Shown: piece by piece, positions 1 to 64,000 of the stretch
Layout: every line of letters starts with the position of its first letter
Position numbering within the stretch: position 1 is the first letter of the stretch
IMG/VR virus record: IMGVR_UViG_3300034073_005389
Coordinates: 124,001 to 188,000 of that record
DNA length: 64,000 nt
Reading direction: 5' to 3' (one strand)
Program-made: the position numbers and the translations under genes
Notes under the pieces: generated by a model
What the model saw: the letters and a program-made list of their open reading frames with translations, nothing else
Told to the model about the DNA's origin: nothing
Database searches by the model: none

Positions 1-61
1 TTAATTGTTCTGGTTCAACTACTGAGAGTATTTTACCATCGCCATGTTTAATAAAAGCCAT
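1..61 (-). CDS. hypothetical protein, 5' part only (runs off the window)
   Basis: Manual translation MAFIKHGDGKILSVVEPEQL..., with a GAGG RBS just upstream, directly after the stop of 73..726. Confidence 0.55.
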   Translation of the reverse strand, partial: MAFIKHGDGKILSVVEPEQL

Positions 62-72
62 ATAAACCTCGA

Positions 73-726
73 CTATCCTTGCACTAAGTTATTACGTTCT
101 TTAATAGTATCATTTAATTGATCTTCTCTTCTATTAAATAATTCTAATATTAATGGTTTTTTGTGTTCTAATTTCATATTTAATTCATCGCCAACGGCAT
201 CTACCCAGCTGCTAGCTAAAATGTTTTCTTGAACATATGAAATAATTCTTTCTTCTACTAATTTATCTATTTCTTCAGATTTGTCTTGAATTTTTTCAAT
301 GGAAGAGACAATGTTTTTAGTAAATTCTTTAGAATTTAAATCATCAAATAAATCTACGAAATCATTTACAGCTTCTTCTAGTTCATCTACTGAATTAATA
401 TATGATTTCATTATTTTAATAATTTGAGTATCAGAGCCGAAAGTTTGCATAACTTTTACACATTTAAAAGCGACTTGTTTAAAGTCGTTAAAGTTTTTAA
501 CAGACTCATCACGATATCTTCTAATAGCGGCTCTGGTTTTAATAATTTCTTCAGTAGGAACTTCTGGGTTATCTTTAAAAGATGTTTTCATGATATTCAA
601 ATGATCACTTGCTTTTTTCAATTTTTTATTAGCATAATTAAAGCAAATAATAGCATTTTTTGCCTGATGCTTTTCAGCAACAGTCACGTCATAGCTCATT
701 TGAACAGAAGCGGCATTTTTTTTCAT
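73..726 (-). CDS. hypothetical helical protein, probably virion/head-associated
   Basis: 217-aa ORF in the structural operon; N-terminal MKKNAA fits the K-x-A motif of neighbouring genes. Confidence 0.8.
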   Translation of the reverse strand: MKKNAASVQMSYDVTVAEKHQAKNAIICFNYANKKLKKASDHLNIMKTSFKDNPEVPTEEIIKTRAAIRRYRDESVKNFNDFKQVAFKCVKVMQTFGSDTQIIKIMKSYINSVDELEEAVNDFVDLFDDLNSKEFTKNIVSSIEKIQDKSEEIDKLVEERIISYVQENILASSWVDAVGDELNMKLEHKKPLILELFNRREDQLNDTIKERNNLVQG

Positions 727-746
727 AATAATATTGTGTTTTATGC

Positions 747-1520
747 CTAATCATAAAAGAAGCCAGAGTAGTTTTCTACTGGACCTACTCCACGAATTCC
801 TGCATCGTTATTAAATAATCCTACTAAAGGTACTATATCTTTGTTTTCAGCAGGTTGTACAGGTCTATTATAATTTTCTCTAGTAGGAGATTGATCATTT
901 ATATACACATACAATGCATCCATAGGATATTGCCTTGTAGGAGTTAAATATGGGGCGAATGATCCTCGTCTGCCTTCATCTAAAAAAGTGTCTCTATTAT
1001 CTGAAATATATTCTCTTTGATTAGATACAATATTAGATCCATCTAATTTAGACATTAAATTATCTTTTTCTAATTTAGAGTTTCTAATTAATTTTTTAAA
1101 CAAAGTAACGACTTTAGGATCTAAACCAACTCCAAATCCTAATGAAACGGCTTCATTAATAGCATCTTCTGGGTCCATTCCTAAATATTTTGTTTTAAAT
1201 AATCCAATTAATAATCCAGTGCGGTCTTTTCCTGCATGACAATGTACGAAAGTAGGAGCATTATCTAATAAAAGTTCTTTTAGATTAAATTTTAATAATT
1301 TGAAAATATCTTCATATAAAGAATCAAATTCAATTGGAATAATAACTTGTTCAATATCTAATAGTTTACAAGCTCTTGAAATTCTATCAGCATCTAGTTG
1401 ATCTAAGCTAATAATTTTATTAATTTTTAACTTTTCTTTTAATAAACGAACATCGTCAGGGCTAGGAGCACTGCCTCGAAATAATAAATTAGGGATTACT
1501 TCTACAAAGCGATGTATCAT
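747..1520 (-). CDS. protein tyrosine / dual-specificity phosphatase
   Basis: Intact CX5R P-loop (FVHCHAGKDRTG), N-terminal LFRGSAP segment typical of the family, plus an unknown C-terminal extension. Confidence 0.88.
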   Translation of the reverse strand: MIHRFVEVIPNLLFRGSAPSPDDVRLLKEKLKINKIISLDQLDADRISRACKLLDIEQVIIPIEFDSLYEDIFKLLKFNLKELLLDNAPTFVHCHAGKDRTGLLIGLFKTKYLGMDPEDAINEAVSLGFGVGLDPKVVTLFKKLIRNSKLEKDNLMSKLDGSNIVSNQREYISDNRDTFLDEGRRGSFAPYLTPTRQYPMDALYVYINDQSPTRENYNRPVQPAENKDIVPLVGLFNNDAGIRGVGPVENYSGFFYD

Positions 1521-2254
1521 AAATACCTAACTAAGTTGTTAAGTACTTCTCTAATATACCTAGGATTATGGTTGAAAAGTACAGTTTTAACGAAGGTGAT
1601 TGATTGCCCTAAAGAAGATGAGGCGGGCATTTTTTTAGAACCTAGCTCATTTTCATTTAAATAATAAAATTTTTGTTTTAGTCTATTAATAGATTTTTGT
1701 CTTTTTGCTGGAGAGATTCTATTTAGGATAAATTTAACAATATTAGCTAAATAGTTGCCAACTGTTTTTGGATCACCTAAACTAGGTAGGGAGGCGGCTA
1801 CTTTGACTAATTTATTTTTTATTTTAATTTTATATAATTTTTTAAACTTTTTTAAAGCATGATCTAAGGCAACATTAGGAACATTCTTCATTTTGCTTTT
1901 AACAGCTTGATCAAAATAAAATTTATATTCTTTTATAAACTCATTAGCAATATCGGGATCAATTTTGTTTAATTCTCTCATGATAGCAGATAAAGAAAAG
2001 AACTTAATTTTAGATAAGTCTAATTCTTTTTTAGGCTTTAAATCTAAGGTATCTAAGTATTTAAAATATTCAACTTGTTTTAATCTTTTTTCAGCTGCCT
2101 TTTTAGAAGAAAAAGTACCTAAATTCCTATTTCTTTGAGAAAGGACTCTATATTTACCACTAGGCAATTTTTTTATTTTTGCAGATTTGACTATGGTATT
2201 CTGACAATGTTGTTGATAGATGTCAGATATTTTAACAAATTGATCTATTGTCAT
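1517..2254 (-). CDS. hypothetical phage protein
   Basis: 245-aa ORF with 4-nt overlaps to both neighbours; basic beta-hairpin-like segment GKYRVLSQRNRNLGTFSSKKAAEKRL; IVKSA and LVKVAA motifs. Confidence 0.8.
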   Translation of the reverse strand: MTIDQFVKISDIYQQHCQNTIVKSAKIKKLPSGKYRVLSQRNRNLGTFSSKKAAEKRLKQVEYFKYLDTLDLKPKKELDLSKIKFFSLSAIMRELNKIDPDIANEFIKEYKFYFDQAVKSKMKNVPNVALDHALKKFKKLYKIKIKNKLVKVAASLPSLGDPKTVGNYLANIVKFILNRISPAKRQKSINRLKQKFYYLNENELGSKKMPASSSLGQSITFVKTVLFNHNPRYIREVLNNLVRYL

Positions 2255-2652
2255 CTCCCAAAATTCTTTACTATTTCAGAGGCTTCTCTACTTCTTAAAA
2301 ACATATCTTCTAGGTTAACGCCATCGCATACGCTTAATGTTCTAATGGCTCTTTCACTAATAAACATTAATTTTCCTGTTTTTAATTGCTTATTGTTATC
2401 AACATAAGCAGCACTAATTACAAGACATTCTCGATATGCTCCAACAACTTTACCGCAAAAAACAGCTGGATATTCTATTGAAATTTGCTCAATAGATACT
2501 TGTTCATAAGCATCACCAAGATAAATCTCTACAAATTTATCTTTAAATAGTTCTGCTAAAAACTCAGCAAAAGTTTTACAAGAATTTTCTAATTTTTTAG
2601 ATAATTCTTGCACTTCGAATTCATTAACATGTTCCATGTTTTCCTCAAGCAA
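2251..2652 (-). CDS. hypothetical protein
   Basis: 133-aa ORF overlapping both neighbours in the operon. Confidence 0.75.
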   Translation of the reverse strand: MLEENMEHVNEFEVQELSKKLENSCKTFAEFLAELFKDKFVEIYLGDAYEQVSIEQISIEYPAVFCGKVVGAYRECLVISAAYVDNNKQLKTGKLMFISERAIRTLSVCDGVNLEDMFLRSREASEIVKNFGR

Positions 2653-3700
2653 ATTTAAGTAAAAATTTTCTACGATTAGAGTTAATTGCAGCAGAAGTTA
2701 ATTCTGTAATAGATGACTTTTTATTCAGTAAAATTTTTGCATTTATTTGATATTCTGGAGAGTCTTCTATTTTATTATTAAAATAATTGATATTTTTTTG
2801 TATAATTTCTTGTGCGGCTTGAACTGCTAAATATTTTGGAGCTGGGAAAGAAAAATTAATTTCTACTTTATTATTGTTTGAGTGAATGCTACAATTAGAA
2901 GAGAGTTCTTGTTCTAAATTAAAAGCCAATCTATTAGCAAATTCTATATTATTAACTATATCAGGAGAGCTGATTTTAATTAAAGCATGATAAGTTGGAA
3001 TATCAGATGCTGCAGACTCAAATTGTTTTATTAATTGTTCTACTTCATTAATATTTGAAGGCTCTTCTGATAATTGTTCTAATTCAGCCATAAAATTTTC
3101 TAATTGTGGTTGAGATAAATTTTTTTCTTCAATTATTTTTTCTATTTTTTGTTGATATTTAGGTAGATTATATTTTTTATAAAAATTTGTTAATCTTTCA
3201 GAATAAACTTCTGGAGGTGCAAGATAGTATTTAGCAGTTCTTTTTGATTTAGGGTCGCTAGACTTTTCTAATCCAGTTAATAATCCTTTAGAAAAATGGT
3301 AAGGATCTGGTTTAGCAGATTTAACTGCTTCCCAGGCATCTGGATATTTTTTCTTAATTAATTGTACATAGTCTCTGACTCCTGATTTTAAATCAGGGTA
3401 AGCTTTATATTTATTTTTAATTTTTTGACCAGGAATACCTGAAGTTTCTTCTACTGTTTTTTCATCAAAAACATATGGGTCATTACCAGTGGCAACAATA
3501 TGACCTACGTTATAATTGCTAATTAATTGAGCGTCACCTATTTCAAAAGCACTATGTGATAATAATAAAGTTAATTGTTCTTGGGTAGGAGGGACTCCTT
3601 CTATTTCAGCAAATACATCTGCAATAGTTTTAGCTAACTCCTCTATAGGAACAGGGGTTTTTTGTCTAGGAACAGATGGTCCGGCGCCTAATTTAAACAT
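2645..3700 (-). CDS. putative GH73/FlgJ-like peptidoglycan hydrolase (N-terminal domain) with unknown C-terminal domain
   Basis: SHSAFE(IG)...NYNVGHI...KYKAYPDLKSGVRDYVQLIKKKY...YYLAPPEVY follows the GH73 layout (catalytic Glu helix, NxxG, F/Y-x-x-Y-x-x-x-x-x-S/G, YxT-like motif). Confidence 0.55.
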   Translation of the reverse strand: MFKLGAGPSVPRQKTPVPIEELAKTIADVFAEIEGVPPTQEQLTLLLSHSAFEIGDAQLISNYNVGHIVATGNDPYVFDEKTVEETSGIPGQKIKNKYKAYPDLKSGVRDYVQLIKKKYPDAWEAVKSAKPDPYHFSKGLLTGLEKSSDPKSKRTAKYYLAPPEVYSERLTNFYKKYNLPKYQQKIEKIIEEKNLSQPQLENFMAELEQLSEEPSNINEVEQLIKQFESAASDIPTYHALIKISSPDIVNNIEFANRLAFNLEQELSSNCSIHSNNNKVEINFSFPAPKYLAVQAAQEIIQKNINYFNNKIEDSPEYQINAKILLNKKSSITELTSAAINSNRRKFLLKFA

Positions 3701-3710
3701 AATTTCCTTA

Positions 3711-5900
3711 TTATCTAATTCTAGATGCTATTCTATATAGACTGGTCGATAAGTTTTTGTTTTTATTTTGAATTAATTTAGCGTATTTCTTCATAAATGA
3801 AGAAACTAAGATAGGTGACTCAGAGGATAAAGATTGTAAAGTGTGCATAAAATTACTAATAAAAGCATTTGCTTCAAGTTCGTTGATTGGTATTTTTGAT
3901 AAAACTGTTGCAGTAACAAAAATTGAATCCTTTGGCAGAGAGAAAATTTCTCCAGAAATTTTAAAAACTTTACTATTTTCATCTGACATATTTTCGACAA
4001 GCGTAGCTTTGATAGGATCAGATGTCCCCACAATTGCATCAAATATTCCTTTAATAGAATATTCTATATCGTTAAAACTTTCAATATCTTTAAAATAATC
4101 ATTTAATTTTATTTTATTATTAAGATCTTCAACGACAGCCTGAATTTCTTTACCTTGAACATTTGCTATAAGTAATATGCTGTCTAAATTATTACTATCA
4201 GCAAATATATCTTTTTTAATTAAACGCTGATCGGGTTCAAGGACATCGTCAGAGTTAGTAGCTGGGTTTTCTTTAGCGGGTTCTAATTGTTCTTCAGGAG
4301 AGGGAGTATTTTCTTTTTCTTTTTCTTCTTTTGGATATATTAAATCATTTTTAGTTACAGAAGCTAAATAATTATTATATTTTATAGTAATTTTTCCAGT
4401 CACTGGATTATCATTAACTATTTTAACTGAGATATTTTCTTCTAAATCTCTAGTATCATTGTCAAAATTATTTTGTTTATCGATTAAAGATTCAGCAGAT
4501 CTACTTTGTAAAAAAATATTTTTTTTAAAAATATTTTTTTTAATTAATATATTATTCTCAGATTTAGGAGAATCTGGAGGCGATACCTCTGGAGGAGGTG
4601 CTTCTGGAGTGGGTTCTACGGCAGGCTCTACGGCAGGCACTTGTGGTTCTGCAGCAGCCTCTTGAACTTGTTTAGCGCCTTCATTTATTTGCTTAGCTGG
4701 AGTTGCCCCATCAACTTGCAATTCACTTACATCAACGTCTATCTCTTCACCTTCACTTTCTAATACAGCAGTATTATCATCATTTATCCTAGAAATAACT
4801 GCTTCTCTTTCATCACTTGTTTTTACAGGTGTACCAGGGGTTAAATCGCGTTGAGGAGAAGTATTTTGGTCAGGCAATAAAGAAGGCTGTGCCGCAGGGG
4901 CGCCTTTAGGTGCTGGTGGAGGTGCTACTACACCCGCATCTGCAACATTTGCTGCTAAAGCAGCAGAATCTACTGTCGGTTCAGATTCAGATTGCTGTAT
5001 TGCCTCTGGAGGAGCAATATCTTCCAATATATTATTTAAATTACTTTTATGTTTTTGAAAATTAGCGCTATTAATTACGCCAGAATATCTATCAACTTGA
5101 TCAATTATTGTTTTAGAAGCTTTGACATAATCTGCAATTTTTCTTTCTGCTCTAGCTCTAGACATAATATTGAGCTGATTTTGCAATACATTTAACAATC
5201 TATCTGAAGCAGATAAAACAGATCTAATATCGTTTCTTAAATCTTTACTTATTCCTGGTTGAATTCTTTCCCATAAATCTAAAGCAGATTTTCTTTGCAT
5301 TTTAGAAAATAAAGAACGAACCCAATTAATTAATCCTGCTTTTTTATAAAAGCCAGCTTTTTTAAATAATTTTTTGTTTTTAGAATAAGCAGTAACGGCA
5401 GGAACATCTTGTGATGGAATATATTTTGGATCTTTTGATTTAGTTAAAAATCTTAATACAGATTCTGCTTGTTCTTCGGTTAATGGGTCTGCTAGAGAAG
5501 AAAAATACTCTGCATTCAAAGAAACTATGATATGTTCTGCATTTTTTAATAATTGTGCACAGTATAGTACTTTTACATAAAACTGTTCTAAGTAAGAGAT
5601 AGAAACTAGATATTCTTTATTTTCATAAGCATCTTTAGCATTATCCAATATATTTTTAATAGGACCTGATGCTTCTGATAAATATGGTATTTGATCTCCA
5701 ATTTTTCTATTTAATAGAGTAGCTCTAACTTGATTATCTACTTCACGCAATTGGTTCATCATTGTACCAAAGACATTGCTTTTGCCTTCTAAATATCTGC
5801 CGCCTAAGAAAGTAAACTCTCTGAATCTATCAGAACGAGATCGTTCTTGGGCTACTTTTAATAAATTTTGATTGCGTGAAATAGTTGAAGATCTAGACAT
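3711..5900 (-). CDS. array paralogue 4 (729 aa), putative internal head/ejection protein
   Basis: Shares the N-terminal module (RATLL...GDQIPY...KEYLVSISYLEQFY) and C-terminal ESPI-V-SF-KKYA module with three adjacent ORFs. Confidence 0.85.
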   Translation of the reverse strand: MSRSSTISRNQNLLKVAQERSRSDRFREFTFLGGRYLEGKSNVFGTMMNQLREVDNQVRATLLNRKIGDQIPYLSEASGPIKNILDNAKDAYENKEYLVSISYLEQFYVKVLYCAQLLKNAEHIIVSLNAEYFSSLADPLTEEQAESVLRFLTKSKDPKYIPSQDVPAVTAYSKNKKLFKKAGFYKKAGLINWVRSLFSKMQRKSALDLWERIQPGISKDLRNDIRSVLSASDRLLNVLQNQLNIMSRARAERKIADYVKASKTIIDQVDRYSGVINSANFQKHKSNLNNILEDIAPPEAIQQSESEPTVDSAALAANVADAGVVAPPPAPKGAPAAQPSLLPDQNTSPQRDLTPGTPVKTSDEREAVISRINDDNTAVLESEGEEIDVDVSELQVDGATPAKQINEGAKQVQEAAAEPQVPAVEPAVEPTPEAPPPEVSPPDSPKSENNILIKKNIFKKNIFLQSRSAESLIDKQNNFDNDTRDLEENISVKIVNDNPVTGKITIKYNNYLASVTKNDLIYPKEEKEKENTPSPEEQLEPAKENPATNSDDVLEPDQRLIKKDIFADSNNLDSILLIANVQGKEIQAVVEDLNNKIKLNDYFKDIESFNDIEYSIKGIFDAIVGTSDPIKATLVENMSDENSKVFKISGEIFSLPKDSIFVTATVLSKIPINELEANAFISNFMHTLQSLSSESPILVSSFMKKYAKLIQNKNKNLSTSLYRIASRIR

Positions 5901-5931
5901 GTATAATCCCTTTTATCATATAAGGTAATAA

Positions 5932-8499
5932 TCACATTATTCTTTTAGAAATTTTCATTAATTTTTGAGATAAATGTTTGTTGTTGGTAAGACGAGCATA
6001 TTTCTTCATAAATGAAGAAACTATAATAGGTGACTCATGAGATAATGCTTCTAAAGTGTAAATAAAATTGCTTTGTTTGTTTTGGTTGTCCTTATTTTGT
6101 TTATATAAAGCAATAGGAATTTTCTTTTCTGGATTAGTTAATATTTTATTTCCATTAGCTTTAAAAGTTATAACTCTACCTTTATCATCTTTTTCAATAT
6201 TTTCAAGATCATCAGGTAATGTGTAAGTTAAATAATATTTTCCTATGTCATAAGTTTTTAAATCTACTGCGGCAACTTTTACAGGTATTCTGTCTGGTAT
6301 TTTGGATTGATATTTATCAAATAATTGTTTAGAAATATTTTCCCCATATTCATTAAATCCAAAAATTTCTATTCTATGATTAACAACATCAGATTTATTA
6401 ATTTCTACATCGCTATCAATATTATAAATCGGTATTTCGCTTTCTAATTGAGATTCATCTATCTCTTTTTCTGGTTCTTTTCCTTTTGTTGAAATTTCTA
6501 CATCGCTACTTAAAGTAACTATCAAATATTCATTTTGCATTTGTACTTTAACATTAACTCCAGTAAGATCGCCCCCGCTAAAAATATCAATATTTTCTAA
6601 AATAATTTTTCTTTCTTTTAAAGCCCTTCTTAATTTGCCAACAACTATTCTTATAGGATATGAGCTAAAAGTTAAATTAATTATTAACTTAGCTCCTTTT
6701 TCAGGCAGCGTATCAGGTATTCCAGACTCTTTATCAAATCTATTTTTAATTGAATTTAATTGTTCTAGTGTTACGCCATTAATTTCAGCATTTATACTTT
6801 TAATATTGCAGGTAGTAAACATACCTGCATTTTTATTTAAGTCTAGTTTATTATATTTAATTTTTATTCTACCAATATTAGATCTAGCTCCAAGGACCTC
6901 TACCTGACTACCAAGATCTAATTCTACTTCCGTCATATTAGTTTCATCTACAGGAGCAGGTGCGTCGCCAGTAGGATTTCCTTCAGGAGATGCTGGTTCG
7001 GCTGGTGAGGCACCACCAGCTTCACCGTCAGATCCTCCACCAGCTTCTCCACCAACACCAGCTTCTTCACCAACACCAGCTTCTCCACCAGCAGCTTCTC
7101 CACCAGCAGCTTCTGGAGCAGCTGGTACGCTTGGTTGTCTAGGAGGAGGTAAATTTACTCCGCCATTTTCAACAATTACTTGAGCATCTGCAGCTTCTAA
7201 TGGTATTTGCGCTACAGGAACAACTTGCTCTTGACCATTTTCCTTATTTTCTACAGTAGCTTGATTATTATCTACACTTTTTACAGTAAACAAGCCTCTA
7301 ATTCCATTTATAACACCCCTAAAAAATTTGCCAATTAAACCTTTAGCATCATTAGGAATAGCTGCTGCTGGTGGTGGTGTAGCAGGATCAGCGGCAGCTT
7401 GAGCTTGTTGTTGTTGAAGTTGTTGCTGTTGAGGAGCATTAGCTGCAGGAGCACTAGTATTAGTTGGATTTTCTACTTGTGCCGCTAATTGAGGAGTAGG
7501 TTGAGCTACATTAGAATTATCTTTAGCTGCTTGTGCTTGCGCAGGAGTAGCCATTTGCTCTAATATTTTATTTAAACTGTCTGTATGCTTATTAAAATTT
7601 GCATTAGTAATAGTTCCGGAATAATTAGTAACTTTATTAACTAAGTCTTGAGAAAAACGATCATAATCTGCTATTTTTCTACCTGCCCTAGCCTCAGACA
7701 TTTTATTTAAATTAGTTTGAAAATTATTTAATAACCTATCAGAAGCAGATAATACTGTCCTGATATCGCGACTTAATTGCTTGCCAGCTCCAGGTTGAAT
7801 TCTTTCCCATAAATTCAAAGCAGATAATCTAGAATCAAATAACTCTTTTACCCAATCAATTAATCCAGCTGTTTTATGAAATTGAGCCTGCTTCCTCATA
7901 TTATAATTAATAGAAGATAGAGCAGCTAAATCTTTTGCATTCTGCTCTTTCATTCTCTTAATTTCTTCTCTGACTTCTGGAGAAAGATATTGTTCATTTT
8001 TTTGTTCTATTAAATAATTATAAATTCTTCTTTTTTGATCATCGGTTAAATCTTCTGCTAATGCTTTAAAATATTCTGCATTTAAATTTTTATTAATTTC
8101 ACTTACATTTTTTAATACTTGAGCACAATATAAAACTTTTTGATAAAATTGCTCTAAATAAGAAATAGAAACTAAATATTCTTTATTTTCATAATTTTTC
8201 TTGGCAGATTCCAATAAATCTTTTGCAGAAACTTCTCCAGCATATGGAATTTGATCTCCATATTTTTTACCAAGAAGAGTAGCTCTGACTAAATTGTCAG
8301 CCTGTCTTAATTGACCCATCATAACGCCAAAAATTTGTGTTTTATTTTCTAATCTTTTACCACCAAAATTTGACCATTCCAAAAACCTATCCGTCCAACC
8401 CCTATCTTGAGCAGTAACTATAATTTGGTTTGAGGTTTGGGCTGAGCTATAAACTTTTTGACTTGCTTTATAAACATTTAATGATGAAGTTCTAGACAT
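5932..8499 (-). CDS. array paralogue 3 (about 855 aa), putative internal head/ejection protein
   Basis: Same conserved termini. Start moved from track position 8547 to 8499 (MSRTSS, AAGGA RBS, matches MSRSS start of paralogue 4). Confidence 0.85.
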   Translation of the reverse strand: MSRTSSLNVYKASQKVYSSAQTSNQIIVTAQDRGWTDRFLEWSNFGGKRLENKTQIFGVMMGQLRQADNLVRATLLGKKYGDQIPYAGEVSAKDLLESAKKNYENKEYLVSISYLEQFYQKVLYCAQVLKNVSEINKNLNAEYFKALAEDLTDDQKRRIYNYLIEQKNEQYLSPEVREEIKRMKEQNAKDLAALSSINYNMRKQAQFHKTAGLIDWVKELFDSRLSALNLWERIQPGAGKQLSRDIRTVLSASDRLLNNFQTNLNKMSEARAGRKIADYDRFSQDLVNKVTNYSGTITNANFNKHTDSLNKILEQMATPAQAQAAKDNSNVAQPTPQLAAQVENPTNTSAPAANAPQQQQLQQQQAQAAADPATPPPAAAIPNDAKGLIGKFFRGVINGIRGLFTVKSVDNNQATVENKENGQEQVVPVAQIPLEAADAQVIVENGGVNLPPPRQPSVPAAPEAAGGEAAGGEAGVGEEAGVGGEAGGGSDGEAGGASPAEPASPEGNPTGDAPAPVDETNMTEVELDLGSQVEVLGARSNIGRIKIKYNKLDLNKNAGMFTTCNIKSINAEINGVTLEQLNSIKNRFDKESGIPDTLPEKGAKLIINLTFSSYPIRIVVGKLRRALKERKIILENIDIFSGGDLTGVNVKVQMQNEYLIVTLSSDVEISTKGKEPEKEIDESQLESEIPIYNIDSDVEINKSDVVNHRIEIFGFNEYGENISKQLFDKYQSKIPDRIPVKVAAVDLKTYDIGKYYLTYTLPDDLENIEKDDKGRVITFKANGNKILTNPEKKIPIALYKQNKDNQNKQSNFIYTLEALSHESPIIVSSFMKKYARLTNNKHLSQKLMKISKRIM

Positions 8500-8543
8500 A
8501 AATTTTTCCTTATAAAAATCTAAATATAATATCAGATTATTAA

Positions 8544-11500
8544 TCAAACCATCATAGAAGCTATCTTTTTTAATTTATATGATATTTTTTTATTTTTCTT
8601 ATTAATTAAATTAGCGTACTTCCTAATAAAAGAAGCTACTATAATTGGAGATTCATAAGATAATTTTTCTAAAATATAAACAAAAGAAGCTTTTTTAGCG
8701 TTTTTGAGATCTTGCTCAGGAATTAAGGCAGTTAAAGTAGTTGGAGTATCAGATGTAGGATCTGCTATATCTGCCTCAACTAAATAATAAACTATATTAT
8801 CTATATTTTGCTTTTCTTTAATAGTTACTGTGATTGGATCATTTATATTATTAAGTATTTCTGGCAAACTTTTATGTTGTGGTTTTAAATTGTTAATAAA
8901 AATATTTTTACTAATACTTATTTTATCATTTACAGAAAATTTTATTTCTGATGAGATACTATCTGCTATAACTCTATAGTTATCTATTATTTTTTGTTGA
9001 TAATCTTTATTATTTGAACGCATCATCAATTCTTTAACTATTGTCTGAATTTCCCAAAGATGAGCGGTTGGTTCTAAGTTAAAAAACTTATAAGCTTTCT
9101 GTAATGGTGTAAGATCTTCTTCAGGCTCTACAGATGGAGCTACGGCAATTGTAGACTGTACACTTTGAGATCCATCAGGAATAGATTCAGAACCACCTTG
9201 AGATGATTCAAATTCTTGATAAATTTCTGGCATCATACTTCTTATGACATTAGGAAAGGCTCGTTCAGTAAAATTTTCAAATAACCCATATAATGGGCCA
9301 TATGTTTTATCTTGATAAAAAATAATAAAATCATATTTATCATTAGATGATGATAAAGAATATAATTCTGCTTGCAAATAATCCGGATTATTTACAATAT
9401 TTTCTTTTACTTCTCTTTTTACTTGTTCTTTTATATTTTTAACATCTTTAACATCTTTTAATTCTAAAATATTTTGTAAAGATGGCGACATTCCGGTTGT
9501 CAAATTTTCAAAAAAATATTCAGTAGGTATTTTTACATTTATTTTATTTGTTTTTAATTTTTCTTTAATTATATTATATAGTTTTTGTGCGGGACTTTGT
9601 TGTACAACGCTCGGTACACCTGAACTCTCATCAGGAATCGATACACCAACCTCACCACTGCTTAAAGTTGCAAATTGATTTAATTTGTTAAAACTAATTT
9701 CTATTTTAGGAGAATCAAATTTAGGTCCTAATACTGATTTTAAATCATTAATAATAACAAATGCTTTTTTGTTTTGTTCATCAATTGATTCTATTTTAAT
9801 TGTAACAATGTTTTTATCACTTAATGTAAAATGACTCAACTTCTCTGTACTTAAATCGTCCTCTGTTACTTTTTTATATCCCTTTTTTTCTAGATATAAT
9901 TGTAGCACATAATTATTTATTGCCGAGAAACCTTCTTTAGTATTAAAATCAAATAATTCTGCAACAGAAATACTTAAAATATCTCCTACTTTAAACTTAG
10001 ACTCTAATCCCTCTGCTCCAGGAATATCTGATGGCTCTTGACTTGGAACAGGAGTTTTAAATTTATTAAATTTATTTCTTATAAATTTATCAAAAAATTT
10101 ATCATATAATTTTTCATATTCTTGTAAAGAGTATTTTTTGCTTTGTTCAGGATCTTTTGCAATAATATCTTTAACTCTATCAATAGCGGCAAGTAATTCT
10201 GCTATCGGAATAGCTAAATTTGGATTTTCTATGTCATCATATTTATTTAAATTATTTAAAATAAAATTATTTTTATCTTTAATATACTGATCAAGATCTG
10301 CAACTCCTGATACATCAGGAGTTATTCCCGCGAGATTTGCTAATTTGCCAAATCTAATTCTTGCCTCATCTATTTCAATATTTTCTGGTGGTAAAGATAA
10401 TTGTTTGCCATCAGGAGTAATGACGGAAATTTGATTACTTTCCCTATCAATTCCTTGTATCTTAACTTCCTGCTCTTTACCATCAATAGTAGCCTTGGCT
10501 CCAGTATTTGCAGGTATTCCAATAAAATCTCTAAGAGAAATAACCGCCCTAGCAAACCAACTTTTATTAGGAATCGGTGGAACTGCATCTTGTAATGCTT
10601 TAGATGCCTCTGCTACAACCTCTACTGTAACAGGAGATAATTCTCCTGCTTGTTGTTTTGATAATTCTTCAATATTATCTAATTTTTGTTGCGCATCTTG
10701 CGCAGCATTAATAAGACTAGCCGCTGCCGCTTGTACTTGCTCAACCTTAGCCTTACCCATATTCTTAATAGATTTAATTAACCTATTAAAAAATCCAGCA
10801 GCCTCTCTAGCTTTAGGCTGATCTTGTTCTTGATTTAATTGTTCTTCAACTCGTTGTAAATCAGGTAATACTGCCTGTAATTGTTCAGGGGTTTTTCTAT
10901 CTAAATTTTCTAAATTTGCTTTAACTTCTGGCTTAATAGATAAATTAAGATCATTTAAATCAATTTCTATACTAGGAATGTTGGCTTCAGCTTGACCTAC
11001 TTGTCTAACTTGCTCAATACTCTGCTGTAAATTACTTAAAGAAGCCGCAGCTTGTTGAGCAGCTTCTTTAATTTCTGGAGTTGCTGGATTAGCAGCAGCT
11101 AATTGTTGTTGAGCAGCTTGTATTTGTGGTTGGGCTGCAACTACTGCTTGTACTACAGCAACTGTGGCGGCTGGAGTGGCAGGAGCAGCTGCAACTTGAG
11201 CAGGAGAGGGCGCTGGAGCAGAAGTATTAGAGTTATTTTTAACTTGAGCGGACAATTGTGAGCTTGGTGCGCTGGTAGTATTACCAACTTCTTTTTGTTG
11301 TTCTGGAGGAACAACATTATTTAAAATATTTTGCAATTGATCTGCATACTGACTAAAATTAACTCTATCAATAGAAGAAGAGTATTGATTTACTTGATCA
11401 ACAATATTTTTAGATGTTTTAACGTAATCTGCTACTTGTCTATCTATTCTGGCTTGAGACATCTTATTAAGATTAGTTTGTAAAACATTTAATAATCTAT

Positions 11501-12269
11501 TAGATGCTGATAAAACTATTCTTAAATTTTTTTTTAAGTCTGTGCTTGCTTTAGGATAAATTTTTTCCCATAAATTTAAAGCAGATAATCTAGAACTAAA
11601 AAGTTGTTGTATCCAATCAGTTAAGCCAGCAGTTTTATAAAATTGTCCATGTTTTTGTATTTTATATTTGGTGTTACTGGTAACATTACCAAGATCTCTT
11701 TGTATGTTTTCTTTTAAATCTTTTAATTTTTTTCTTTCATCTTCAGAAAGATATTCTTCACCTTTAGCTTTAGCTAAATAATTTTTGATTCTCTCTTTCT
11801 GTTCATCGGTCAAATTCTCTGCTAAAGATTTAAAATATTCTTGATTTAAACTAATTGTTAATGAGTCTAAACTTTTTAATAATTGTGCACAGTATAATAC
11901 TTTTTGGTAAAATTGATCTAAATAAGAAATTGCTAACAAATACTCTTTGTTATTATAATTTTGTTGAGCTAAATCTAATACTTTTTTAATAGGTAAATCT
12001 CCAGCATATGGTGCTTGATCGCCCATTTTCTTTCCTAATAAAGTAGCTCTAATTCCGTTATCTACAGAACGCAAATTATTCATTATTAATTGAAATAAAT
12101 CGCTTTTTTTCTCTACTCTAGCTCCACCAAAATTAGCCCACTCTTTAAATGATTCGGTCCATCCCCAATCTTGAGCCAACTTGTTAAATTTATTTTGATT
12201 AGAAAATTGATATTTTTTTTGCATTTTGTCGTTTCCAAATAAAACTCTACTAAATACTGTTTTAACCAT
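8544..12269 (-). CDS. array paralogue 2 (1241 aa), putative internal head/ejection protein
   Basis: Same conserved termini; Ala/Gln/Pro linker; KOW/SH3-like segments; alternative start at 12224 (MQKKY). Confidence 0.85.
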   Translation of the reverse strand: MVKTVFSRVLFGNDKMQKKYQFSNQNKFNKLAQDWGWTESFKEWANFGGARVEKKSDLFQLIMNNLRSVDNGIRATLLGKKMGDQAPYAGDLPIKKVLDLAQQNYNNKEYLLAISYLDQFYQKVLYCAQLLKSLDSLTISLNQEYFKSLAENLTDEQKERIKNYLAKAKGEEYLSEDERKKLKDLKENIQRDLGNVTSNTKYKIQKHGQFYKTAGLTDWIQQLFSSRLSALNLWEKIYPKASTDLKKNLRIVLSASNRLLNVLQTNLNKMSQARIDRQVADYVKTSKNIVDQVNQYSSSIDRVNFSQYADQLQNILNNVVPPEQQKEVGNTTSAPSSQLSAQVKNNSNTSAPAPSPAQVAAAPATPAATVAVVQAVVAAQPQIQAAQQQLAAANPATPEIKEAAQQAAASLSNLQQSIEQVRQVGQAEANIPSIEIDLNDLNLSIKPEVKANLENLDRKTPEQLQAVLPDLQRVEEQLNQEQDQPKAREAAGFFNRLIKSIKNMGKAKVEQVQAAAASLINAAQDAQQKLDNIEELSKQQAGELSPVTVEVVAEASKALQDAVPPIPNKSWFARAVISLRDFIGIPANTGAKATIDGKEQEVKIQGIDRESNQISVITPDGKQLSLPPENIEIDEARIRFGKLANLAGITPDVSGVADLDQYIKDKNNFILNNLNKYDDIENPNLAIPIAELLAAIDRVKDIIAKDPEQSKKYSLQEYEKLYDKFFDKFIRNKFNKFKTPVPSQEPSDIPGAEGLESKFKVGDILSISVAELFDFNTKEGFSAINNYVLQLYLEKKGYKKVTEDDLSTEKLSHFTLSDKNIVTIKIESIDEQNKKAFVIINDLKSVLGPKFDSPKIEISFNKLNQFATLSSGEVGVSIPDESSGVPSVVQQSPAQKLYNIIKEKLKTNKINVKIPTEYFFENLTTGMSPSLQNILELKDVKDVKNIKEQVKREVKENIVNNPDYLQAELYSLSSSNDKYDFIIFYQDKTYGPLYGLFENFTERAFPNVIRSMMPEIYQEFESSQGGSESIPDGSQSVQSTIAVAPSVEPEEDLTPLQKAYKFFNLEPTAHLWEIQTIVKELMMRSNNKDYQQKIIDNYRVIADSISSEIKFSVNDKISISKNIFINNLKPQHKSLPEILNNINDPITVTIKEKQNIDNIVYYLVEADIADPTSDTPTTLTALIPEQDLKNAKKASFVYILEKLSYESPIIVASFIRKYANLINKKNKKISYKLKKIASMMV

Positions 12270-12271
12270 AG

Positions 12272-12301
12272 AAAACCAAAAACCCCTTTACAGAGGCTTT
12301 T
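12272..12301 (-). terminator. intrinsic terminator-like hairpin with GNRA loop
   Basis: Minus strand AAAAGCCTCT-GTAA-AGGGGTTTTT followed by GGTTTT, lying between paralogues 1 and 2. Confidence 0.55.
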
Positions 12302-12321
12302 GTTTTTATTTAAGTATTTTT

Positions 12322-15300
12322 TTATTTATTTAATAGTCTTAATCTTCTTAAAAAAGATTGAACAATTATAGGGGATTCTTTATTTTTAATTTGATTAAAT
12401 GCTTTCTTATAGTCTAACTCATCCTCATCTTCTTCTTCAAATTCTTCTTCCTCTTCCCCCAATCCTAATTCTTGTAAAAATTCTCTTTCTAAATCTTCAT
12501 CAGGACCTTCCCCTTCTCCTTCTCCTTGATCTTCTTCCCTTTCTTCTCCCGCAACCTCTTCTTTTTCTACCTCTTCTTCACTTACTTGTTTTCTTATATT
12601 TTTTTTATTTTCTTCAACTATATTTTTTAAAATATTATCTAAATATTCAGCTTTTTCGCTTTCTGATTTATTTTCTATGTCAGTTTGAATTTTTTCAAAT
12701 TTATTTGGAATCAACATGTTTAATAAATTTAATTTTTCATCAATAGTCATTTTTTTAGCAGGAGTTCTAGTTTCAACAATTGGGGAAGGCTTAATAGAAA
12801 CTGCAGGCTCATATCTATAGTCTTTATTACTTAAATAGTTTTCTAAAGTTGTTAAATTTCCTGATATTTGTTTAGTCACTAGACGGCTTTTGATAACTTC
12901 ATCCTCACCTTTTTCTTTATATTTTGCAGTCTCTTCTAATGATAACTCAAAATTTAAACTATTTTTATCTTTATTAAAAGTTAAAATTTTTATTTTTTTT
13001 GGTTGAGTTTGCATCGTTCCTAAAATTTTAAGCTTAGGAATATTTATTTTTTTTGTTTCAATTGGAGCATCTTCAAAAGAAAAAGTATCTCCTGCTTTAA
13101 TATTTTTTAATATTTCTTTTAATTGAGACTGGTTTGTAACCCCTTGCACTGATTCTACTGCTGGAGGAACTTTTTGTTCTGCAGGAGGAGAATCCTCCTC
13201 TGGAGAAAGAGGCGCTTCCTCATCTCTTTCTGTAAGTGTAGGCGGAGATGATGTAAATATTACTTTTTGTATTTTATTATTTTCTAAATCATTTGCATTA
13301 ACTGTAATAGTATGTGTACGATTACCATCAGTAAATGAAACTCTGGCAAATTGCTCATTTTCGTTTTCAATTAAAGTAGTATTTAAAATAAATCCAAAAT
13401 ATTCATCATTCTCAACAGGAGTATACTTAATAGCATCATCATTTTTAATTTCATTTAAATTACTATATTTTGTTAAAGTAAATTTGCTTGAATCAAAAAA
13501 TATAGCAAATCTATCAAGATTTTTTACTGCTTTTGCTGGTGACTGCCCACCTACTTCTGCTGGCGACTCCCCTGCTAGTGGTGGTTGCTCGCCTCCTGCT
13601 ACTGGTGGTTTTGCTGCTGGTTCAATCACTTTAACCAAATAATATTGTTTGGGATTAATTGTAAATATCGGGTCTATATTATCAAATCTTACTTCAATGC
13701 TTCCAGGATTATTATACTCTGCTCTATTTACATTAGTAACTGTTCCAGTTAAAATATTATTATTATTATTTTGCGCCTGTGCCAAAGAAACAAGCCTGTA
13801 TAATTCCATGTATGCTGTAGCAGTTTTAATAACTCCACTAGTATTATCAAATGTAATTCTATCTCCTACGTTATAATCTTTAGTATAAATATATTTTGGT
13901 AAAGCTGTTTTTTGATCGAGTAACTCTAAATGCTGTATAAAAATACTAAAGTTTCTACGACCAATTAAATATTTATGTTTATTTTCTAATGCACTATCAG
14001 AAACATTACAAACATATCTTAAAAATGGAAAATCTACTTGAACTTCTACTGCTGATATAATATTTGTAACTTTTCCTATTAATTGGGATGCAATTACATT
14101 ATCGTCAAAATCTTGTTGTCTAATAAAATTAAGAAAATCTTGAGAAATTCCAGCAACTTTACCCTGTACTATTGTGTCTGGCATAAAGCTAGAAATGTCT
14201 TTTTTAGTAGAGGCGGCTGATGGAGCAGGCTGTTTCTGAGGAGGAGTAGCAGTTTTAGGCGTAGCTCTAATTTTTGATGTTAAATCGTTCTCATAAATCA
14301 CTACCTCATAGCCAGGTCCGCTTGGATGGTTTTCAAAATTAAAATAATAACGATTGGAAATCGTATCGCCCTCTTGTGCTGTGTCTACTTTAACCAAAGT
14401 TCCATTACCCCAATCTGGTTCTTCAATATATTCAATACTGGCATTTTTAAGCCGCTTTTCAATCTTATTTTCAGTCGTACCACCAGGAGCACCAGCACCA
14501 GCACCAGCACCAGCACCAGCACCAGCACCAGCACCAGAAGCACCAGCACCAGAAGCACCAGCACCAGCAGGAGCAGCAGGAGTATTTGTTGAAAACAAAT
14601 TTTGTTGAATCAAATTGTCTTTAGAAGCAGATTCAGGGGATACTTCATCATAACCGTCAGCATTTTTATAATGTAAAAATACATTATTGTTATTGTTTTT
14701 ATCTTCAGAGAATTTAACGGTCTTGTTAATATTGATTTTGCTTGTATCTATGCCAAACATAGGACCTATAGTTCTTAACGCCAGTGGATTTATTACATGC
14801 TCTAAATTAATATTTAAATCTGTTACAGATTGCTTATACTCAATCGCATCTATTAAGTCTTTTAATTTATCTTTTGAAATTAATACGGGGGGGGTGGATC
14901 TTTCTTGAGTAGCTATATATCTATTGTTGTTTCGATCAAACACAATAGCAATAGGTCCTGGTTTTAAACCTTTTAAAATGCTTTTAACACCTCTACCAAC
15001 TGCTTTGGCAGAATACCCGTACATTACATTGTTTGATAATGCACTTGTAATTTCATCAATTTTTTTCTGAGCTTTTATCTGCTCATCTTCTGCAGTTATA
15101 TTTTTAATTATCTGTTTAGTAAAGATATTTGCCTTGGTGTTTCTAGGTAGTAAGAGTGCTTCCCAATCTCCTCTAGTTTTATCTGCTATCTCTTTTTTTA
15201 AAATATATCTATATGGTCTATTATCAGGACCAGTTATCTCAACAACATCTTCCTTTTTAAAAGTCTTTCGTAATTCTGCTGTTATTCTGCCACCTTTAAC

Positions 15301-16902
15301 AACAGTCTTTGTCTCTGGCTCTAGTTCCGCAGGTGCTGCTGCCGCTGCCGGTTCTGCTGCCGCTGGTGCTGCCGCTGCTCCTGCTGCTGCTTCCGGTTCT
15401 GCTGCTTCCAGTGGAGGTGAGGGCTTCGCAGCCGCCGCAGCTTGATTATTTGTATTTTTAACTTGAGTAATTGCATCATCACTTGCCGGAGCAACAACAT
15501 TTTTATTTGTATTTTGACTAGCTAATTTATTTGTAAAAAATGTTTTTAATTCTGCTAAACTTGTACTATATATTGGTCTGTTTGTATCAGATTCTGGCAA
15601 ATTACTAATTTTACTTGCTAAAGAATCTAATAAAGAAATAATGTTAGTAACTTCTTCTTGAGTATAATTACCTTCTTTATTAATTAAATCTTTAGCTTCA
15701 TTTAAACTCTGTTGAATATCAGTAATATTTTGTGGAGTAACAGGTGCTTGACTTAATTGCTGCCGGACTACAGTAGCACGAGCCAACTCACTATCACTAG
15801 CACGAGCTTGAGTTACTGGGACAGTTACATTTTTACCCTCTACCTCTACTACTACCTCACCAACATTTGGTCCAGGAGCAACCACCATTCCAGTAGCAGC
15901 TTGACCATTTACAGGTAAAACAACTGTATTCCCAGGACTAACGTCAACAGGCAATTGACTTTGTAAAGCTGTTGCAGTAGCAGAGTTAGTATTTACTTTA
16001 GGAGCAGCTGGTCTAGATGCATCATCTGCATTTTCAACCGCAGCACCTAAAGAAGCAGCACTAGGAGCCGTAGCTTGCTCTTTAGCTTCTTGCATTACCG
16101 TTTCAGGAATTTTAGTTCCTAGTACTTCTAAGATCTGACTCTTATATGTATTTAAATTTAAACTATTTAGTTTACCACTGTAAACTTGAATTGCATTTAC
16201 CGTGGCATCAGCAAGTAATACATAATTAGTTATGTGCCTTTCTGAACGATATCTAGACATCCTTACTAAATTATTTTTAATAGTATTTAAAATATTATTG
16301 GTAATAGAATATGCTTGTGTTAATACTGCGCGTAACTCTTTGGCAGCAGCTGGATTAATACTAGACCATAACTCTAACGCCGATTTGCGATCATTAAAAA
16401 ATCCACTATTGAAAATATGTGAAATAAAATCAAAAAATGCCGCAGTCTTTACAAAATTATGATCACTAGCTGTAGCTTTCTTGCTATTTAAATAATTACT
16501 AACTTGCTCCGCTTGCTCTGGTGTAATGTTTCCAGCCAAAAATTGTAAATATGCCTTGTTTAAAACAGTTAAATCTTGTTCAATTTTTTTAAATGTTTGA
16601 CATGTATATGCAATCTTAGAATATAATTGATCTAAATCTGATATTACTTGCAAATATTCTAAATTGTCTAAATTCTTTTTAGCACTTCTAAGTAACTCGT
16701 CTGCTGATACGTCGCCACCAAAAGGCATCGCCACGCCAACCGTCTTGCCAAGCAAAGTTGCTCGCACCTCATTATCGTGCTCTCGCAACCTGTCCATCAT
16801 ATCCCTAAAAATATCTACTTCGTTCTCAATCTTGCGAGCCCCAAAATTAGTCCATTCACGAAATAAGTCAGATAAAGATCTTTTTTGTGCAACTTTGTAC
16901 AT
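12322..16902 (-). CDS. array paralogue 1 (about 1526 aa), putative internal head/ejection protein
   Basis: Most divergent N-terminal module; shortened C-terminal ESPIIVQSF module; acidic tail. Start moved from 16914 (TTG) to 16902 (GAGG RBS, MYKVAQ). Confidence 0.85.
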   Translation of the reverse strand: MYKVAQKRSLSDLFREWTNFGARKIENEVDIFRDMMDRLREHDNEVRATLLGKTVGVAMPFGGDVSADELLRSAKKNLDNLEYLQVISDLDQLYSKIAYTCQTFKKIEQDLTVLNKAYLQFLAGNITPEQAEQVSNYLNSKKATASDHNFVKTAAFFDFISHIFNSGFFNDRKSALELWSSINPAAAKELRAVLTQAYSITNNILNTIKNNLVRMSRYRSERHITNYVLLADATVNAIQVYSGKLNSLNLNTYKSQILEVLGTKIPETVMQEAKEQATAPSAASLGAAVENADDASRPAAPKVNTNSATATALQSQLPVDVSPGNTVVLPVNGQAATGMVVAPGPNVGEVVVEVEGKNVTVPVTQARASDSELARATVVRQQLSQAPVTPQNITDIQQSLNEAKDLINKEGNYTQEEVTNIISLLDSLASKISNLPESDTNRPIYSTSLAELKTFFTNKLASQNTNKNVVAPASDDAITQVKNTNNQAAAAAKPSPPLEAAEPEAAAGAAAAPAAAEPAAAAAPAELEPETKTVVKGGRITAELRKTFKKEDVVEITGPDNRPYRYILKKEIADKTRGDWEALLLPRNTKANIFTKQIIKNITAEDEQIKAQKKIDEITSALSNNVMYGYSAKAVGRGVKSILKGLKPGPIAIVFDRNNNRYIATQERSTPPVLISKDKLKDLIDAIEYKQSVTDLNINLEHVINPLALRTIGPMFGIDTSKININKTVKFSEDKNNNNNVFLHYKNADGYDEVSPESASKDNLIQQNLFSTNTPAAPAGAGASGAGASGAGAGAGAGAGAGAGAPGGTTENKIEKRLKNASIEYIEEPDWGNGTLVKVDTAQEGDTISNRYYFNFENHPSGPGYEVVIYENDLTSKIRATPKTATPPQKQPAPSAASTKKDISSFMPDTIVQGKVAGISQDFLNFIRQQDFDDNVIASQLIGKVTNIISAVEVQVDFPFLRYVCNVSDSALENKHKYLIGRRNFSIFIQHLELLDQKTALPKYIYTKDYNVGDRITFDNTSGVIKTATAYMELYRLVSLAQAQNNNNNILTGTVTNVNRAEYNNPGSIEVRFDNIDPIFTINPKQYYLVKVIEPAAKPPVAGGEQPPLAGESPAEVGGQSPAKAVKNLDRFAIFFDSSKFTLTKYSNLNEIKNDDAIKYTPVENDEYFGFILNTTLIENENEQFARVSFTDGNRTHTITVNANDLENNKIQKVIFTSSPPTLTERDEEAPLSPEEDSPPAEQKVPPAVESVQGVTNQSQLKEILKNIKAGDTFSFEDAPIETKKINIPKLKILGTMQTQPKKIKILTFNKDKNSLNFELSLEETAKYKEKGEDEVIKSRLVTKQISGNLTTLENYLSNKDYRYEPAVSIKPSPIVETRTPAKKMTIDEKLNLLNMLIPNKFEKIQTDIENKSESEKAEYLDNILKNIVEENKKNIRKQVSEEEVEKEEVAGEEREEDQGEGEGEGPDEDLEREFLQELGLGEEEEEFEEEDEDELDYKKAFNQIKNKESPIIVQSFLRRLRLLNK
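14489..14566. repeat. coding tandem repeat (GCACCA)x8 plus two GAAGCACCAGCACCA units, encoding a Gly-Ala linker
   Basis: Read directly from the sequence; the 8 perfect copies span 14489-14536. Confidence 0.9.
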
Positions 16903-16962
16903 TTTTAACCTCAAAAATATAAACTATTTATATGTTAAACTAATAGTATCTTTTTTATTTTT

Positions 16963-19900
16963 TTATGGAGGAGGTGGCGCTTCTCCAGGTGGTGCCCCTA
17001 AATCTGGCGGAGGTCCTCCAGGTGGCGCCTCTCCAGGTAATGGTGCCCCTCCACCTGCACCCTCTTCCACCGGCTCTGGAATCTCGTCTTCCTCATCCAA
17101 TGCACGCAATGTATTCAAATCCAATGCCGCCAATGCCGTCTTTTCTTTCTTGGAAATCTCTGATTGAATTGCTTCCTTGCGCATCTTGCGTACCTCATCG
17201 TCAAACTCTAATCCCAAAGAATGATACAATGTATGCAATGATGCCCGCTTCTGATCTCCCTCGCCCTGTGTCAAAGTACTTAATATGTTAATATAATCCC
17301 CTGTGTCAAACAAAGACATGTGATTCCATGTTATCTCAGGTACTATTAACTGCTTCTCTCCACCCGAATAATCATAAAAACCCTGAATCTTAGATATAGG
17401 TGCAAAAATCTTTCTCTTCAACCAACTAGATAACATGTTCCTAAATTGCATGTACCTTTGACGTAATACATCCAATGCCACACCACCGTTGGCATATGTA
17501 GTGTCAGCTCCACCATCCATTATCACAGATGGTGCCTGTAACCCCGTATAAATCTCTTTGATCAATTGTGTTATGTCCCCAGAAATATCATAAATTCCTG
17601 CCCCATAACCCACTCTCTCTACCGTCACTCCCTCGTGCGTAAATACTTTAAAGTCCTTGTCGTATTGCGCTTCTTCAAAAATATTGCGCCACGCTTCTAA
17701 ATCAGCAAAAGTAGGCTTGAACTCCGCTGAACCTATCTTGACTAGGGTCAATGGATTTATCATATTGTCCGCTTGAGCGTATTTAGAATTGCCTTGAATC
17801 GTAATTTTCCCATTGCGTCGGGTCACAAACAATCCAGTTGGTACCTCAAAACACCAAACTACACCATTATAGTCTTTTTCTATAATTCTGGCCCCGCCAC
17901 CATTGTTATTTTTCTTTGGTAAAGAACTAACGTTTGGCTCAACTCCATAATTTGTATCTGACCACATAACAATATATTCTGTGACAATTCTTTTATCAGA
18001 TTTTGCAGCCGTACTAACACAAATATTTGGCACATAACCTAACTTATAAACAAGCTCATATACATCGTCAGCTAATTGCTTAGAAACAGTAGAGTATCTA
18101 TAATTTTTAGATCCAGTACCGTATTTACTAAATCCTTCAGTACCATCACCTTTTACTAATGCTTCTAATAAAATAGACATTAATTCTGGTTTTAGTTCAA
18201 GTGTCCATCTAGGTAATTTTTTAAAGTGAGAAGATACTTGGTTATTTGTCCCTAACTCATTTGAAAAATGAGCAACAATATCTTTTCCATGAATTGATAC
18301 GCTCCAAATTTCTTTAGGAGTCAAAGCAGAGTATCCTGTTCCTGCGGTTTTAATAAAATGATTTGCTTTTTTACCCATAAAAGTTGCAAATTTAGAAAAT
18401 GCATCTTTCATATCTTGATAACAATCGCTAGAAGTTAATTGATTAACAGAAATAATTGCATCATATCTTCCGTTTTCAAAATTAGAATAAATACATCCTT
18501 CAGATGCCAAATAACCTAATACTTTTAAATATAAGTCTGTAGGAATATTATGCCCACAAACATTAATTGATTCAGGATCATTAGTTAAATTAAAATTAGC
18601 TTTAGAGCTTAATTTGTAACCCTTCTTTTTACTTAAAAGAGAGGATGCTGTTCTTTTCTGAAAATTACCCCATTTTCCATTAGTGCTTTCTTTTACCCAC
18701 ATCTTGTGGTTAGGTGTAACTAAACAGTCTACTTTTTTACCAGTAAAATGAAGCATCTTGCCTTCGTAATGCGACATGTGCATCTCAATTGGCGCGTGAT
18801 ACTCTACCTGATTGTTTTGCGGATTCACACATGCCACTTTGAACCCCTCTTTCATTGACAGTATTTTAATACTGTCTGGGCTCAAGTTTTTACTGTCTTG
18901 GTTCATATTTTTACTGTCTAGGTTCAATAAAACGCCATTAACAAAATTTGAATTAACGTTAATATCTGAGGTAAAATGCAGTAAATCAGTGATTTTCTTG
19001 AATCCTTTGTCGGTTAGAACCTCTGTGTCTTCATCGTAACACTCCCTTAATTTATCAAATAACATAAGCTGCCTGAACACACACACAGGCAGACCGGTTC
19101 CTCTAATTTCGTATGGGCTAATTTTTCTGGCCAAGTGGGAGATATTATAATTTTCCAGCGGGATATTATCTCCACGTTTCACGGAGTCGATGATATGTTG
19201 ATTTAGTTGTTTTTTCTGTTCGATATCGGCGGGTTTATTGGAGAAGATAATTTTCTTTAAATTTTCATCAGGGCGGAGCATGATGAGGGGTTCATCAGCG
19301 ATGACGGTGCGTTTGACGACCATGTAGTCTGGGTTTTGGATTAGTAATCGATCCCATTTACCTTTAGTTTCATTTAATTCTGCGTAGATGAAGGATTCAC
19401 CTAGTAGCCAATATTCTTGGGCTATTTGAACGCAGATATTCATTAGATTAAGTTCTTCGATCATATCGTTGAAGAACTTTTCAATTTCTTTGTTAGGGCA
19501 TTTGATGTTCATTTTGCTGATGGGGTAAGTACTATGTAGATTGATAGCATTATGAACAAAAGGATTTAAAGCATAAAAGCTTCTGCACCAAGCATTAATA
19601 GTGGCACGGTCTCTTGGAAGATTAAGATTGCTATTAAGCCATAGAGGAGAATAGACTTCAGGAGTTTGTTTAACAGAGTCTCCATTACCTCCACGGAAGC
19701 CTCCACCTGTACCAACGACTTGACCTACTTTTTTAAAACCGATAGAAGAGACTACGTTTGAATTTTGGGTAGGAGTATAATTTTTAGATGGGGTAGCGGA
19801 TCCATCACGAAAGAATCCTTGTTCTACTTCATTGGCGAGATTATCTCTTCTAGATTGAGAGACACTTTGAGCCATGAGGGCACTGACTTGAGGGACTTGA

Positions 19901-19971
19901 GATTTATTTTGTAGATATTGTTCAGAATTTGATGGACCTGTCCAAATCTTACCATTTTTTGAAATTGACAT
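16963..19971 (-). CDS. portal protein containing an intein (1002-aa precursor, about 584 aa spliced)
   Basis: Next to terminase; NPFVHNAINLHSTYP and YEIRGTGLP segments, GGVALDVL, and an acidic/Pro-rich tail fit a portal; interrupted by a clear intein. Confidence 0.75.
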   Translation of the reverse strand: MSISKNGKIWTGPSNSEQYLQNKSQVPQVSALMAQSVSQSRRDNLANEVEQGFFRDGSATPSKNYTPTQNSNVVSSIGFKKVGQVVGTGGGFRGGNGDSVKQTPEVYSPLWLNSNLNLPRDRATINAWCRSFYALNPFVHNAINLHSTYPISKMNIKCPNKEIEKFFNDMIEELNLMNICVQIAQEYWLLGESFIYAELNETKGKWDRLLIQNPDYMVVKRTVIADEPLIMLRPDENLKKIIFSNKPADIEQKKQLNQHIIDSVKRGDNIPLENYNISHLARKISPYEIRGTGLPVCVFRQLMLFDKLRECYDEDTEVLTDKGFKKITDLLHFTSDINVNSNFVNGVLLNLDSKNMNQDSKNLSPDSIKILSMKEGFKVACVNPQNNQVEYHAPIEMHMSHYEGKMLHFTGKKVDCLVTPNHKMWVKESTNGKWGNFQKRTASSLLSKKKGYKLSSKANFNLTNDPESINVCGHNIPTDLYLKVLGYLASEGCIYSNFENGRYDAIISVNQLTSSDCYQDMKDAFSKFATFMGKKANHFIKTAGTGYSALTPKEIWSVSIHGKDIVAHFSNELGTNNQVSSHFKKLPRWTLELKPELMSILLEALVKGDGTEGFSKYGTGSKNYRYSTVSKQLADDVYELVYKLGYVPNICVSTAAKSDKRIVTEYIVMWSDTNYGVEPNVSSLPKKNNNGGGARIIEKDYNGVVWCFEVPTGLFVTRRNGKITIQGNSKYAQADNMINPLTLVKIGSAEFKPTFADLEAWRNIFEEAQYDKDFKVFTHEGVTVERVGYGAGIYDISGDITQLIKEIYTGLQAPSVIMDGGADTTYANGGVALDVLRQRYMQFRNMLSSWLKRKIFAPISKIQGFYDYSGGEKQLIVPEITWNHMSLFDTGDYINILSTLTQGEGDQKRASLHTLYHSLGLEFDDEVRKMRKEAIQSEISKKEKTALAALDLNTLRALDEEDEIPEPVEEGAGGGAPLPGEAPPGGPPPDLGAPPGEAPPPP
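17788..19041 (-). mobile_element. intein with LAGLIDADG homing endonuclease (418 aa)
   Basis: Block A CYDEDTEVLTDKG, block B TPNH, endonuclease blocks VLGYLASEG and LLEALVKGDG, block F/G VWCFEVPTGLFVTRRNGKITIQGN, then Ser+1. Confidence 0.93.
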
Positions 19972-20105
19972 GAGACCTCGATTAATAGACTTATACTTTA
20001 TATATACATGATAAATAATATATCAATTTTAAAATTATTAGTTGTTAAATATAATTTAATTATGTTGGTATTTCAATAATATAGTATTTTAAAATAGGAG
20101 ATAAA

Positions 20106-20630
20106 ATGGATAATTATTTAAAATTTTTAATTGAGTTGTATGCTGATTCTAAAATAAAACAAATTAGAAAAAATAGTTTTAGGGATGAGAAGGCAGAAAT
20201 TAAGTTAATGTTAGAAAATTTAGTTAATAGTTGGTTTGATAAAAATTATGATGAATTAAAAAGCAGTATTAATTTTGATAAATTAGAAAAAATTATTGAT
20301 AAGGATGCTTACATTCAAAATCTTATTGATCCTGGATTGAGGTTAGAGGCTCGCAGGAAATTATTTTTAATAAAGCGATTAGCCGATTACAGGGGTGAGA
20401 GGTGGTATGAGGAGGAGTCGGTAGATAGTCCTAGGACATATACAAATGTGGGAAAAGCTATTTCAGGATTATTGATGGCGGTAACTTCTCTTGGGGAGGA
20501 TAGGGTATTTAGTATGGTATCTCCTTTAGTTAGAGAGATTGAGAATTTAGATACTCCTACAAAGGCTGCTATTTGGGTAGCTCCAACGATACTTGGCATG
20601 ATGATTGATGCTTTCAAAAGATTAAAGTGA
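20106..20630 (+). CDS. hypothetical protein, opposite strand
   Basis: 174 aa with a strong AGGAG RBS; one of only two credible plus-strand genes. Confidence 0.75.
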   Translation: MDNYLKFLIELYADSKIKQIRKNSFRDEKAEIKLMLENLVNSWFDKNYDELKSSINFDKLEKIIDKDAYIQNLIDPGLRLEARRKLFLIKRLADYRGERWYEEESVDSPRTYTNVGKAISGLLMAVTSLGEDRVFSMVSPLVREIENLDTPTKAAIWVAPTILGMMIDAFKRLK

Positions 20631-21365
20631 GAAATATTTTAAATAATTGCAATTAAAGCATAATAGTTGAAAATTATTAGGATAATAGTTGGCATTTAGC
20701 CAAGCGTATATGTTTTTAATTTTTTTACGATGGATGGCACCATCATTGTTAATATGATCAATGGTTAAGAACTGTAGTTTATTACATTTGCAGTTATTGC
20801 AGCAATTATTATAATGTTGATAAGCTTTTAATTTTAAAGTAATTTGATAATTAATTTTTTGTTTATTACGGCAGAGGTTACAGGTGTACTTTTTTACATT
20901 ATTGTTGGAGTGGCAGTACTTACAACATTTATTGATTAGATAATTTTTATTAGTGATAGTTAGGGTATGTTTAGTGATTGAGTGTTGGCAATTGCAATTA
21001 TAGCATAGGATTCTAATATTATTAGGTTTATGTTTATGAACATATTTATAAAAGCTTGTACCTGAGTCTGTGGTTAAGATAGATTTTCTATGCTGTCTAC
21101 CATTTTTATCAATATGATCTAGGGATAATTTTTGATAGTTTGATTCATTGCATAGTTGGCATTTACCGCCGTAGTAATCAAAGACTTGTTGTTTGATTGA
21201 TGCGCGGTTGATTTTAAGAAAAGATAAATATTGTATTTTTTTAAGTTGATATCTTTGATTATTATCTTTTTGGATGCAAGATTTGCAGATTAATTGGTTT
21301 CTTTTTTTTCTGCTGGGGAGCCAATTAAGATTATTTAGTAATTGAGAGCATTGATTGCATTGCAT
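20622..21365 (-). CDS. tandem double-HNH endonuclease (Cys-rich)
   Basis: Two repeats of CxxC...DHI...LCxxCN (KCQLC..SLDHIDKNG..ILCYNCN; CCNNC..TIDHINNDG..LLCFNCN). Confidence 0.8.
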   Translation of the reverse strand: MQCNQCSQLLNNLNWLPSRKKRNQLICKSCIQKDNNQRYQLKKIQYLSFLKINRASIKQQVFDYYGGKCQLCNESNYQKLSLDHIDKNGRQHRKSILTTDSGTSFYKYVHKHKPNNIRILCYNCNCQHSITKHTLTITNKNYLINKCCKYCHSNNNVKKYTCNLCRNKQKINYQITLKLKAYQHYNNCCNNCKCNKLQFLTIDHINNDGAIHRKKIKNIYAWLNANYYPNNFQLLCFNCNYLKYFSL

Positions 21366-21367
21366 GA

Positions 21368-23227
21368 TTAAAATTTTCTAGGGATATAGCCGGTTAAGAT
21401 CATTGGTTTATTTAAATCTTTTACATTTTTATCTTTGTAAGCAGGGTTGAGATTACTAAATGCTTTAGTAATAAAAAATTTATAAGCTAAGTAAGCATTG
21501 AGCAAAGCCATAAACCCATCGTTTGGGGTACCACCTTTTACATAGTGGATGGTAGGGTCACCACCACGGGAGATAGACGGTTTAATTTCCATACTAGCGC
21601 AGTGGTCGATGAGCCAGGCAATTTTTTCATAATCACCGAATGGGAATTTGACCATACCTTTTTTCATTTGTTCAAACAGTTCTCCAATATAATGATCTCG
21701 TTCAAAGACTAATTCTTTAGGGTAGGCTTCTTGGTTATACTTGACGAAGTTATTTACTTTATTATGGGCTCTGGAGACGATGTATCTATCGCCATAGGTA
21801 TTGTGCATAACTTCGGAGAAGTCGTTAGAGTAACCGATATCTCCGATGGCTAATTGAACGCTATATTGTCTCATTAGTTGATCGATGATACCTTTTTTGC
21901 TTTCGAAGTCATTTCTTTTAAATTTAGTAGCGAACTCAATAGATAGTAATCCTGCACCTTTGGCGGTTAGGACTACGGCAGTAGAATAAGATTGCCCGCC
22001 TTTAACTTGTTCTGGATTGGCTAATTGTTCTAGGTCTGCACGAGCGCCGTAATCGATACCTAGCACAACAATTTCTTCTTCTCCTGGAGAGATTCTAGCT
22101 CTAAATTTACGACCTGGTTCTCCGCAATTTTCTCTTATTTCTTCTACTGTAATTGGGCTACTGTCACCTTGGAAGAACTCTCCTAATACTTCATTTTGGT
22201 AAAGTCTTTCATTATTGACTGGATGTATTCCTGGTTTTTCGTTTAAGATATCTTCTTTAGTAAAGAAGGGCATGTACAATTGGTTAATATGAAAACCGAT
22301 CATTTTACAATCTTCATCGGTTTCTGATTTTAGAGCAACCCATTTACCATTTTCTGCGGCTTGTCTTTTATCTTGTTCGTGCCCGCAATGAGTACATTTA
22401 ACAATGTAGCTATGCAGCCAAATTTTTTCCCATTCATCAGATCCTGGGGTATATAATGGAAAATGTTTTTTGCATTGGGAGCAGCCTAGATAATAATATT
22501 GTTGAGTAGAGCTAGCCCATCTTTTGTAGTATCCGGATCCTTTACGACGAGGGGTTCCAAAGAATACTTGTACGCCTTTATTGCCGTATTTGGCGGTAGT
22601 TAAGATTTTTAAAGCATTACCGATGGCATGATCTGGAGTTCTTTGACATTCGTCGATAAACATAACATCGGCGGTTCTACCGATTAAGCGATCTGCATCC
22701 ATACCAGTAGATTCGATCCACAAATGGTTTCCGTTTAAAAATTGTTTAAAATGAAGTGAGTCATTGGTAGAGGAGGAGGTATCTAATAAAGCCTGCATGT
22801 AAGATTTAGGTTTTAAACCTTTTTTATCTGATTGTTCTTCTAATTGAATAGAAGAGTTAATCATATGGCTTAATTTTGTTTTTGAGTAGGCGGCAGCTAA
22901 TTCTAATTGTGGGAAAGTATGGATAATACGGATGGGAGGTCTATTTCCTGTACCAAATAATCCACATCCCATAAAATACATTTCAAGGGCACTTGCCATG
23001 GTAGTTGCGCCTACCTGACGACCTTTGACAATAATAACAGGTTTAGCATTAGGTTCTAAGGCTTTAATTCCGACATAACGATAAATATCAGAAAATGGTT
23101 TATAACCATTCCCATTGATTCTAAAAGGTTTACCATCTAAAGTAAGATATTTTTCACAAAAGCTTACAGGATCAATGCTTAATAATTGTTTTTTTAATTT
23201 AATAAATAATTCGTCGTCTTTATTCAT
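21368..23227 (-). CDS. terL: large terminase subunit (GpA-like)
   Basis: Walker A KGRQVGATT, Walker B MFIDECQ, GTP coupling motif, CxxC zinc pairs, GFHINQLY, RNase H-like LGIDYG. Confidence 0.9.
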   Translation of the reverse strand: MNKDDELFIKLKKQLLSIDPVSFCEKYLTLDGKPFRINGNGYKPFSDIYRYVGIKALEPNAKPVIIVKGRQVGATTMASALEMYFMGCGLFGTGNRPPIRIIHTFPQLELAAAYSKTKLSHMINSSIQLEEQSDKKGLKPKSYMQALLDTSSSTNDSLHFKQFLNGNHLWIESTGMDADRLIGRTADVMFIDECQRTPDHAIGNALKILTTAKYGNKGVQVFFGTPRRKGSGYYKRWASSTQQYYYLGCSQCKKHFPLYTPGSDEWEKIWLHSYIVKCTHCGHEQDKRQAAENGKWVALKSETDEDCKMIGFHINQLYMPFFTKEDILNEKPGIHPVNNERLYQNEVLGEFFQGDSSPITVEEIRENCGEPGRKFRARISPGEEEIVVLGIDYGARADLEQLANPEQVKGGQSYSTAVVLTAKGAGLLSIEFATKFKRNDFESKKGIIDQLMRQYSVQLAIGDIGYSNDFSEVMHNTYGDRYIVSRAHNKVNNFVKYNQEAYPKELVFERDHYIGELFEQMKKGMVKFPFGDYEKIAWLIDHCASMEIKPSISRGGDPTIHYVKGGTPNDGFMALLNAYLAYKFFITKAFSNLNPAYKDKNVKDLNKPMILTGYIPRKF

Positions 23228-23249
23228 ATATAAAGATATATCTAAAAAA

Positions 23250-23277
23250 AATAACTCATAGATATCTATGAGTTATT
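23250..23277. terminator. 28-bp perfect palindrome, probable terminator upstream of terL
   Basis: AATAACTCATAGAT|ATCTATGAGTTATT, followed by a T run on the minus strand. Confidence 0.6.
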
Positions 23278-23298
23278 AAGTAAGTTTATTTAATTGTA

Positions 23299-23943
23299 TT
23301 ATATTTTAGCTGGCATTAGAGCGCTAAAATAATCGGAGTTTAGTTCATCAGAGCTTAATTGGTTATTGTCTTGTGATCTACCTAATTGCATTTCTCCTTG
23401 CATATTTGAGTTAGATGCTTTTTCTTTTAAATTAAGTTCATTAGTTAATTTTAATAAATTTTCATCTTCCCAATATTTATCTTCTGAAACATCTTTTCGG
23501 TGAATAGATTTAATTTTTTCTAAAATAGCTGGTAAAGGCAAATTGCCCTTAGTACTAGAAATAAAGTTTTTTATTGTAATTAAGATTTGGGGTCGTTCTT
23601 TTAGGACTAACACTTGGTCTAAATGTTGTAGATCAGATTCAGAGATAGGTCCGGCGATTTTTTTATTTGTTATTTCTTGTTCAGATTGTTTAACATTTTT
23701 TAAATAACTGGTTAATCCGCTACGCTGCATCATATCTTCTACAGCTGCGGCTACAGAGGTATATTTAGATTTTTTGTTGATTACGGCATTGATTTGATCG
23801 AACATTGATTGATCAACTCTTCTTGGCTGTACTGCATTTTTTTCTAAATTTTTTTCAAATTGTCTAAGCCAATAATCATCATCAATATGAGCATCTTTTT
23901 CTCTATTGATTACGGCTTGATGTCTAGAATATCTGTTTGACAT
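23299..23943 (-). CDS. hypothetical head-region protein
   Basis: 214 aa, NKKIAG motif, located in the head cluster. Confidence 0.8.
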   Translation of the reverse strand: MSNRYSRHQAVINREKDAHIDDDYWLRQFEKNLEKNAVQPRRVDQSMFDQINAVINKKSKYTSVAAAVEDMMQRSGLTSYLKNVKQSEQEITNKKIAGPISESDLQHLDQVLVLKERPQILITIKNFISSTKGNLPLPAILEKIKSIHRKDVSEDKYWEDENLLKLTNELNLKEKASNSNMQGEMQLGRSQDNNQLSSDELNSDYFSALMPAKI

Positions 23944-23945
23944 AA

Positions 23946-24878
23946 TTATCCTTTATAATTTGAAGCCCAGTCAATACCGTCGCTGCTAGATACTTCTAAT
24001 GCATCTTCTGGCAAATATCCACGATCTTGACGTAAAGGATAGCCCATATCATCTAATAACTGTCTTACTTCTGCTTGTTCACGAACGCTTAATTTATATA
24101 ATTTAACTTGTTTTTCGTATGTATTTTCAATATCATGACCAGCAGAAACCATACCGTTAATACAAACTCTAGCAATTCTAGAAATCAATAAAGGAACAGT
24201 AACATACACACCTTGTACGCCTGTAATTTTTTGAGCTTCTTTTACAAAACCCATAGGAATTACTTCTGCTTCAGATTTTTTCTTTTTCTTGGTTTTTCTT
24301 ACTTTTTCTAATCTATCTTCTAATCTTTGTAATCCATCATCAATAGTTGATCTGATTGCTTCTACTTTATCTGCATCTAAAGCTCCATCTAAATCTAGTC
24401 TCATAGCTTTAGATATTTCATTATCTAATCTTTGTAGATATGAGATGGCTCTTTCTAATCCAGCAGTATCCATACCTGAGTGGCGGGGGACAGAATCTAC
24501 TCTATCTTTTACCCAGACAACAAATCCATGATGACCTTTGGATTCCCAGTCCCATTTATCTTCTTTTTTAGATTTGCGGGCATCATTGGTATCGCCTTTA
24601 TCTTCTTTGTCTTCTTTATCTTCCACTATAATTTCAGGTGCATCTTCTGCGCCAGGAACATCTGGTAATGTAATCTCAATCTCTACTTTCTCAGGATGCA
24701 AAATATTTAAGCTATTTGGAGCCTCATGCATATGCTGATGTTCTCCATGAGAATGAGATGGCATAGCTGGTAACATAGGAGATAATACGGGCTCTAAAGA
24801 AGATAAAGGAGGAGATACATCACCTTCAAAAGATGGATCCACGACTACTAATTCTTGAGCAAGAGTCATTAATGACAT
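23946..24878 (-). CDS. hypothetical head-region protein
   Basis: 310 aa, FVKEAQ motif, acidic/Pro-rich N-terminus, GAGG RBS. Confidence 0.8.
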   Translation of the reverse strand: MSLMTLAQELVVVDPSFEGDVSPPLSSLEPVLSPMLPAMPSHSHGEHQHMHEAPNSLNILHPEKVEIEITLPDVPGAEDAPEIIVEDKEDKEDKGDTNDARKSKKEDKWDWESKGHHGFVVWVKDRVDSVPRHSGMDTAGLERAISYLQRLDNEISKAMRLDLDGALDADKVEAIRSTIDDGLQRLEDRLEKVRKTKKKKKSEAEVIPMGFVKEAQKITGVQGVYVTVPLLISRIARVCINGMVSAGHDIENTYEKQVKLYKLSVREQAEVRQLLDDMGYPLRQDRGYLPEDALEVSSSDGIDWASNYKG

Positions 24879-24944
24879 TGGTACCTCTAAAGTAAAAATC
24901 TTTTAACATTTATATATTATAATAATCACTGATTATATAACAAT

Positions 24945-25595
24945 TTACACAAACCACATTTTATTATAAATTTTGTTTCCTGAGTTAGTTACATCATAAT
25001 ATTGATTAATATTGTTAACTGTTTTATCTGCATCTAAATCTTCTTCTGGATCAAAACCATTTGGAAACAATAAATCTGGTTCTTTAGGTTGTAATAAAAT
25101 AGTAGCCAATCCTTTTAGATATGGAGAAGGCTCTTCGTCTTCGACATAATCTCTTCCAAAATTTAATTGTTCTGGTCTTTTGCCTTCAAAATCATTTAAG
25201 GCAAAATAATAATCGCCTCTTCCGCCAATCGGAATAGAATTTACATAAGCACCATTTTCTCCTAATATAGGAGTTACATATTGGTCTAATGAAAAATCAA
25301 TGGCTTTTTTTATAATTTGATTTAACAAATTGATTCTAGCTTTTGTTTTTTTATTTTTATATTTATTTTTTAATTTTTTTCTTCTTTTATTTAAAAAGTC
25401 TTTTACGCTTTTATACTGTAATATTTCATTCCAGCCTGATCCAGGACCATATTTACCAGGCACATCATATAAATCATAATTTTTATAAAATATTTCTTCA
25501 AATCTAGGTTGTACCAATACAGCTTTTTCTGGCTTATATTGTTGTTTTTTAGGTTTAGGCTTTTCAGTTCCTTGAAAATAAGAATGTTTAAGCAT
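24945..25595 (-). CDS. hypothetical protein
   Basis: 216 aa, IIKKAI motif, overlaps the upstream gene. Confidence 0.75.
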   Translation of the reverse strand: MLKHSYFQGTEKPKPKKQQYKPEKAVLVQPRFEEIFYKNYDLYDVPGKYGPGSGWNEILQYKSVKDFLNKRRKKLKNKYKNKKTKARINLLNQIIKKAIDFSLDQYVTPILGENGAYVNSIPIGGRGDYYFALNDFEGKRPEQLNFGRDYVEDEEPSPYLKGLATILLQPKEPDLLFPNGFDPEEDLDADKTVNNINQYYDVTNSGNKIYNKMWFV

Positions 25596-26355
25596 TGGAT
25601 CCTCTTAAATGTTTTAAATAATAAGGATAAATTACCTCATTAACAGGAACATGATTCCACAAATTCATTTTATTTAAATAATAATTAGCCCTTTCAGGGT
25701 CAAGAGAAAAAGATTTATCTAATTTTTCTGAAATATAAGCGGGATTTACATCTTGTAATGGATTTTGTTGATTATTGACATAATCAATAATAGGTTGGTC
25801 TATATCAAAACCTAACTTACATGCAATATAAATTGCTCTCACTATTCTTTTTTTTTGTTCTAAATCTTGAAAAGTATATTCTGGAGATAAACAAGTTTTT
25901 ATTTTCTTTTGTTTAATATCTTGAAAAGCTCTTTCAGTAGGATCATAGATTGTAGTTAAATTAAAATCCATTAAAAGAGCATTACATGTAAAGTCTCTAC
26001 TAAATGTCTCTTTCTTTATATTAGTCGGATTAACATTCATATCTCTTAATATATTTTGTATATTAGGATAATTATAATTAGAAGAAAAATCTAATTTAAT
26101 CTTGCCCAAGAAAATAGAAATATGTCCATCTAACATTGTTTTTTTAGTTACTGTATAATTTTGTTTTAAAGCATCAAATAATTTAATAGCAACTAAATCA
26201 ATTGTTTTATCACCTGTTGTTAGATCTATATCTTCTAATTTATCTAACCGATCCATATAGCGATCACGAGCCGCACCTCCACAAAGATATACCGTAGAAG
26301 CGTTTATATCCTCTTGTGTTCTTCTAATTTGAGATAATAGGTCTCGTAATTTCAT
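25588..26355 (-). CDS. tRNA nucleotidyltransferase / poly(A) polymerase family (class II) enzyme, short form
   Basis: GGAARD...DIDL (motif A), SRDFTCNAL (RRD motif), RIVRA helix; 255 aa with no HD domain. Confidence 0.85.
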   Translation of the reverse strand: MKLRDLLSQIRRTQEDINASTVYLCGGAARDRYMDRLDKLEDIDLTTGDKTIDLVAIKLFDALKQNYTVTKKTMLDGHISIFLGKIKLDFSSNYNYPNIQNILRDMNVNPTNIKKETFSRDFTCNALLMDFNLTTIYDPTERAFQDIKQKKIKTCLSPEYTFQDLEQKKRIVRAIYIACKLGFDIDQPIIDYVNNQQNPLQDVNPAYISEKLDKSFSLDPERANYYLNKMNLWNHVPVNEVIYPYYLKHLRGSNA

Positions 26356-26356
26356 A

Positions 26357-28264
26357 TTACACTACTGGTGGAGGTGTGACGGCTGGGGCTGGAGCTACGG
26401 GAGCAGGCGGTAATGCTGGTGCAGGAGGTGCAGGCATCAAGTCTTCATCAATCTCTATTTCTGGAGACTCTTGAACCCTACTCAAAGCTTCGTTAATTTC
26501 TTGATCTTTTCTTACTTGTTTTCTAATTTTTTCTTTAACTTCTCCAGATTCTAAGTTTTTCTTGATAGCATCAATTTGAGGAGATGTAGAAGGCAAGCTG
26601 TCTCCATACAAATTTATTTCTTTAGTCTGGGTTGCTCCATGTAATTTAGAAAGAATTGTATCAATACGAGTAGAGATATAGTTGTTTGACTCTAGTGCTT
26701 TGTTAGTTGCTTCAGATAAGTCTGGGAAGTATGAAGCCAATCCCAAACTATCTAACATCATATCTACAATAGCTAATTGTCTTGGAACTTCTCTTACTTT
26801 AAAGATTTTAGACAAATCTTCTAATTTAGAAATAATATCTTCTACTGTAATTTTAGAAAAAATTTCATTTACTTTGTTATCGAAAGTTTGTAAACTAGGA
26901 GAAGTTGACTTGTCAACAGCAGGAGCAGTTACTTCATCTTCTGATACTTCTAATGAAGGAGCAGCAGGCTCTGTAACAGGAGCTACTGGAGCAGGCGTCA
27001 TCGCAGGCAATGCTGGCGCAGGAGAACTTACTGCGGGCTCAGGGGCTAATTGAGCTTCTACTATTAACTCATCATCAATTGATAAATTATCTTCATCATA
27101 TACCTCTAATTCATCAATTGAATTAGAGTCTACGCCTTTTAATCCTTTTAAAAAGCTAGTAATACCAGGAGATTTGGGCTCTTTGGGAGCAGCAGGTGCA
27201 GCGGGAGCAGCAGGCATTGCTGGAATAGGAGGCGTTCCAGGTACTGGAGGTGCGCCACCAAGAGGAGGTATAGGTGTAGGAGGCATATTTGCGGTAGAGG
27301 GTGGCGCAGTAGGATCTGGAGGAGTTGCTGGGACAGTAGGAGAATTATCATTCTTAGGAGCTTCTGGCGCATTAGGCTGAGCAGGAATTGAAGCTGGTAA
27401 TCCGCCAGCAGAACCTGAACCACCAGCAGTATCGCTTCCAGTCATAGGATTAGGGGCAGGACTGACATTGGCTGCTGCTGCCGCAGCTGCTGGGTCATCT
27501 GCTAAAGCAAATAATAATTCGGCAGCATCAAAATATCCTCTTTTAACAAGAACATTGGCTTCACGAATAATCATATCTTGATACATTTTGTTAGAAGTGC
27601 TAACTTTATTTAAAGTACTTACTTTTTTCTTTAATCCAAAGATAGCTTCCATTAACGATTCTAATTCTTTTCCAGCAAACAAACTACCATCATCACTTCG
27701 TAATAGTTTTTCAATAGAATCTAGTCTACTGATTACTTTTTTTCTTTGTTTATTGATAATTTCTTTTCTTTCTTTATCTGTTAATTCGTTGCTAACTTTT
27801 TCTTTTACAGAATTAATATCTGATCCAGAAACTACTGCTTCTGATTTAATTGGGTCAGGTCTAATAGATAGAAAATATCCAGGATCGTCACCAAGGTAAT
27901 AATTATTTTGAGCAAATTTGTATTTCAAGTGATTACCCTCTTCGTAAAATCTAAGCCAATTTTTAAAATCTAATTTTTCATTATTAGACCAATTTGCAGT
28001 TGCCTGCGACAAAGCACTTGTTCGATCTAAACCATCTTTTTCTTTTGTGTATAATTCTCTTACCGCTACCAACCATTTATCTGTATTATGCTGCCCAGGA
28101 ATATGTAGCATGTACTCAGAATTAGGATATGCATACTTAATATCTGCTTCAGTCACTATTTCTATAGGCTCATCTGAAACGTCGGCATTTACAATACCAC
28201 CATCTACCAAAATATCTTCATCTAAAATATCTTTAGCCCCAGTTTCTAAAACTTCTATTTTCAT
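26357..28264 (-). CDS. hypothetical head-region protein with long Pro/Ala linkers (scaffold-like)
   Basis: 635 aa; IKYAY and YKFAQ motifs; acidic N-terminus; Pro/Ala-rich middle and tail. Confidence 0.8.
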   Translation of the reverse strand: MKIEVLETGAKDILDEDILVDGGIVNADVSDEPIEIVTEADIKYAYPNSEYMLHIPGQHNTDKWLVAVRELYTKEKDGLDRTSALSQATANWSNNEKLDFKNWLRFYEEGNHLKYKFAQNNYYLGDDPGYFLSIRPDPIKSEAVVSGSDINSVKEKVSNELTDKERKEIINKQRKKVISRLDSIEKLLRSDDGSLFAGKELESLMEAIFGLKKKVSTLNKVSTSNKMYQDMIIREANVLVKRGYFDAAELLFALADDPAAAAAAANVSPAPNPMTGSDTAGGSGSAGGLPASIPAQPNAPEAPKNDNSPTVPATPPDPTAPPSTANMPPTPIPPLGGAPPVPGTPPIPAMPAAPAAPAAPKEPKSPGITSFLKGLKGVDSNSIDELEVYDEDNLSIDDELIVEAQLAPEPAVSSPAPALPAMTPAPVAPVTEPAAPSLEVSEDEVTAPAVDKSTSPSLQTFDNKVNEIFSKITVEDIISKLEDLSKIFKVREVPRQLAIVDMMLDSLGLASYFPDLSEATNKALESNNYISTRIDTILSKLHGATQTKEINLYGDSLPSTSPQIDAIKKNLESGEVKEKIRKQVRKDQEINEALSRVQESPEIEIDEDLMPAPPAPALPPAPVAPAPAVTPPPVV

Positions 28265-28267
28265 AAA

Positions 28268-29023
28268 CTACTCATTTAATTTTTGGGTAATGGTTTCATT
28301 TAATAGTTTTGCCTCTGCCAACTTCATATCAGTATTTAATATATTATTTTTCTCAGGACTTTTTAAACTTTCCATTTTTTTATGAAATACTTCCATAAAA
28401 TATAAAGATGTCTGCAAATCCATCTGAGATAACACATCTCGTATCACATCATGAAATACCGAAATATGCTGATCTACTACCTGTAAAGTAACATTATGCT
28501 GAACTACATTATTAGCCGGAACTTCTGTGAACTTATAATACTTTTCCAAAATATTACCTAATGTATCTGCATATTCAATCAACAACCTATCAATTCTTGT
28601 ATTTATATTTCTAGGATCTGCTTGTACTTCATCGAATACTTGTGCTAAACGAGTTTCAATCGCTACACATAAATTAGCAACAATCTTCCTAACGTCTATT
28701 TCTTTGCTAGCTAACTCCATCATTTTGCTTCTATAAGCACTATTGTTTTGAACAGATAAAGTTAGCTGCTCTTCTGTGTTAGTAGCTACTGCCATTTTTG
28801 ATTTTGCAATGTCTTCTTGAATTAAATTATAAATATCTAAATAATTATCTTTAAAAGATTGAATAGACTTTTCAGCAATCACAAACTTAGCCTCACTAAC
28901 ATTTGTGTATTTTGCCTGTAACCATTCGTGTACATCGTTAGCAGATGTTCCAATAACTAATTTAGAAATAATTTCATCTTTATCCGGATGATCTATTATT
29001 TTTTTTAAAGCGGTTTTGTTCAT
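28268..29023 (-). CDS. hypothetical helical protein (small-terminase-like position; unproven)
   Basis: 251 aa, possible N-terminal HTH and coiled coil; function is a guess from context only. Confidence 0.7.
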   Translation of the reverse strand: MNKTALKKIIDHPDKDEIISKLVIGTSANDVHEWLQAKYTNVSEAKFVIAEKSIQSFKDNYLDIYNLIQEDIAKSKMAVATNTEEQLTLSVQNNSAYRSKMMELASKEIDVRKIVANLCVAIETRLAQVFDEVQADPRNINTRIDRLLIEYADTLGNILEKYYKFTEVPANNVVQHNVTLQVVDQHISVFHDVIRDVLSQMDLQTSLYFMEVFHKKMESLKSPEKNNILNTDMKLAEAKLLNETITQKLNE

Positions 29024-29070
29024 ACATAATACCTAATTTTGTTATAATATATGCAAAATTATATACAAAT

Positions 29071-29268
29071 TTATAATGACTTTGGTTTTTTCCAATCAGA
29101 TTCCCACATAGTAATTAAGTTATATCCAGCTAATTTTATCAAACTTTCTCTTAAAAGCGTATTATCATATAACTCTTTCATGGTTTTATTAAGTTTAATA
29201 TTTATTTCTTCTGGCTTAAAAATTTTTGGATTACCATGAAAATAATCTCCATAAAATTTATTTGCTCT
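29071..29268 (-). pseudogene. orphan C-terminal fragment of a Vsr/DUF559-like (PD-(D/E)XK) homing endonuclease
   Basis: Not in the ORF track. Manual translation RANKFYGDYFHGNPKIF...RESLIKLAGYNLITMWESDWKKPKSL*, preceded in frame by TAA with no start codon. Confidence 0.75.
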
Positions 29269-29276
29269 TTAATGCA

Positions 29277-29307
29277 AAAGAGCAGTCAGAAAGATCTGCT
29301 GCTCTTT
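29277..29307 (-). terminator. intrinsic terminator hairpin
   Basis: 9-bp stem AAAGAGCAG/CTGCTCTTT about 30 nt downstream of the 29337..30050 stop; a third arm at 29263-29270 allows alternative pairing. Confidence 0.6.
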
Positions 29308-29336
29308 GTAAATTATACTTACAAGATTGAACCATG

Positions 29337-30050
29337 TCAGTTATTATAACCCAAGCGTCCCTCTCGTGTATCGAAGATAGCATGTGCTGGTTCGCTTAAG
29401 TGTTGAGTCTGCTGTGAAACACTGCCTCCAGGCACTTTACCACCATTGCTTAAAGTAAATCCAGTGTCATAATTATAGATTTTTTTATCTAAATCACATT
29501 GCCAAGTATGCTCTCCTACTCTGGCAATTTGCGCACCGGGATGGTCAGGACATGTACGAGTGCTAAGGGGTGCTTGCAAAATTCTATAATCCTTTGTCAT
29601 ACCGCTATCTTCTACTGCTTTTTGAGCATCAGCTAACATATTAGTTTCTACTAAATCTTGACGAGGATCTATATATTTTTTTCTTAAAGCATCCATCCTA
29701 GCATCTTCTGAAGCTTTTTTAGCAGCTATAGCTCCTGGAGGAGCGGCAATGCTTAACAATAATTCATCTAATACAGAGGCTTGCTTTTTTAATTCTAAAT
29801 CACCAGAAGCATCAAATACAGCAGCTAAGTTAGCTAGTTTTTCTACTGCTTCTGGAGTAATCTTAGATTCTTCTGGAGGCTCTATATGATCTACTTCTTC
29901 TGCTGCATTTTTTAATAAAGCGGCAGCCAATACGCAAGAATTAGCAACTACTTTCATGCATTTTGCATCAGCTTCGGCTAACATCAAAGCTTCATTGTTT
30001 GGACTTTCTAGCCAGGATGCAATTGAATATAACATTTCAGAAATTCTCAT
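29337..30050 (-). CDS. hypothetical protein with C-terminal zinc-ribbon-like motif
   Basis: 237 aa; TCPDHPG...WQC motif. Confidence 0.8.
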   Translation of the reverse strand: MRISEMLYSIASWLESPNNEALMLAEADAKCMKVVANSCVLAAALLKNAAEEVDHIEPPEESKITPEAVEKLANLAAVFDASGDLELKKQASVLDELLLSIAAPPGAIAAKKASEDARMDALRKKYIDPRQDLVETNMLADAQKAVEDSGMTKDYRILQAPLSTRTCPDHPGAQIARVGEHTWQCDLDKKIYNYDTGFTLSNGGKVPGGSVSQQTQHLSEPAHAIFDTREGRLGYNN

Positions 30051-30060
30051 AATGCCTCAT

Positions 30061-31677
30061 TTATCCAAAGATTTTAGCATTCATAAAAGAAGCGCCTTCA
30101 TAACTCTCTGACATGCCTCTACGATATAGTGGTCTGTGATTGCCTTCGTTATCAATATATATTTTGTTGATGGGTAATCCAGTTTGCTTGGAGATAGGAA
30201 GTTTGCTATGTGCAGTTACATAGAAGTCATTTGCATTATACATAGGATGTTGTGTAATGTCTTGCTTCTTGTAATTTAACCCAGAAGCATATACATGGAA
30301 ACCAGTAGCATATGCTTTAGTATCGCCGCTAGAAGCAAGTACATTTAATGCATCTTCTGCCTTAGCAAGATTACCTTCTGATATTGCTTCTCTAATATTA
30401 TTAATTAAATCACTGGGTTTAACGCTAAACAATGGAGATGCTGTAGCAGCAACTTTGTAATCTGTTTGATTGTCGATGTATAGTTGATTAATGCCGTCTT
30501 CATCAAATGATGATACAGATCCATTGCAAATTAACATTCCAGGCTTTTGTAATTTGTTGTTAGCAAATTTAACAGGAACGGTAAAGGCTACTTTGCCAGC
30601 ATCTAATGAAACTCCGTAGAAAATAGTAGATTGATCACTGCCAGTAACTATAATTTGTGGGTTCTTATGACCAAATCCATGGAGTTCACGAGCAATATGG
30701 CTCATAGCTAGTTTTACCTTATCTTCGCCAAATTGGAAAGAAACTTGACCATAAGGAGAGGTAAATTGCTCTTCAAATGACTTAAATTCGTCAGACTGAG
30801 CTAATTTAATTTCTCCTGGAGCTTTTTCATCTACTTTAAGACCTAACACTTGATTTTGAGTAAAATCTGATTGAACTTGGCGAGAAGCATTTAATCTAAC
30901 TACAGCTAATTCTGCATCACTCACTTCACGATTATCAGAAGCTGCTTTAGTTAATACTTCTAAAATATTAGAACCAGTAACTTTTAATTTGCTACCAGCA
31001 TTTTTACGTAAATAGCCTTTTACGTTGTTATTATTAAGCTCTTGGGGTCCAGCGTTACCCATAAATACCATGGCTTGTGATACTTTGTTGGAGCGAACTT
31101 CTACTGGAACATAAAAACTAGTAATTCCTTTAGGAGTATCGTAATCTGCTTTAATAACTAAGAATTTCTCATTACCATCTATTACTTGTAGATTGGAGGG
31201 TCTTAAATTCCAAGAATCTAAATTTTTGCTTACATCACTGGCAGCTTTATCGGCTAAAGCTTGAGAATACATTTTTAATGGAACATTCTTATCAAAAACA
31301 CTATTTAAAGCGTTGCTAAGAACAGGATTTGCTGCCGCATACACATTAACCTCACCAGCATCGTCTCTTTGATGTAAGGTAGGTTCTGGTAATTGATCTG
31401 ATAATCCTAATTCCTCAGAAAATAATTGAGCAAATTTAGTGTTTCTAGAAAAAAGTTTATGATATAAATTTTTAAATTCAGCTTTACGAATAAACAAATT
31501 ATTGTTATCCGCCATTTTTTCAATCACTCTAGCCATAGAACCAAGTGTTTGATCCTCTGGATATGAATGCAAGCATTTAGCCAATTTCACAGATAATACT
31601 GGAATTGCTAATCTTTCATGATCCTCTACTCTTTGAGCGAGGGAACCTACTAATTGCTGTATTTTATCGAAGCTCAT
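30061..31677 (-). CDS. hypothetical, probably structural protein
   Basis: 538 aa; IKLAQ and YKVAA motifs; head-cluster context. Confidence 0.8.
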   Translation of the reverse strand: MSFDKIQQLVGSLAQRVEDHERLAIPVLSVKLAKCLHSYPEDQTLGSMARVIEKMADNNNLFIRKAEFKNLYHKLFSRNTKFAQLFSEELGLSDQLPEPTLHQRDDAGEVNVYAAANPVLSNALNSVFDKNVPLKMYSQALADKAASDVSKNLDSWNLRPSNLQVIDGNEKFLVIKADYDTPKGITSFYVPVEVRSNKVSQAMVFMGNAGPQELNNNNVKGYLRKNAGSKLKVTGSNILEVLTKAASDNREVSDAELAVVRLNASRQVQSDFTQNQVLGLKVDEKAPGEIKLAQSDEFKSFEEQFTSPYGQVSFQFGEDKVKLAMSHIARELHGFGHKNPQIIVTGSDQSTIFYGVSLDAGKVAFTVPVKFANNKLQKPGMLICNGSVSSFDEDGINQLYIDNQTDYKVAATASPLFSVKPSDLINNIREAISEGNLAKAEDALNVLASSGDTKAYATGFHVYASGLNYKKQDITQHPMYNANDFYVTAHSKLPISKQTGLPINKIYIDNEGNHRPLYRRGMSESYEGASFMNAKIFG

Positions 31678-31699
31678 GTAAGCATCCTATTCGGTAATA

Positions 31700-32167
31700 T
31701 TAAACTAATTCAGGGTACTTATTTAATACCGCATTTTTAGCTGAAACAGATAATTCATTCAACAATGACTTAACTAATTTCTTATTCTCGGCTAACTTAG
31801 CAGGCAAATAACTTTCAACTTGATTTAATTCTTGTGGAGGTATCCCTAATTTACTAGCTGAAACTCTAACAATAGGATCTCCTTTATAAGAAACTTCTAC
31901 TGCATTTGCTGTTTTAAGCACATTAACTTCCCATTCAGATTTCTTGATAGTATCTTCTGGATTGTAAATAGCTATGATATAGTCCCCATCATCAGCATTT
32001 TGAATCTGCCATAAATTAGCCGCCGCATCATTTTCTTTAAATCTAACAATATCAAAAGCTACTTTCTCTATTTTGTCTTGTACCTCTGATAGTTTATAAG
32101 CTTTTTTATAAATTTTGTTATCTAATTTTGAGTAATCAAGATTAAATTTTGGCATCATATCTCCCAT
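31700..32167 (-). CDS. hypothetical protein
   Basis: 155 aa; IYKKAY motif. Confidence 0.75.
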   Translation of the reverse strand: MGDMMPKFNLDYSKLDNKIYKKAYKLSEVQDKIEKVAFDIVRFKENDAAANLWQIQNADDGDYIIAIYNPEDTIKKSEWEVNVLKTANAVEVSYKGDPIVRVSASKLGIPPQELNQVESYLPAKLAENKKLVKSLLNELSVSAKNAVLNKYPELV

Positions 32168-32224
32168 TACATAATATGTATTCTATCATAGATAGACAAA
32201 TATTGATAATATTATATGTTTTTA

Positions 32225-33112
32225 TTATATGTATTGGTTATTATTTTTTCTTCTTTGCCTTTTGTATTCCGCAAAACATAATCTACAATAAGTATTTAGC
32301 CCAGAAGATGATCTTTTGTCTTTATTAAAAGAATGTGCCATTTTAATATGTTTACATTTAAAACATTCTTTTAAACCTAATGACGCATCATAAAAGCATT
32401 TATATTGTTTTTCTGGAGCTTTTCTATTTAAATTATATTTATTTTCTTTTTGCTCTATTATAGATTTTTTCCTATGACACAAAGCACAGAGAACTTGACA
32501 CTTTGCTAATTCTTTTTGCAAAATGTCAAAATTTCTATTTCTTAATTGACATATATTATACAATTTAGTGGAAGGGTCAATATGATCTAATTGCATATTG
32601 TAATAATCATATTGTTTTCCACAGTCAGCACATGGTTTGTTTTTAAATTTTTGAATCAATTCTACATTAGGTCTATGTTTTTTAGACGGAACTAATTTGC
32701 TGATTAATCTATTGTAAGACCTTTTATTATGACAAAGTACGCAAACCAAATCACATTTTTGTATTTCTTCTAATATCTTTTCTTTAGGAGAATTAGATAA
32801 AACCATTCTAGACACACTTTGTACTTTTTGACCCCTCTCAGGCACATGGTCAAAATCCATACAGTAAGGTTCATAGATATTATTGCAATCTAGGCATGGT
32901 TTAGATTTTTTTAAATCTTGCAGCCATTTAATTCTTTCAGCCCGTCTATTGTTGGTATTTTGTCGGCTAAGCTCTATATTTTTACTATATCTTTCTTTTC
33001 TATATTCAGAAAAACATATTTTGCACCAACTAGCTAATTTATCAGTTGTCTTTTTATCTGGACTAAAACAACTATTTTCTCTTTCATTTTTACATCTTAC
33101 GCATAGTTTCAT
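32225..33112 (-). CDS. double-HNH endonuclease flanked by two zinc-finger modules
   Basis: CVRC...WCKIC; PCLDC..DFDHV..VCVLCH; PCADC..QLDHI..LCALCH; CFKC...YCRLC. Confidence 0.8.
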   Translation of the reverse strand: MKLCVRCKNERENSCFSPDKKTTDKLASWCKICFSEYRKERYSKNIELSRQNTNNRRAERIKWLQDLKKSKPCLDCNNIYEPYCMDFDHVPERGQKVQSVSRMVLSNSPKEKILEEIQKCDLVCVLCHNKRSYNRLISKLVPSKKHRPNVELIQKFKNKPCADCGKQYDYYNMQLDHIDPSTKLYNICQLRNRNFDILQKELAKCQVLCALCHRKKSIIEQKENKYNLNRKAPEKQYKCFYDASLGLKECFKCKHIKMAHSFNKDKRSSSGLNTYCRLCFAEYKRQRRKNNNQYI

Positions 33113-33129
33113 GCATAATTATATATCAA

Positions 33130-33570
33130 TTACCAACGCTCTTCCCGTAATTCAGACATTTTGCCCAAAATTTCTTTGATCTTCTCATCATTCTCTATGA
33201 TTTTTTTGATCTTCTTCTTCGCACCACCGTACACTCGCTTACCATTTTTATAGTCAACATTGCCATTCAATGACTTTGTTATACTGCTTTGGTTCACATT
33301 CAGCATTTTAGCAATTTCCATTTGAGTATAACCATCGCTATACAATTTAATTACTTCTCGCTGTCTAGGGGTAAGTAATGTATTAATGACTCGCCAAAAT
33401 TCTTTTTTTAATTGGTCTTCTAAATCAAGTAACTCTTCATTATATTGAAAAGGATTTAGCTTGGCAGAAATACTATCATCATTAGAAAAAGCTTCCATCA
33501 TGTCATTAGAGCAAACAGTTTCTAACAAAATATATTGATAATGGTCGCTCCTATTTTTTCTTTTTTCCAT
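33130..33570 (-). CDS. sigma-70 region 4-like HTH protein
   Basis: LLTPRQREVIKLYSDGYTQMEIAKMLNVNQSSITKSL; only 146 aa, with no recognisable region 2. Confidence 0.75.
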   Translation of the reverse strand: MEKRKNRSDHYQYILLETVCSNDMMEAFSNDDSISAKLNPFQYNEELLDLEDQLKKEFWRVINTLLTPRQREVIKLYSDGYTQMEIAKMLNVNQSSITKSLNGNVDYKNGKRVYGGAKKKIKKIIENDEKIKEILGKMSELREERW

Positions 33571-33576
33571 ACTACC

Positions 33577-34272
33577 TCAGTTATTATGAATGCCATACCT
33601 CAATAATATATCTCGGATTGTATTTTTGCTACAACTAAATTTTTTAGCTAAATCCATTCTAGAATATTGACCCGTCTGATACAAATTGCAAATTTTCATT
33701 TCTTGTCGCTTAGAAAATAAATGCTGTGACTTATGATATGTTTTTCTTATTTTTATTTTATTTCTAAGCAAAATATCAGAAATAGTGGTTTTAGCGCAAT
33801 TATATTGTTTAGCCAACCAATAAGCCGATTTGTTTTCTACACTATACAATCTACATATTTCTTTTTCAATAGCTTCACTAAATTTTCTTCTAGATTTAGC
33901 TGAAGTATTAGATCGAGATCTTGAAATATTTATTTTCCATTGTCTGGGAAATTTTTTCCCACCATTAGTATTTCCACCATCTCCACCTTGAGTATCGTTG
34001 TATCCACGATCTGATTTATAGCTATCATAAAATTTAATATAAAATTTTTCTCCTTGAATCATTGCTTCAAATGAAGAGTATTGTTTCAATAATTCAATAT
34101 GAAAATTCTTTTCTCCATATTTCCTAATAGCTTTATGCAAGGAGCTAGAAGAATTTTTTCTTGCACTAAGACAATGCTGATACAATCTAGCAGATAAAGA
34201 TCTTTGAGTGTATCCAATATATATTTTTTGATTAACTAAATTAGTAATTTTATATATTTGATAGTAAGTCAT
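33577..34272 (-). CDS. GIY-YIG homing endonuclease with NUMOD/HTH tail
   Basis: YQIYKITNLVNQKIYIGYT, RLYQH, E-x-x-x-I, GYN...GG; two C-terminal HTH repeats. Confidence 0.88.
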   Translation of the reverse strand: MTYYQIYKITNLVNQKIYIGYTQRSLSARLYQHCLSARKNSSSSLHKAIRKYGEKNFHIELLKQYSSFEAMIQGEKFYIKFYDSYKSDRGYNDTQGGDGGNTNGGKKFPRQWKINISRSRSNTSAKSRRKFSEAIEKEICRLYSVENKSAYWLAKQYNCAKTTISDILLRNKIKIRKTYHKSQHLFSKRQEMKICNLYQTGQYSRMDLAKKFSCSKNTIRDILLRYGIHNN

Positions 34273-35015
34273 ATTTGTATAGTAAAAGATAAAGAATCAT
34301 AACTATTTTGAGATAGATACTCATCTATATCTTTATATGGCAGTGGCAAATAAAAATTAGTAATATTAGCTAATCCTTTATATTTTTCAGTTATTTTTTT
34401 ACGACCTTTTTCTCCTGCCTCATCATTATCTAACAAAAGACAAATATTATTGGTGTATCTTGTAAGTAAAGACAGTTGAGTGGCTGACATATCTGCTCCT
34501 CCCAAAGACACAATATTTTTAAAATTGTTTTGAGAAGCCTTGATAGTATCAAATTGACCTTCTACTACAAAGGCGCAGCCTTTTTCTAATATTTCTTTTT
34601 TGTTTTCATACAAACCAAACAAATGTTTGCTTTTAGCAAAGTTCGTATTTTTATACTTTGAAACTTTGCGTTGATGATCTGGTAGTAAAGATCTGCCTAC
34701 TAAAGCAATTACGTTACCATATACATCTTTGTATGGCATTACTAAAGGATGATCTTCAAAAAAAGAAAATAAAATCTTTCTAGGAAATAAAGAATCTTCA
34801 ATATCTCTAGAATAAAGAAGCGAATGTTGAGATAAAACTTCTTCTCCTACAATAGAAGTTAATGCTTGGATATTTTCTAAATTAGGAAAATATCCAAACT
34901 GGAATAATTTTTGCCCAGATTCATCTAATCTATTATTGATGTAATCTTTGCAATCTTGAGCTTGGCTATAGTTATTTAGCAAATAATGACAAGCATCTAC
35001 GATTTTTTGTAGCAT
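34269..35015 (-). CDS. dnaG: DNA primase DnaG catalytic core (TOPRIM), lacking the zinc-binding domain
   Basis: FQFGYFP, VIALVGRSL, KYKNT, FVVEGQFDTI, LLLDNDEAG, KDIDEYL; starts at the catalytic N-terminal subdomain. Confidence 0.88.
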   Translation of the reverse strand: MLQKIVDACHYLLNNYSQAQDCKDYINNRLDESGQKLFQFGYFPNLENIQALTSIVGEEVLSQHSLLYSRDIEDSLFPRKILFSFFEDHPLVMPYKDVYGNVIALVGRSLLPDHQRKVSKYKNTNFAKSKHLFGLYENKKEILEKGCAFVVEGQFDTIKASQNNFKNIVSLGGADMSATQLSLLTRYTNNICLLLDNDEAGEKGRKKITEKYKGLANITNFYLPLPYKDIDEYLSQNSYDSLSFTIQI

Positions 35016-35016
35016 A

Positions 35017-35352
35017 TTAAATATCTTGCGGTTTTTTTAATTGTTCTAATAGCATGATTTTAAAGGGCTGACTAAGATGCGAATGCAATGCTTTACATTT
35101 AGGGCAAATTACTTCTTTATTTTGAATTTGGGGACGCTCTTCTATATTACAATTTTTGCATTTAACTGCAAAAGAAATTGTTTTTTTAGGTCGATATTGC
35201 TTAAATTGTTTCATTTGCATTTTAATAAAATGCGTAATATTGTTTAATTCTCTCTCACATTTAGAGCAATATACTTTATCTGTAGCTGGATCTAAGTATG
35301 GTTCCATTAAGTCTCCACAACCACGATTTGAGCAAACTATAGAAAATGGCAT
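35017..35352 (-). CDS. small zinc-ribbon protein
   Basis: Four Cys pairs (CSNRGC, CSKC, CKNC, CPKC). Confidence 0.75.
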   Translation of the reverse strand: MPFSIVCSNRGCGDLMEPYLDPATDKVYCSKCERELNNITHFIKMQMKQFKQYRPKKTISFAVKCKNCNIEERPQIQNKEVICPKCKALHSHLSQPFKIMLLEQLKKPQDI

Positions 35353-36284
35353 TAAGCGTCCTTATTTTGTAATAAATTAATGATTTGATCTGTATTTTGT
35401 GGATATTCCACTTCTAGATAAACTTTTTGATTACCTTTTTTATTTACTCCTAGATTAGGAATTATTACTACGTCTTTGTTTTTAGACAAGGGCTTAATAT
35501 TAATTTCTTTCTCATCTAACACTGTAGGAACTACTTTTGCACAGCCTTGCAATGCCTCCAATAAAGAAATTTTAAGATAAGAAATTACATCTGATCCTTC
35601 TAAAGACAAATTAGTATTATTTTCCACATGAATATACAGATGTACGTCACTAGACTGATCTAGTCCCATAAACTGACCGACATAGTTTCCCATACCAGCT
35701 AGTCTAAGAATATTGCCATCAGACACCCCTCCAGGAACAGAGACATGAATATTACACTCAGAATCTAAAGAACCTTCTCCTTTACAAGGAGAACATTTTT
35801 CTGTTTTAGTCTTACCCATGCATTTGTCGCATGTTTGCACAAAAATCATCTGACCACGAGAAACAGTAATTTGCCCTCTTCCTTTACATTTGTCGCAGCC
35901 ATTGTTTAATTTAATGAGACCATCTCCGTCACAAGAATTGCATTTTGTTTTTCTAGAATAAGAAATATTCTTTTTTGTCCCTAATACTGATTCTTGGAAA
36001 GAAATAGTAGTTTGAATAGAGATATGCTGAGGGACAGCTTTTACTCTACCACCAAATGGATTAAATCCTGAAAACCCAGAAAATAAAGAATCAGGTTCTG
36101 GTTCATCGCCTTCTTTGATTCTAGTGTAAGCTTCATTTATTTTTTTAAATTTAGCATCAGCATCTGGCTCTTTATTTACATCTGGATGATATTTCCTAGT
36201 TAGCTCTTTATATTTCTTTTTTACTTCTTCTTCTGTTGCCTGATTTGATAAGCCAAGGGTAGAATAGGCTTCTTTTAAATTCAT
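35352..36284 (-). CDS. dnaJ: DnaJ chaperone (type A)
   Basis: J domain with HPD, short G/F linker, four CxxCxGxG-type repeats, C-terminal substrate domain (GNILRLAGMG). Confidence 0.92.
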   Translation of the reverse strand: MNLKEAYSTLGLSNQATEEEVKKKYKELTRKYHPDVNKEPDADAKFKKINEAYTRIKEGDEPEPDSLFSGFSGFNPFGGRVKAVPQHISIQTTISFQESVLGTKKNISYSRKTKCNSCDGDGLIKLNNGCDKCKGRGQITVSRGQMIFVQTCDKCMGKTKTEKCSPCKGEGSLDSECNIHVSVPGGVSDGNILRLAGMGNYVGQFMGLDQSSDVHLYIHVENNTNLSLEGSDVISYLKISLLEALQGCAKVVPTVLDEKEINIKPLSKNKDVVIIPNLGVNKKGNQKVYLEVEYPQNTDQIINLLQNKDA

Positions 36285-36829
36285 TTTTTCTTACCTTTAA
36301 TCTTTTTAGTTAACAATAATGAATAATATAAAGCAACAGCTATGCTGTCAGCCATATCATAATTTTCTACTTTAATACAACCTTTTTTGTTGATCTGATA
36401 TGGAAATGTAATTTGTAAATGTTTGGCGACAAGATCTGGAATATCTTCTTTTTTTGGTAAGGTTTTTTCTAATTTTATTCCATGACGGATAGTCATGACA
36501 TTAAAATAATTTGGTTCTTTCTTTAAGAAATCATACGCCAATAAACCAATCATTCTATTAAAAGAAGTTAGTGTAATAATAGTCTTAGCGGTAGAAGCTC
36601 CAGACATAAATTGAATAATATCTTCTATTACAATATGATCTGGAGATACTGATTCTATTATTTTCTTAATCTTGTCTCTAGTATCAGCTAATCTTGCAAC
36701 TATGCTTTCTTTTTTTATAGGCTTAATGTAATTACAAGATACAAATTTAATGTTATTAGAATCATCAATTTCTAATACGCAATATCCAATTGTTGTTGAT
36801 GAGCAATCAATTCCCAGTATTTTAGTCAT
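36281..36829 (-). CDS. ruvC: RuvC-like Holliday junction resolvase
   Basis: KILGIDCSSTTIGY, IVIED, DMADSIAVA. Confidence 0.82.
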   Translation of the reverse strand: MTKILGIDCSSTTIGYCVLEIDDSNNIKFVSCNYIKPIKKESIVARLADTRDKIKKIIESVSPDHIVIEDIIQFMSGASTAKTIITLTSFNRMIGLLAYDFLKKEPNYFNVMTIRHGIKLEKTLPKKEDIPDLVAKHLQITFPYQINKKGCIKVENYDMADSIAVALYYSLLLTKKIKGKKK

Positions 36830-36848
36830 TGAAAGCTAATATAACAGC

Positions 36849-36884
36849 TAAAAAGGAGCTAGGTTTAAACCTAGCTCCTTTTTA
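36849..36884. terminator. 36-bp perfect palindrome, probable bidirectional terminator
   Basis: TAAAAAGGAGCTAGGTTT|AAACCTAGCTCCTTTTTA between the SSB and ruvC genes. Confidence 0.75.
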
Positions 36885-36903
36885 ATTCTAAGTGCTTTTA
36901 ATG

Positions 36904-37593
36904 TCAGGCATCATAAGATGGAAATGCATCGTCGTCATCATCCATACTTACTGGCGCAGGTTTTGACTTTTGTTCAGGCTTTTTGCTGGGCATAGCCACA
37001 GAAGTAGTTTCTCCGCCGCCACTGATCTTTTCCATTCGCTTCAGAACTTGATCTGGAGTTAGCGGAGTTACTCTACGTTTGAGATCATCTAAATCCGCAT
37101 TGTCTTTGATTTGTTGGTCTGCAGCTGATAGTGGTTCTTTAGAAATAGGTTGTACTGAGTAATACCCAGTTGCCCCACCATTCTTGTCTACTACGATATC
37201 AATGTCGTATTTGGTAGGATCGCCCCATCGTGCAGTGTTACGAGCCAATTTTCTAATTTGGCTAAATACTGCAAAAGAAACGTCTAATACTTTGTAAGTA
37301 CCAGTCTTGCGACTAATCACTCCAAGCAACCAACGAGGTTTAGCCTTGTCTCCCATTGTGCAAAGTGGACAGCTGCCATGAATTGCTGAACAAGAAACTT
37401 TTTGACCAAAATCTTTTGGATTATTGGGATCTTTCTTATATTTATGTACTAAATATTGAAATGGTTGAGTGATGATTCGCATCTCATTTGAACCCTCGTC
37501 TAAACGAAGGAACAAATCTTTTGCATTGGATTTTTGTTTGTCACCACCTGAAAAGACATCATCTTCCCAAGATACTTCACCGAATGTATTCAT
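36904..37593 (-). CDS. single-stranded DNA-binding protein (T4 gp32-like)
   Basis: FLRL..G.N..RII, Cys/His cluster, KPRWLLGVI, YDIDIVV, acidic tail DDDDDAF; AGGAG RBS. Confidence 0.75.
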   Translation of the reverse strand: MNTFGEVSWEDDVFSGGDKQKSNAKDLFLRLDEGSNEMRIITQPFQYLVHKYKKDPNNPKDFGQKVSCSAIHGSCPLCTMGDKAKPRWLLGVISRKTGTYKVLDVSFAVFSQIRKLARNTARWGDPTKYDIDIVVDKNGGATGYYSVQPISKEPLSAADQQIKDNADLDDLKRRVTPLTPDQVLKRMEKISGGGETTSVAMPSKKPEQKSKPAPVSMDDDDDAFPSYDA

Positions 37594-37680
37594 ATTTTTC
37601 TCCTAACTGTTTTTTTTCTATTGTACACTAACGGTACTTTTATCTGTTTAACAATAATCGGACTATTATAATCTAATTAT

Positions 37681-37971
37681 TCATCGTGTAAATTCAACAT
37701 AACGTACACGAGCATGATCAGTAGTGCGACCAAAAGTAGCACGCACCTTTCGGGCTCGAAGACGACTTAGTACTCGATTTAGTACTACTCGTAGTGCACT
37801 AGGTGAGCCTGGAAGCATATTTCGCTGAGCACGAGGAGTGATCTTACGAATTGCTGCACCAAGCTGTGTCATAGTACCTGTCCAAGCAACTTGCCCGCCA
37901 TTTGGTACAACTACATTTAGTACGCCATTGAGAACTAGATCGTTTACGTTTGTTTCTGTATTTGATGTCAT
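37681..37971 (-). CDS. small basic Arg-rich protein, possibly DNA-binding
   Basis: 96 aa; locally GC-rich (29/60 GC at 37741-37800); many CGT/CGA Arg codons. Confidence 0.75.
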   Translation of the reverse strand: MTSNTETNVNDLVLNGVLNVVVPNGGQVAWTGTMTQLGAAIRKITPRAQRNMLPGSPSALRVVLNRVLSRLRARKVRATFGRTTDHARVRYVEFTR

Positions 37972-37987
37972 TTTATTACCCTTTCTT

Positions 37988-38335
37988 TCATTTCACTAAT
38001 GTTTGCATTTTATTTGCGTTGAAAACTAAACTTCTGATGCTGTGTACCCTGTGCCAGGGGAACCACATGTCTAGTATAAGTTCCTTAGGAGTCTGTGTCA
38101 ACAGGTCGTTAAATGTTTTAATTATCTCTTCGTCTGATAATTCTGAAAAGAATCCTTTTGCTAAAATAAAACCATTCTGTGAGTCTGGCTTATCTATAGA
38201 AATAAATTTTTGATATGTAGTGCCTGATTTCCCACCGCTAGAATGAGATAGCGATACTAAATAAATAGGTTTTTTATTAATAGCCCCAACTGTAGGAATG
38301 GTAGCTACGCCAATTGAAAAATCTTTATCCATCAC
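37988..38335 (-). CDS. hypothetical protein
   Basis: 115 aa, overlaps the recA stop. Confidence 0.75.
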   Translation of the reverse strand: MMDKDFSIGVATIPTVGAINKKPIYLVSLSHSSGGKSGTTYQKFISIDKPDSQNGFILAKGFFSELSDEEIIKTFNDLLTQTPKELILDMWFPWHRVHSIRSLVFNANKMQTLVK

Positions 38336-39492
38336 TTTACCTTTCTTTTCTTTTTGCTATCTTCGTCTTCTTCTGATTTATTTTTTAATGCTTCTTGTTC
38401 TTGTCGTTTTGTTTCCCATTTCACATCACGAGCTTCTGAAATTTTTTGAACTAACTCTTCTGCTAAGGCAGGATCCTCTTTAATAGCTTCACAGAACTTT
38501 CCAAATCCAACCCATTTCTTATCACCATATTCATGTGTAACAGATGTTGGCTTGCTAACCACATTATAATCTAATGCTAGTTGTGCAATCTCTTCATGAC
38601 GATCAATTACTCCAATTCCAAAGTCTACTTTAAATTCACATTTTTTTGGCCAAGCACAAAATTTTGATTTTTCTGTAGTTGCTCTTATGGTATGACCAAT
38701 CTTATTATCTTTTTCATCTAAAATCATTGCATCTTTTCTCATCACCGCTTCAAAATATAAATTGGCTGAAAGAAAGTGAGCATATGTATTTCCGCCAGAG
38801 AAAGTATGATCAGAGCCATAAGGATCCATATTGTCTCTTTTATGATTGATAACTAAAAATGGAACATTAGCTTTATTTACTTCTAAAGCAAGCTTCTTAA
38901 ATGTTGTAGTTAAGAATCTTGCCATTAGTGCCATGTTAGCTTTTCCAACAGCAGCTACATCCTCTCCTGGAGGAATTACGGCACCTAATGAATCTAGAAT
39001 AATAAGATTTACATCTATTTCTTTAGAAACAATCTTATCTAAGAGACCCTCTTTCTTTTTACCAACTAAAGCATGGGTTCTAGCATCTTCTTTGGGCTCT
39101 CCTAATAACATCTCGAAGCAACGACGACCGTTAACTGCTAAATCGCCATCAACGATAATAACTCTAGAAGTATCCAATCCTAGTTGCTCTGCCCACTCAA
39201 CGTTAAATGTATTTTCTGCATCAATAAATACTTGTTGAGACTCAGAGTTGAGTTGTTGCGCCTCTTTCATTGCCAACATAGCTAATAAGCTTTTGCCAGA
39301 TCCAGGAGGTCCATATAATTGGATAATCCTGCCTAAAGGATATCCGCCACAACCTAGAATTTCATCCAATAATAGTGATCCGGTAGGGACTGATTTTAAT
39401 TTGACATTTAACCTATCTTTTGCGACTTGATAATTTAATTGCTCATCTGAGTTTGCATAACTTTTAAAAAATGCATCTAGTTTACTTGACAT
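38332..39492 (-). CDS. recA: RecA/UvsX recombinase
   Basis: PTGSLLLDEILG.GGYP.GRI.QLYGPPGSGKS, VFIDAE, IILDSLGA, INH.R, GG loop. Confidence 0.93.
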   Translation of the reverse strand: MSSKLDAFFKSYANSDEQLNYQVAKDRLNVKLKSVPTGSLLLDEILGCGGYPLGRIIQLYGPPGSGKSLLAMLAMKEAQQLNSESQQVFIDAENTFNVEWAEQLGLDTSRVIIVDGDLAVNGRRCFEMLLGEPKEDARTHALVGKKKEGLLDKIVSKEIDVNLIILDSLGAVIPPGEDVAAVGKANMALMARFLTTTFKKLALEVNKANVPFLVINHKRDNMDPYGSDHTFSGGNTYAHFLSANLYFEAVMRKDAMILDEKDNKIGHTIRATTEKSKFCAWPKKCEFKVDFGIGVIDRHEEIAQLALDYNVVSKPTSVTHEYGDKKWVGFGKFCEAIKEDPALAEELVQKISEARDVKWETKRQEQEALKNKSEEDEDSKKKRKVK

Positions 39493-39525
39493 ATTTTCTT
39501 ACTCCAAATAGACGTTGTGTCCGAC

Positions 39526-39554
39526 AGTATATACCCCACATTTGCAGGTTTTAA
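39526..39554 (-). promoter_or_regulatory. possible sigma70-like promoter upstream of recA
   Basis: TTAAAA-N17-TATACT on the minus strand; weak -35, and chance matches are likely in AT-rich DNA. Confidence 0.3.
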
Positions 39555-39564
39555 ATATAAAAAA

Positions 39565-42500
39565 TTACTCAACAACACTTGCCCAAGAATCTATTCTTGT
39601 TACTTGTCTTGGTGCTGGTATCGCCCTAGTAACAGTATTGGTTTTTGAATTATCAACGTTCTGACCAGTACTCACTGTTTGAAAACTTAACTGAAAAGAT
39701 GTACTGCTAGCATTAGATACAGCAATCTTACTACCTAAATACGGATCATTAAATACTTGAGTCTCTATACAAGTAGGAATTTGATTTAAAGATATTCCAA
39801 ATATTAATGTCCCGTCTGGCTGCTTTACATTAGTTACATATCCTTGTGATAAATCATTAGGATCTACTGCGTACCTAGCTACTGGACCTCCATTGCTAGA
39901 AGCTAAGTAATCTACTCCCCAAATAGAACCATAACCAATAGAACAAGCATTGCTATTATTTACTAAAGGAGAATAAGTAGAAAAATATACAATCCCATTA
40001 AATAAAACTAAATTTCCAGTTACTCTAGATCCATTATTTAATGGCTGTACCCAATTTTCAGAAACTTTAACAGTTGAATTAACTATAGATTCTTTTAATG
40101 ACCATACTCGATTTACAGCCTGATCTCCATTGCTTAATTGTAATTGCTCTCCTGTAGTAAATAAAATTATATTATTTCCAAAAGAATCTACACTAACAAT
40201 AGGCGCAGTATGAATCGCTTCCCCAGATAAATAATTATCTGTAGGTAAAGAGTAAGCATCCCAAATTAAATCTGCGCTCCATAATTGAGGATCTGAGCTA
40301 GAAACATCTATTCTCCACAGAGATCCATCTGCATCTCCTACATAAATTTTAGAAGCTACTTGCCCTGTTTGAGATGGATATGCTACTGGAATTCCTGTAA
40401 TAGGAGAATCAAATGGCACTACTTTCGACTTACCCGCAGCAACTAAACCTGGAGGTCCTTCTGCATCAGAGCCTCTAAAGTTCATTAATACTTCTCCAGT
40501 ATCTAGTCTAACAATAGTCAATGATCTGCCAGGACCTTCTTGACCATTGTTTTGCCAACACTTGACAGACCCCCGCACTCCATAAGATTCTTTAGGATTA
40601 AAGATAGTATAAGGCTTTGGCTGGCGATTGCAAGCCCCTGCTGCTAGGGGCGACTCTCCGCCTGATAAAATACCTACAGCTATTTCTTTAATTTGACCAC
40701 TGCTGTCTTTAATAGATAAATTAGCAATTGTAGGAGTAGGGGATGTTCTTCCAAATAATTTATTTCCATTTACATCAGTAGATAATTGCCACAAAAATTT
40801 AGGATTAACTGGATCTGTTACATCTAAGGCATAATAAAATCCACCGGCAGGACCACCACCTGCTAACAATATGCTATTCCAAACTGACCCATTATTTGAT
40901 GCCTCAATAACATTTTTCTCATACACTACATCTTTTACAATTGGCGAGCCATCTAATAATATAGATTGCTGATTAAAAGAGCCTAATAAACGAGGTAATA
41001 CAATTGGAGGAATAAAGCTCCATAATTCATTATTTTTTAATAAATCTACTTTTAATAAGTCATTGTTATCATTTGCTGAAACTTTAAAAGCATGTAGTTG
41101 ACCATCTGTAGTTGCCGTGTATAACATTAATGGTCTTTTGCTTTGAGTAACTGCAAAATTTGCGTATGACTCGTCTCTTAAATATTCTTTAGGAGTTCCA
41201 GTTACAAAAGGAGTAGAATGATAAATAGATCCTAATTCGCTACAAGTAGAATTAGCTGGGCAAAAAGCGGGTTCTCTAGTCAAAAAAAAACCTGGTGTAG
41301 TTTCTCCTACATTCCAACGAATTAATCGTAAAGCACATTCTGTAGCACTATCAGTTAAAAACTGATCGCACAAATTAGGTACATTCAACGGATCAATATT
41401 TAATGCTTTTAAATTATTTAAATTAGATAATTGTGTGGAGAAGCTTTGACCATTTAATGGACCAATAATATTTCCAAAAGTAATACCTAAACCATCATTA
41501 CTTAATAAATTTGGTCTAGCACTTCTATCTGAAAAAATATTAACACCCGTATTATTAATATAAGTAATAAATTTTCTTGGATTAGCTATGTCATTAGAAT
41601 TAATATTCGAAGCAAAATCATCTCCCTTTAATGGATCTACAGGGTTAATAACTGTTTGTAATACTCCATTTTGAGAAGAACAAGTATACCTTTTTCTATC
41701 TAAATTGCCCTGCCATAATCCAGTGCCTCCAGGAATAGAGAATGAGGACCCAAATTGATAACCAATAGCTGGTGCATTAGATAAGGAATTAGATGTAACT
41801 GTAGCAGAAGAAAAAACTGGCAATGTTCTACTAGTAGAAGTATTAGTGATATTGGATAATACAGAAGATAAAACAGATTTTAATGAACCAAGATTATCTG
41901 CAAAATATGCTTTTTCTGTGCCGCCATTATAAGCAATTCTATGTAAATTACAACAAGCTTTTAATGTGCCAGATGCAGTAGTACAAATCCCATTAGCAGA
42001 AAAAGCAGTTACAGGATCTACCTGGCTACAATCAAAACCTGCCCCTGATGCTAAACCAAATCCTACTGCAAAAGTTTTAACTTGCTGGTTAATATTCAAA
42101 TCTTTAGCTAATTCATATGCAATTTGTTCTGGCAATGAATAAGGGCATTTGCCTCCAGGAGCAGCGCATTCAGGTCGTAAATCTAAATTAGGCTCTCCAT
42201 CAGAAAGTACGATAATGTAATTTTTTCTACATCCACCTAAAACATATGGATCAAAAGATGGACTAATTGGTTTATTATCAAGATCTTTAGAAAGATCTAA
42301 TTTAAAATATCCTTGAGCGTCTGACAACATACCAGCTAAAGGCGTAGCTCCATAAGGTCTCATGGCGAGCAATGCAGTTTGAATGAACTCTGTTCTAGCT
42401 TTAGAATTAGTTGGAGATTCATCAAATGGTCCAAATGGTACAAATCTACCTTCCCATGGAGGAGCTGCCTGATTACGGGCGCCTACTTCTAATTTTTTAG

Positions 42501-43185
42501 GAGAACATCCTGCTGGATTACCGCTAGCAAACACTCCTCCATTACCCCAATTAGCGTAATAACTCCACAATCCATTCATACCAGAACTAATAGAATAATC
42601 AGGTCCATTAGATCCTGTAGATGAGTCTGGAGAAGTATCAAATGTCATTAGTCCAAATCTAGCTCTATCTCCAAATACGTCTAAAATTCCATCATAAGAT
42701 GGTTTGAAAGCGCCAGGCGAACATAATTTGTTTAAATCATTATATGGATGAATTCTAAAAGCATTGCTTGGAACTGGCCAAGTTAGCCAAGAAAAGGGCA
42801 AAATACCAGGACCTAGAGCACAAATGTTGCCTGCACTATCTTTGGACAAAGGTCGATGATAAGATAAACTATATGGCTCATCGTAAGGCTCTACACTATT
42901 AATAGAATATTCTGCCTTAAAAGAAGATGTTGTTCTTTTTAGTTCTTGGCATGAATAATTATCAAGAGTTCCGTTCAAGACTGTAAGTAAGGTTGCCCAA
43001 CGATTTAATGGAGTAGTAACTCCAGGATTGCATTTAGGCAAAGAATTATCAATCATTCTTTCCATGGACCCAGAACTATCTACTAGCAATAGTACATTAG
43101 GCATGGGAGGATTAATATCTGATTGAGCGAAAGCATTAGAAGAATAACAGATAATAAATAAAATTAGTAATAAATACTTTTTCAT
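39565..43185 (-). CDS. pilY1: secreted PilY1/PilC-type type IV pilus tip adhesin (signal peptide + vWA + beta-propeller)
   Basis: Sec signal MKKYLLLILF...SNAFA, MIDAS DSSGSM, LGSIYHSTP, DGQLHAF, ELWSFIP, LDGSP.V.DV, YYALDVTDP..PKFLWQ, YVGD..GSLWR.D, GIVYFSTY. Confidence 0.85.
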   Translation of the reverse strand: MKKYLLLILFIICYSSNAFAQSDINPPMPNVLLLVDSSGSMERMIDNSLPKCNPGVTTPLNRWATLLTVLNGTLDNYSCQELKRTTSSFKAEYSINSVEPYDEPYSLSYHRPLSKDSAGNICALGPGILPFSWLTWPVPSNAFRIHPYNDLNKLCSPGAFKPSYDGILDVFGDRARFGLMTFDTSPDSSTGSNGPDYSISSGMNGLWSYYANWGNGGVFASGNPAGCSPKKLEVGARNQAAPPWEGRFVPFGPFDESPTNSKARTEFIQTALLAMRPYGATPLAGMLSDAQGYFKLDLSKDLDNKPISPSFDPYVLGGCRKNYIIVLSDGEPNLDLRPECAAPGGKCPYSLPEQIAYELAKDLNINQQVKTFAVGFGLASGAGFDCSQVDPVTAFSANGICTTASGTLKACCNLHRIAYNGGTEKAYFADNLGSLKSVLSSVLSNITNTSTSRTLPVFSSATVTSNSLSNAPAIGYQFGSSFSIPGGTGLWQGNLDRKRYTCSSQNGVLQTVINPVDPLKGDDFASNINSNDIANPRKFITYINNTGVNIFSDRSARPNLLSNDGLGITFGNIIGPLNGQSFSTQLSNLNNLKALNIDPLNVPNLCDQFLTDSATECALRLIRWNVGETTPGFFLTREPAFCPANSTCSELGSIYHSTPFVTGTPKEYLRDESYANFAVTQSKRPLMLYTATTDGQLHAFKVSANDNNDLLKVDLLKNNELWSFIPPIVLPRLLGSFNQQSILLDGSPIVKDVVYEKNVIEASNNGSVWNSILLAGGGPAGGFYYALDVTDPVNPKFLWQLSTDVNGNKLFGRTSPTPTIANLSIKDSSGQIKEIAVGILSGGESPLAAGACNRQPKPYTIFNPKESYGVRGSVKCWQNNGQEGPGRSLTIVRLDTGEVLMNFRGSDAEGPPGLVAAGKSKVVPFDSPITGIPVAYPSQTGQVASKIYVGDADGSLWRIDVSSSDPQLWSADLIWDAYSLPTDNYLSGEAIHTAPIVSVDSFGNNIILFTTGEQLQLSNGDQAVNRVWSLKESIVNSTVKVSENWVQPLNNGSRVTGNLVLFNGIVYFSTYSPLVNNSNACSIGYGSIWGVDYLASSNGGPVARYAVDPNDLSQGYVTNVKQPDGTLIFGISLNQIPTCIETQVFNDPYLGSKIAVSNASSTSFQLSFQTVSTGQNVDNSKTNTVTRAIPAPRQVTRIDSWASVVE

Positions 43186-43191
43186 AAATCC

Positions 43192-44196
43192 TCACTTATC
43201 GGCATAAGAGAATACTTTGTCTAATGACATTCCTTTGGTTTCTTCTACTAATTGTAGATTTTTCAGAATATTCATTCTTACTTCTTCATCTGGTGGACCT
43301 ACTTCTTTCACAAATCTAAATCTAGAGGGTCGGCTTTTGATAGAATCATCTATTTTAGTAATATCATTAGCTGTCATAATAAACATAACTTGTTTATAAT
43401 CATTATGAACGCCATCTAATGCATTAATAAAAGAATCAAAAGTAAATTTAACTTGATCATTTTTCATAGCACATTCTCTACCATGAAAATAATTATCAAA
43501 GTCCTCCATTAAAACAATACATCTTTGAGGAATAGTAGAGAACATTAAAGAAATATCTAAGTTATTGTATTCAGGATTTAAATACACTATGTATATGGGC
43601 AAGCAGTATTTTTTGCTTAAATACTTAACAAACTGTGATTTACCATTACCTGGAGGACCGTATAACAAACATCCTGTTTTTCTTTTTTTACCAGACAAAA
43701 CTAATTTTAAATCTTCTTCAATGTCTTGATAAATTGATTTAGACAAATAAATATTAGGATTAGATTCGCAAATCAGCTGCCCTAATCTATCAGATCCTCT
43801 TGGCACTAAAGCCATGATAGAAATAGTACTATCATCTTGATCTGAGCCATCTAACATATTATCAATTTTGCTTCTTTGCCATCTTGGAAAAATAATATAA
43901 GAAACACTTTCTTTACTTTCCCAACCAGTAGTTAGCAATCTTTCATTTTTACCAAAATAAAAAAAACAGCCATTTAAAAAAACTAAAGCTTCATATATTT
44001 CTGGATATTTAGGATCTTTTACTTTATCCTTAGATAAGACCCAAGCTTTAGAATTATTTTTTTTAATTTTATTAATTAATTTTTTACTTATTTCATTATC
44101 TAGTCTATAATTATTTAAAATTAGATACTTAAATACAGCCCAGCTAGAAACAAGAATTGTGCTAACAATACCAATAATAGTTAAAAAACTATTCAT
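43192..44196 (-). CDS. membrane-anchored AAA+ ATPase (BCS1-like)
   Basis: N-terminal hydrophobic helix; GCLLYGPPGNGKS, VLMEDFD, FINALDG, MTAN, RPSRF. Confidence 0.85.
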   Translation of the reverse strand: MNSFLTIIGIVSTILVSSWAVFKYLILNNYRLDNEISKKLINKIKKNNSKAWVLSKDKVKDPKYPEIYEALVFLNGCFFYFGKNERLLTTGWESKESVSYIIFPRWQRSKIDNMLDGSDQDDSTISIMALVPRGSDRLGQLICESNPNIYLSKSIYQDIEEDLKLVLSGKKRKTGCLLYGPPGNGKSQFVKYLSKKYCLPIYIVYLNPEYNNLDISLMFSTIPQRCIVLMEDFDNYFHGRECAMKNDQVKFTFDSFINALDGVHNDYKQVMFIMTANDITKIDDSIKSRPSRFRFVKEVGPPDEEVRMNILKNLQLVEETKGMSLDKVFSYADK

Positions 44197-44199
44197 AAA

Positions 44200-44718
44200 T
44201 CATTCATATCCTTCTGGAATCTTTTCACGTTCAGTTGCTTGTGTGGGAGTATAGCCCAGAATAGTTCGACGTAAACCTGCGGCAATATCTTTATAATGAT
44301 GGTGGCTTTTTATTATTATATCATATTTCTTTTCTAAGACTACTTTACTAGCTCTAGCTTTTGCTAAGCTAATAGAAATTTCATCTACTTCAGGAGATGA
44401 GTTACCAGCCCAAATTTTCATATCTGTAGTAGTCTTACTACCATCAGGAGCTTTATACTCTAAAGATGCTTTGTTTTTAACAGAATTAATTTTAGATTCT
44501 AAATAACCCACTGTTTTTACTATTTTACCTAAATATTCTGTTAGAATATCAGCTCCTCGCAAAGCTTGTTGTTGTAACAATTCTGCATGAGCTAAATCCA
44601 CTGGGTCTGACTCTTGTAAATGTAATAATACTTCTTGAATTTCAGTTAAGTCAAAATTAACAAAATCTTCTTCTAATTCATTTCCTAAAAAATCGCCTAA
44701 TCTTACCTTGCGACTCAT
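44200..44718 (-). CDS. hypothetical helical protein (possibly UvsY-like recombination mediator)
   Basis: 172 aa, coiled-coil pattern, replication context; UvsY call is tentative. Confidence 0.55.
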   Translation of the reverse strand: MSRKVRLGDFLGNELEEDFVNFDLTEIQEVLLHLQESDPVDLAHAELLQQQALRGADILTEYLGKIVKTVGYLESKINSVKNKASLEYKAPDGSKTTTDMKIWAGNSSPEVDEISISLAKARASKVVLEKKYDIIIKSHHHYKDIAAGLRRTILGYTPTQATEREKIPEGYE

Positions 44719-44728
44719 AAATACATTC

Positions 44729-45088
44729 CTATTTCTTTTTTTGTTTATTATCTATTAAACTTATTTTTTCATCTAATGATTTAATTTTTGAATCTAATTC
44801 TTTTATTTTATCTTTGAATTGAGATACAATATTACTAACCTCTGAATGCGCTGCGCGCAAGTGCTGATGTACCATTACGCTCATTAAAAATAAATAAACT
44901 TCAAAACTAGTTTGGCGCTTGGATGGAGGTTTTAAAAAAATAATAATACCTGCATCGTCTGTCTCAAATAAATCTATGAATAAATCTTCGCCTTTGTTGG
45001 TATTGGTAGTATAAGATTTTACAATCTTTTGATACATCCCCCACTCATCTTCTGTCATATTTACTTTTTTATTATCAATTACTCTCAT
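44729..45088 (-). CDS. hypothetical protein
   Basis: 119 aa, C-terminal coiled coil. Confidence 0.75.
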   Translation of the reverse strand: MRVIDNKKVNMTEDEWGMYQKIVKSYTTNTNKGEDLFIDLFETDDAGIIIFLKPPSKRQTSFEVYLFLMSVMVHQHLRAAHSEVSNIVSQFKDKIKELDSKIKSLDEKISLIDNKQKKK

Positions 45089-45096
45089 ATTTTATC

Positions 45097-45912
45097 TCAA
45101 GACCTTGAAAAACTTCCTTTTCCACGATTTGAACCAGATTCAAAATTTTGCCTAGATTGATTTACCCTGCTGTGCAACTGCTGTAATTTAACTAAATCAG
45201 CCGGATTAGATCCACTTTTAGATTTAGCTCTACTTGCCATATTTAATACTACCGAAGGAATGTCATCATCTATGCTCACATCACCTAAAGATGAAGAAAT
45301 CTCATTTCCATCTAACAAAGACTGCATCTCTAATACTGCATCTGGATCTGCAGATTCTATTAACTCAGGTGATAAAAATTGAGAACTTCCACTTTCATTA
45401 GCCAATAAAGGAGTACCTACTCTTTTAATCTGCTGCGCCAATTTTTTTAAATGCTCTGTTTTTTCAGAAGCATTCTGAAATCCTTCTATTTTGGGCTTTA
45501 CAGCCTCTGCCCTCTTAAAAAATTCATTGGTCTTGTCTTCAGATTGTATTCTTTCTGCCAATACCTCTTGCTCTCCAGCATCTGTCTTTACTTTTACAGT
45601 GAATTTTTTATTTTCTTTTCTTTCCTCAAAATCTTTTTGATCTTCCACTCGCTTAATTTCTTTTAAAGCTTCTTTTGGAACATAATTAATTAATTTTTCA
45701 GAATCTGTTCTAATAAAATTAAAATTAGATAACATCCAATCATTTAACTGATCAGAATAATCTTGCATTTTAACCATAGTGTCATTTAATATTGACAATA
45801 AGTTTTTTAACGCTTCATCCATAATAGACTGCCCACAATATGGGCAAATATTTTGATCAATGGCATGTTTCCATTTAGGATTAATATCTGATTCACATGA
45901 AATGCATTTCAT
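45097..45912 (-). CDS. hypothetical protein with N-terminal zinc ribbon
   Basis: MKCISC...CPYCG; start moved from 45930 (TTG) to 45912 (AAGGA RBS). Confidence 0.75.
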   Translation of the reverse strand: MKCISCESDINPKWKHAIDQNICPYCGQSIMDEALKNLLSILNDTMVKMQDYSDQLNDWMLSNFNFIRTDSEKLINYVPKEALKEIKRVEDQKDFEERKENKKFTVKVKTDAGEQEVLAERIQSEDKTNEFFKRAEAVKPKIEGFQNASEKTEHLKKLAQQIKRVGTPLLANESGSSQFLSPELIESADPDAVLEMQSLLDGNEISSSLGDVSIDDDIPSVVLNMASRAKSKSGSNPADLVKLQQLHSRVNQSRQNFESGSNRGKGSFSRS

Positions 45913-45936
45913 AAGATTTCCTTTCAACAATATATA

Positions 45937-48900
45937 TCAATCATCTTCTTGTTCAGAATCTAAATCAATTAATCCCTGATCATAAAGATTGTTTTCTATT
46001 TCTTCCAATAAAGAAGATGCTGGCTTATCCATTTCTTTTTTAGCATCTTTCAAAGATACTTTTTTAGATTTTAAATCTTCTGGCAAAGAAGGAGGCGGGG
46101 CTACATTATACATCTTTTCAAAAATAATACCAAGCTCTTGCTCATATATATTAGCCGTTCCAGAAAAATGAATACCCAAACCAACATCAAAAACTACTTT
46201 GTTATGCACCTTCTTTAAGTATTTTTGAAGATCTGCCCACCTATCAGGAAAAATTGTCAAACTACAACGATCCCCATTTCTATCTTCAATTGTAGCCTTA
46301 ATCATAGGCTGACCATAATATTTACTAGTCTCTTTCTTAACCTTAAATTCAAAAAAATCTTTGACAATTCCTTTCATAGAAGGTAATGGCGTTTTTTCTT
46401 TTGCATTTTTTAATTGCCTAATCACAATATGATCATCTTTAAAGAAACTACCATATGCCACTGGCGGCTTACATACAAATGACTCGCCCATATAAAATTG
46501 CTCTAATGCATATTTTTCAGCAATACTCCAGTCTAATTCCTTTGACCATGGATAAATAAACTCTTCCTTAGATGGATCATGCTTTTTGCACCATACCTGT
46601 AGTTTCTTCCTGTAATCCGATACATACAAAAACATAAGCTTGCGAGGTAAGTTGAAACAATCCATCGCCCCAGATGCAATCAATGCCTGTATATTGTTAG
46701 CTCGTACTTTCTTAGAATCTACCCTAACCATAAAATCAAAGAAATTAGTAAAAGGTCTCTTCTCTACAATATCATTAATAGCCTCATCACCAACAAACTT
46801 CAATGCATCCAAACCAGTAATTAATTGATTCTCGCCTACAATAGAATATTGTAACTTAGATTTATTAATGTCTGGTGGTAAAATCTTAATCTTATTGGCT
46901 CGTAACTCCGATTTAATACGCTCAATATTAACTTTAGCGTCTGGAGTATTAGACTTTACCTCTGCCATCAAGTTGGCTAACAAAAATTCAACAGGATAAT
47001 GAGCTTTTAAATAGGCCGTCTTGTAAGAAACCATAGAATATAAAACTGCGTGAGCCGCGTTGAACCCATACGAATTGAAGCCACTTACGACATCTATCCA
47101 TATCCTCTCGGCAATATTTTCATTAATACCATTCTTTACAGAATCTTCGATAAACTCCATTTTCCACTGTTGAACCTTCTTAGGATTCTTACCTTTTTCT
47201 TTAGTAAGTTTTCTAAGGCGATCCGCAGAATGAAGACTCCAACCAGCTATGTCCTGAGCCAAATACATAAGACACTCTTCATATAAGCCAAACCCATAAG
47301 TATTAGCGAAGGCTCGTTTTAAATTAGGGTGTAATAATATTATAGGCTTCTTACCATCTCTGACTTTAATAAAATCATCTCGCATATCGCGAGCAGAAGG
47401 GCGAGCTAAGGCGTTAATGTTGGCTAGATCATTGATACTTCTAGGCTTGATTCTCTTACACAAATCTACTGTTCCACCAGAAGTACCGAACTGGAAGACG
47501 GCAAAAGTATCACCTTTAGAAATTAGTTCATATGTTTTCTCATCATATTCTTCATAGTCTAAACTATCTGGGGGCAAAGGCTTACCTTGTTCTTTAATCA
47601 AGCGATAAGTCTCACCGATAATATCTAAGGTTGACAAGCCAAGAGTATCCATCTTGACCAATCCATTTTCTTCTGCTTTATCTTTATCATACTCTAGTGC
47701 TAGAGCACCATCTTTATCTCGGCGTAGTGGAACCAAACCAGTAAGAGGTCTGGCAGAAATAATAATACCTCCAGCGTGGGTAGACCAAGCACGATATTTA
47801 CCACAAATATCTTTGTACTTTAAGAACTCTGGATATTTCTTACAATACTCGGCAAAGAGTGGTACTTTTTCATAAGCATCATCAATAGAATGAATATCTG
47901 ATGGAATACAATCTGCTACGTCGTTACCTAATTTAATAGCTTCTTCTCTGGAGCCGCCTAGCTCACAGGCTCTAGAAATATCTCGAACATATACTTTTGG
48001 AGTGATGGTGTTAACGTTGGAGACGTGGGCAACATGATCATCTCCGTATTTATGACGAAGATAGTTTTGAACCTTCTCCCTTCCAGAAGGAGCAAAGTCT
48101 AGGTCTATGTCTGGAAAGCTGCTCTTTTCTTTATTATGGAATCTGGCAAAGATAAGATTGTATTTAATAGGATCAGCTTGATGGATTCCTAATAGATAAG
48201 CGATTAAGGAGCCACCGACTGAGCCACGACCTTCACCTACTGGGATATTGTTCTTTCTGGCCCAGTTAACATAATCGGCAACGATTAGCATATAGCTAGA
48301 GAAGCCATGATATTCTAATACATCTAGTTCTTCATTGATTCTGTCGAGATAGAGAGATTTTTCTTCATCGGAAGAAAATTTAATACGAGGGAATTTATTT
48401 TCACAGGCAAAGCGAAGATATTGTTTATCTTCGGATAGTTGTTGGACAAATTCTGGTTGAGAGGAAGACCATTGTAAGAATTGTGGATAATCTAATTCAT
48501 CTTTAACGGGAAAGATAGGAAGTTCTTTACCGGAGGGATTAGAGTATTTAGGATCGATCCAGTTGGGAATTTCGCACATATCAGCGAAGTGTATAGTATT
48601 TTGGCAGATTTGGGTGGCAAATTCTTCACCATAGTTTCTTGAGAAGAAGTTTTTAACTTCCTCACCGGATTTGAGGTAGAAATCTGGTACTGGATATTTG
48701 AGGCGAAAATTGGAATATCTGGGCTGATGAGATCCGATAGAAAGAAGAACATCATGGATATCATGATCTTCTTTATTTAGATAGTGGGCATTGCAGGCGG
48801 GGACGATTTTTACATCATGTTTTTTAGCCAGTTCAATAAGTCTACGGTTAAGGAATTGTTGATCAATTTCGTCATTATAGACATTGGAGCCACGTTTCAT

Positions 48901-49431
48901 GTTATTGGGCTGAACTTCTACGCCTAATTTATCTTGGAAGATTTCTTTTAATTTTAAGAGTGTACGTTCAGCTTCATCAAATTTACCTTTGGTGAGTAAT
49001 TGGCTGATGATACCATTACCGCAGGCGGTGAGGCAGATAAGACCTTCTGAATAAGTTTGAAGTAGGTTCCAATCGATGACGGAATAGACTCTTTTACCGG
49101 AAAAGGAGTTATGATCGAAGCCTTTTTTGTTTAAGGTAAGTAGATTTCTATATCCAATAGCATTAGTTGCTAATAATACTAAATGTCTGAATTTATCTTC
49201 TGGATTTTTATTATCATTTTGAAAATAGCATTCGCAGCCAATAATTAGTTTAACATTGGTATCTTTGGAGACTTTATAGGCTTCCCAGGCGGAGGCGAGG
49301 GTACCATGGTCGGTGATAGCGATGGCTGGATAATCTAATTGTTTAGCTTTATTGAACAGGTTTTTGACGGAGATGGTAGAATCTAGGATAGAGTAATCGG
49401 TTTGATTATGTAGGCTTACGAAAGGTGTCAT
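45937..49431 (-). CDS. dnaE: DNA polymerase III alpha subunit
   Basis: PHP domain (AITDHG), GRGSVGGSL, FPDIDLDF, GLVKMDTLGL, SYGFNAAHA, HhH and OB-fold; no intein. Confidence 0.96.
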   Translation of the reverse strand: MTPFVSLHNQTDYSILDSTISVKNLFNKAKQLDYPAIAITDHGTLASAWEAYKVSKDTNVKLIIGCECYFQNDNKNPEDKFRHLVLLATNAIGYRNLLTLNKKGFDHNSFSGKRVYSVIDWNLLQTYSEGLICLTACGNGIISQLLTKGKFDEAERTLLKLKEIFQDKLGVEVQPNNMKRGSNVYNDEIDQQFLNRRLIELAKKHDVKIVPACNAHYLNKEDHDIHDVLLSIGSHQPRYSNFRLKYPVPDFYLKSGEEVKNFFSRNYGEEFATQICQNTIHFADMCEIPNWIDPKYSNPSGKELPIFPVKDELDYPQFLQWSSSQPEFVQQLSEDKQYLRFACENKFPRIKFSSDEEKSLYLDRINEELDVLEYHGFSSYMLIVADYVNWARKNNIPVGEGRGSVGGSLIAYLLGIHQADPIKYNLIFARFHNKEKSSFPDIDLDFAPSGREKVQNYLRHKYGDDHVAHVSNVNTITPKVYVRDISRACELGGSREEAIKLGNDVADCIPSDIHSIDDAYEKVPLFAEYCKKYPEFLKYKDICGKYRAWSTHAGGIIISARPLTGLVPLRRDKDGALALEYDKDKAEENGLVKMDTLGLSTLDIIGETYRLIKEQGKPLPPDSLDYEEYDEKTYELISKGDTFAVFQFGTSGGTVDLCKRIKPRSINDLANINALARPSARDMRDDFIKVRDGKKPIILLHPNLKRAFANTYGFGLYEECLMYLAQDIAGWSLHSADRLRKLTKEKGKNPKKVQQWKMEFIEDSVKNGINENIAERIWIDVVSGFNSYGFNAAHAVLYSMVSYKTAYLKAHYPVEFLLANLMAEVKSNTPDAKVNIERIKSELRANKIKILPPDINKSKLQYSIVGENQLITGLDALKFVGDEAINDIVEKRPFTNFFDFMVRVDSKKVRANNIQALIASGAMDCFNLPRKLMFLYVSDYRKKLQVWCKKHDPSKEEFIYPWSKELDWSIAEKYALEQFYMGESFVCKPPVAYGSFFKDDHIVIRQLKNAKEKTPLPSMKGIVKDFFEFKVKKETSKYYGQPMIKATIEDRNGDRCSLTIFPDRWADLQKYLKKVHNKVVFDVGLGIHFSGTANIYEQELGIIFEKMYNVAPPPSLPEDLKSKKVSLKDAKKEMDKPASSLLEEIENNLYDQGLIDLDSEQEDD

Positions 49432-49469
49432 AATTATCCTTTAGGTATTATAATAAATGCAAGTCTTAT

Positions 49470-49497
49470 AAAAAGCACTAAGCCGATGTGGCTTTGC
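49470..49497 (-). terminator. intrinsic terminator upstream of dnaE
   Basis: GCA-AAGCC-acatc-GGCTT-AG-TGC-TTTTT on the minus strand. Confidence 0.55.
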
Positions 49498-49525
49498 ATA
49501 TTATTAGGGAATATAATATAATGGT

Positions 49526-50176
49526 TTACAGACCAAATTTAATTTTTAGAGATTGCTCGTCAATGGTCTCTAAATTTTTAGAAATGTCTTCAATTATTTT
49601 AAATTGTTTTTTCCAAAATTTTTTATTTATACTTTTACGAATTAAAATATTTTTTATATTTTGGAAGGGCAATTTTTTCTTAGCGAATAGGGAGTGAGCG
49701 ATTAAGGAAACATCTGACCAATTATTTTGTAAAACAGATAATATTTCTTTTATTTTTTTCTTTTTAAAGTCGTATCTTTTTTTACCTGGTGGAGCGAGAT
49801 TATGTTTTTTGATGATGGTAGCGGCTGATAAAGTATCATCGGAAGATCCATCTCTTAAAAAGAGTGGAAATTTATCAGAGCCGGATAATGTTTTAAAATG
49901 ATATTTTTCTGCAGTTAGCCCGGCATATTTTATACCGACTTCATTTTCTGCTAAAAATTTTGCAAGATAAGAATCTTTAAATTTAATTGGGTCTGGAATT
50001 TCGTATAGGCAGCAGCCTTCTATACGTTTACTTTGCTTATTATAGGCGATGTATACTTCATATACTTTTGCTTTATGAAGCAGGGCATAGATAACATGTC
50101 CTGCTTCATGGAAGCTGGTGGTGATTAACTCAAATTGTCTAGAAATCTTGGCAAAAAGATCATATTGAGTCATCAT
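49526..50176 (-). CDS. stand-alone HEXXH metallopeptidase domain (M41/FtsH-like)
   Basis: TSFHEAGHVI, AGLTAE third-ligand region, GSSDD. Confidence 0.65.
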   Translation of the reverse strand: MMTQYDLFAKISRQFELITTSFHEAGHVIYALLHKAKVYEVYIAYNKQSKRIEGCCLYEIPDPIKFKDSYLAKFLAENEVGIKYAGLTAEKYHFKTLSGSDKFPLFLRDGSSDDTLSAATIIKKHNLAPPGKKRYDFKKKKIKEILSVLQNNWSDVSLIAHSLFAKKKLPFQNIKNILIRKSINKKFWKKQFKIIEDISKNLETIDEQSLKIKFGL

Positions 50177-50204
50177 TATCTCCTTTATTTTAAGGGATAA
50201 TATC

Positions 50205-50480
50205 TTATATTGATAGCAAAAATTGTTCTAAACTATTTATTTTTTGTTCACAATCTATTGCTTTGCATTTGATTTGCAACCTATTAGATCCTAATGGACC
50301 GGTGATTACAAAATCTAAATTATCTACATATAAAATACCTGCCTTAGTAAAGTGTTCTGTTTCTTTAAAACCTGACTTAACAAAAACTTGTAAGATATCT
50401 TTTGTTAAGGGTTGATCTGTTTTAAAAATAAGAGCTTTTTTTCCACAACAAGATTGGATACTATGTCTTTCTACTTTCAT
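50205..50480 (-). CDS. hypothetical protein
   Basis: Start moved to 50480 (MKVERHSIQSCCG) because the track start at 50510 lies inside a terminator hairpin. Confidence 0.7.
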   Translation of the reverse strand: MKVERHSIQSCCGKKALIFKTDQPLTKDILQVFVKSGFKETEHFTKAGILYVDNLDFVITGPLGSNRLQIKCKAIDCEQKINSLEQFLLSI

Positions 50481-50496
50481 ATTATTATATAAGAAA

Positions 50497-50530
50497 AAAT
50501 AACTAGCCACTGTTTAGTGGCTAGTTATTT
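50497..50530. terminator. intrinsic terminator hairpin
   Basis: AAATAACTAGCCAC-TGTTTA-GTGGCTAGTTATTT, 14-15 bp stem. Confidence 0.75.
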
Positions 50531-50583
50531 AGGTTAATGTTTATTGACTATTCATAGCAAAGTAATATTTATTTATTACTAGA

Positions 50584-50898
50584 TCATTCTTCTGTAGATC
50601 CGCCTACTTCTTCTCCTTTTCCTTCTAGCAAAAAGAGGGCATATTTTACTTTTGCGGTTTGTACTTTCATTGCATCTCGATATGGGGCAGTATATTCTTT
50701 TACTAATTCTTTTGCACCATTTAATTTATGGTCTTGGGTTTTTTCTTTTTCTATATTATAGAGATTACCTTCGCAAGTAAGGATAATTTTCTTTAAATCT
50801 TCTGGAGAAGAAGATTCTGCCATTTCTTTGAATTCTGGGATTTCTTTTAAGATTTTTGCCCATTTAGCTGGAAACACATTTTCTTCTGAATTACTCAT
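50584..50898 (-). CDS. hypothetical helical protein
   Basis: 104 aa with an AGGT RBS. Confidence 0.75.
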   Translation of the reverse strand: MSNSEENVFPAKWAKILKEIPEFKEMAESSSPEDLKKIILTCEGNLYNIEKEKTQDHKLNGAKELVKEYTAPYRDAMKVQTAKVKYALFLLEGKGEEVGGSTEE

Positions 50899-50909
50899 TT
50901 TTACTTACC

Positions 50910-52154
50910 TCATTCTACTACTTTACAATTTTTAAGAACATAATCTAATACGTGTTCATCTTTGATTCTTGACATTAAGACTTGCAAATAGCCCGTATTA
51001 TTCATTTGTGCAATAAGCTCGTCAATAGATCCTTTTTTACTATTAGCCAAATTATTTTTAATAATATCAAAAACTTCTTGGTCTGTTAATTGGGCTTCTG
51101 GTTCAGACTCTCTGATTTTATCTAGGACTAGAGATAGTTTTACATTGCTGGTGGCAATTTCTATATATTTTGCTCGATCTAAGTCATTTAGAGTATCCCA
51201 ATTTACTTTAGCGGTATGTGCTACGTACCTAGCTTCTGAGAGTGCCATCCAGCTAGGCACATTAAAATGGTGATCTTGCACTAAGCGTTTAGCAACAGAT
51301 TCAGTTAAAGAGAGTCTAAATTTATTAGCTACTTGAACTTGTGACAATCCGTTTACATATTCTTTTAATTCTGCAAAAGTAGCTTTTCCTAATTTAGCGG
51401 CTAGATTATCATCCAATGCGCAAGGAATAGATTTAGATCCTGTCACTACAGTAAGTACAAACTTAACAGTCTTACCTGCCATAGAAGGCAATCCATTATC
51501 TGGGACTTTGACAGTAAATTCTCTAGTTTCATTTAGTTTCATGCCTAGTAGATTATTATCAAATTCGGGCAAAGGATTATTGCCTACTGTAACCATTTCT
51601 CCTTCGGCTACAAGGTTTTCATTTTTTTCACCATCTACAAAGCCTTCATAATTTACAATAATATTGTCGCCATTTTGAACAAAATCATTTTCAGTATATG
51701 GAACAGCGTCTCCGAATTTAATTCTTAGATCTTGCATCATACGTTCTGACAATTGGGTGGCGCTTTCTGCTTCATGTGGTTTGGGTATTTCTAGACCTTT
51801 ATAGGTAGAAAGTTCGAAATCTGGTTTGGTATGTAGTTGGAATTCGCAGCTAAATTTGCCATCCATTAAATATGCAGAGGTAAAACTTGGGGCTCCATGA
51901 GGTCTAAGATTTTTTTCAAAAATAGTATTATGAAAAGCTTCTTCTGCCATGGCGCGTTTTAGGGCATCATCAATTTGAGAACGATAATGCATTTTGATTG
52001 CGTCAGTGGAAGCCTTTCCTTTTCTGTATCCTGGAACTGGAGCTTTTTTAAAAGCGTTTAAAACTTCATTTTTTTTATTTAAAAGCTGTTCTGGGTCTGA
52101 ATGATATTGAATTTTTAATTTACATGGTTCAATTTCAGTTACGTGTATTTGCAT
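50910..52154 (-). CDS. tig: trigger factor (full length)
   Basis: Ribosome-binding VPGYRKGKA loop, FKBP domain (GDNIIVNYEGFVDGEK), C-terminal chaperone domain (VKLSLVLDKI). Confidence 0.9.
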   Translation of the reverse strand: MQIHVTEIEPCKLKIQYHSDPEQLLNKKNEVLNAFKKAPVPGYRKGKASTDAIKMHYRSQIDDALKRAMAEEAFHNTIFEKNLRPHGAPSFTSAYLMDGKFSCEFQLHTKPDFELSTYKGLEIPKPHEAESATQLSERMMQDLRIKFGDAVPYTENDFVQNGDNIIVNYEGFVDGEKNENLVAEGEMVTVGNNPLPEFDNNLLGMKLNETREFTVKVPDNGLPSMAGKTVKFVLTVVTGSKSIPCALDDNLAAKLGKATFAELKEYVNGLSQVQVANKFRLSLTESVAKRLVQDHHFNVPSWMALSEARYVAHTAKVNWDTLNDLDRAKYIEIATSNVKLSLVLDKIRESEPEAQLTDQEVFDIIKNNLANSKKGSIDELIAQMNNTGYLQVLMSRIKDEHVLDYVLKNCKVVE

Positions 52155-52172
52155 ATATTCCTCTTTATTAAA

Positions 52173-52967
52173 TTACCACTGAACTTCTCCATAGATAGAG
52201 TCTGGAGAACATTTTTGTTTTCCTGCATCACATGACTGTAAAAAATCACAGAACCTACACAAGTTACTTGGGCTAGGAGTATAATCTTTTTCTAAATTAA
52301 TTTGTTTGGCATATTCTGAATATTTATCTTTTACTTGCAAAATTTCTGGTACTAAAAATTCTGTAGTAATATATTCAAAATCATGTCGCATTAAAATATA
52401 AGATGCTCTTACTTTAGTAATTGTAGGATCTTCTAAATAAATAACATAAGCGTATGTTAATAATTGAAAGAAGTCATCTTTTAAGAATTTTTTATTTTTT
52501 GTAGTTTTATAGTCACATACGTGTATGACATTATCAGCATCGATCTGGATTCTGTCAATCATCCCGTTTAAAATAACTTTGTCAGCTATTTCAAAATCAA
52601 AGCTTTTTTCACAAGCTATAACATTGGGAGACGTATTATTCTTTTTATTTTCGCTTACAATTTTTAAATATTTGTCAATTAAATCCCAGCATTCTTTTTT
52701 CATTTCTGGGCTCATATTGTTGCCATACTCAGCCAAAGCTGCCTTATAAGCAATTCCCATTTCTATATTTAATGGTTTTGAAGATCCATTAATATAGGCA
52801 TTATGAAAATCTTCTAAGACTTTATGACAAAATTTTCCCAAAGTATGAAACTCCCATGTTTTCTTAGGAAGTTTTTGAATGTATGAAAATTTATATTTTG
52901 CTTTACAATCTAAAAAAGTTTTTGTCTTACTAACACTTAATCTTAAATCTTTTACTATATTTTCCAT
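52173..52967 (-). CDS. PD-(D/E)XK nuclease (RecB/AddB/Cas4-like)
   Basis: LSVSK...C, G...H.VLE, GMIDRI..VCDYKT, QL..YA, CRFCDF...C Fe-S-type Cys cluster. Confidence 0.85.
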   Translation of the reverse strand: MENIVKDLRLSVSKTKTFLDCKAKYKFSYIQKLPKKTWEFHTLGKFCHKVLEDFHNAYINGSSKPLNIEMGIAYKAALAEYGNNMSPEMKKECWDLIDKYLKIVSENKKNNTSPNVIACEKSFDFEIADKVILNGMIDRIQIDADNVIHVCDYKTTKNKKFLKDDFFQLLTYAYVIYLEDPTITKVRASYILMRHDFEYITTEFLVPEILQVKDKYSEYAKQINLEKDYTPSPSNLCRFCDFLQSCDAGKQKCSPDSIYGEVQW

Positions 52968-53023
52968 TTTTTATTATCTTAATCATTTTGTGTCTGCAAT
53001 GTATATAACACCAACTATTTTAA

Positions 53024-54013
53024 CTAAAATAGAACTCTGCGAGCAAATGGGAGCCATTGAAACACCATTCCAACTCCTTTTTGTTTTCCAGAAAACTTGA
53101 TAGCAGATAAGTTTCCATCGAAACTTCCAGTAGGTCTATAAGGAGTTTTAGAAATAATCCATCTATTTGCCCAAGTATCTAAATAATAATAAGTCATAGT
53201 ATTATCTCTTGGATTATAATGTGACTTTAAAAAAGATCCATTTGCTGGAGGAGCATCTAATCCATGAGTAAAATAACTATTGCCATCTCTAACTACATTT
53301 GGGTCTTGCAATGAGAAAAATTGACGATTAATTTGAGCAGGATCATCTGGGTTTTCTTTTTCAAAGTCTTGAAAAATAACAAAAGCTCTTGGATCAAAGG
53401 TAGCTGTAAATTGAGAAGTTTCTTCTGGTATCTCGGGAGTAAATGGTACTGTTACCTTACCAGGCAAATTGCCAATCCCTTTACCACTCTGACCTAGATA
53501 ATTGGTAGTAGAATAAACAATACTGTAATTTTCTACATTGTAGGGCTCGTTGGTAAAGGCGTTAGGCTGCCCCTTGCCGTCAAATCCTGTAGGTTCGGCA
53601 GGCAAAGCAGGATTATCTACAGTAATACCAGCGTCACCTGGATTTAAATATTCTCCTTCTGGCTGAGAAGGTGCTGTACCAAATGGATATAACCCTGGTA
53701 TATTCTTACCAGCTGGCACAGTAGTTGCAGAGTGTGGCAATCTAGTATTATTTAAAATATCAGTTACATAATTTTCTGTTACAATAGGAGAAGAATCTGT
53801 ACCATTAGTAGCAAATACTTTTAAGGTAAGAGAAAGTAAATCTATAGGTAAAAATATAGGTCCAGTATAAATAGTGGAAAATAAATCAGGATCGCTACCG
53901 TCTAGCGTATAAAAAATAGTAGAAGGAATATTGACTGAAATAGAAACAGTTTTAGGAAACCCTGCAACTATTTCTTCTTCAGATTGTGTAATAGTTATAC
54001 TAATAACTGCCAT
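53024..54013 (-). CDS. hypothetical protein with N-terminal Ig/FN3-associated-like domain, possibly virion
   Basis: STIFYTLDGSDP motif; Pro/Gly/Thr-rich. Confidence 0.65.
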   Translation of the reverse strand: MAVISITITQSEEEIVAGFPKTVSISVNIPSTIFYTLDGSDPDLFSTIYTGPIFLPIDLLSLTLKVFATNGTDSSPIVTENYVTDILNNTRLPHSATTVPAGKNIPGLYPFGTAPSQPEGEYLNPGDAGITVDNPALPAEPTGFDGKGQPNAFTNEPYNVENYSIVYSTTNYLGQSGKGIGNLPGKVTVPFTPEIPEETSQFTATFDPRAFVIFQDFEKENPDDPAQINRQFFSLQDPNVVRDGNSYFTHGLDAPPANGSFLKSHYNPRDNTMTYYYLDTWANRWIISKTPYRPTGSFDGNLSAIKFSGKQKGVGMVFQWLPFARRVLF

Positions 54014-54014
54014 A

Positions 54015-54329
54015 TTATACCAAATTTAAAAATCTATTATTTTTATTAGTTAAATTTTGTTTTAACATTACCCTATATATTTTATGGGCGGCTTTTCTAA
54101 TTAACTTAGCTAAATCTAAGTAATTAGAATCACCTTCTCTTCTATACAAAATTATCAACTGATCGTAATAGTCTAATAATTCTAAATTTACTGTCAAATT
54201 TTCTTTTTTTTCTTTTTGAGCTTCCATTATTTTTTTAATGCAATACGTTAGTAGTTCCCGATAAAATTTATCGGGACCTACCGCTAAATATCTAGATAAA
54301 AATTCTTTTTTTAGGAAAGCTATACTCAT
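54015..54329 (-). CDS. hypothetical protein
   Basis: 104-aa ORF in the operon. Confidence 0.7.
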   Translation of the reverse strand: MSIAFLKKEFLSRYLAVGPDKFYRELLTYCIKKIMEAQKEKKENLTVNLELLDYYDQLIILYRREGDSNYLDLAKLIRKAAHKIYRVMLKQNLTNKNNRFLNLV

Positions 54330-54357
54330 GACCAGTATCTTTATACTGGAATATAAC

Positions 54358-54981
54358 TTATTGATTTTTATTATCTTTTAGACAATTAAATATTTGACTT
54401 GCTTGGTCAGCAAGCTTGTCCAATGTCTTATTATTATAAACTATATAATCAAATTCTTCATCTGGTATACTATTTTGGTTTGTTTCACTGATGTGATTTA
54501 TCTTTAGCTCAGAATCTCTAATTAATTTAATTATGAAAAATTTTTTTTCTTTTAAAATTTTGCATTCATTCACGAACCTGACATCTGGAACTGCAAAAGC
54601 CAAGGCATTTTCTTTTTCAGCCGTATCTAATTTAAAAAGTAAATTATCTATCCATACATTTTCATTATATGACCTACCTAATCCTGTACCAAGATCAATT
54701 AATAACTGTCTAACTGTTAGTGGCTGATTGTCTTTAAATGCATTTGGTATAACAGAGTTTCTTAAAGAAGAAGATCCATATAGATAATTTTTATCTATAG
54801 ATGGAAACATAATTTCAATCATTTTTTTAATAGGGTCGGCAAAAGCGACTAATTTTATTTTTTCTTCGAAATTAGTTATTTTATTTAAATTAGTTTCATA
54901 ATGTTTAATATGTTCAAAAATTAAATTAGCTAATGTATTTTTACCAGAATTAGCTTTTCCGACAATTGCAAATTTATACAT
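54358..54981 (-). CDS. deoxynucleoside monophosphate kinase (T4 gp1-like)
   Basis: GKANSGKNT, FADPIK, RQLL..LGT, VPDVRF.NE, HISE. Confidence 0.85.
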   Translation of the reverse strand: MYKFAIVGKANSGKNTLANLIFEHIKHYETNLNKITNFEEKIKLVAFADPIKKMIEIMFPSIDKNYLYGSSSLRNSVIPNAFKDNQPLTVRQLLIDLGTGLGRSYNENVWIDNLLFKLDTAEKENALAFAVPDVRFVNECKILKEKKFFIIKLIRDSELKINHISETNQNSIPDEEFDYIVYNNKTLDKLADQASQIFNCLKDNKNQ

Positions 54982-54984
54982 AAT

Positions 54985-57189
54985 TCACCAAGAAGAGACG
55001 ACTTTTGCTTTTGAAACCATATTTATATCTTGTTCTACTAAAATCCCATTAGTAAATTTATCTTTCAGCCTATCATTGTGAGTAATAACTAAAATAGTAA
55101 AATCTTTTTGAAAAAATTTAACAATATCTGCAAAAGCATCTACGCCAGCCTTATCTAAAGATTGATCTATTTCATCTAACATAAGGAATTGAATGTTAGT
55201 ACCGATCATTTTTTGTAATAAAAATGATAATCCTAATTTCAAACTAAAAGTAACTGCTAATTTTTGAGCGCCAGACAATTGATCATACTGACGTTCTTTT
55301 CCATTTATGTAATATAAAATATCTAAAGTATCAGCATCTGTGCCATCATTTTTTGTTTTTTCTATAAAAAACGAAAGTTGTAATCCAGGTTTTAACTGTT
55401 CTAACAATAAATTAGACTCTACCTGTAAGTCATCTAAAACATTTTGGATAAATAAATTAGGTATTCCTGTAGAAGAAAAAGCCTGTAGTACAGAAGGGTA
55501 TAAGGAAAACTGTTTATCTAACTTAGATAAATTGCTATTTAACTCTTCTTTTTTAGTCAAATCTTTCTTTTTTTGATCTAATGTATGTAGAATAACTGCC
55601 TTTGAACTATTTAAATGAGTTATTTCTTTGTTTAAAGAAGAGATTTTATTATTTGATTCTTGAATTAAATTCTTTTGGGCTTGTATTTTTTCTTTTAATT
55701 TATCTCCTTGGCTTTTAGAAGAGGCAGCTATTTCAGCTTGAACTTTTTGAATATCTTCTTCTTTTTGCTTTAGCTCTTGCTGTAAGGCATTAAAAGTAGT
55801 AATGCATTCAGAATGCAATGCTTTTTTATCTATTAACTCTTGATTTTTAGCAATAATTTTTTCAAAGATTTTTTCTAATTTTTGTTTTGAAATAAAAAAA
55901 ATATTAGTTTCTTGCTGTAATTTATTTGCATAAATATTTTTTTCATTAATAATACTTTTTGACTCAACAACTTTATTTTCTAAATCAAGTATTTGTTGAT
56001 TAATTTGAGACTGGCACTCTTGTCTATATTCTATAGAGACTGGTTGACGACAATGCTTGCAAACACTGTCTGTGGTTAAGGGCTCTTTTAGCTCTAAAAT
56101 TTTATGTAAATTATTTTTGATAAAAACATTATGCTCTGAAACAATCTCTTTTGCGGCAGTAATTAATTCATTATTTTTATCAATTAATGAAAAATCTAAA
56201 TCTTGTAACTTTGATTGCTCTTCTTTTAATGATTTTAAATCGGCAATTACTTCATTAGCTGATTTAATCATATTAGTTTTTTTAACAGAATAGTCTTTGA
56301 TAGAAGATTCTATCTTATCTTTTTCTTGAAATAATGACTTCTCTTTATTAATTAAATTAATAAAATTAGATTCTAATACAGAATACTCAGAAACTAAATT
56401 AGTTAGCTCTGAATTTAAATTACTGTTTTCTTGATTAATAGGCTCTAAAGATTCATTTTTAATTTTTAAATTATTATCTATAGATGTAAGCTGATTATTT
56501 AAAGACTCAATTTCTTGGTTGGGATCTTTTAAATGCTCTAAAATTGTTTTTGTTTTATCAATTTCTTTAGATAGCTGATTAGATTTTTCTTTAGCTATTT
56601 TTTCTAATTTAGAATAAATAGCTAAATTTAAAGCTTCTTTTAAGATTCCTTTTCTTTTTTCTGGAGTTGCTGTAGCCAAGCCAGAAAAATCATTTTGCAT
56701 AAAATGTACAGTGCTTCTAAAAGATTTAAAATTTATTTTTAAAAGTTTAGCAATATCTTTTTCTGTATCTGCTGCCCTACGACTAGAGATATCTTGCCAG
56801 AATTTATTGTCTGTTACTGCTAGTCCATCTTTTTGATAAACTACATCATCTTCACCTTGAACAGCATTTCTTTTATATAAAGAAACATCGGTTGTTCCTT
56901 TTTTTGTTCTAAGGCGCGAAAGCCTATATTCTTGATTATTATCAATAAAATCAATTATAATTTTACAAGAATTGGCATCATCTCTAATAATTTTCTCTAA
57001 ATTTACATCTGCTTGATTGAATAAGACATATTCAATCGCTTTAAAAATAGTAGATTTGCCTACACCGTTAGAAAAATTATCATTATTATCTACTTTTCCT
57101 ACTATTAATGCAGAGCTAAATTGAGAAAAATCTATATAACTAGATTCATGGCACATAAAATTTTGTATAAATAATTTAGATAATTTCAT
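54985..57189 (-). CDS. sbcC: SbcC/Rad50/gp46-like SMC ATPase
   Basis: Walker A NGVGKS, coiled coils with CKHC zinc hook, LSGAQ signature, LMLDE, ITHN. Confidence 0.92.
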   Translation of the reverse strand: MKLSKLFIQNFMCHESSYIDFSQFSSALIVGKVDNNDNFSNGVGKSTIFKAIEYVLFNQADVNLEKIIRDDANSCKIIIDFIDNNQEYRLSRLRTKKGTTDVSLYKRNAVQGEDDVVYQKDGLAVTDNKFWQDISSRRAADTEKDIAKLLKINFKSFRSTVHFMQNDFSGLATATPEKRKGILKEALNLAIYSKLEKIAKEKSNQLSKEIDKTKTILEHLKDPNQEIESLNNQLTSIDNNLKIKNESLEPINQENSNLNSELTNLVSEYSVLESNFINLINKEKSLFQEKDKIESSIKDYSVKKTNMIKSANEVIADLKSLKEEQSKLQDLDFSLIDKNNELITAAKEIVSEHNVFIKNNLHKILELKEPLTTDSVCKHCRQPVSIEYRQECQSQINQQILDLENKVVESKSIINEKNIYANKLQQETNIFFISKQKLEKIFEKIIAKNQELIDKKALHSECITTFNALQQELKQKEEDIQKVQAEIAASSKSQGDKLKEKIQAQKNLIQESNNKISSLNKEITHLNSSKAVILHTLDQKKKDLTKKEELNSNLSKLDKQFSLYPSVLQAFSSTGIPNLFIQNVLDDLQVESNLLLEQLKPGLQLSFFIEKTKNDGTDADTLDILYYINGKERQYDQLSGAQKLAVTFSLKLGLSFLLQKMIGTNIQFLMLDEIDQSLDKAGVDAFADIVKFFQKDFTILVITHNDRLKDKFTNGILVEQDINMVSKAKVVSSW

Positions 57190-58379
57190 TCTTTTGATTC
57201 TATTTGATAAGTATTATAAATATCAGAAGCTAAACTAATAAAATCGGATCTATCTTTTTCTTCTATATACTGAGAGGCGTATGTTTTTATAGCCGTAACC
57301 ACATCCATTTTATTATCTAATAAAGAATCTTCTTTCTTTTTAATTAAAACTGGTTTTTTAGATTCAGAGATAGAAGAGACATTGAAAGCTCCTTGAGATA
57401 ATAAATAATCTTCTATCTCGTTTTTGTTTATTGATTTCAATTCTGGAGCAGATAATGAAACTTCTACTTTTACAATTGCTCTAGATAAATCAGAAGATTT
57501 TTTAATCTCTTGTAAAACATAAGATGTTGGATCCTCTGTTTCTTTAGGAATAGAGATCGTAATCTTCTTTAAAGAACGAGTAGGTAATGATTTACTAAGA
57601 AAAGCATTCTTCTCGCAGTCAAAAATAACAACTATTTTTTGGTGATCAGATTCTCCAAAATTAGAAACATCCATACTACCAATATGGGCTACATAAGGTT
57701 GTTTTTTATTTAAAACTTGAGGCTTATGAACATGTCCCATCCATACATAATCATATCCTTGAAACATAGAAATAGGGCAGAATAATTCATTATTATTGTC
57801 ATCTATTTCATCTCCAATAAAAATAGACCCCTCTATAGCTAGATGCCCTACTACTATTTTTTTATAGGTAACTGGAATAGAAGATAATTCATAAATTAAC
57901 GAATCTTGTAATAGAGCGAGTGCTTGTGCATTACTATTAACTGCAAATGATTTCCTGTCTCTAAAAGGAATAAAAGTAATGGCAGTGGTATCTATAAAAA
58001 TAGTAGATAAGTCTTTATAGATACTTACATTATCTAATTCTGCCTCATTAATAATATCTAATGGCGACGTATACACAAATCCACTACGCAGCACATCATG
58101 GTTACCCATGACAATATGAACATGTATATTATATGTTTGGCACTTTTTTAGCCAATTTAAGAATAAGGCAATAATAGACGGGTGTGGTTTAGGCTCTTCA
58201 AAAACATCTCCAGAAACAATAATATGCGAAGAGTGTGATTCTATCGCCTGCTCTAGAGTCCAATCTAATAAATTTAATTGATCTATTAGTCTCGTATTTA
58301 AATTAGATCCTAAATTGGTTTTACCAAGTGCAACACTTTTTCCAAGATGAGGATCGCCAAGAATAAGAATTTGTGTCAT
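57186..58379 (-). CDS. sbcD: SbcD/Mre11/gp47-like nuclease
   Basis: GDPHLG, GDVFE, GNHD, GH, GHVH metallophosphoesterase motifs. Confidence 0.92.
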   Translation of the reverse strand: MTQILILGDPHLGKSVALGKTNLGSNLNTRLIDQLNLLDWTLEQAIESHSSHIIVSGDVFEEPKPHPSIIALFLNWLKKCQTYNIHVHIVMGNHDVLRSGFVYTSPLDIINEAELDNVSIYKDLSTIFIDTTAITFIPFRDRKSFAVNSNAQALALLQDSLIYELSSIPVTYKKIVVGHLAIEGSIFIGDEIDDNNNELFCPISMFQGYDYVWMGHVHKPQVLNKKQPYVAHIGSMDVSNFGESDHQKIVVIFDCEKNAFLSKSLPTRSLKKITISIPKETEDPTSYVLQEIKKSSDLSRAIVKVEVSLSAPELKSINKNEIEDYLLSQGAFNVSSISESKKPVLIKKKEDSLLDNKMDVVTAIKTYASQYIEEKDRSDFISLASDIYNTYQIESKE

Positions 58380-58990
58380 AAATTATATTTATCAATAGCT
58401 TGAATTAACTGATTTACTACCATTATAAGAGCTTCATTATTTAATTGATGTTTATGAGTTAAATCATCAAATATCTTACAATGTTTTTCTATAAATTCAA
58501 ATGATTTATCGTCTGGATAATTAATTCTAAATTCTCTCACATGATTAGAGAACTTCATCATAGTTTTTAATATTTCAAAAAAATCATCTTGAAAAGATAA
58601 TTCTATATTATCTACAGATGACGATAATTGCTCAATGATTTTTTTAGCTGCCTTAATTCTAGTAGAACCATCCATATTCATGACAAAATCTACTGGATGA
58701 GCACCTTGTTGGCAACCATAACACCAATATGTATTGGTGTTAGGATAATAATAAAAAGAGGCAGTATTTTCTCTACCTCCTTTGTGATTTTTAAATGGAC
58801 ATACAATTTTTCTGTTACCGTCATCAATCTTAACATGATACATCTTAAAGATTTGAAGAATAGGAACAGAATTTGCTTGTTTAATTAGACCTTGATACCT
58901 ATCTCTTTCATCAAAATCTGCAATATCTCCAGCTTCCCATGATGTCTCGCCATAACTAGTGGGTCCGGAGTTACTTGATAAATTGCGCAT
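58376..58990 (-). CDS. stand-alone primase-type CHC2 zinc-binding domain protein
   Basis: CPFKNHKGGRENTASF...YWCYGCQQG..P.DFV; no TOPRIM domain. Confidence 0.82.
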   Translation of the reverse strand: MRNLSSNSGPTSYGETSWEAGDIADFDERDRYQGLIKQANSVPILQIFKMYHVKIDDGNRKIVCPFKNHKGGRENTASFYYYPNTNTYWCYGCQQGAHPVDFVMNMDGSTRIKAAKKIIEQLSSSVDNIELSFQDDFFEILKTMMKFSNHVREFRINYPDDKSFEFIEKHCKIFDDLTHKHQLNNEALIMVVNQLIQAIDKYNL

Positions 58991-59076
58991 AACTGTATGT
59001 ATTGATTGTATTTTTCTTTTTCTTGGGAAACTAACAATAATAGATAGTCCCGGTTAATTTCTGATAACTTATTCAT
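58885..59076 (-). CDS. small hypothetical protein overlapping the CHC2 gene by 106 nt
   Basis: 63 aa, coupled to the upstream stop; fills an otherwise empty gap. Confidence 0.55.
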   Translation of the reverse strand: MNKLSEINRDYLLLLVSQEKEKYNQYIQLCAIYQVTPDPLVMARHHGKLEILQILMKEIGIKV

Positions 59077-59569
59077 TTACATTTTTTTTGTCAATAGCTT
59101 GTAATTGTTTAATAATTTTTTCAGAAAAAGCGTCTGATTCTATTTTCTTTTCTAACTGAAAAACTTTATATTCTAAATTATTTATTTTGTCTCTTTGAGA
59201 TAAGACTGTTTTAAACAATAAAGTAATCCATCCTAATGAGCCCATACCTTCCTGCTCATTAGGATCATTATTTATTTCAACTGCTAATTGAATCATTTTC
59301 CCTAATGTTTCTCTTTCTAACTCATTAGAAAAAATAGATCTATTTTGAACTAAAGTCTTATCTTCCATCATTTTCTTAAATGATAAAGCTAAGTCAGCTG
59401 CCCTTTGTTTGTATCCAGAAGATTTTTCTTGTATTTCTTTTACTTTCTTGTCAAAATCTTCAGCTGTTGGCTTTTTAGGAATCTTTTCAAAAATAGACTT
59501 TTGAGAACTTACATTTCTTAGCCCTATTTTAGGGGCTATGTTTTTATCCTCTTCCTCGTCAAAGGGCAT
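59069..59569 (-). CDS. hypothetical coiled-coil protein
   Basis: 166 aa with an AAGGA RBS. Confidence 0.75.
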   Translation of the reverse strand: MPFDEEEDKNIAPKIGLRNVSSQKSIFEKIPKKPTAEDFDKKVKEIQEKSSGYKQRAADLALSFKKMMEDKTLVQNRSIFSNELERETLGKMIQLAVEINNDPNEQEGMGSLGWITLLFKTVLSQRDKINNLEYKVFQLEKKIESDAFSEKIIKQLQAIDKKNVNE

Positions 59570-59579
59570 AACAATCCTT

Positions 59580-59858
59580 TCAAGCTCTAGCTACAATTAA
59601 ATATTTTTCAGCCAAAGTAACAGTATATTTGCTGCCAAGAGCTACCTCTAAAGCAGGCAGTACTGAAGGGGCAGAGGGAATGACATATAATTTAGAAGGC
59701 TCTATTGAAATAGGGTTACAATATTTTTCCACTACCTGATCGGGTAGTGCAAACATTTCTATTTTTTTGTCTTTAATTTCTTGCCATATTTTACCGGCTT
59801 CTGTAGCCGCTTCTGGTTTAATAGTTTTATTACTTAGTTTTTTAACTGCTTTACTCAT
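59580..59858 (-). CDS. hypothetical protein
   Basis: 92 aa with an AGGAG RBS. Confidence 0.75.
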   Translation of the reverse strand: MSKAVKKLSNKTIKPEAATEAGKIWQEIKDKKIEMFALPDQVVEKYCNPISIEPSKLYVIPSAPSVLPALEVALGSKYTVTLAEKYLIVARA

Positions 59859-60178
59859 GACTTCTCCTTTTCATTAAATATATCAACAAAAACACTTTTT
59901 AAAGCAGAAGTCATTATTACGCCATTTACCCTAAACTTTTCTTTATTATTAAAATTAATAATAATGGCGGGAATGGAGTCTAATTGATAACGCTTACAAA
60001 TTGCTTTAAAAAAGTCTACATCTATAGCATAGAAAATAATTTTATCTTTGTATTTTTCTTCTATTTTAGAAATCATTGTCGCCATTCTTTTATGGAATGG
60101 CATCCAGGTTGCATAAAAGTACATGCAAGCTACAGGATAATTTAAATTTAACTCATTTTCTGAAGTAATATAAATCAT
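59855..60178 (-). CDS. thioredoxin-fold protein lacking CxxC
   Basis: MYFYATWMPFHKRM...FYAIDVD...YQLDSIPAI..F aligns to thioredoxin, with WCGPC replaced by WMPFH. Confidence 0.75.
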   Translation of the reverse strand: MIYITSENELNLNYPVACMYFYATWMPFHKRMATMISKIEEKYKDKIIFYAIDVDFFKAICKRYQLDSIPAIIINFNNKEKFRVNGVIMTSALKSVFVDIFNEKEKS

Positions 60179-60420
60179 TAGTTTTTATTAAATTTTTCTT
60201 GAGAGTCTGACTCAATCATTTTATTAATCTCTCCAGAATTTAAAGCTTTTTGTAAAATATTTTTTGCAGCTTCTGAAGAAACCTCTTCTACTACTTTAGA
60301 ATATTCTTCTTTTGTAAAGATGCCTTTATTTAATAAAGTTTTTTCTAAAGCAGTAACCCTAAGTAAAATTTCTGCTAACATCATGTAATTTTCTAATGAA
60401 TCGTCTGTTTTTTTGCTCAT
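60178..60420 (-). CDS. hypothetical protein
   Basis: Start moved to 60420 (ATGA overlap with the def stop). Confidence 0.7.
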   Translation of the reverse strand: MSKKTDDSLENYMMLAEILLRVTALEKTLLNKGIFTKEEYSKVVEEVSSEAAKNILQKALNSGEINKMIESDSQEKFNKN

Positions 60421-60965
60421 AATTTTACACCACAACACTTTTTAAATTTTTTAATTTTACCAGTTACAGGATCTGTCTTTCCACATTTGCATGGATCATT
60501 TGGACCCACTTTTTGCTTTTTATTTGTTAAAGGAACGCAAGCATAATCCATGAATAACTTAGAATTTAAGTGATCCAATTCATGCTGACAAACTACAGCT
60601 AATAAACCAGTCGCAATAAAACTAGGAAATGTAGAGAAATTATTTTCTACCAAAATTTCTTGAAACCTAGTAGTATTCTCTACTCTTCCCGGAAAGGATA
60701 AGCACCCTTCATCTTTAAAGATAGAGGGGTGATATGCTTGTTTTATCTTGGCATTAATTAAATTAAAATTAAATTCTCCCAATCTAACAATAGCTATATT
60801 TTTAGCTATACCAATTTGCGGTGCTGCCAAGCCAATTCCGGCTCTGCCCACCCTATTAGAATAGTCTAATTCTTTTTCTAAAGTAGAAATTAACTCTCCA
60901 ACTTCATCTACTAATACATCTTCGCATTTTACTCGAAGAGCGTCTTCATTATTAGTAATTATCAT
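60417..60965 (-). CDS. def: peptide deformylase with C-terminal SEC-C zinc motif
   Basis: GIGLAAPQIG, EGCLS, QHELDHL; tail KVGPNDPCKCG...KKFKKCCG. Confidence 0.92.
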   Translation of the reverse strand: MIITNNEDALRVKCEDVLVDEVGELISTLEKELDYSNRVGRAGIGLAAPQIGIAKNIAIVRLGEFNFNLINAKIKQAYHPSIFKDEGCLSFPGRVENTTRFQEILVENNFSTFPSFIATGLLAVVCQHELDHLNSKLFMDYACVPLTNKKQKVGPNDPCKCGKTDPVTGKIKKFKKCCGVKL

Positions 60966-61003
60966 TTTAAACCTATATATCAGCCAATGTTACAAGGAAG
61001 ATA

Positions 61004-61204
61004 TTAACCACCACAACGACATTTGCCAACTATATTTTTAGGAGGAGATAAATTTATTTTTTTTAAGCAAGCGTTGCATGAATTATCTTTTTTAGCGCAT
61101 GTATCGCATAAAATATAAATATTTATATTTACATCTGATTTACATCTAACACACTTTTTTTTGGTATATGTAAAAGCAAGACTAGTACAGTTAGAACAGA
61201 GCAT
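61004..61204 (-). CDS. small Cys-rich (zinc-finger-like) protein
   Basis: 66 aa with five Cys pairs. Confidence 0.65.
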   Translation of the reverse strand: MLCSNCTSLAFTYTKKKCVRCKSDVNINIYILCDTCAKKDNSCNACLKKINLSPPKNIVGKCRCGG

Positions 61205-61244
61205 AATAATCCTATTAATAAATAATTATTTATTTGGAGGTAGT

Positions 61245-61394
61245 ATGGACGACTTTTTCCCATTTCTTTACAAGAAAGAAGAAAGAAAAAATGAAACACC
61301 TAACTTCTTATATTTAGAATTAGATAATATTGATTACATGCCACCAGAAAAACAAAAAGAAGAAGAAAAAGTTACAATTATTGAAATTTTATAA
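61245..61394 (+). CDS. 49-aa acidic micro-protein
   Basis: GGAGG RBS 4 nt upstream of ATG 61245 (MDDFFPFLY...VTIIEIL); the track's upstream extension overlaps another gene. Confidence 0.6.
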   Translation: MDDFFPFLYKKEERKNETPNFLYLELDNIDYMPPEKQKEEEKVTIIEIL

Positions 61395-61623
61395 TTTTTT
61401 CTATTCTATCAGAAATTTTTGTTTCTTTACTAGAAGAATATTTTAAATATGTATTTACAATATCACGAACTTCACTATAGTCATTGCTAGGATCACTTAT
61501 TTCTAAGCAAGAAATGCAAATTTTAAAATTAGAAATATTAATATCTGATAATTTTTCATTTAATGAATCATTAGGATTAAACTCTTGCGCACAAATAATG
61601 CAATTACAGTTAGACTGACTCAT
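61378..61623 (-). CDS. small zinc-binding hypothetical protein
   Basis: 81 aa, CIIC...CISC. Confidence 0.7.
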   Translation of the reverse strand: MSQSNCNCIICAQEFNPNDSLNEKLSDINISNFKICISCLEISDPSNDYSEVRDIVNTYLKYSSSKETKISDRIEKIIKFQ

Positions 61624-61663
61624 ATTTACCTATATATCATAAATAAATATTCATATTAAATAC

Positions 61664-62176
61664 TCATGAATATTTATCTATGAAAAAGTCCCAGTCTTTA
61701 TGCCAGCTATTTGAGTAATTAAAATAAATAGTTCCATTAAACGAAGGGTGAACTGGTTTCATTTTTAATACTAAACCAGAATCTTCTAGTAATTTATCAC
61801 CTTTTTTATTATTACAAGGCAAGCAAGAAACTACACAATTAGTAAAAGAATTTACCCCACCTCTTGATCTGGGCAAAACATGATCAATTGTTACTTCAGA
61901 AGGCATTAGTTTTTTAAAGCAATACTGACAAGTTTGTCTATCTCTTTTAACTATAGCCTGCCTACTAAAATGAATAAAATGTGGGGCTCGTCTTACGAAA
62001 TGCTTTAATTTTAAAATTGCAGGATAATCTAATTGATCAGAACCATATTTAATTTTATCTTCCCAAATAGACAATACATCTACCTTATCTTTTAGTAATA
62101 GCTTAATAGCTTTTCTATCACAAATAAAAGATAATATCTCATAACTAGAATTTAACAACAAAGTTTTTTTATCCAT
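61664..62176 (-). CDS. HNH endonuclease (McrA-like)
   Basis: LLLNSSYE, RDRQTCQYC, TIDHVLPRSRGG, CLPCNNKKG. Confidence 0.88.
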   Translation of the reverse strand: MDKKTLLLNSSYEILSFICDRKAIKLLLKDKVDVLSIWEDKIKYGSDQLDYPAILKLKHFVRRAPHFIHFSRQAIVKRDRQTCQYCFKKLMPSEVTIDHVLPRSRGGVNSFTNCVVSCLPCNNKKGDKLLEDSGLVLKMKPVHPSFNGTIYFNYSNSWHKDWDFFIDKYS

Positions 62177-62183
62177 GATTACA

Positions 62184-62966
62184 TCAGATGGCTTTCCATT
62201 TAGAATGTAAATCTGCGTACTGACTAGTAGTAACTAAATCATTATATTGTGTAGGAGTAAGATTTTGTAATTTATTTGCAGATACAAATATATCCTCTCC
62301 ATGAGTCATAGGGCTTTCATTTCCAACACAAAGCCAATTAGGTCTTTGTCTTCTAGCAAAGATTTCTATTTTTTTAATACTAGAATCTGGAAACATTAAA
62401 TCTAAAGAGTCTTGTAAGTGCTCTGGCTTAGCTGAATGTTTTAAGTTTTCTCCAAAAGAAACAGATCTTTGAGATTTATTTTTTAAGTGTTTGTAAATTT
62501 TACTATTATTAATGCCAATTAAACATAGTTCATGGGTTTGTCTAAACAGCCTTCCCATATTAAAAGACAATAAACTATTATAGTCATAGTTTTGATAACT
62601 ATCTTGCAATATAGATTGCAATTCTTTTAACGTTAATTGATTAGATTTTTTTGCTTGTTTTAAAATATTTTTACAAAGACTAGCAAAAGGATCTTTTTTA
62701 GACTTTACCCATACATTTACTTGTTTTTGATGAAACCCCCAAGACTTCATTACATCCAAACCTTCTTGTAATAAAGAAGATGGGGTCCATAAGGCTAAAA
62801 TAGCTCCTTCAGGGTCAGCTAAGCTTTTAATTGGTAGGGTTTTTACATTATCAATGGTCATAGTGCTGTAATTAGCAGCCGCGCCCCTAGCTATATCAGA
62901 CATTTTTAATTGATCAGAAAATGACCAAGGTACATCTACACATAAAACATTAAAATAATTTTTCAT
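62184..62966 (-). CDS. MT-A70 family N6-adenine methyltransferase
   Basis: VDVPW (DPPW-like), LALWTP, WVK, GRLFRQTHELCLIG, HSAKP, EIFARR..W...GNE. Confidence 0.85.
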   Translation of the reverse strand: MKNYFNVLCVDVPWSFSDQLKMSDIARGAAANYSTMTIDNVKTLPIKSLADPEGAILALWTPSSLLQEGLDVMKSWGFHQKQVNVWVKSKKDPFASLCKNILKQAKKSNQLTLKELQSILQDSYQNYDYNSLLSFNMGRLFRQTHELCLIGINNSKIYKHLKNKSQRSVSFGENLKHSAKPEHLQDSLDLMFPDSSIKKIEIFARRQRPNWLCVGNESPMTHGEDIFVSANKLQNLTPTQYNDLVTTSQYADLHSKWKAI

Positions 62967-63715
62967 ATTTTCAATATCATTACTGGTAATTCTACATTAG
63001 ATCGAGTGCCATCTATTTGAACGTTTTGATTTACTTCTGCTTTTTCTTTAGATAAAGATTCTCTTTTCTTAACTGTAACTTTATAATTGCCTAATGGCAA
63101 AGAAGCCATCCACTTACCACTTCCATTTGTTCTAGTTTTAGAAACTGTTTCTAAACTCTCAGCATTTACGATTTCTACATCTGCTAGAAATATTCCTTTT
63201 CCATTTTTATCAACCACTCTTTGAACTACTGGAACAGAAGAGTCTGCTGCGGCTATAACTTTATTTTCTTTTTTAGCAGCTTCTTTTGGTTGATCCGGCA
63301 CAATAATTTCTGCAGGAGTATCTTTCATACTTGGCAATTGCATCGGAAAAACGACTTGATTAGAGGCATTATTCTTGTTTAAGTACTTATCATCGCCTGC
63401 AAAAGTCTCTGGTCTAGAAGTTCTTCTAAATCCCAATGGCTGTTCTTCTAACAATATTTTATTTTCAGAAGAAATTGGAATGTTTTTTTCGTTAGGAACA
63501 CTAGGATGTGTCACAGTATTAACCGCTTCAACTACAATTTTATTGCTAGTAGATGCGCCTTTATCTAATTTATTTATTTTTTCCATTAAAGAATTTAATT
63601 TATTAGATAATAATTTAATGTTTAAATCTTGATTACGACATATACTCAACAAAGTATTAATTTTAGATTCTAGTTCTAGAATGATATCTGTCGCTTTCCT
63701 GGGCTCTTGGCTCAT
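62963..63715 (-). CDS. hypothetical protein, N-terminal coiled coil and C-terminal transthyretin-like beta-sandwich
   Basis: VVDKNGKGIFLADVEI...TRTNGSGKW...LPLGNYKVTV. Confidence 0.7.
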   Translation of the reverse strand: MSQEPRKATDIILELESKINTLLSICRNQDLNIKLLSNKLNSLMEKINKLDKGASTSNKIVVEAVNTVTHPSVPNEKNIPISSENKILLEEQPLGFRRTSRPETFAGDDKYLNKNNASNQVVFPMQLPSMKDTPAEIIVPDQPKEAAKKENKVIAAADSSVPVVQRVVDKNGKGIFLADVEIVNAESLETVSKTRTNGSGKWMASLPLGNYKVTVKKRESLSKEKAEVNQNVQIDGTRSNVELPVMILKI

Positions 63716-63722
63716 AAATCCT

Positions 63723-64000
63723 CTAATCTAGAAAAACACCAATTTTGATTGGCACTTTTTTTAAAACAATTAAATCGCTAACTGGTATAGGCTCTCCGCC
63801 ACAAAGCTCATGTTCGCCAAAAGCTAAATTTTTTACTTGCTCCTCTACTTTATCTAAAGTACCAGAACAAACAACCACATCATTCACTAGCAATAAATAA
63901 TCTTTATCTTCTAAATTTTCAATTACAGAAAGAATATCTTCTTCTGTCTTTTGTAATTTTGGTTTTTCTTGCTTAATTGTAACAGAATCAGAAAGTCCCA
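63723..64000 (-). CDS. hypothetical protein, 3' part only
   Basis: Manual translation ...ENLEDKDYLLLVNDVVVCSG...LKKVPIKIGVFLD*, open to the window edge. Confidence 0.65.
   Translation of the reverse strand, partial: GLSDSVTIKQEKPKLQKTEEDILSVIENLEDKDYLLLVNDVVVCSGTLDKVEEQVKNLAFGEHELCGGEPIPVSDLIVLKKVPIKIGVFLD

What the first reader, a model, noticed from the sequence alone, without database searches (positions are those of the whole stretch)
73..32167. Recurrent hydrophobic-K-x-A motif across head-region proteins: putative prohead-protease cleavage code
Seen: LLKVAQ, FYKKAG, FHKTAG, FNKLAQ, FYKTAG, AKKASF, MYKVAQ, FVKTAA, YKKAF, LVKVAA, IVKSA, NKKIAG, FVKEAQ, IIKKAI, IKYAY, YKFAQ, IKLAQ, YKVAA, IYKKAY. 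In the four paralogues the motif sits at the same aligned positions, at module borders. Known: T4 gp21 and phiKZ gp175 cut many head proteins at short Glu-ending motifs. Inference: this lineage uses a K-x-A-specific maturation protease (not seen in this window), so the motif could flag internal head proteins genome-wide. Lys and Ala are abundant, so enrichment needs a formal test.
Basis: partly seen in the sequence, partly recalled or inferred. Interest (0 to 1): 0.7.

Follow-up and report, generated by a model that had tools for sequence, protein, structure and literature searches.

The report
Candidate head-protease cutting motif, K-x-A
Head-assembly proteins of this 361-kb jumbo phage, and of two distantly related phage groups that share its capsid-maturation protease, carry about twice the expected number of a short motif (hydrophobic-x-Lys-x-Ala followed by Gly/Ser/Ala/Gln), which is most simply read as that protease's cutting signal, although no cut has been observed.

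Summary
All 19 listed strings exist. The refined motif K-x-A-[GSAQ], usually with a hydrophobic residue two positions before the Lys, occurs 37 times against 14.8 expected in window 73-32167. It is still 20 against 7.7 without the four paralogues. It is at expectation in the replication half of the window and in the rest of the genome. Only the K-x-A spacing is enriched.

The motif replicates in phage G (28 vs 8.3 in its head module, top of 400 gapped pairs). It also replicates, as [KR]-x-A-[GSAQ], in mycobacteriophage Cali (42 vs 20). Both phages share the protease family.

That protease lies about 700 bp left of the window. It carries an intein and a ~950-residue C-terminal extension. A model of a phage-G-like homologue has the T4 gp21 / herpesvirus-assemblin fold.

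The four paralogues belong to a family of at least 313 clusters. Most members begin M-x-K-x-A-Q and keep a second L-x-K-E-A-G site in a predicted disordered linker.

Cleavage is inferred, not shown. Some listed instances are false positives: one lies in the portal intein and five do not fit the refined motif.

The parts
16963..19971 (-). Portal protein (1002 aa), interrupted by an intein.
   Evidence: phrog_16240 portal, E 2e-46. 40%/30% identity to phage G portal gp14 in two blocks, residues 104-311 and 732-933.
17791..19041 (-). Intein with a LAGLIDADG domain inside the portal (residues C311-N727, with +1 Ser728). It contains the motif match FIKTAG, which is therefore not a plausible head-protease site.
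   Evidence: PF14528 hit at residues 601-663. The insertion falls exactly between the two phage G homology blocks. The boundary residues read DKLRE|C...QGN|S.
12322..16914 (-). Paralogue 1 (1530 aa). Site 1 is MYKVAQ (nt 16885-16896). Site 2 is FVKTAA (nt 16438-16449). There are three further K.A[GSAQ] matches.
   Evidence: Alignments A1/A2; coordinates.
8544..12269 (-). Paralogue 2 (1241 aa). Site 1 is FNKLAQ (nt 12171-12182). Site 2 is FYKTAG (nt 11625-11636). C-terminal matches are AKKAS|F (nt 8685-8696) and KKIAS (nt 8556-8567).
5932..8499 (-). Paralogue 3 (855 aa from the start used by database relatives). Site 1 is degenerate (IIVTAQ, no Lys). Site 2 is tandem, MRKQAQ-FHKTAG (nt 7864-7893).
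   Evidence: (P0001 is 855 aa).
3711..5900 (-). Paralogue 4 (729 aa). Site 1 is LLKVAQ (nt 5847-5858). Site 2 is tandem, LFKKAG-FYKKAG (nt 5334-5363).
   Evidence: AlphaFold2 model of residues 1-340: helical modules at 40-145 and 200-295, with both sites in pLDDT<50 segments.
1517..2254 (-). 245-aa protein with LVKVAA|S (nt 1793-1804). The site is positionally conserved as K-x-A-A in more distant relatives. A second match, SSKKAAE, is not conserved.
   Evidence: L042 has VVKIAAK at residue 153 and L041 has LTKQAAT at residue 151.
73..726 (-). 217-aa protein that begins MKKNA|AS, i.e. M-x-K-x-A-A at the extreme N-terminus.
30061..31677 (-). 538-aa orphan protein with six K.A[GSAQ] matches. It is the strongest single-protein outlier in the genome.
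   Evidence: 6 vs 0.97 expected, p 5e-4. No Pfam, PHROG or Atlas identification.
29337..30050 (-). 237-aa Ala-rich orphan protein with three matches.
23946..24878 (-). 310-aa protein with FVKEAQ (nt 24231-24242), conserved as LVKEAQ in relative L042.
21368..23227 (-). Large terminase subunit. It anchors the packaging/head module and has one motif match, probably by chance.
   Evidence: phrog_675, E 1e-59.
2645..3700 (-). 351-aa lysozyme-like protein with no motif. It is part of the conserved portal-to-protease gene string.
   Evidence: Weak PF01832 hit. The orthologue in L041 hits PF01832 (unmarked; faint in L040), and the L042 protein at this position hits SLT / Phage_lysozyme2.
747..1520 (-). 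257-aa tyrosine/dual-specificity phosphatase with no motif. It is part of the same conserved string.
   Evidence: PF13350/PF03162 hits. Conserved in L005, L006, L041 and L042.
32225..64000 (-). Control region: the DNA replication/recombination module (DNA polymerase, UvsX-like recombinase, clamp-loader-like ATPase, SbcCD, HNH endonuclease). No motif enrichment.
   Evidence: for annotation; for counts.

Best explanation
The motif [L/F/M/I]-x-K-x-A followed by G/S/A/Q is the recognition signal of the phage's own capsid-maturation (prohead) protease. This is an assemblin / T4 gp21-fold serine protease encoded just left of the window.

Inferred mechanism: during prohead maturation the enzyme cuts after the Ala. 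This trims short N-terminal leaders. It separates the two helical modules of the portal-adjacent paralogue family at a disordered linker. It also processes the protease's own extension and other packaged proteins.

Shown here:
- The enrichment, its spacing specificity and its restriction to head-module genes.
- Replication in three lineages that share the protease family.
- Deep conservation of the sites in the paralogue family.
- The protease fold, on a homologue.

Inferred:
- That the motif is cut at all.
- Which bond is cut.
- Which individual matches are real sites.
For: 1. Spacing- and context-specific enrichment confined to head-module proteins: own phage 57 vs 27, rest of genome 96 vs 89.5.
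2. An unbiased scan of 400 gapped dipeptides puts K.A at rank 1 in the phage G head module and rank 8 in this one. The higher-ranked pairs here include low-complexity G.G, A.A and A.P. In the rest of each genome K.A ranks 92 and 318.
3. Independent replication:
   - Phage G: K.A[GSAQ] 28 vs 8.3, z 7.
   - G-like contigs: L037 11 vs 2.4, L039 11 vs 4.8.
   - Mycobacteriophage Cali: [KR].A[GSAQ] 42 vs 20 (z 5.5) in head genes, 18 vs 13.7 in other genes, with recurrent [KR]TAG.
   - All share the gp19-type protease.
4. Protease fold. An AlphaFold2 model of a G-like homologue matches T4 gp21 (Z 9.4) and herpesvirus proteases (Z 8.3-8.4). From general knowledge, not checked here, herpesvirus assemblins cut (V/L/I)-x-A|S, which is the same P1/P1' pair.
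5. Protease's own sites. In 121 G-like proteases LEKVAS sits at the end of the catalytic domain. It fits K.A[GSAQ] in 79 of them. A variable, low-pLDDT linker and a conserved tail follow it. This is the layout expected for autoprocessing.
6. Paralogue family, 145 cluster representatives examined:
   - 129 have K-x-A-Q near the N-terminus, 117 of them with Lys at residue 3. Conservation: K3 94%, A5 96%, Q6 98%.
   - P5 is Met1, and in 11 of the 12 members with an N-terminal extension it is M, I, L or F.
   - 117 of 145 have the mid-protein site, with P5 L/F/I/M and P1' Gly.
7. Both paralogue sites lie in predicted disordered segments.
8. N-terminal matches are enriched genome-wide: own 8 vs 2.8, phage G 12 vs 2.9, including three MKRL[IM]-type leaders.
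9. Sites are positionally conserved in the relatives L041 and L042.
Against: - There is no direct evidence of cleavage. The 2025 phage G paper reports no processing sites.
- The complex prediction of protease plus site peptide gave no answer.
- Sites show only a mild N-terminal bias: 23% of sites fall within the first 60 residues, which hold 14% of all residues.
- Phage G gp20 and gp21 and the phage G MCP carry no match.
- One G-like contig (L038) shows no enrichment, and its protease has LEKVAN.
- This phage's protease lacks the LEKVAS-equivalent site.
- The conserved C-terminal I-x-K-Y-A of the paralogue family has no [GSAQ] preference at P1'.
- Some conserved matches lie in folded cores (portal SK[FY]AQA, the decoration-protein GK[IL]A[GA]) and are more likely structural.
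- Removing only five residues (MxKxA) from most family members has no obvious purpose.
Confidence: 0.6

Rival explanations
1. The motif is a short linear docking or capsid-targeting signal that is bound but not cut. The partner could be the portal, the coat protein interior, or an exosite of the protease. The signal would recruit proteins into the prohead.
For: - It explains the same head-module enrichment and the conservation.
- It fits the extreme N-terminal position, where cutting would remove only five residues.
- It fits the C-terminal I-x-K-Y-A motif, which has a free P1'.
- It fits the weak N-terminal bias.
Against: - The P1' preference for small residues or Gln, the Ala at the position equivalent to assemblin P1, and the assemblin fold of the co-occurring protease are specific predictions of a cleavage site.
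- The motif flanks the catalytic domain of the protease itself at order/disorder boundaries.
- Tandem doubled sites in a disordered linker are typical of processing sites.
Confidence: 0.2
2. There is no shared function. The excess comes from a few protein families in which K-x-A happens to be structurally conserved (the paralogues, the portal core, the decoration protein), plus chance.
For: - Part of the signal in the window comes from four paralogues that share sites by descent.
- Some conserved matches are in folded cores.
- The [GSAQ] class was defined after inspection.
Against: - Enrichment persists without the paralogues: 20 vs 7.7 and 40 vs 20.
- It is spread over non-homologous orphan proteins.
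- It is specific to one spacing.
- It replicates, with the pre-defined motif, in phage G, two G-like contigs and Cali, whose head proteins are mostly not detectably homologous to these.
Confidence: 0.1
3. The motif is cut, but by a different enzyme: a host protease, or a second phage protease such as a ClpP-type enzyme.
For: - Phage G encodes ClpP/ClpX that are found in particles.
- Host-protease processing of phage head proteins is known in some Firmicute phages (general knowledge, not checked here).
Against: - The hosts of the three lineages are unrelated: a Bacillus/Lysinibacillus relative, Mycobacterium, and an unknown host of an AT-rich environmental phage. The gp19-type protease is what the three phages share.
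- The motif occurs on that protease itself.
Confidence: 0.05

Closest known systems
T4 gp21 prohead protease and its L/I-x-E sites, including the short N-terminal capsid-targeting leaders of internal proteins
   Same: - Same fold. It is the best structural match, Z 9.4.
- A three-residue-spaced motif shared by many head and internal proteins.
- Probable autoprocessing at both ends of the protease.
- Short N-terminal leaders that end in the motif.
   Different: - P1 would be Ala rather than Glu, and P3 is Lys/Arg.
- No Pfam S77 match.
- The protease carries a ~950-residue extension and an intein.
- Leaders can be as short as five residues.
phiKZ gp175 / SPN3US gp245 prohead proteases (S/A/G-x-E and A-x-E codes) with paralogous families of cleaved internal head proteins
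   Same: - A jumbo phage with multiple large paralogues next to the head genes.
- Multiple motif copies per propeptide.
- A Ser preference at P1' (PMC10052503).
   Different: - A different motif: basic P3 and Ala P1, against Ala P3 and Glu P1.
- A different protein family.
- Cleavage in phiKZ and SPN3US is proven by mass spectrometry. Here it is only inferred.
Herpesvirus assemblin maturational and release sites, (V/L/I)-x-A|S
   Same: - Same fold class, Z 8.3-8.4.
- Ala at the putative P1 and a small residue (often Ser) at P1'.
   Different: - P3 is Lys/Arg rather than aliphatic, and the hydrophobic residue sits at P5.
- The assemblin consensus is cited from general knowledge, not re-checked here.
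Phage G gp19 head maturation protease and the Bxz1-like mycobacteriophage protease-extension protein (Cali gp93)
   Same: - True homologues of this phage's protease: 33% identity over about 110-170 residues.
- Cali gp93 shares the protease plus ~1000-residue extension architecture.
- The same motif is enriched in their head modules.
   Different: - P1' usage differs: Q/S/G/A here, S/A/G in phage G.
- Cali uses Arg as often as Lys at P3.
- Phage G gp19 is a 300-residue protein without an extension or intein.
- Phage G has no detectable member of the paralogue family.

Membership tests
Assemblin / T4 gp21-fold prohead (capsid maturation) serine protease | Herpesvirus-protease-like fold | tested here: met
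   An AlphaFold2 model of G-like homologue P0008 (core pLDDT >90) matches 5jbl T4 gp21 at Z 9.4 and herpesvirus proteases at Z 8.3-8.4. This was tested on a homologue, not on this phage's intein-split protein, which is 33% identical over 168 residues.
Assemblin / T4 gp21-fold prohead (capsid maturation) serine protease | Conserved catalytic His and Ser | tested here: inconclusive
   His129 and Ser180 are invariant in 47 G-like sequences. The matching motifs IDH and SVSMG are present in this phage's protein. Equivalence to the gp21 catalytic residues was not checked in three dimensions.
Assemblin / T4 gp21-fold prohead (capsid maturation) serine protease | Match to curated family models | tested here: inconclusive
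   No hit to Pfam S78 or S77 anywhere in the genome. phrog_18299 'head maturation protease' matches at E 5.6e-13.
Assemblin / T4 gp21-fold prohead (capsid maturation) serine protease | Gene lies between the portal and major capsid protein genes | tested here: met
   Portal at genome 140963-143971, protease at 118554-123302, MCP at 103146-105406, all on the minus strand.
Prohead-protease cleavage code (as in T4 L/I-x-E, phiKZ/SPN3US A-x-E) | Short motif over-represented in head proteins relative to composition and to non-head proteins | tested here: met
   Replicated.
Prohead-protease cleavage code (as in T4 L/I-x-E, phiKZ/SPN3US A-x-E) | Motif present at the boundaries of the protease's own catalytic domain (autoprocessing) | tested here: inconclusive
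   Met in G-like proteases: LEKVAS in 79 of 121, followed by a disordered linker. This phage's protein lacks that site, though it has the N-terminal FKKTAS and several matches in the extension.
Prohead-protease cleavage code (as in T4 L/I-x-E, phiKZ/SPN3US A-x-E) | Sites define N-terminal propeptides | tested here: inconclusive
   N-terminal matches are enriched: 8 vs 2.8 here and 12 vs 2.9 in phage G. The paralogue family starts M-x-K-x-A-Q. Overall, however, sites are spread along the proteins.
Prohead-protease cleavage code (as in T4 L/I-x-E, phiKZ/SPN3US A-x-E) | Cleavage observed in mature virions | not testable with these tools
   No proteomic data are accessible. PMC7316594 is not held, and no supplements are held for PMC12484599.
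Herpesvirus assemblin site (V/L/I)-x-A|S | Aliphatic P3, Ala P1, Ser P1' | tested here: not met
   Ala and small/Ser residues fit P1 and P1'. P3 is Lys (or Arg in Cali), not aliphatic. This is a resemblance only.

The most novel reading that the evidence does not exclude
A large, previously unrecognised clade of assemblin-fold prohead proteases shares one cleavage code, hydrophobic-x-[K/R]-x-A|[G/S/A/Q]. The clade includes phage G-like megaphages, Bxz1-like mycobacteriophages and this environmental jumbo-phage group. The code's P1/P1' pair converges on that of herpesvirus assemblins. It would mark a widespread portal-adjacent helical protein family (at least 313 clusters) as a dedicated substrate with a minimal five-residue MxKxA propeptide. 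It could also be used to predict packaged or ejected proteins directly from the sequence of uncultured giant phages.
Probability: 0.5. Interest if true: 0.7.

Novelty: new variant of a known kind. Interest (0 to 1): 0.6.

Why it matters
Cleavage codes are known for only a few prohead proteases (T4, phiKZ/SPN3US, HK97-type). In those systems the codes have been the main route to identifying internal and ejected head proteins.

A sequence-readable code for the gp19-type protease family would have three uses:
- It would let packaged proteins be nominated in phage G, in cluster C mycobacteriophages and in many uncultured jumbo phages.
- It would give a testable specificity link between phage and herpesvirus maturation proteases.
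- It would assign a first functional handle to an orphan family of at least 313 clusters that sits next to the portal gene.

It can be tested with virion mass-spectrometry data that already exist for phage G.

Tried and rejected
- **IMG/VR pattern scan** with the paralogue alignment found no relatives.
- **Megablast of the portal gene** against phage records found nothing.
- **Pfam S78, S77 and Phage_capsid models** found nothing in the genome. The protease and MCP were found only through phage G proteins.
- **PHROG and Pfam scans** of the paralogues, of the 538-aa and 237-aa proteins, and of distant family members gave no hits.
- **ESM Atlas searches** gave no lead.
- **Foldseek search** with the paralogue model returned only generic helical bundles.
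- **PDB sequence search** with phage G gp19 found nothing.
- **Literature:** PMC7316594 (phage G structure and proteomics) is not held. No supplements are held for the 2025 phage G paper. Three searches found no report of a K-x-A code. The Felix O1 hit was irrelevant.
- **Helical periodicity or Lys/Ala richness** as an explanation was rejected, because neighbouring spacings and related residue pairs are at expectation.
- **Close relatives L005 and L006** are too similar (72-99% identity) to test site conservation in the non-paralogue proteins.
- **Rfam** found no group I intron model in the MCP interruption.

Full report
**Setting**

The window is bases 124001-188000 of a 361,490-bp viral record that CheckV estimates as 97% complete. 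It is AT-rich (about 29-37% GC) and almost entirely coded on the minus strand.

Reading along the minus strand, the left half of the window holds:
- a set of orphan genes (32167-23299);
- the large terminase (21368-23227);
- an HNH endonuclease;
- the portal (16963-19971);
- four large paralogues of 1530, 1241, 855 and 729 aa;
- a lysozyme-like protein, three small proteins and a tyrosine phosphatase.

The right half (32-64 kb) is a replication and recombination module: DNA polymerase, UvsX-like recombinase, a clamp-loader-like ATPase and SbcCD. It is therefore a fair non-virion control.

**The observation**

With per-protein shuffles, the left half is enriched for K.A (89 vs 68). It is strongly enriched for hydrophobic-(x)-K-x-A-[GQA] (31 vs 7.1, z 8). 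The right half is not enriched.

I then used shuffles within 40-residue blocks, which preserve local composition, on the whole head module (genome 103-156 kb):
- Only the K.A spacing is enriched (156 vs 110, z 5.1).
- KA, K..A, K...A, AK, A.K, A..K, R.A, K.S, K.G and E.A are all at expectation.
- The excess is carried by K.A[GSAQ] (57 vs 27, z 5.8), not by K.A followed by other residues.
Without the four paralogues it is 20 vs 7.7 (p 1.6e-4).
- The rest of the genome has 96 vs 89.5.
- The residue two positions before the Lys (P5 if Ala is P1) is hydrophobic in 56% of sites, against a 31% background.

Composition, helical periodicity and paralogy are therefore excluded as sufficient explanations.

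**The missing protease and capsid protein**

Pfam models for prohead proteases and HK97-type capsids find nothing in the genome. The phage G proteins do.

The MCP is 53% identical to phage G gp27. It lies about 20 kb left of the window and is split by a ~1.16-kb insertion that carries a LAGLIDADG ORF.

Phage G gp19 is annotated as the head maturation protease (PMC12484599). It matches residues 477-637 of a 1582-aa ORF at genome 118554-123302, only about 700 bp outside the window. That ORF has these features:
- It contains an intein (residues ~106-478) inserted in the invariant ANDNGDFF motif.
- It retains the IDH and SVSMG motifs that align with the invariant His and Ser of the family.
- It continues into a ~950-residue extension.

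An AlphaFold2 model of a phage-G-like homologue (47-sequence alignment, core pLDDT >90) matches T4 gp21 best (Z 9.4). Herpesvirus proteases follow at Z 8.3-8.4.

**Independent replication**

The motif was defined on this window and then tested elsewhere.

| Genome or contig | Test | Observed vs expected |
|---|---|---|
| Phage G, first 15.7 kb | K.A[GSAQ], composition-based expectation | 21 vs 5.1 |
| Phage G, head module | K.A[GSAQ], local 40-residue shuffles | 28 vs 8.3 (z 7) |
| G-like contig L037 | K.A[GSAQ] | 11 vs 2.4 |
| G-like contig L039 | K.A[GSAQ] | 11 vs 4.8 |
| G-like contig L038 | K.A[GSAQ] | 6 vs 4.8 (not significant) |
| Cali, head genes | [KR].A | 96 vs 64 (z 4.8) |
| Cali, head genes | [KR].A[GSAQ] | 42 vs 20 (z 5.5) |
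| Cali, neighbouring non-head genes | [KR].A[GSAQ] | 18 vs 13.7 |

Further points:
- The rest of the phage G genome is near expectation.
- An unbiased scan of all 400 gapped dipeptides ranks K.A first in the phage G head module and 92nd elsewhere. In this phage it ranks 8th in the head module and 318th elsewhere. The higher-ranked pairs here include low-complexity G.G, A.A and A.P.
- Cali is a Bxz1-like mycobacteriophage. Its gp93 is a homologous protease fused to a ~1000-residue extension, as in this phage.
- Cali shows recurrent [KR]-T-A-G.

The motif thus travels with the protease family across very different hosts and base compositions.

**The paralogues**

The four proteins share a ~330-residue N-terminal region and a ~30-residue C-terminal motif (ESPIIVSSF.KKYA). 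Between them lie unrelated, often low-complexity middles.

Site 1 ([LFM]-x-K-x-A-Q) follows a variable leader of 4-30 residues. Site 2 is a tandem pair, for example LFKKAG-FYKKAG or MRKQAQ-FHKTAG. It follows a variable Lys/Glu-rich linker. An AlphaFold2 model gives two helical modules (40-145 and 200-295), with both sites in segments of pLDDT below 50.

A profile search of 1.84 billion cluster representatives found 313 relatives, mostly 400-550 aa. Among 145 of them:
- 129 have K-x-A-Q near the N-terminus, 117 of them with Lys at residue 3. The typical start is M-x-K-x-A-Q-K-R.
- K3, A5 and Q6 are 94-98% conserved, among the most conserved columns of the family.
- P5 is Met1, and in 11 of the 12 members with an N-terminal extension it is M, I, L or F.
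- 117 carry the mid-protein site (P5 L/F/I/M, P1' Gly in 90).
- 96 carry a C-terminal I-x-K-Y-A.

Synteny is conserved in relatives that have a single ~420-905-aa copy. The order is portal, family member, lysozyme-like protein, small protein, 245-aa protein, phosphatase, 217-aa protein, protease-extension. No fold or family match identifies the protein. Its role as a scaffold or packaged protein is inference only.

**Other support**

- In 121 phage-G-like proteases, LEKVAS closes the catalytic domain. A variable, disordered linker and a conserved tail follow it. This is the arrangement expected of an autoprocessing site.
- Orthologue alignments show positionally conserved sites with varying flanks in the gp9-like proteins and the portal N-terminus of G-like phages.
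- The same holds between this phage and its relatives L041 and L042. It applies to the 245-aa protein, to three sites in the protease extension, to two sites in the gene after the protease, and to the 310-aa protein.
- Matches starting within the first 16 residues are enriched genome-wide (8 vs 2.8 here, 12 vs 2.9 in phage G). They include three dispersed phage G genes that begin MKRL[IM], and several genes of this phage outside the head module with h-h-K-[IVLD]-A-Q leaders.
- The best Shine-Dalgarno-supported start of this phage's MCP gives a 26-residue leader ending LVKYA|S. The phage G MCP lacks this leader. This point is weak.

**Limits**

- Cleavage has not been observed. The one accessible phage G proteomics paper reports no processing sites. 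The structural paper is not held.
- The protease-peptide complex prediction gave no answer.
- Sites are only mildly N-terminal.
- Phage G gp20, gp21 and its MCP have no match.
- This phage's protease lacks the LEKVAS-equivalent site.
- The family's C-terminal K-Y-A has no P1' preference.
- Some matches are clearly not sites. FIKTAG lies inside the portal intein. SK[FY]AQA is a conserved portal-core motif at the extein junction.
- The scissile bond (after Ala) is inferred from two things. One is the assemblin precedent, cited from general knowledge. The other is that the minimal N-terminal form M-x-K-x-A-Q leaves nothing upstream to recognise.

**Comparison and verdict**

The system works like the T4 gp21 (L/I-x-E) and phiKZ/SPN3US (A-x-E; PMC10052503) cleavage codes, but with a basic P3 and an Ala P1. 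The P1/P1' pair resembles that of herpesvirus assemblins. I found no report of such a code in the searchable literature.

I rate it a new variant of a known kind. The statistical observation is firm. The proteolytic interpretation is probable (about 0.6) but unproven. The main rival is a docking signal that is bound but not cut.

Noticed in passing
window 17791-19041 (minus strand): The portal gene carries an intein of about 417 residues with a LAGLIDADG domain. It sits between DKLRE|C and QGN|S, exactly where the homology to the phage G portal is interrupted.
   Followed up: partly
outside the window: genome 118554-123302 (L003:14554-19302, minus strand): The prohead protease gene also carries a LAGLIDADG intein (residues ~106-478), inserted in the invariant ANDNGDFF motif. 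The gene encodes a ~950-residue C-terminal extension with internal repeats (YFQGGGGVNEPTPG...). Mycobacteriophage Cali gp93, annotated there as a tape measure, has the same protease-plus-extension architecture.
   Followed up: partly
outside the window: genome 103146-105406 (L008/L009): The major capsid protein gene (53% identical to phage G gp27) is split after VVDPL by a ~1.16-kb insertion encoding a 312-aa LAGLIDADG-type ORF. Stop codons break the frame, so it looks like an intron rather than an intein. Rfam found no group I intron model at E<=0.01.
   Followed up: partly
window 20622-21365 and 32225-33112; genome 123310-123909 and 114263-115471: The head module holds an unusually dense set of homing-type endonuclease genes (three HNH, one GIY-YIG), in addition to the two inteins and the MCP insertion.
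   Followed up: no
window 747-1520 and 2645-3700: A tyrosine/dual-specificity phosphatase and a lysozyme-like protein lie in a conserved gene string between the portal and the protease. The string is shared with the distant relatives L041 and L042, where the protein at the lysozyme-like position hits Glucosaminidase (L041) or SLT/lysozyme (L042). They are candidates for packaged or ejected enzymes, but they carry no K-x-A-[GSAQ] match.
   Followed up: partly
phage G (L011-L035): genes at 11937, 28218 and 207449: Three dispersed small phage G proteins begin with near-identical leaders: MKRLISKTAA, MKRLIKKAS and MKRLMKKSFYKQAG. The pattern is reminiscent of the T4 capsid-targeting sequences that end in the protease motif.
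   Followed up: partly
window 12322-16914 and 16963-17100: The paralogues have long low-complexity tracts: a (GA)n run, Glu/Asp/Gly-rich and Ala/Pro-rich stretches in the 1530-aa protein, and GGEA repeats in the 855-aa protein. The portal ends in a Pro/Gly/Ala-rich tail.
   Followed up: no
genome 69771-70706, 107490-108716, 209165-209749 and 283669-284355: Genes, three of them far from the head module (107490-108716 lies within it), whose products start with h-h-K-[IVLD]-A-Q leaders like those of the paralogues (e.g. MNVDKLLKIAQK, MRRSDIFEEFVKIAQD). They are candidate additional substrates or packaged proteins.
   Followed up: no

What the first reader, a model, noticed from the sequence alone, without database searches (positions are those of the whole stretch)
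3711..16902. Tandem array of four giant paralogues with conserved ends and polymorphic middles: candidate modular capsid-cargo system
Seen: four consecutive genes (about 1526, 1241, 855 and 729 aa in transcription order) share a roughly 300-aa N-terminal module (F-x-E-W/F-x-x-F/L-G...M-x-x-LR-x-x-DN-x-x-RATLL...EYL...L-x-Q-F/L-Y-x-K...SAL-x-LW...Y-x-x-Q-L) and a 30-50-aa C-terminal module (L-x-x-LS-x-ESPI-x-V-x-SF-x-x-KYA-x-L, shortened in the longest copy). Between them lie an Ala/Pro/Gln linker and unrelated middle regions of very different length. Inference: the fixed termini act as capsid-targeting or assembly tags on swappable payloads, analogous to T4 internal proteins or phiKZ inner-head families but with a family I do not recognise. 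About 13 kb is devoted to it.
Basis: partly seen in the sequence, partly recalled or inferred. Interest (0 to 1): 0.8.

Follow-up and report, generated by a model that had tools for sequence, protein, structure and literature searches.

The report
Four-copy hypervariable phage head-gene array
A 371-kb uncultured freshwater/subsurface phage carries four giant tandem copies of a gene that its relatives keep as one small copy beside the portal gene, and their middle sections change fast between near-identical genomes, which suggests proteins packed in the head that meet the host, though this is untested.

Summary
Four co-directional minus-strand genes (1526, 1241, 855 and 729 aa) share a ~300-aa N-terminal module (33-53% identity, E 1e-50 to 1e-110). 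Three share a ~55-aa C-terminal module; the longest keeps only its first ~30 aa.

The termini are not portable tags. Together they define one uncharacterised family (306 clusters at 50% identity, no Pfam, PHROG or PDB match). Its usual form is a single ~430-aa basic protein: helical-bundle N-module, Pro-rich spacer, three-helix C-module. In 80 of 80 huge-phage loci it is single-copy and sits in the fixed order TerL, portal, X, peptidoglycan hydrolase, three small genes including a Tyr phosphatase, protease-scaffold fusion.

The four copies form one clade, so the array is a lineage-specific tandem amplification with the spacer expanded to 350-1200 acidic residues. Against a relative whose flanks are 96% identical in DNA, the middles show cassette replacement and dN/dS of 1.4-1.9 (flanks 0.14).

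Best reading (about 0.4): portal-proximal internal head proteins delivered with the DNA, with the middles under host-driven diversification. No recognisable payload domain exists and virion location is unproven. A scaffold role is less likely.

The parts
12322..16902 (-). Paralogue A (1526 aa). N-module at 16015-16902, variable middle at 12586-16014, acidic tract at 12388-12585, truncated C-module remnant (~21-30 aa, ESPIIV.SF core) at 12325-12387.
   Evidence: The most divergent copy: only 46% aa identity to its L001/L090 orthologues even in the N-module, although the adjacent portal is 100% identical.
8544..12269 (-). Paralogue B (1241 aa). N-module at 11220-12188, middle at 8733-11219, C-module at 8547-8732.
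   Evidence: N-module dN/dS against L001 is 0.20.
8931..10579 (-). Replaceable cassette inside B (about residues 564-1113). It cannot be aligned with L001 or L004, while both sides are 92-97% identical in DNA. A contig from another freshwater run also replaces about 8930-10631 with ~1140 nt.
5932..8499 (-). Paralogue C (855 aa). N-module at 7453-8424, middle at 6112-7452, C-module at 5935-6111.
   Evidence: It is colinear with its orthologues (78-92% aa). Middle dN/dS is 1.89 (bootstrap 95% CI 1.36-2.84).
3711..5900 (-). Paralogue D (729 aa). N-module at 4926-5864, middle at 3897-4925, C-module at 3714-3896.
   Evidence: AlphaFold2 with a 135-sequence alignment: N-module helical bundle mostly at pLDDT 80-98 (lower at its ends and in an internal 163-190 loop), residues 305-585 disordered, a low-confidence alpha/beta domain at 587-671, three C-terminal helices at pLDDT 86-95. 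Window 4335-4645 is replaced by ~830 nt in L001. Middle dN/dS is 1.36.
12277..12302 (-). Terminator-like hairpin (11 pairs plus a T-run) in the 52-nt gap between A and B.
   Evidence: This is a consensus scan only; function was not tested.
16963..19971 (-). Portal gene directly upstream of the array (1002 aa). It is interrupted by a 418-aa intein-like insert with a LAGLIDADG domain at about 17788-19041.
2645..3700 (-). Conserved gene directly downstream of the array (351 aa). It is the orthologue of the glucosaminidase/SLT-domain peptidoglycan hydrolase that follows the single-copy family member in all relatives.
   Evidence: 28% identity, E 1e-42, full length to L005's glucosaminidase-domain protein.
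73..2652 (-). The rest of the conserved block between the array and the protease-scaffold gene, which lies off the window: 133-aa, 245-aa, 257-aa Tyr/dual-specificity phosphatase (747-1520) and 217-aa genes.
21368..23227 (-). Large terminase (gpA-type ATPase), the start of the conserved head block.

Best explanation
The four genes are a lineage-specific tandem amplification of a single conserved head-module gene, here called family X. A large clade of uncultured huge phages, distantly related to Bacillus phage G, keeps this gene immediately downstream of the portal gene.

The ancestral protein has three parts: a basic, elongated helical-bundle N-module (~285 aa), a ~105-aa proline-rich spacer, and a 55-63-aa three-helix C-module at the extreme C-terminus. 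I infer that the two ordered ends are the parts that get the protein built into the prohead, by docking to the portal vertex, the capsid interior, packaged DNA or a neighbouring gene product. This would make X a portal-proximal internal head protein that leaves the capsid with the DNA, functionally like SPP1 gp7/MuF, the T4 internal proteins or the phiKZ-type ejection proteins.

In this lineage the gene was duplicated three times, in the order (A,(B,(C,D))). The spacer grew to 350-1200 acidic, largely disordered residues with small folded inserts. That middle now evolves by repeat slippage, cassette replacement and positive selection, as expected for a surface that meets host factors after delivery.

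Shown: paralogy, family architecture, synteny, single origin of the copies, cassette polymorphism and elevated dN/dS. Inferred: presence in the virion, anchoring by the termini, delivery into the host, and an arms race as the cause of diversification.
For: (1) Position. In 80 of 80 IMG/VR loci, and in L005 and L006, the order is TerL, portal, X, peptidoglycan hydrolase, g135, g246, Tyr phosphatase, g216, protease-fusion. Genes right after the portal classically encode minor head proteins that are packaged and injected and are often fused to effector domains (MuF/SPP1 gp7; PMC5512222). Lysozyme-type domains, as carried by one neighbour in the block, are among the domains that paper describes in head-packaged polyvalent proteins; the phosphatase neighbour also hits Pfam's PTP-SAK and Tc-R-P models.

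(2) A separate scaffold exists. The ~1184-aa downstream protein has a prohead protease domain (33% identity to phage G gp19; phrog_18299) followed by ~900 acidic Ala/Pro-rich residues with their own conserved C-terminal tail. That tail is unrelated to X's C-module.

(3) Charge. Typical X proteins are basic (median pI 9.1, N-module net +8), unlike acidic phage scaffolds. The window copies have basic ends (+6 to +15 in B-D) and acidic middles (-12 in A, -17 to -29 in B-D).

(4) Structure. Both termini fold with high confidence and the spacer does not. 146 of 162 family proteins carry the C-module at the very C-terminus.

(5) Origin. The four classes form one clade (support 100/100) and each class is monophyletic across genomes.

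(6) Hypervariability. Against L001 the flanks are 96% identical in DNA and 97-100% in protein, while A is only 46% identical and the middles of A, B and D are replaced. dN/dS is 0.14 in the flanks, 1.89 in C's middle and 1.36 in D's middle. Across the clade, X and the hydrolase evolve 3-4 times faster than the portal.

(7) Maintained coding. ORFs of 2.2-4.6 kb stay intact in a 30% G+C genome in every relative.

(8) Precedent. Paralogue families of internal/ejection head proteins with plastic copy number exist in giant phages (PMC5694885).
Against: There is no virion proteomics and no cultured relative: tblastn against 50,697 phage records finds nothing.

There is no sequence or fold similarity to MuF, phiKZ internal proteins, T4 internal proteins or any solved structure. 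The functional analogy therefore rests on gene position, charge and evolutionary behaviour.

The middles hold no recognisable effector domain.

dN/dS was computed with Nei-Gojobori on pairwise alignments of an AT-rich, mosaic, partly low-complexity region, so recombination or misalignment could inflate it.

A conserved extreme C-terminal helical module is also the hallmark of scaffolding proteins.
Confidence: 0.4

Rival explanations
1. Scaffolding or core proteins. X is the clade's P22/80-alpha-type scaffold: the N-module oligomerises or recruits the portal, and the C-terminal helical module binds the inner face of the coat protein. The four giant copies would fill or organise the very large procapsid and be expelled or degraded at DNA packaging.
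For: The protein is helical and extended, with a small and strongly conserved helical module at the extreme C-terminus. The gene lies between the portal and the protease/capsid genes. The middles of the window copies are acidic. Scaffolds generally evolve fast.
Against: Typical family members are basic (median pI 9.1). The clade already encodes a ~900-aa acidic extension fused to the prohead protease, with its own conserved C-terminal tail, which is the classical protease-scaffold arrangement. Copy lengths differ greatly between phages whose other head genes are 97-100% identical (729, 900 and 1126 aa for D; 1526, 1916 and ~1970 aa for A), which argues against a size-determining role. dN/dS above 1 is not expected of a scaffold. 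There is no sequence or fold match to known scaffolds.
Confidence: 0.2
2. Externally displayed neck or head fibres, or decoration proteins. Both conserved ends would anchor to the portal/neck or capsid exterior, and the variable middle would be looped out as an adhesin-like surface that diversifies with host or environmental ligands.
For: The Ala/Pro-rich linkers plus small folded inserts, the cassette exchange and the positive selection all resemble surface-exposed phage proteins. The gene lies next to the portal gene.
Against: No Ig-like, fibre, collar or decoration family matches. Fibres usually vary at the C-terminal tip, whereas here the C-terminus is the most conserved part. The single-copy ancestral form has only a Pro-rich spacer to display. 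The neighbouring genes (hydrolase, phosphatase) fit internal or delivered proteins better.
Confidence: 0.12
3. Functionally conserved ends with a largely unconstrained spacer. Duplication and spacer growth would be neutral by-products of slippage and recombination in low-complexity sequence, and the middles would have no specific role. The protein itself could be a non-virion assembly or packaging factor.
For: Tandem-repeat tracts lie in the linkers. 43-58% of each protein is low-hydrophobicity sequence. No domains are found. Several dN/dS intervals include 1.
Against: C's middle has dN/dS of 1.89 with a bootstrap interval that excludes 1. Four very long ORFs are kept intact in all relatives despite 30% G+C. 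Each paralogue class is conserved as a class across genomes. The middles include hydrophobic, probably folded segments that are conserved at 40-50% between orthologues.
Confidence: 0.15

Closest known systems
SPP1 gp7 / Mu gpF (MuF domain, PF04233) minor head proteins and MuF-fused polymorphic effectors
   Same: The gene lies immediately downstream of the portal gene in a terminase-portal head module. A conserved assembly part is joined to a variable part. The MuF proteins are known to be head-packaged and proposed to be delivered with the DNA (PMC5512222).
   Different: No PF04233 match at E up to 0.1. The N-module is predicted to be an all-alpha elongated bundle. The variable part is internal, between two conserved ends, rather than C-terminal, and it carries no recognisable toxin or enzyme domain.
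phiKZ/SPN3US inner-body and ejection-protein paralogue families (e.g. PF12699)
   Same: Giant-phage head proteins occur as paralogue families whose copy number varies between related phages (PMC5694885).
   Different: No PF12699 match. The phage clade is different: its portal and protease are related to phage G, not phiKZ. The phiKZ-type proteins use N-terminal propeptides cleaved by the prohead protease, whereas here both ends are conserved and no cleavage motif was identified.
T4 internal proteins IPI-III and Alt with the N-terminal capsid-targeting sequence
   Same: These are basic, head-internal, injected proteins.
   Different: From general knowledge, the T4 tag is about 10 residues and is cleaved off, and it is carried by unrelated cargo proteins. 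Here the 'tags' are a 300-aa domain plus a 55-aa domain that are never found on any other protein.
P22 gp8 / 80-alpha-type scaffolding proteins with a C-terminal coat-binding helix-turn-helix
   Same: An extended helical protein with a small, conserved, basic helical module at the extreme C-terminus, encoded between the portal and capsid genes.
   Different: The overall charge is basic. A separate protease-scaffold fusion is present. There is no sequence or fold match.
Bacillus phage G gp15 (458 aa, directly downstream of portal gp14)
   Same: It occupies the same position next to the closest cultured portal homologue (32% identity) and is similar in size to typical X proteins.
   Different: It is not detectably homologous (hhalign probability 0.1%), and it is acidic (pI 4.85).

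Membership tests
Family X (uncharacterised portal-adjacent protein of G-like huge phages, defined here) | N-terminal ~285-aa module matching the family profile | tested here: met
   All four paralogues match at E 3e-140 to 9e-164. The profile finds 306 representative clusters.
Family X (uncharacterised portal-adjacent protein of G-like huge phages, defined here) | 55-63-aa three-helix module at the extreme C-terminus | tested here: met
   B, C and D match at E 1e-13 to 4e-16. A keeps only the first ~30 aa and falls below the HMM threshold.
Family X (uncharacterised portal-adjacent protein of G-like huge phages, defined here) | Position directly downstream of the portal and upstream of the hydrolase, phosphatase and protease-fusion block | tested here: met
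   Window order compared with 80 of 80 IMG/VR loci.
MuF / SPP1 gp7 (PF04233) | Match to the Phage_Mu_F domain | tested here: not met
   No Pfam hit at E up to 0.1 in A-D. The precomputed Pfam fields are empty for single-copy members.
MuF / SPP1 gp7 (PF04233) | Minor head protein bound to the portal and present in virions | not testable with these tools
   This needs virion proteomics or interaction assays.
phiKZ-type internal head protein family (PF12699) | Match to PF12699 | tested here: not met
   No hit.
phiKZ-type internal head protein family (PF12699) | N-terminal propeptide removed by the prohead protease at a conserved motif | tested here: inconclusive
   I saw no conserved cleavage-type motif at the module boundaries in the family consensus. 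The protease's specificity is unknown.
T4-type CTS-tagged internal proteins | A short shared targeting peptide on otherwise unrelated proteins | tested here: not met
   The N- and C-modules occur on no other ORF in six-frame translations of the window, L001, L002, L005 or L006.
P22/80-alpha-type scaffolding proteins | Sequence or fold similarity to solved scaffolds | tested here: not met
   Profile search against PDB sequences: best E 0.1, unrelated proteins. Foldseek against PDB: no hit at E up to 1e-3.
P22/80-alpha-type scaffolding proteins | The C-terminal module binds the coat protein; the protein is present in proheads and absent from mature heads | not testable with these tools
   The major capsid protein of this clade was not even identified.
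Tail fibre / baseplate families | Match to any tail-fibre, receptor-binding or baseplate profile | tested here: not met
   No such Pfam or PHROG hits in A-D or in typical members.

The most novel reading that the evidence does not exclude
A two-anchor 'display' architecture. A conserved head protein is held by both ends, and its spacer has been converted into a multi-allelic, positively selected cassette region, amplified to four loci. This would be a phage-internal counterpart of polymorphic-toxin or antigenic-variation loci: the delivered middles would act as decoys or inhibitors of host sensors that recognise incoming phage proteins or DNA, for example acidic DNA-mimic-like tracts. It would be a previously undescribed way for huge phages to diversify what they inject without changing the assembly interface.
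Probability: 0.15. Interest if true: 0.8.

Novelty: new variant of a known kind. Interest (0 to 1): 0.55.

Why it matters
Family X is a core, fast-evolving and completely unannotated gene of the head module in a large clade of uncultured huge phages. That clade includes 306 clusters at 50% identity on contigs up to 480 kb.

Showing what X does would annotate a fixed position in hundreds of genomes. The four-copy array gives a natural experiment: the assembly ends are identical, the middles diverge, and the rest of the genome is near-identical. If the proteins are delivered into the host, the array would be a new example of how giant phages diversify injected proteins. The conserved ends would also be candidate handles for packaging foreign proteins into large capsids.

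Tried and rejected
- Megablast and tblastn of the array, of C's N-module and of a typical member against 50,697 phage records found nothing.
- Pfam and PHROGs scans of A-D, of ten typical members and of seven long members gave only sub-threshold noise.
- ESM Atlas searches with a typical member and with A residues 900-1260 gave scores of 0.72 or less. Weak leads to small SH3-like proteins or DUF3104 were not pursued as evidence.
- A profile search of PDB sequences and Foldseek against PDB returned only generic helical bundles, including soluble ClyA/AhlC-type toxins at E above 0.1. I reject these as chance hits to long helices.
- Foldseek against BFVD gave one real hit, an uncharacterised family member.
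- AlphaFold2 with only the four paralogues was unusable (pLDDT 51).
- hhalign of the family against phage G gp15, and against the scaffold extension and its C-terminal tail, found no relation.
- A word-index search with a cut-out piece of B's middle (residues 828-1170) found nothing. The search on A's middle (residues 560-1400) was uninformative: it did not recover even the query's own entry, probably because low-complexity words dominated the candidates.
- IMG/VR and metagenome scans with the window-type N-module recovered only the same phage and L004.
- A mirror-tree test for co-variation was exploratory and too weak to use. The N-module co-varies most with g246 (partial r 0.52) and the C-module with g216 (0.41).
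- Laying Logan contigs of four runs on the array was mostly noise from short AT-rich contigs. Only one 2.9-kb contig was informative.
- The major capsid protein of the clade could not be identified.

Full report
**What is there**

The window comes from a ~371-kb contig of an uncultured phage. Its G+C content is about 30%, and its exact sequence occurs in subsurface and freshwater metagenomes. On the minus strand the gene order is:
- large terminase, 21368-23227
- an HNH endonuclease gene
- portal, 16963-19971
- four long ORFs: A (12322-16902, 1526 aa), B (8544-12269, 1241 aa), C (5932-8499, 855 aa) and D (3711-5900, 729 aa)
- genes of 351, 133, 245, 257 and 217 aa

Elsewhere the window encodes DnaE, a trigger-factor homologue and SbcCD. 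These fit a very large lytic phage.

**Check of the observation**

The N-terminal ~300 aa of the four proteins are clearly homologous. A is 33-36% identical to B, C and D (E about 1e-50). B, C and D are 48-53% identical to each other (E 1e-86 to 1e-110). There are 70 invariant columns.

B, C and D end in a shared ~55-aa module. A keeps only its first ~30 residues, the ESPIIV.SF core, after a strongly acidic tract.

Between the two ends lie Ala/Pro/Gln/Glu/Gly-rich tracts with short DNA tandem repeats, mixed with more hydrophobic stretches. With low-complexity filtering the middles of different paralogues show no significant BLASTP similarity. The exception is a ~150-aa stretch shared by B and D just before the C-module.

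An IMG/VR contig of 361 kb is 100% identical over window positions 1-18424, so the array is not an assembly artefact.

**The family behind the two modules**

A profile of the N-module, searched against 1.84 billion representative proteins, found 306 clusters at E of 1e-3 or better. Most are 400-550 aa and start with the module at residue 1.

Of the 162 sequences I held, 146 also carry the C-module at the very C-terminus. The exceptions are fragments and the A-type proteins.

The typical protein has three parts:
- a ~285-aa N-module with net charge +8
- a ~105-aa spacer with 18% proline
- a ~63-aa C-module

Its median pI is 9.1.

AlphaFold2 on D, using a 135-sequence family alignment, gave the following:
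- a confident elongated helical bundle for the N-module (mostly pLDDT 80-98, lower at its ends and in an internal loop at 163-190)
- disorder from residues 305 to 585
- a low-confidence alpha/beta domain at 587-671
- three confident helices for the C-module (pLDDT 86-95)

Nothing known matches. I found no Pfam or PHROG family, no PDB sequence and no PDB fold beyond generic helical bundles. In BFVD the only real hit is an uncharacterised family member. No cultured phage encodes the family.

**Genomic context across the clade**

In 80 of 80 IMG/VR loci, and in two further contigs, the order is fixed:
- TerL
- portal
- X, in a single copy of 400-570 aa
- a peptidoglycan hydrolase (glucosaminidase or SLT type)
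- a ~135-aa gene
- a ~246-aa gene
- a Tyr/dual-specificity phosphatase
- a ~216-aa gene
- a ~1150-1250-aa protein

The contigs reach 480 kb. The window's 351-aa gene is the full-length orthologue of the hydrolase.

The last protein in the block starts with a prohead protease. It is 33% identical to phage G gp19 and matches phrog_18299. It continues with ~900 acidic, Ala/Pro-rich residues that end in their own conserved tail. I read this as a protease-scaffold fusion.

The closest cultured portal is phage G gp14, at 32% identity. G's positional counterpart, gp15, is not detectably related to X.

**Origin of the array**

In a maximum-likelihood tree of N-modules, the four classes form one clade (support 100/100) on a long stem, separate from 36 single-copy members. 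Each class is monophyletic across genomes, with topology (A,(B,(C,D))).

The array therefore arose by serial tandem duplication within this lineage, before its known members diverged. Another lineage shows a fused N-C-N-C double protein (P0015). This shows that tandem duplication of the gene recurs.

**Behaviour among close relatives**

L001 is a 47-kb ENA contig. Its flanking genes are 97-100% identical to the window in protein and 96% in DNA. Within the array the picture is very different:
- A is only 46% identical even in its N-module, and its middle cannot be aligned.
- B is 97% identical in DNA up to position 10579. It is then replaced down to 8931, and alignment resumes from there at 92% overall.
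- D has window 4335-4645 replaced by ~830 nt.

L004 breaks at the same left boundary in B. A 2.9-kb contig from another freshwater run replaces the same segment with ~1140 nt.

Orthologue lengths differ widely:
- A: 1526, 1916 and ~1970 aa
- B: 1241, 1054 and 1244 aa
- D: 729, 900 and 1126 aa

Nei-Gojobori dN/dS values against L001 are as follows:

| Region | dN/dS | Bootstrap 95% CI |
|---|---|---|
| Four flanking genes | 0.14 | 0.06-0.26 |
| B N-module | 0.20 | 0.04-0.72 |
| C middle | 1.89 | 1.36-2.84 |
| C whole protein | 1.66 | 1.23-2.33 |
| D middle | 1.36 | 1.00-2.01 |

Caveats apply to these figures. The estimator is simple, the genome is AT-rich, and mosaic recombination or misalignment in low-complexity tracts could inflate the values.

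Across the clade, X and the hydrolase are the fastest-evolving proteins of the block. Their median distance is about 1.0, against 0.25 for the portal.

**Interpretation**

- The termini are not a portable tag. They are found on no other ORF, always occur together, and in the usual state they flank only a spacer.
- The expanded middles contain no recognisable domain, either here or in seven long relatives. A search with a cut-out piece of B's middle found no free-standing homologue, and the search on A's middle was uninformative.
- What is right is that the ends are the constrained, structured parts and the middle is free to vary.

I favour an internal, portal-proximal head protein that is delivered with the DNA, for three reasons.
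- First, the gene position: right after the portal, next to a hydrolase and a phosphatase; lysozyme-type domains are among those described in head-packaged effectors (PMC5512222), and the phosphatase hits Pfam's PTP-SAK and Tc-R-P models.
- Second, the basic charge of the conserved parts.
- Third, the existence of a separate acidic protease-scaffold.

Cassette exchange and dN/dS above 1 fit proteins that meet host factors. Giant phages of the phiKZ group provide a precedent for paralogue families of ejection proteins with plastic copy number (PMC5694885).

This remains an inference, and I put it at about 0.4. The alternatives are:
- a scaffold role, about 0.2. It is weakened by the basic charge, the separate scaffold, the length differences between otherwise identical head modules, and the positive selection.
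- external display on the neck or head, about 0.12
- neutral spacer inflation in a protein of some other assembly function, about 0.15

**Novelty**

The family is unannotated and has no cultured member. As a kind of thing, namely paralogous and variable head-module proteins in a giant phage, it has precedents. The architecture is different, however: two conserved anchoring ends with an expanded, positively selected middle, derived from a single-copy core gene. I rate it a new variant of a known kind, with moderate interest. Function is the open point, and virion proteomics would settle most of it.

Noticed in passing
window 16963-19971 (insert at about 17788-19041): The portal gene carries a 418-aa intein-like insert. 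It starts with Cys, ends ...GN followed by Ser, and holds a LAGLIDADG_3 domain. It lies at the position matching residue 314/315 of an intein-free relative. In related loci the portal (976-1796 aa), TerL (971-1337 aa) and protease-scaffold (1582-1600 aa) genes also come in enlarged forms, so inteins appear common in this clade's head genes.
   Followed up: partly
L005:15129-18683 and its orthologues (off the left end of the window; L001:19729 onward): A ~1184-aa protein has a prohead protease domain (33% identity to phage G gp19) followed by ~900 acidic Ala/Pro-rich residues. It contains a duplicated YFQG.GGVNEPTPG..KYP motif and a conserved C-terminal tail (...LSAAFAKTSKRLF). This is a likely protease-scaffold fusion. 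The clade's major capsid protein was not identified.
   Followed up: partly
window 747-1520 and 2645-3700: A Tyr/dual-specificity phosphatase (Y_phosphatase2/3, with weak PTP-SAK and Tc-R-P hits) and a peptidoglycan-hydrolase orthologue are fixed members of the block between the portal and the protease-scaffold gene in every relative. They are candidates for virion-delivered enzymes.
   Followed up: partly
window 20106-21365: An HNH endonuclease gene (20622-21365, minus strand) and a lone plus-strand 174-aa ORF (20106-20630) sit between the terminase and portal genes. The typical relatives examined in detail (L005 and most IMG/VR loci) lack them; close relatives such as L090 have equivalent genes. 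GC skew flips to +0.28 in 20001-22000. This is probably an inserted mobile element.
   Followed up: no
window 12277-12302, minus strand: The only convincing minus-strand terminator-like hairpin in the array lies in the gap between A and B. It could uncouple the expression level of A from that of B-D.
   Followed up: no
P0015 (778 aa; ENA contig of 16 kb): This family member has the architecture N-module, C-module, N-module, C-module in a single polypeptide. It is an independent tandem duplication fixed as a fusion.
   Followed up: partly
window 39565-43185, 45937-49431, 50910-52154, 54985-58379, 25588-26355: The window also encodes a 1206-aa protein with a PilY1-type beta-propeller, a full DnaE (Pol III alpha), a trigger-factor homologue, an SbcC/SbcD pair and a CCA-adding/poly(A) polymerase-family enzyme. 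A phage-encoded trigger factor is unusual.
   Followed up: no
L001 about 3500-3860: The A orthologue in this relative is interrupted by a run of N (a scaffold gap) inside low-complexity sequence. The two ORFs that the gene caller reports there are therefore one gene of ~1970 aa.
   Followed up: yes
38 IMG/VR loci (L008-L087): In an exploratory mirror-tree analysis, the N-module co-varies most with the ~246-aa gene (window 1517-2254; partial r 0.52). The C-module co-varies most with the ~216-aa gene (window 73-726; partial r 0.41). These are possible interaction partners, but the evidence is weak.
   Followed up: partly

Follow-up and report, generated by a model that had tools for sequence, protein, structure and literature searches.

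The pilY1 gene and its surroundings

The window analysed here is a 64,000-nucleotide stretch (positions 124,001 to 188,000) of IMG/VR virus record IMGVR_UViG_3300034073_005389, a 361-kb, 33%-GC genome of an uncultured jumbo phage that is estimated to be 97% complete. An open reading frame beginning with ATG occupies exactly window positions 39565-43185 on the minus strand, some 160 kb inside the record, and encodes a 1206-aa, full-length ortholog of PilY1, the tip and priming protein of type IVa pili. TerL, a portal-like protein, UvsX, an SSB-like protein and Pol III alpha are encoded in the same record. A sequence-only reading had described this protein as a PilY1 with a signal peptide, a MIDAS-bearing vWA domain, many cysteines and the PilY1 propeller motifs, AT-rich like its neighbours and with no other pil genes in the window; that description is confirmed.

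The first 20 residues (43126-43185, minus strand) form a predicted Sec (type I) signal peptide, MKKYLLLILFIICYSSNAFA followed by QSD, with a KK n-region, a hydrophobic core and an AxA cleavage site (AFA before Q). It was identified by inspection of the sequence, and equivalent peptides are found in all seven phage copies and in the cellular ones; there is no prepilin motif. The protein has 22 cysteines, of which 21 lie in the mature part, the same count as in cellular relatives. Residues 21 to about 450 (41836-43125, minus strand) are predicted to form a vWA domain with a large insertion. Its MIDAS residues, D36-x-S38-x-S40 (nucleotides 43066-43080), T281 and D329, are invariant across 54 homologs, and an AF2 model of the N-terminal 440 residues (pLDDT 88.8) matches only vWA domains in the PDB by Foldseek, namely those of PitA, factor B, SpaC and Streptococcus sanguinis PilB (best E 1.4e-4, probability about 1). 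The evidence here is at the level of fold rather than of family, since Pfam finds no family in these 440 residues even at E 10, and NCBIfam gives only a 28-residue, sub-threshold hit of the MIDAS stretch to CglB.

A middle beta/helical region (about residues 451-650; 41236-41835, minus strand) links the vWA domain to the propeller and is the least conserved part in phage and cellular copies alike. The C-terminal PilY1 beta-propeller (about residues 651-1190; 39616-41235, minus strand) includes the YVGDADGSLWRID motif. Pfam PF05567 scores 33.3 bits against a cut-off of 28.1, though only over profile positions 19-195 of 411; a profile search hits 3HX6, the C-terminal domain structure of Pseudomonas aeruginosa PilY1, at E 4.6e-16, and for the model of the full protein (pLDDT 83.8, pTM 0.83) 3HX6 is also the best PDB match, at E 1.6e-14 and ahead of generic propellers. 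The extreme C-terminal strand (39568-39618, minus strand), ending TRIDSWASVVE, is conserved in phage and Polyangiaceae copies and is the predicted docking strand for the minor pilin PilX.

Directly upstream lies an AAA+ ATPase gene (43192-44196, minus strand; Pfam AAA, phrog_7485), whose stop codon falls in the pilY1 Shine-Dalgarno region (GATAAGTGAGGATTT-ATG). No terminator-like site lies between the two genes, which appear to be operonic, and the ATPase gene is adjacent to or near pilY1 in most related phages (contigs L014, L015, L008-L011 and L100-L102). Directly downstream is a UvsX/RecA-like recombinase gene (38332-39492, minus strand; PF00154, phrog_97), which places pilY1 inside the replication/recombination module. 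No further pil genes were found in the window or anywhere in the 361-kb record: there is no N_methyl prepilin signal and no homolog of the Polyangium minor pilins, and the one weak T2SSE hit, at record positions 194970-195116, was considered as a PilB/PilT candidate and rejected, as it is an FtsK/SpoIIIE-family ATPase. Such linkage is the usual context of pilY1 but does not define it, since unlinked pilY1 genes exist in Myxococcota.

Phage residence, origin and selection

The gene belongs to the phage. Both of its junctions recur in two independent assemblies, L014 (97% aa identity) and L015 (78%), and three separate sequencing runs hold 100% of the sampled 31-mers across both junctions. The gene has a GC content of 0.352 and a GC3 of 0.168, against 0.205 +/- 0.06 for the ORFs of the genome, whereas the nearest cellular copy has a GC3 of 0.96. 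The record is labelled "provirus", and its last 13.5 kb has a foreign composition of about 50-60% GC, but that end is 180 kb away from pilY1. The label was considered as a sign of lysogeny and set aside, since no tyrosine or serine recombinase was found and the phage appears virulent.

Among 185,579 species genomes, the 80 best hits are all Polyangia; identity to Polyangia PilY1 over the full length is 42-58%, and all of the close cellular homologs are Polyangiaceae PilY1 genes in minor-pilin operons. Full-length identity to the copies in such operons in Polyangium aurulentum (L013) and at loci L096 and L097 is 48-58%. In trees built on an FFT-NS-2 alignment, the seven phage copies form one clade (support 100), nested in Polyangiaceae and sister (support 100) to P0008, a copy in a 72%-GC contig with the order MaoC, DUF6599, four minor pilins, PilY1, as in P. 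aurulentum. Rows L025, L033, L038 and L074 were left out of the trees because the longest-ORF rule had picked a wrong or over-long frame and given an artefactual long branch, as were L052 (wrong ORF) and L067, L077, L086 and L088 (partial). A tblastn search of 50,697 deposited phage genomes found nothing, nor did a scan of IMG/VR with the single protein; a profile scan, however, detected a second PilY1 type, 29-30% identical to the first, in four related phage contigs (L100-L103). This second type is sister to a different Polyangiaceae copy, L093, and the AU test rejects a single phage clade (p 4e-8), so that there were at least two captures. In all, the gene is present in at least 11 phage contigs.

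The phage copies are under strong purifying selection, with dN/dS of 0.06-0.15, like UvsX and the AAA ATPase. Of 144 sites that are at least 95% conserved in 86 cellular copies, 139 are kept in all seven phage copies, in both domains, and no phage-specific change was found at an otherwise invariant site. GC3 moved from about 0.96 to 0.17 while function-critical residues stayed in place.

The sequence-only reading had suggested a myxobacterial or deltaproteobacterial style for the protein, and the myxobacterial guess was right. The gene's phylogeny points to Polyangiaceae as the host, but the host is inferred from this alone, and a 33%-GC phage in a roughly 70%-GC host is a very large gap. Searches with the phage PrkA and with MYG1, the one Pfam-recognisable gene in the GC-rich end of the record, returned no named close cellular relatives and so gave no host name.

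A possible role at the host pilus tip

Since the phage has no pilins or pilus motor genes, its PilY1 must rely on host parts. When residues 650-1206 were modelled with the PilX and PilV of L096, the complex scored an ipSAE of 0.67 in all three runs, against 0.00 for the best of three controls; that mark was reached by 51 of 78 solved complexes and by 2 of 108 mismatched pairs. Run-to-run contact agreement was at least 82% and partner pLDDT at least 75 (76 in each run). The predicted interface includes the C-terminal strand, residues 1190-1204 of which contact PilX 127-151 and 182-196, matching the published model of PilX-PilY1 strand addition (PMC11046646, PMC13190605). The minor pilins used come from the nearest cellular relative rather than from the true host, and such a score shows likeness to a family with a known mode of binding, not that this copy binds.

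The best explanation is that a lineage of uncultured jumbo phages captured a working pilY1 from Polyangiaceae (Myxococcota) and that its product replaces the host tip protein. In this view, the gene would be transcribed with those of the replication module, which implies early or middle expression; the Sec system would export the protein to the periplasm of the infected cell, where its 21 cysteines can form disulfides; and its C-terminal strand would add onto the beta-sheet of host PilX, placing the propeller on top of the host FimU-PilV-PilW-PilX priming complex. Newly primed type IVa pili would then carry the phage-encoded vWA/MIDAS adhesin at their tip. The most likely benefit is receptor masking, with pili still working but phages that recognise the host tip, including siblings, no longer adsorbing, as with prophage-encoded FimU in Pseudomonas. 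The identity of the gene, its residence in the phage, its Polyangiaceae origin, the two captures, the selection upon it and the in-silico docking on PilX rest on the analyses above, while export, incorporation into the tip, the timing of expression and any benefit to the phage are inferences. Identity and origin are put at about 0.95, but the whole chain, including the benefit, only at about 0.45. Within a type the phage PilY1 evolves slowly (65-79% identity, slower than several other shared phage proteins), which differs from the highly diverse phage FimU alleles expected under a phage-versus-phage arms race; also, in a virulent phage, any exclusion would act only during infection.

The sequence-only reading had proposed that the phage swaps or poisons the host pilus tip for superinfection exclusion or altered adhesion, and this interpretation is supported only in part: a full-length PilY1 does lie in a real phage genome, but the purpose remains a hypothesis. 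That reading had named chimeric junctions, a non-PilY1 fold and a virion role as grounds for rejection; the junctions proved reproducible, the predicted fold is that of PilY1, and the Sec signal peptide and 21 conserved cysteines argue against a cytoplasmically assembled virion part. Of its two options, "swaps" fits better than "poisons".

A less likely alternative is that the phage simply maintains or boosts host piliation. During a long jumbo-phage infection, host gene expression would fall and PilY1 would be lost with sheared pili, and the phage would resupply this limiting priming factor so that the infected cell keeps adhering, moving or feeding, without any role in excluding other phages. 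The retained sites in both domains, the low dN/dS and the ordinary or slow rate of evolution for this phage group all fit this, as do the essential roles of PilY1 and the minor pilins in priming in Myxococcus xanthus and the presence in the phage group of other host-physiology genes (PrkA, SpoVR, DnaJ-like). On the other hand, only PilY1 is supplied and not the four equally essential minor pilins, the phage copy is only 58% identical to the nearest cellular copy and is hence not a simple spare part, and two separate captures of different types suggest that the identity of the tip matters.

It is unlikely that the protein is a dominant-negative poison which binds PilX or the machine but cannot prime, or which plugs the secretin, so that the infected cell loses its pili, blocking superinfection and stopping progeny from adsorbing to doomed cells. 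The docking strand is conserved and docks in silico, and phages do disable type IV pili by other means, such as Aqs1; however, a plug needs only the docking part, and yet the MIDAS residues, all 21 cysteines and the 139 conserved sites across both domains are kept in every phage copy.

A more speculative and improbable possibility, though one of much interest if true, is that the phage does more than mask a receptor and re-programmes what the infected myxobacterium sticks to. Its own adhesin at the pilus tip could tether infected cells to uninfected kin or to particular surfaces in a swarm, raising transmission; this would be a virus-specified adhesion phenotype, and the repeated capture of different PilY1 types would then reflect matching to each host's tip complex. 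A hijack of signalling is also improbable. In P. aeruginosa, PilY1 acts as a surface sensor and, with the minor pilins, modulates FimS-AlgR and c-di-GMP, so that overproduction might shift second-messenger or two-component signalling to a state favouring the phage, but no such pathway is known in Polyangiaceae, no direct evidence for it emerged here, and nothing in the sequence distinguishes it from the structural role.

A tail-fiber-like adhesin of the virion is very unlikely. The protein is a large predicted beta-propeller adhesin, and in relatives L008-L011 its gene lies a few genes from large ORFs with faint fiber-like domain hits; but the signal peptide and conserved cysteines of all copies fit periplasmic folding, the gene here sits in the replication module and not the structural one, it has no PHROG hit, BFVD holds no similar viral protein beyond generic propellers, and it is orthologous along its whole length to operon-encoded cellular PilY1. 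Misassembled or contaminating host DNA is refuted by the phage-like composition, the recurring junctions and the number of phage contigs with the gene.

Comparison with known systems

Phage-encoded copies of pilus parts have only recently been shown to act in anti-phage defence, and so far only small pilins, FimU and PilA, have been involved; the present case extends the idea, as a hypothesis, to the large non-pilin tip adhesin and priming factor. It shows the gene as a long-kept trait, acquired at least twice, in a widespread group of uncultured freshwater and subsurface jumbo phages, and gives a concrete host hypothesis for that group. No phages are known to have been described for Polyangiaceae, although the family matters for natural products. 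A phage PilY1 that can be swapped into a host would be a natural tool for studying what the pilus tip recognises.

The closest cellular proteins are the Polyangiales PilY1s ("clade 1.4a" of Mahanta et al. 2026, PMC13190605), such as the P. aurulentum and Sorangium copies. They share with the phage protein a length of about 1200 aa, the shortest PilY1 class, the 21 cysteines, the signal peptide, the vWA/MIDAS domain, the propeller and the C-terminal DSWAxVxE strand, with 42-58% identity from the first mature residue to the last; the phage gene differs in lying in a 33%-GC genome without minor-pilin genes and in its GC3 of 0.17 instead of 0.95-0.96. P. aeruginosa PilY1 and M. xanthus PilY1.3 have the same order of signal peptide, vWA domain and propeller, but identity to 3HX6 in the structural alignment is only 16%. 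The YVGDADGSLWR motif flanking the calcium site was seen aligned, while the stretch aligned to the residues just before the YAGD motif of 3HX6 reads TGQVAS in the phage, so that the calcium binding which controls extension and retraction in P. aeruginosa is not established for this protein.

The closest phage system is the prophage-encoded FimU of Pseudomonas F10-like phages (Sztanko et al., Cell Rep 2026, PMC12952977), likewise a phage-encoded copy of a structural part of the pilus tip complex that has to work with host parts. P-FimU is built into the pilus, leaves its function intact and blocks tip-binding phages; that study found only FimU and PilA homologs in phages. P-FimU is, however, a small minor pilin of temperate phages, whereas the protein here is a 1206-aa non-pilin tip adhesin, with a role so far inferred, in an apparently virulent jumbo phage of what would be a different phylum's host, and within a type its alleles are not highly diverse. 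Phage inhibitors of type IV pili such as Aqs1 of DMS3 are also directed at the host pilus, but these are small cytoplasmic inhibitors of the assembly motor and not homologs of pilus parts.

Architecture and genomic context of the phage pilY1 gene

The ORF at window positions 39565-43185 (minus strand) encodes a protein of 1206 aa. It begins with a canonical Sec signal peptide, MKKYLLLILFIICYSSNAFA|QSD, as read by inspection of the sequence, and a complete MIDAS motif follows 15 residues after the predicted cleavage site (D36-x-S38-x-S40, with T281 and D329); these residues are invariant in an alignment of 54 homologues. Pfam recognizes only the start of the PilY1 propeller, at 33.3 bits against a cut-off of 28.1, but a profile of the family hits the one solved PilY1 domain, 3HX6, at E 4.6e-16, and an AlphaFold model of the mature protein (pLDDT 83.8, pTM 0.83) has 3HX6 as its best PDB match at E 1.6e-14, ahead of all generic propellers. 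A separate model of the N-terminal 440 residues (pLDDT 88.8) matches only vWA domains, including the pilus-tip adhesins PitA and SpaC and the S. sanguinis vWA pilin PilB, though the Pfam VWA models do not reach this region. The MIDAS stretch (residues 28-55, window 43021-43104, minus strand) also gives a weak, sub-threshold NCBIfam hit of 18.6 bits to CglB, the vWA adhesin of the M. xanthus gliding machinery, a similarity that is probably limited to the shared MIDAS motif. This architecture of signal peptide, vWA domain and propeller is the one described for P. aeruginosa PilY1 and M. xanthus PilY1.3. The description of the gene in the sequence-only reading, as a phage-encoded full-length PilY1, proved correct in every point that could be tested, while its interpretation is only partly supported: the gene is phage-borne and of myxobacterial style, whereas the swapping or poisoning of the host pilus tip is inferred.

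The window comprises bases 124001-188000 of a 361,490-bp IMG/VR record with 33% GC that is estimated to be 97% complete. Nearly all of the genes in the window lie on one strand, and they include those for a large terminase, a portal-like protein, UvsX, an SSB-like protein and a Pol III alpha subunit. The terminase is only about 25% identical to that of any isolated phage, and no integrase or serine recombinase is present. The 1002-aa portal-like ORF (16963-19971, minus strand) matches portal PHROGs at residues 115-304 and 740-883, with a LAGLIDADG-like domain in between (601-663) along with hits to families that often host inteins; it is probably an intein-containing portal gene. Just downstream of it, in the direction of transcription, are two very large ORFs of 1241 and 1530 aa (8544-12269 and 12322-16914, both minus strand) that have no Pfam or PHROG match at all.

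The pilY1 gene sits between uvsX and a gene for an AAA+ ATPase (43192-44196, minus strand; phrog_7485, CDC48/proteasome-ATPase-like), whose stop codon lies within the pilY1 ribosome-binding region; no terminator-like site separates these two genes. The gene has the composition of the phage, with a GC3 of 0.168 as against 0.205 +/- 0.06 for 186 long ORFs of the genome. The same gene order is kept in independent assemblies: an ENA scaffold with 97% protein identity (L014, with a 100-N gap inside the gene) shows AAA, PilY1, UvsX and the same genes downstream, and a Logan contig with 78% identity (L015) shows a 172-aa ORF, AAA, PilY1 and UvsX. Three separate sequencing runs contain all of the sampled 31-mers across both junctions; a chimeric junction is excluded by these data, which rest on assemblies and k-mers rather than on read pairs. 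Downstream of uvsX the module (33577-36829, minus strand) holds RuvC-like, DnaJ-like, DnaG/Toprim primase and GIY-YIG genes, going by the Pfam calls on the syntenic L014. The DnaJ-like protein is only 63% identical between the window and L014, although uvsX is 98% identical.

The last 13.5 kb of the record, 180 kb away from pilY1, are quite different (about 348000-361490 of the record, G000:C1; 2000-15490 of locus L003). Here the GC content jumps from about 33-40% to about 50-60%, there are few long ORFs, and there is one complete MYG1/UPF0160 gene (L003:8530-9390, minus strand) whose best named homologues, from Gammaproteobacteria, are only 45-47% identical. The original contig was 371,226 bp. 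This end probably explains why the record is labelled a provirus; it could be host flank, a chimeric end or a foreign insert.

Origin and distribution of the pilY1 genes

A search of 5.8 billion proteins gave two tiers of homologues. Seven clusters at 65-97% identity lie on phage-like contigs of up to 274 kb, while hundreds at 42-58% identity carry names that are all Polyangia: Sorangium, Polyangium, Minicystis and Polyangiaceae MAGs. A scan of one genome per species (185,579 species) returned 80 best loci, all of them Polyangia, with 55-74% GC. In Polyangium aurulentum, and in two metagenomic contigs, the homologue follows four minor-pilin genes in a conserved neighbourhood with MaoC and DUF6599; these cellular copies are therefore true pilus-tip genes. 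In trees under LG+G4 (93 usable rows) and under the site-heterogeneous PMSF model (41 rows), the seven phage copies are one clade (SH-aLRT 100), their sister (100) is P0008, a cellular copy on a 72%-GC contig with that operon, and the pair is nested among the Polyangium, Sorangium and Chondromyces copies. The nearest cellular copy has a GC3 of 0.96, so that the phage copy has been completely recoded while keeping 58% identity. The family matches the Polyangiales-only 'clade 1.4a' of a recent survey, the shortest PilY1 class, with a median of 21 cysteines; the phage protein has 21 mature cysteines.

The contigs carrying the copies at 65-67% identity have 47-51% GC and share several other genes with this genome, namely those for the AAA ATPase (52% identity), a cupin (62-65%), PrkA (82%), SpoVR (55%) and a lysozyme (about 45%). 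The PrkA serine kinase is encoded here with SpoVR and a third adjacent gene outside the window (G000:C1:263164-267839, locus L098), and a search with PrkA alone finds more than 120 metagenomic clusters at 79% identity or more, on contigs of up to 371 kb. This marks a large group of uncultured jumbo phages in freshwater and subsurface samples, only part of which was seen to carry pilY1. The AAA+ ATPase and the small cupin, of the mannose-6-phosphate-isomerase type, lie next to or near pilY1 in most related contigs (L008-L011, L015 and L100-L102), though in this genome the cupin gene has moved 150 kb away (G000:C1:315671-316033, locus L099); a functional link to PilY1 is possible.

A profile scan of IMG/VR found four more contigs of this group, L100-L103, of 278, 73, 50 and 31 kb and with 45-48% GC, which share the AAA ATPase at 55%, the cupin at 58% and PrkA at 81%. 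They carry a different PilY1 of about 1,415 aa (at 8001-12134 in each locus), only 29-30% identical to that of the window, which again has a signal peptide, a MIDAS motif and a ...QSW(V/A)SVMQ end; an AAA ATPase and a cupin gene lie about 4 kb upstream. This second type is sister (100) to another Polyangiaceae copy, L093, which has 66% GC, prepilin genes upstream and 40% identity to the second type. An AU test rejects one clade for all eleven phage copies (delta lnL 398, p 4e-8), though that group was named only after the tree had been seen.

Two captures from the same bacterial family are the best evidence that Polyangiaceae are the hosts and that carrying a PilY1 pays off for these phages. 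The host is nonetheless inferred, and the gap between 33% and roughly 70% GC is extreme; phiKZ-like jumbo phages show gaps of about 30 points. A cluster of five tRNA genes (G000:C1:333315-343475; L002:3315-13475), all reading A/T-ending codons (Arg-TCT, Leu-TAA twice, Ile-TAT and Leu-CAA), fits a very AT-rich phage supplementing a host with different codon usage.

Conservation and proposed function

The sequence gives several indications that the gene has been kept as a working PilY1. Between the window and its 97% relative dN/dS is 0.06-0.09, and against the 78% relative it is 0.15, the same range as UvsX (0.11) and the AAA ATPase (0.08). Of 144 alignment positions that are at least 95% conserved in 86 cellular copies, 139 are unchanged in all seven phage copies; the five exceptions are single-residue differences that are not fixed across all seven. 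Conservation along the sequence follows the cellular pattern, with no domain singled out, and all phage copies keep the signal peptide, the 21 cysteines and the C-terminal ...R(I/V)(D/N)SWA(S/A)(V/I)x(E/D) strand. The genome has no prepilin-type gene, no homologue of the Polyangium minor pilins and no PilB/PilT, the one weak hit being an FtsK-family ATPase. Any function must therefore go through the pilus machine of the host.

Published models for M. xanthus place the C-terminal PilY1 domain on top of PilX, held by addition of the last eight or so residues as a strand to the PilX sheet, with the variable N-terminal domain forming the extreme tip. The phage C-terminal domain (residues 650-1206) was folded with PilX and PilV from the nearest cellular relative, L096. 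The score was 0.67 in all three runs, against 0.00 for the best of three controls; that mark of 0.67 was reached by 51 of 78 solved complexes and 2 of 108 mismatched pairs; the runs agree in at least 82% of their contacts, and partner pLDDT is at least 75 (76 in each run). The predicted interface includes PilY1 1190-1204 and PilX 127-151 and 182-196. Such a result supports binding but does not show it; a pass can also reflect family likeness. Interface residues are slightly better conserved than the rest of the domain, at 0.65 against 0.60 for P0008 and 0.73-0.75 against 0.63-0.67 among phage copies.

The proposed chain of events is early or middle transcription, Sec export, docking on host PilX, and pili tipped with the phage adhesin. 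While the identity of the gene, its residence in a phage and its Polyangiaceae origin follow directly from the sequence data, export, incorporation into the pilus, the timing of expression and the benefit to the phage are all inferred. For the benefit, receptor masking is favoured, by analogy with prophage FimU (P-FimU), which is built into the pilus, leaves motility intact and blocks phages that bind the tip. Against this reading, the phage alleles are not fast-evolving within a type, and it remains tentative. Maintenance of pilus function is the strongest of the alternatives. A dominant-negative plug is disfavoured because everything that a functional PilY1 needs is retained, and a signalling role is likewise doubtful. 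A role in the virion is unlikely given the export signals and cysteine content.

Relation to known systems

Full-text searches for PilY1 in connection with phage-encoded proteins, jumbo or huge phages and viral contigs found no report of a phage PilY1, and none is present in the deposited phage genomes searched or in BFVD. The study of P-FimU found FimU and PilA homologues in phages but no PilY1; it also noted that virulent phages encode such proteins. As a protein, the product of this gene is a member of the PilY1 family, specifically of the Polyangiales class. As a phage strategy, it is closest to P-FimU and P-PilA, from which it differs in that it is the large non-pilin tip protein, that its carrier is a jumbo and apparently virulent phage, that the host lineage (here inferred) is different, and that it was captured twice.
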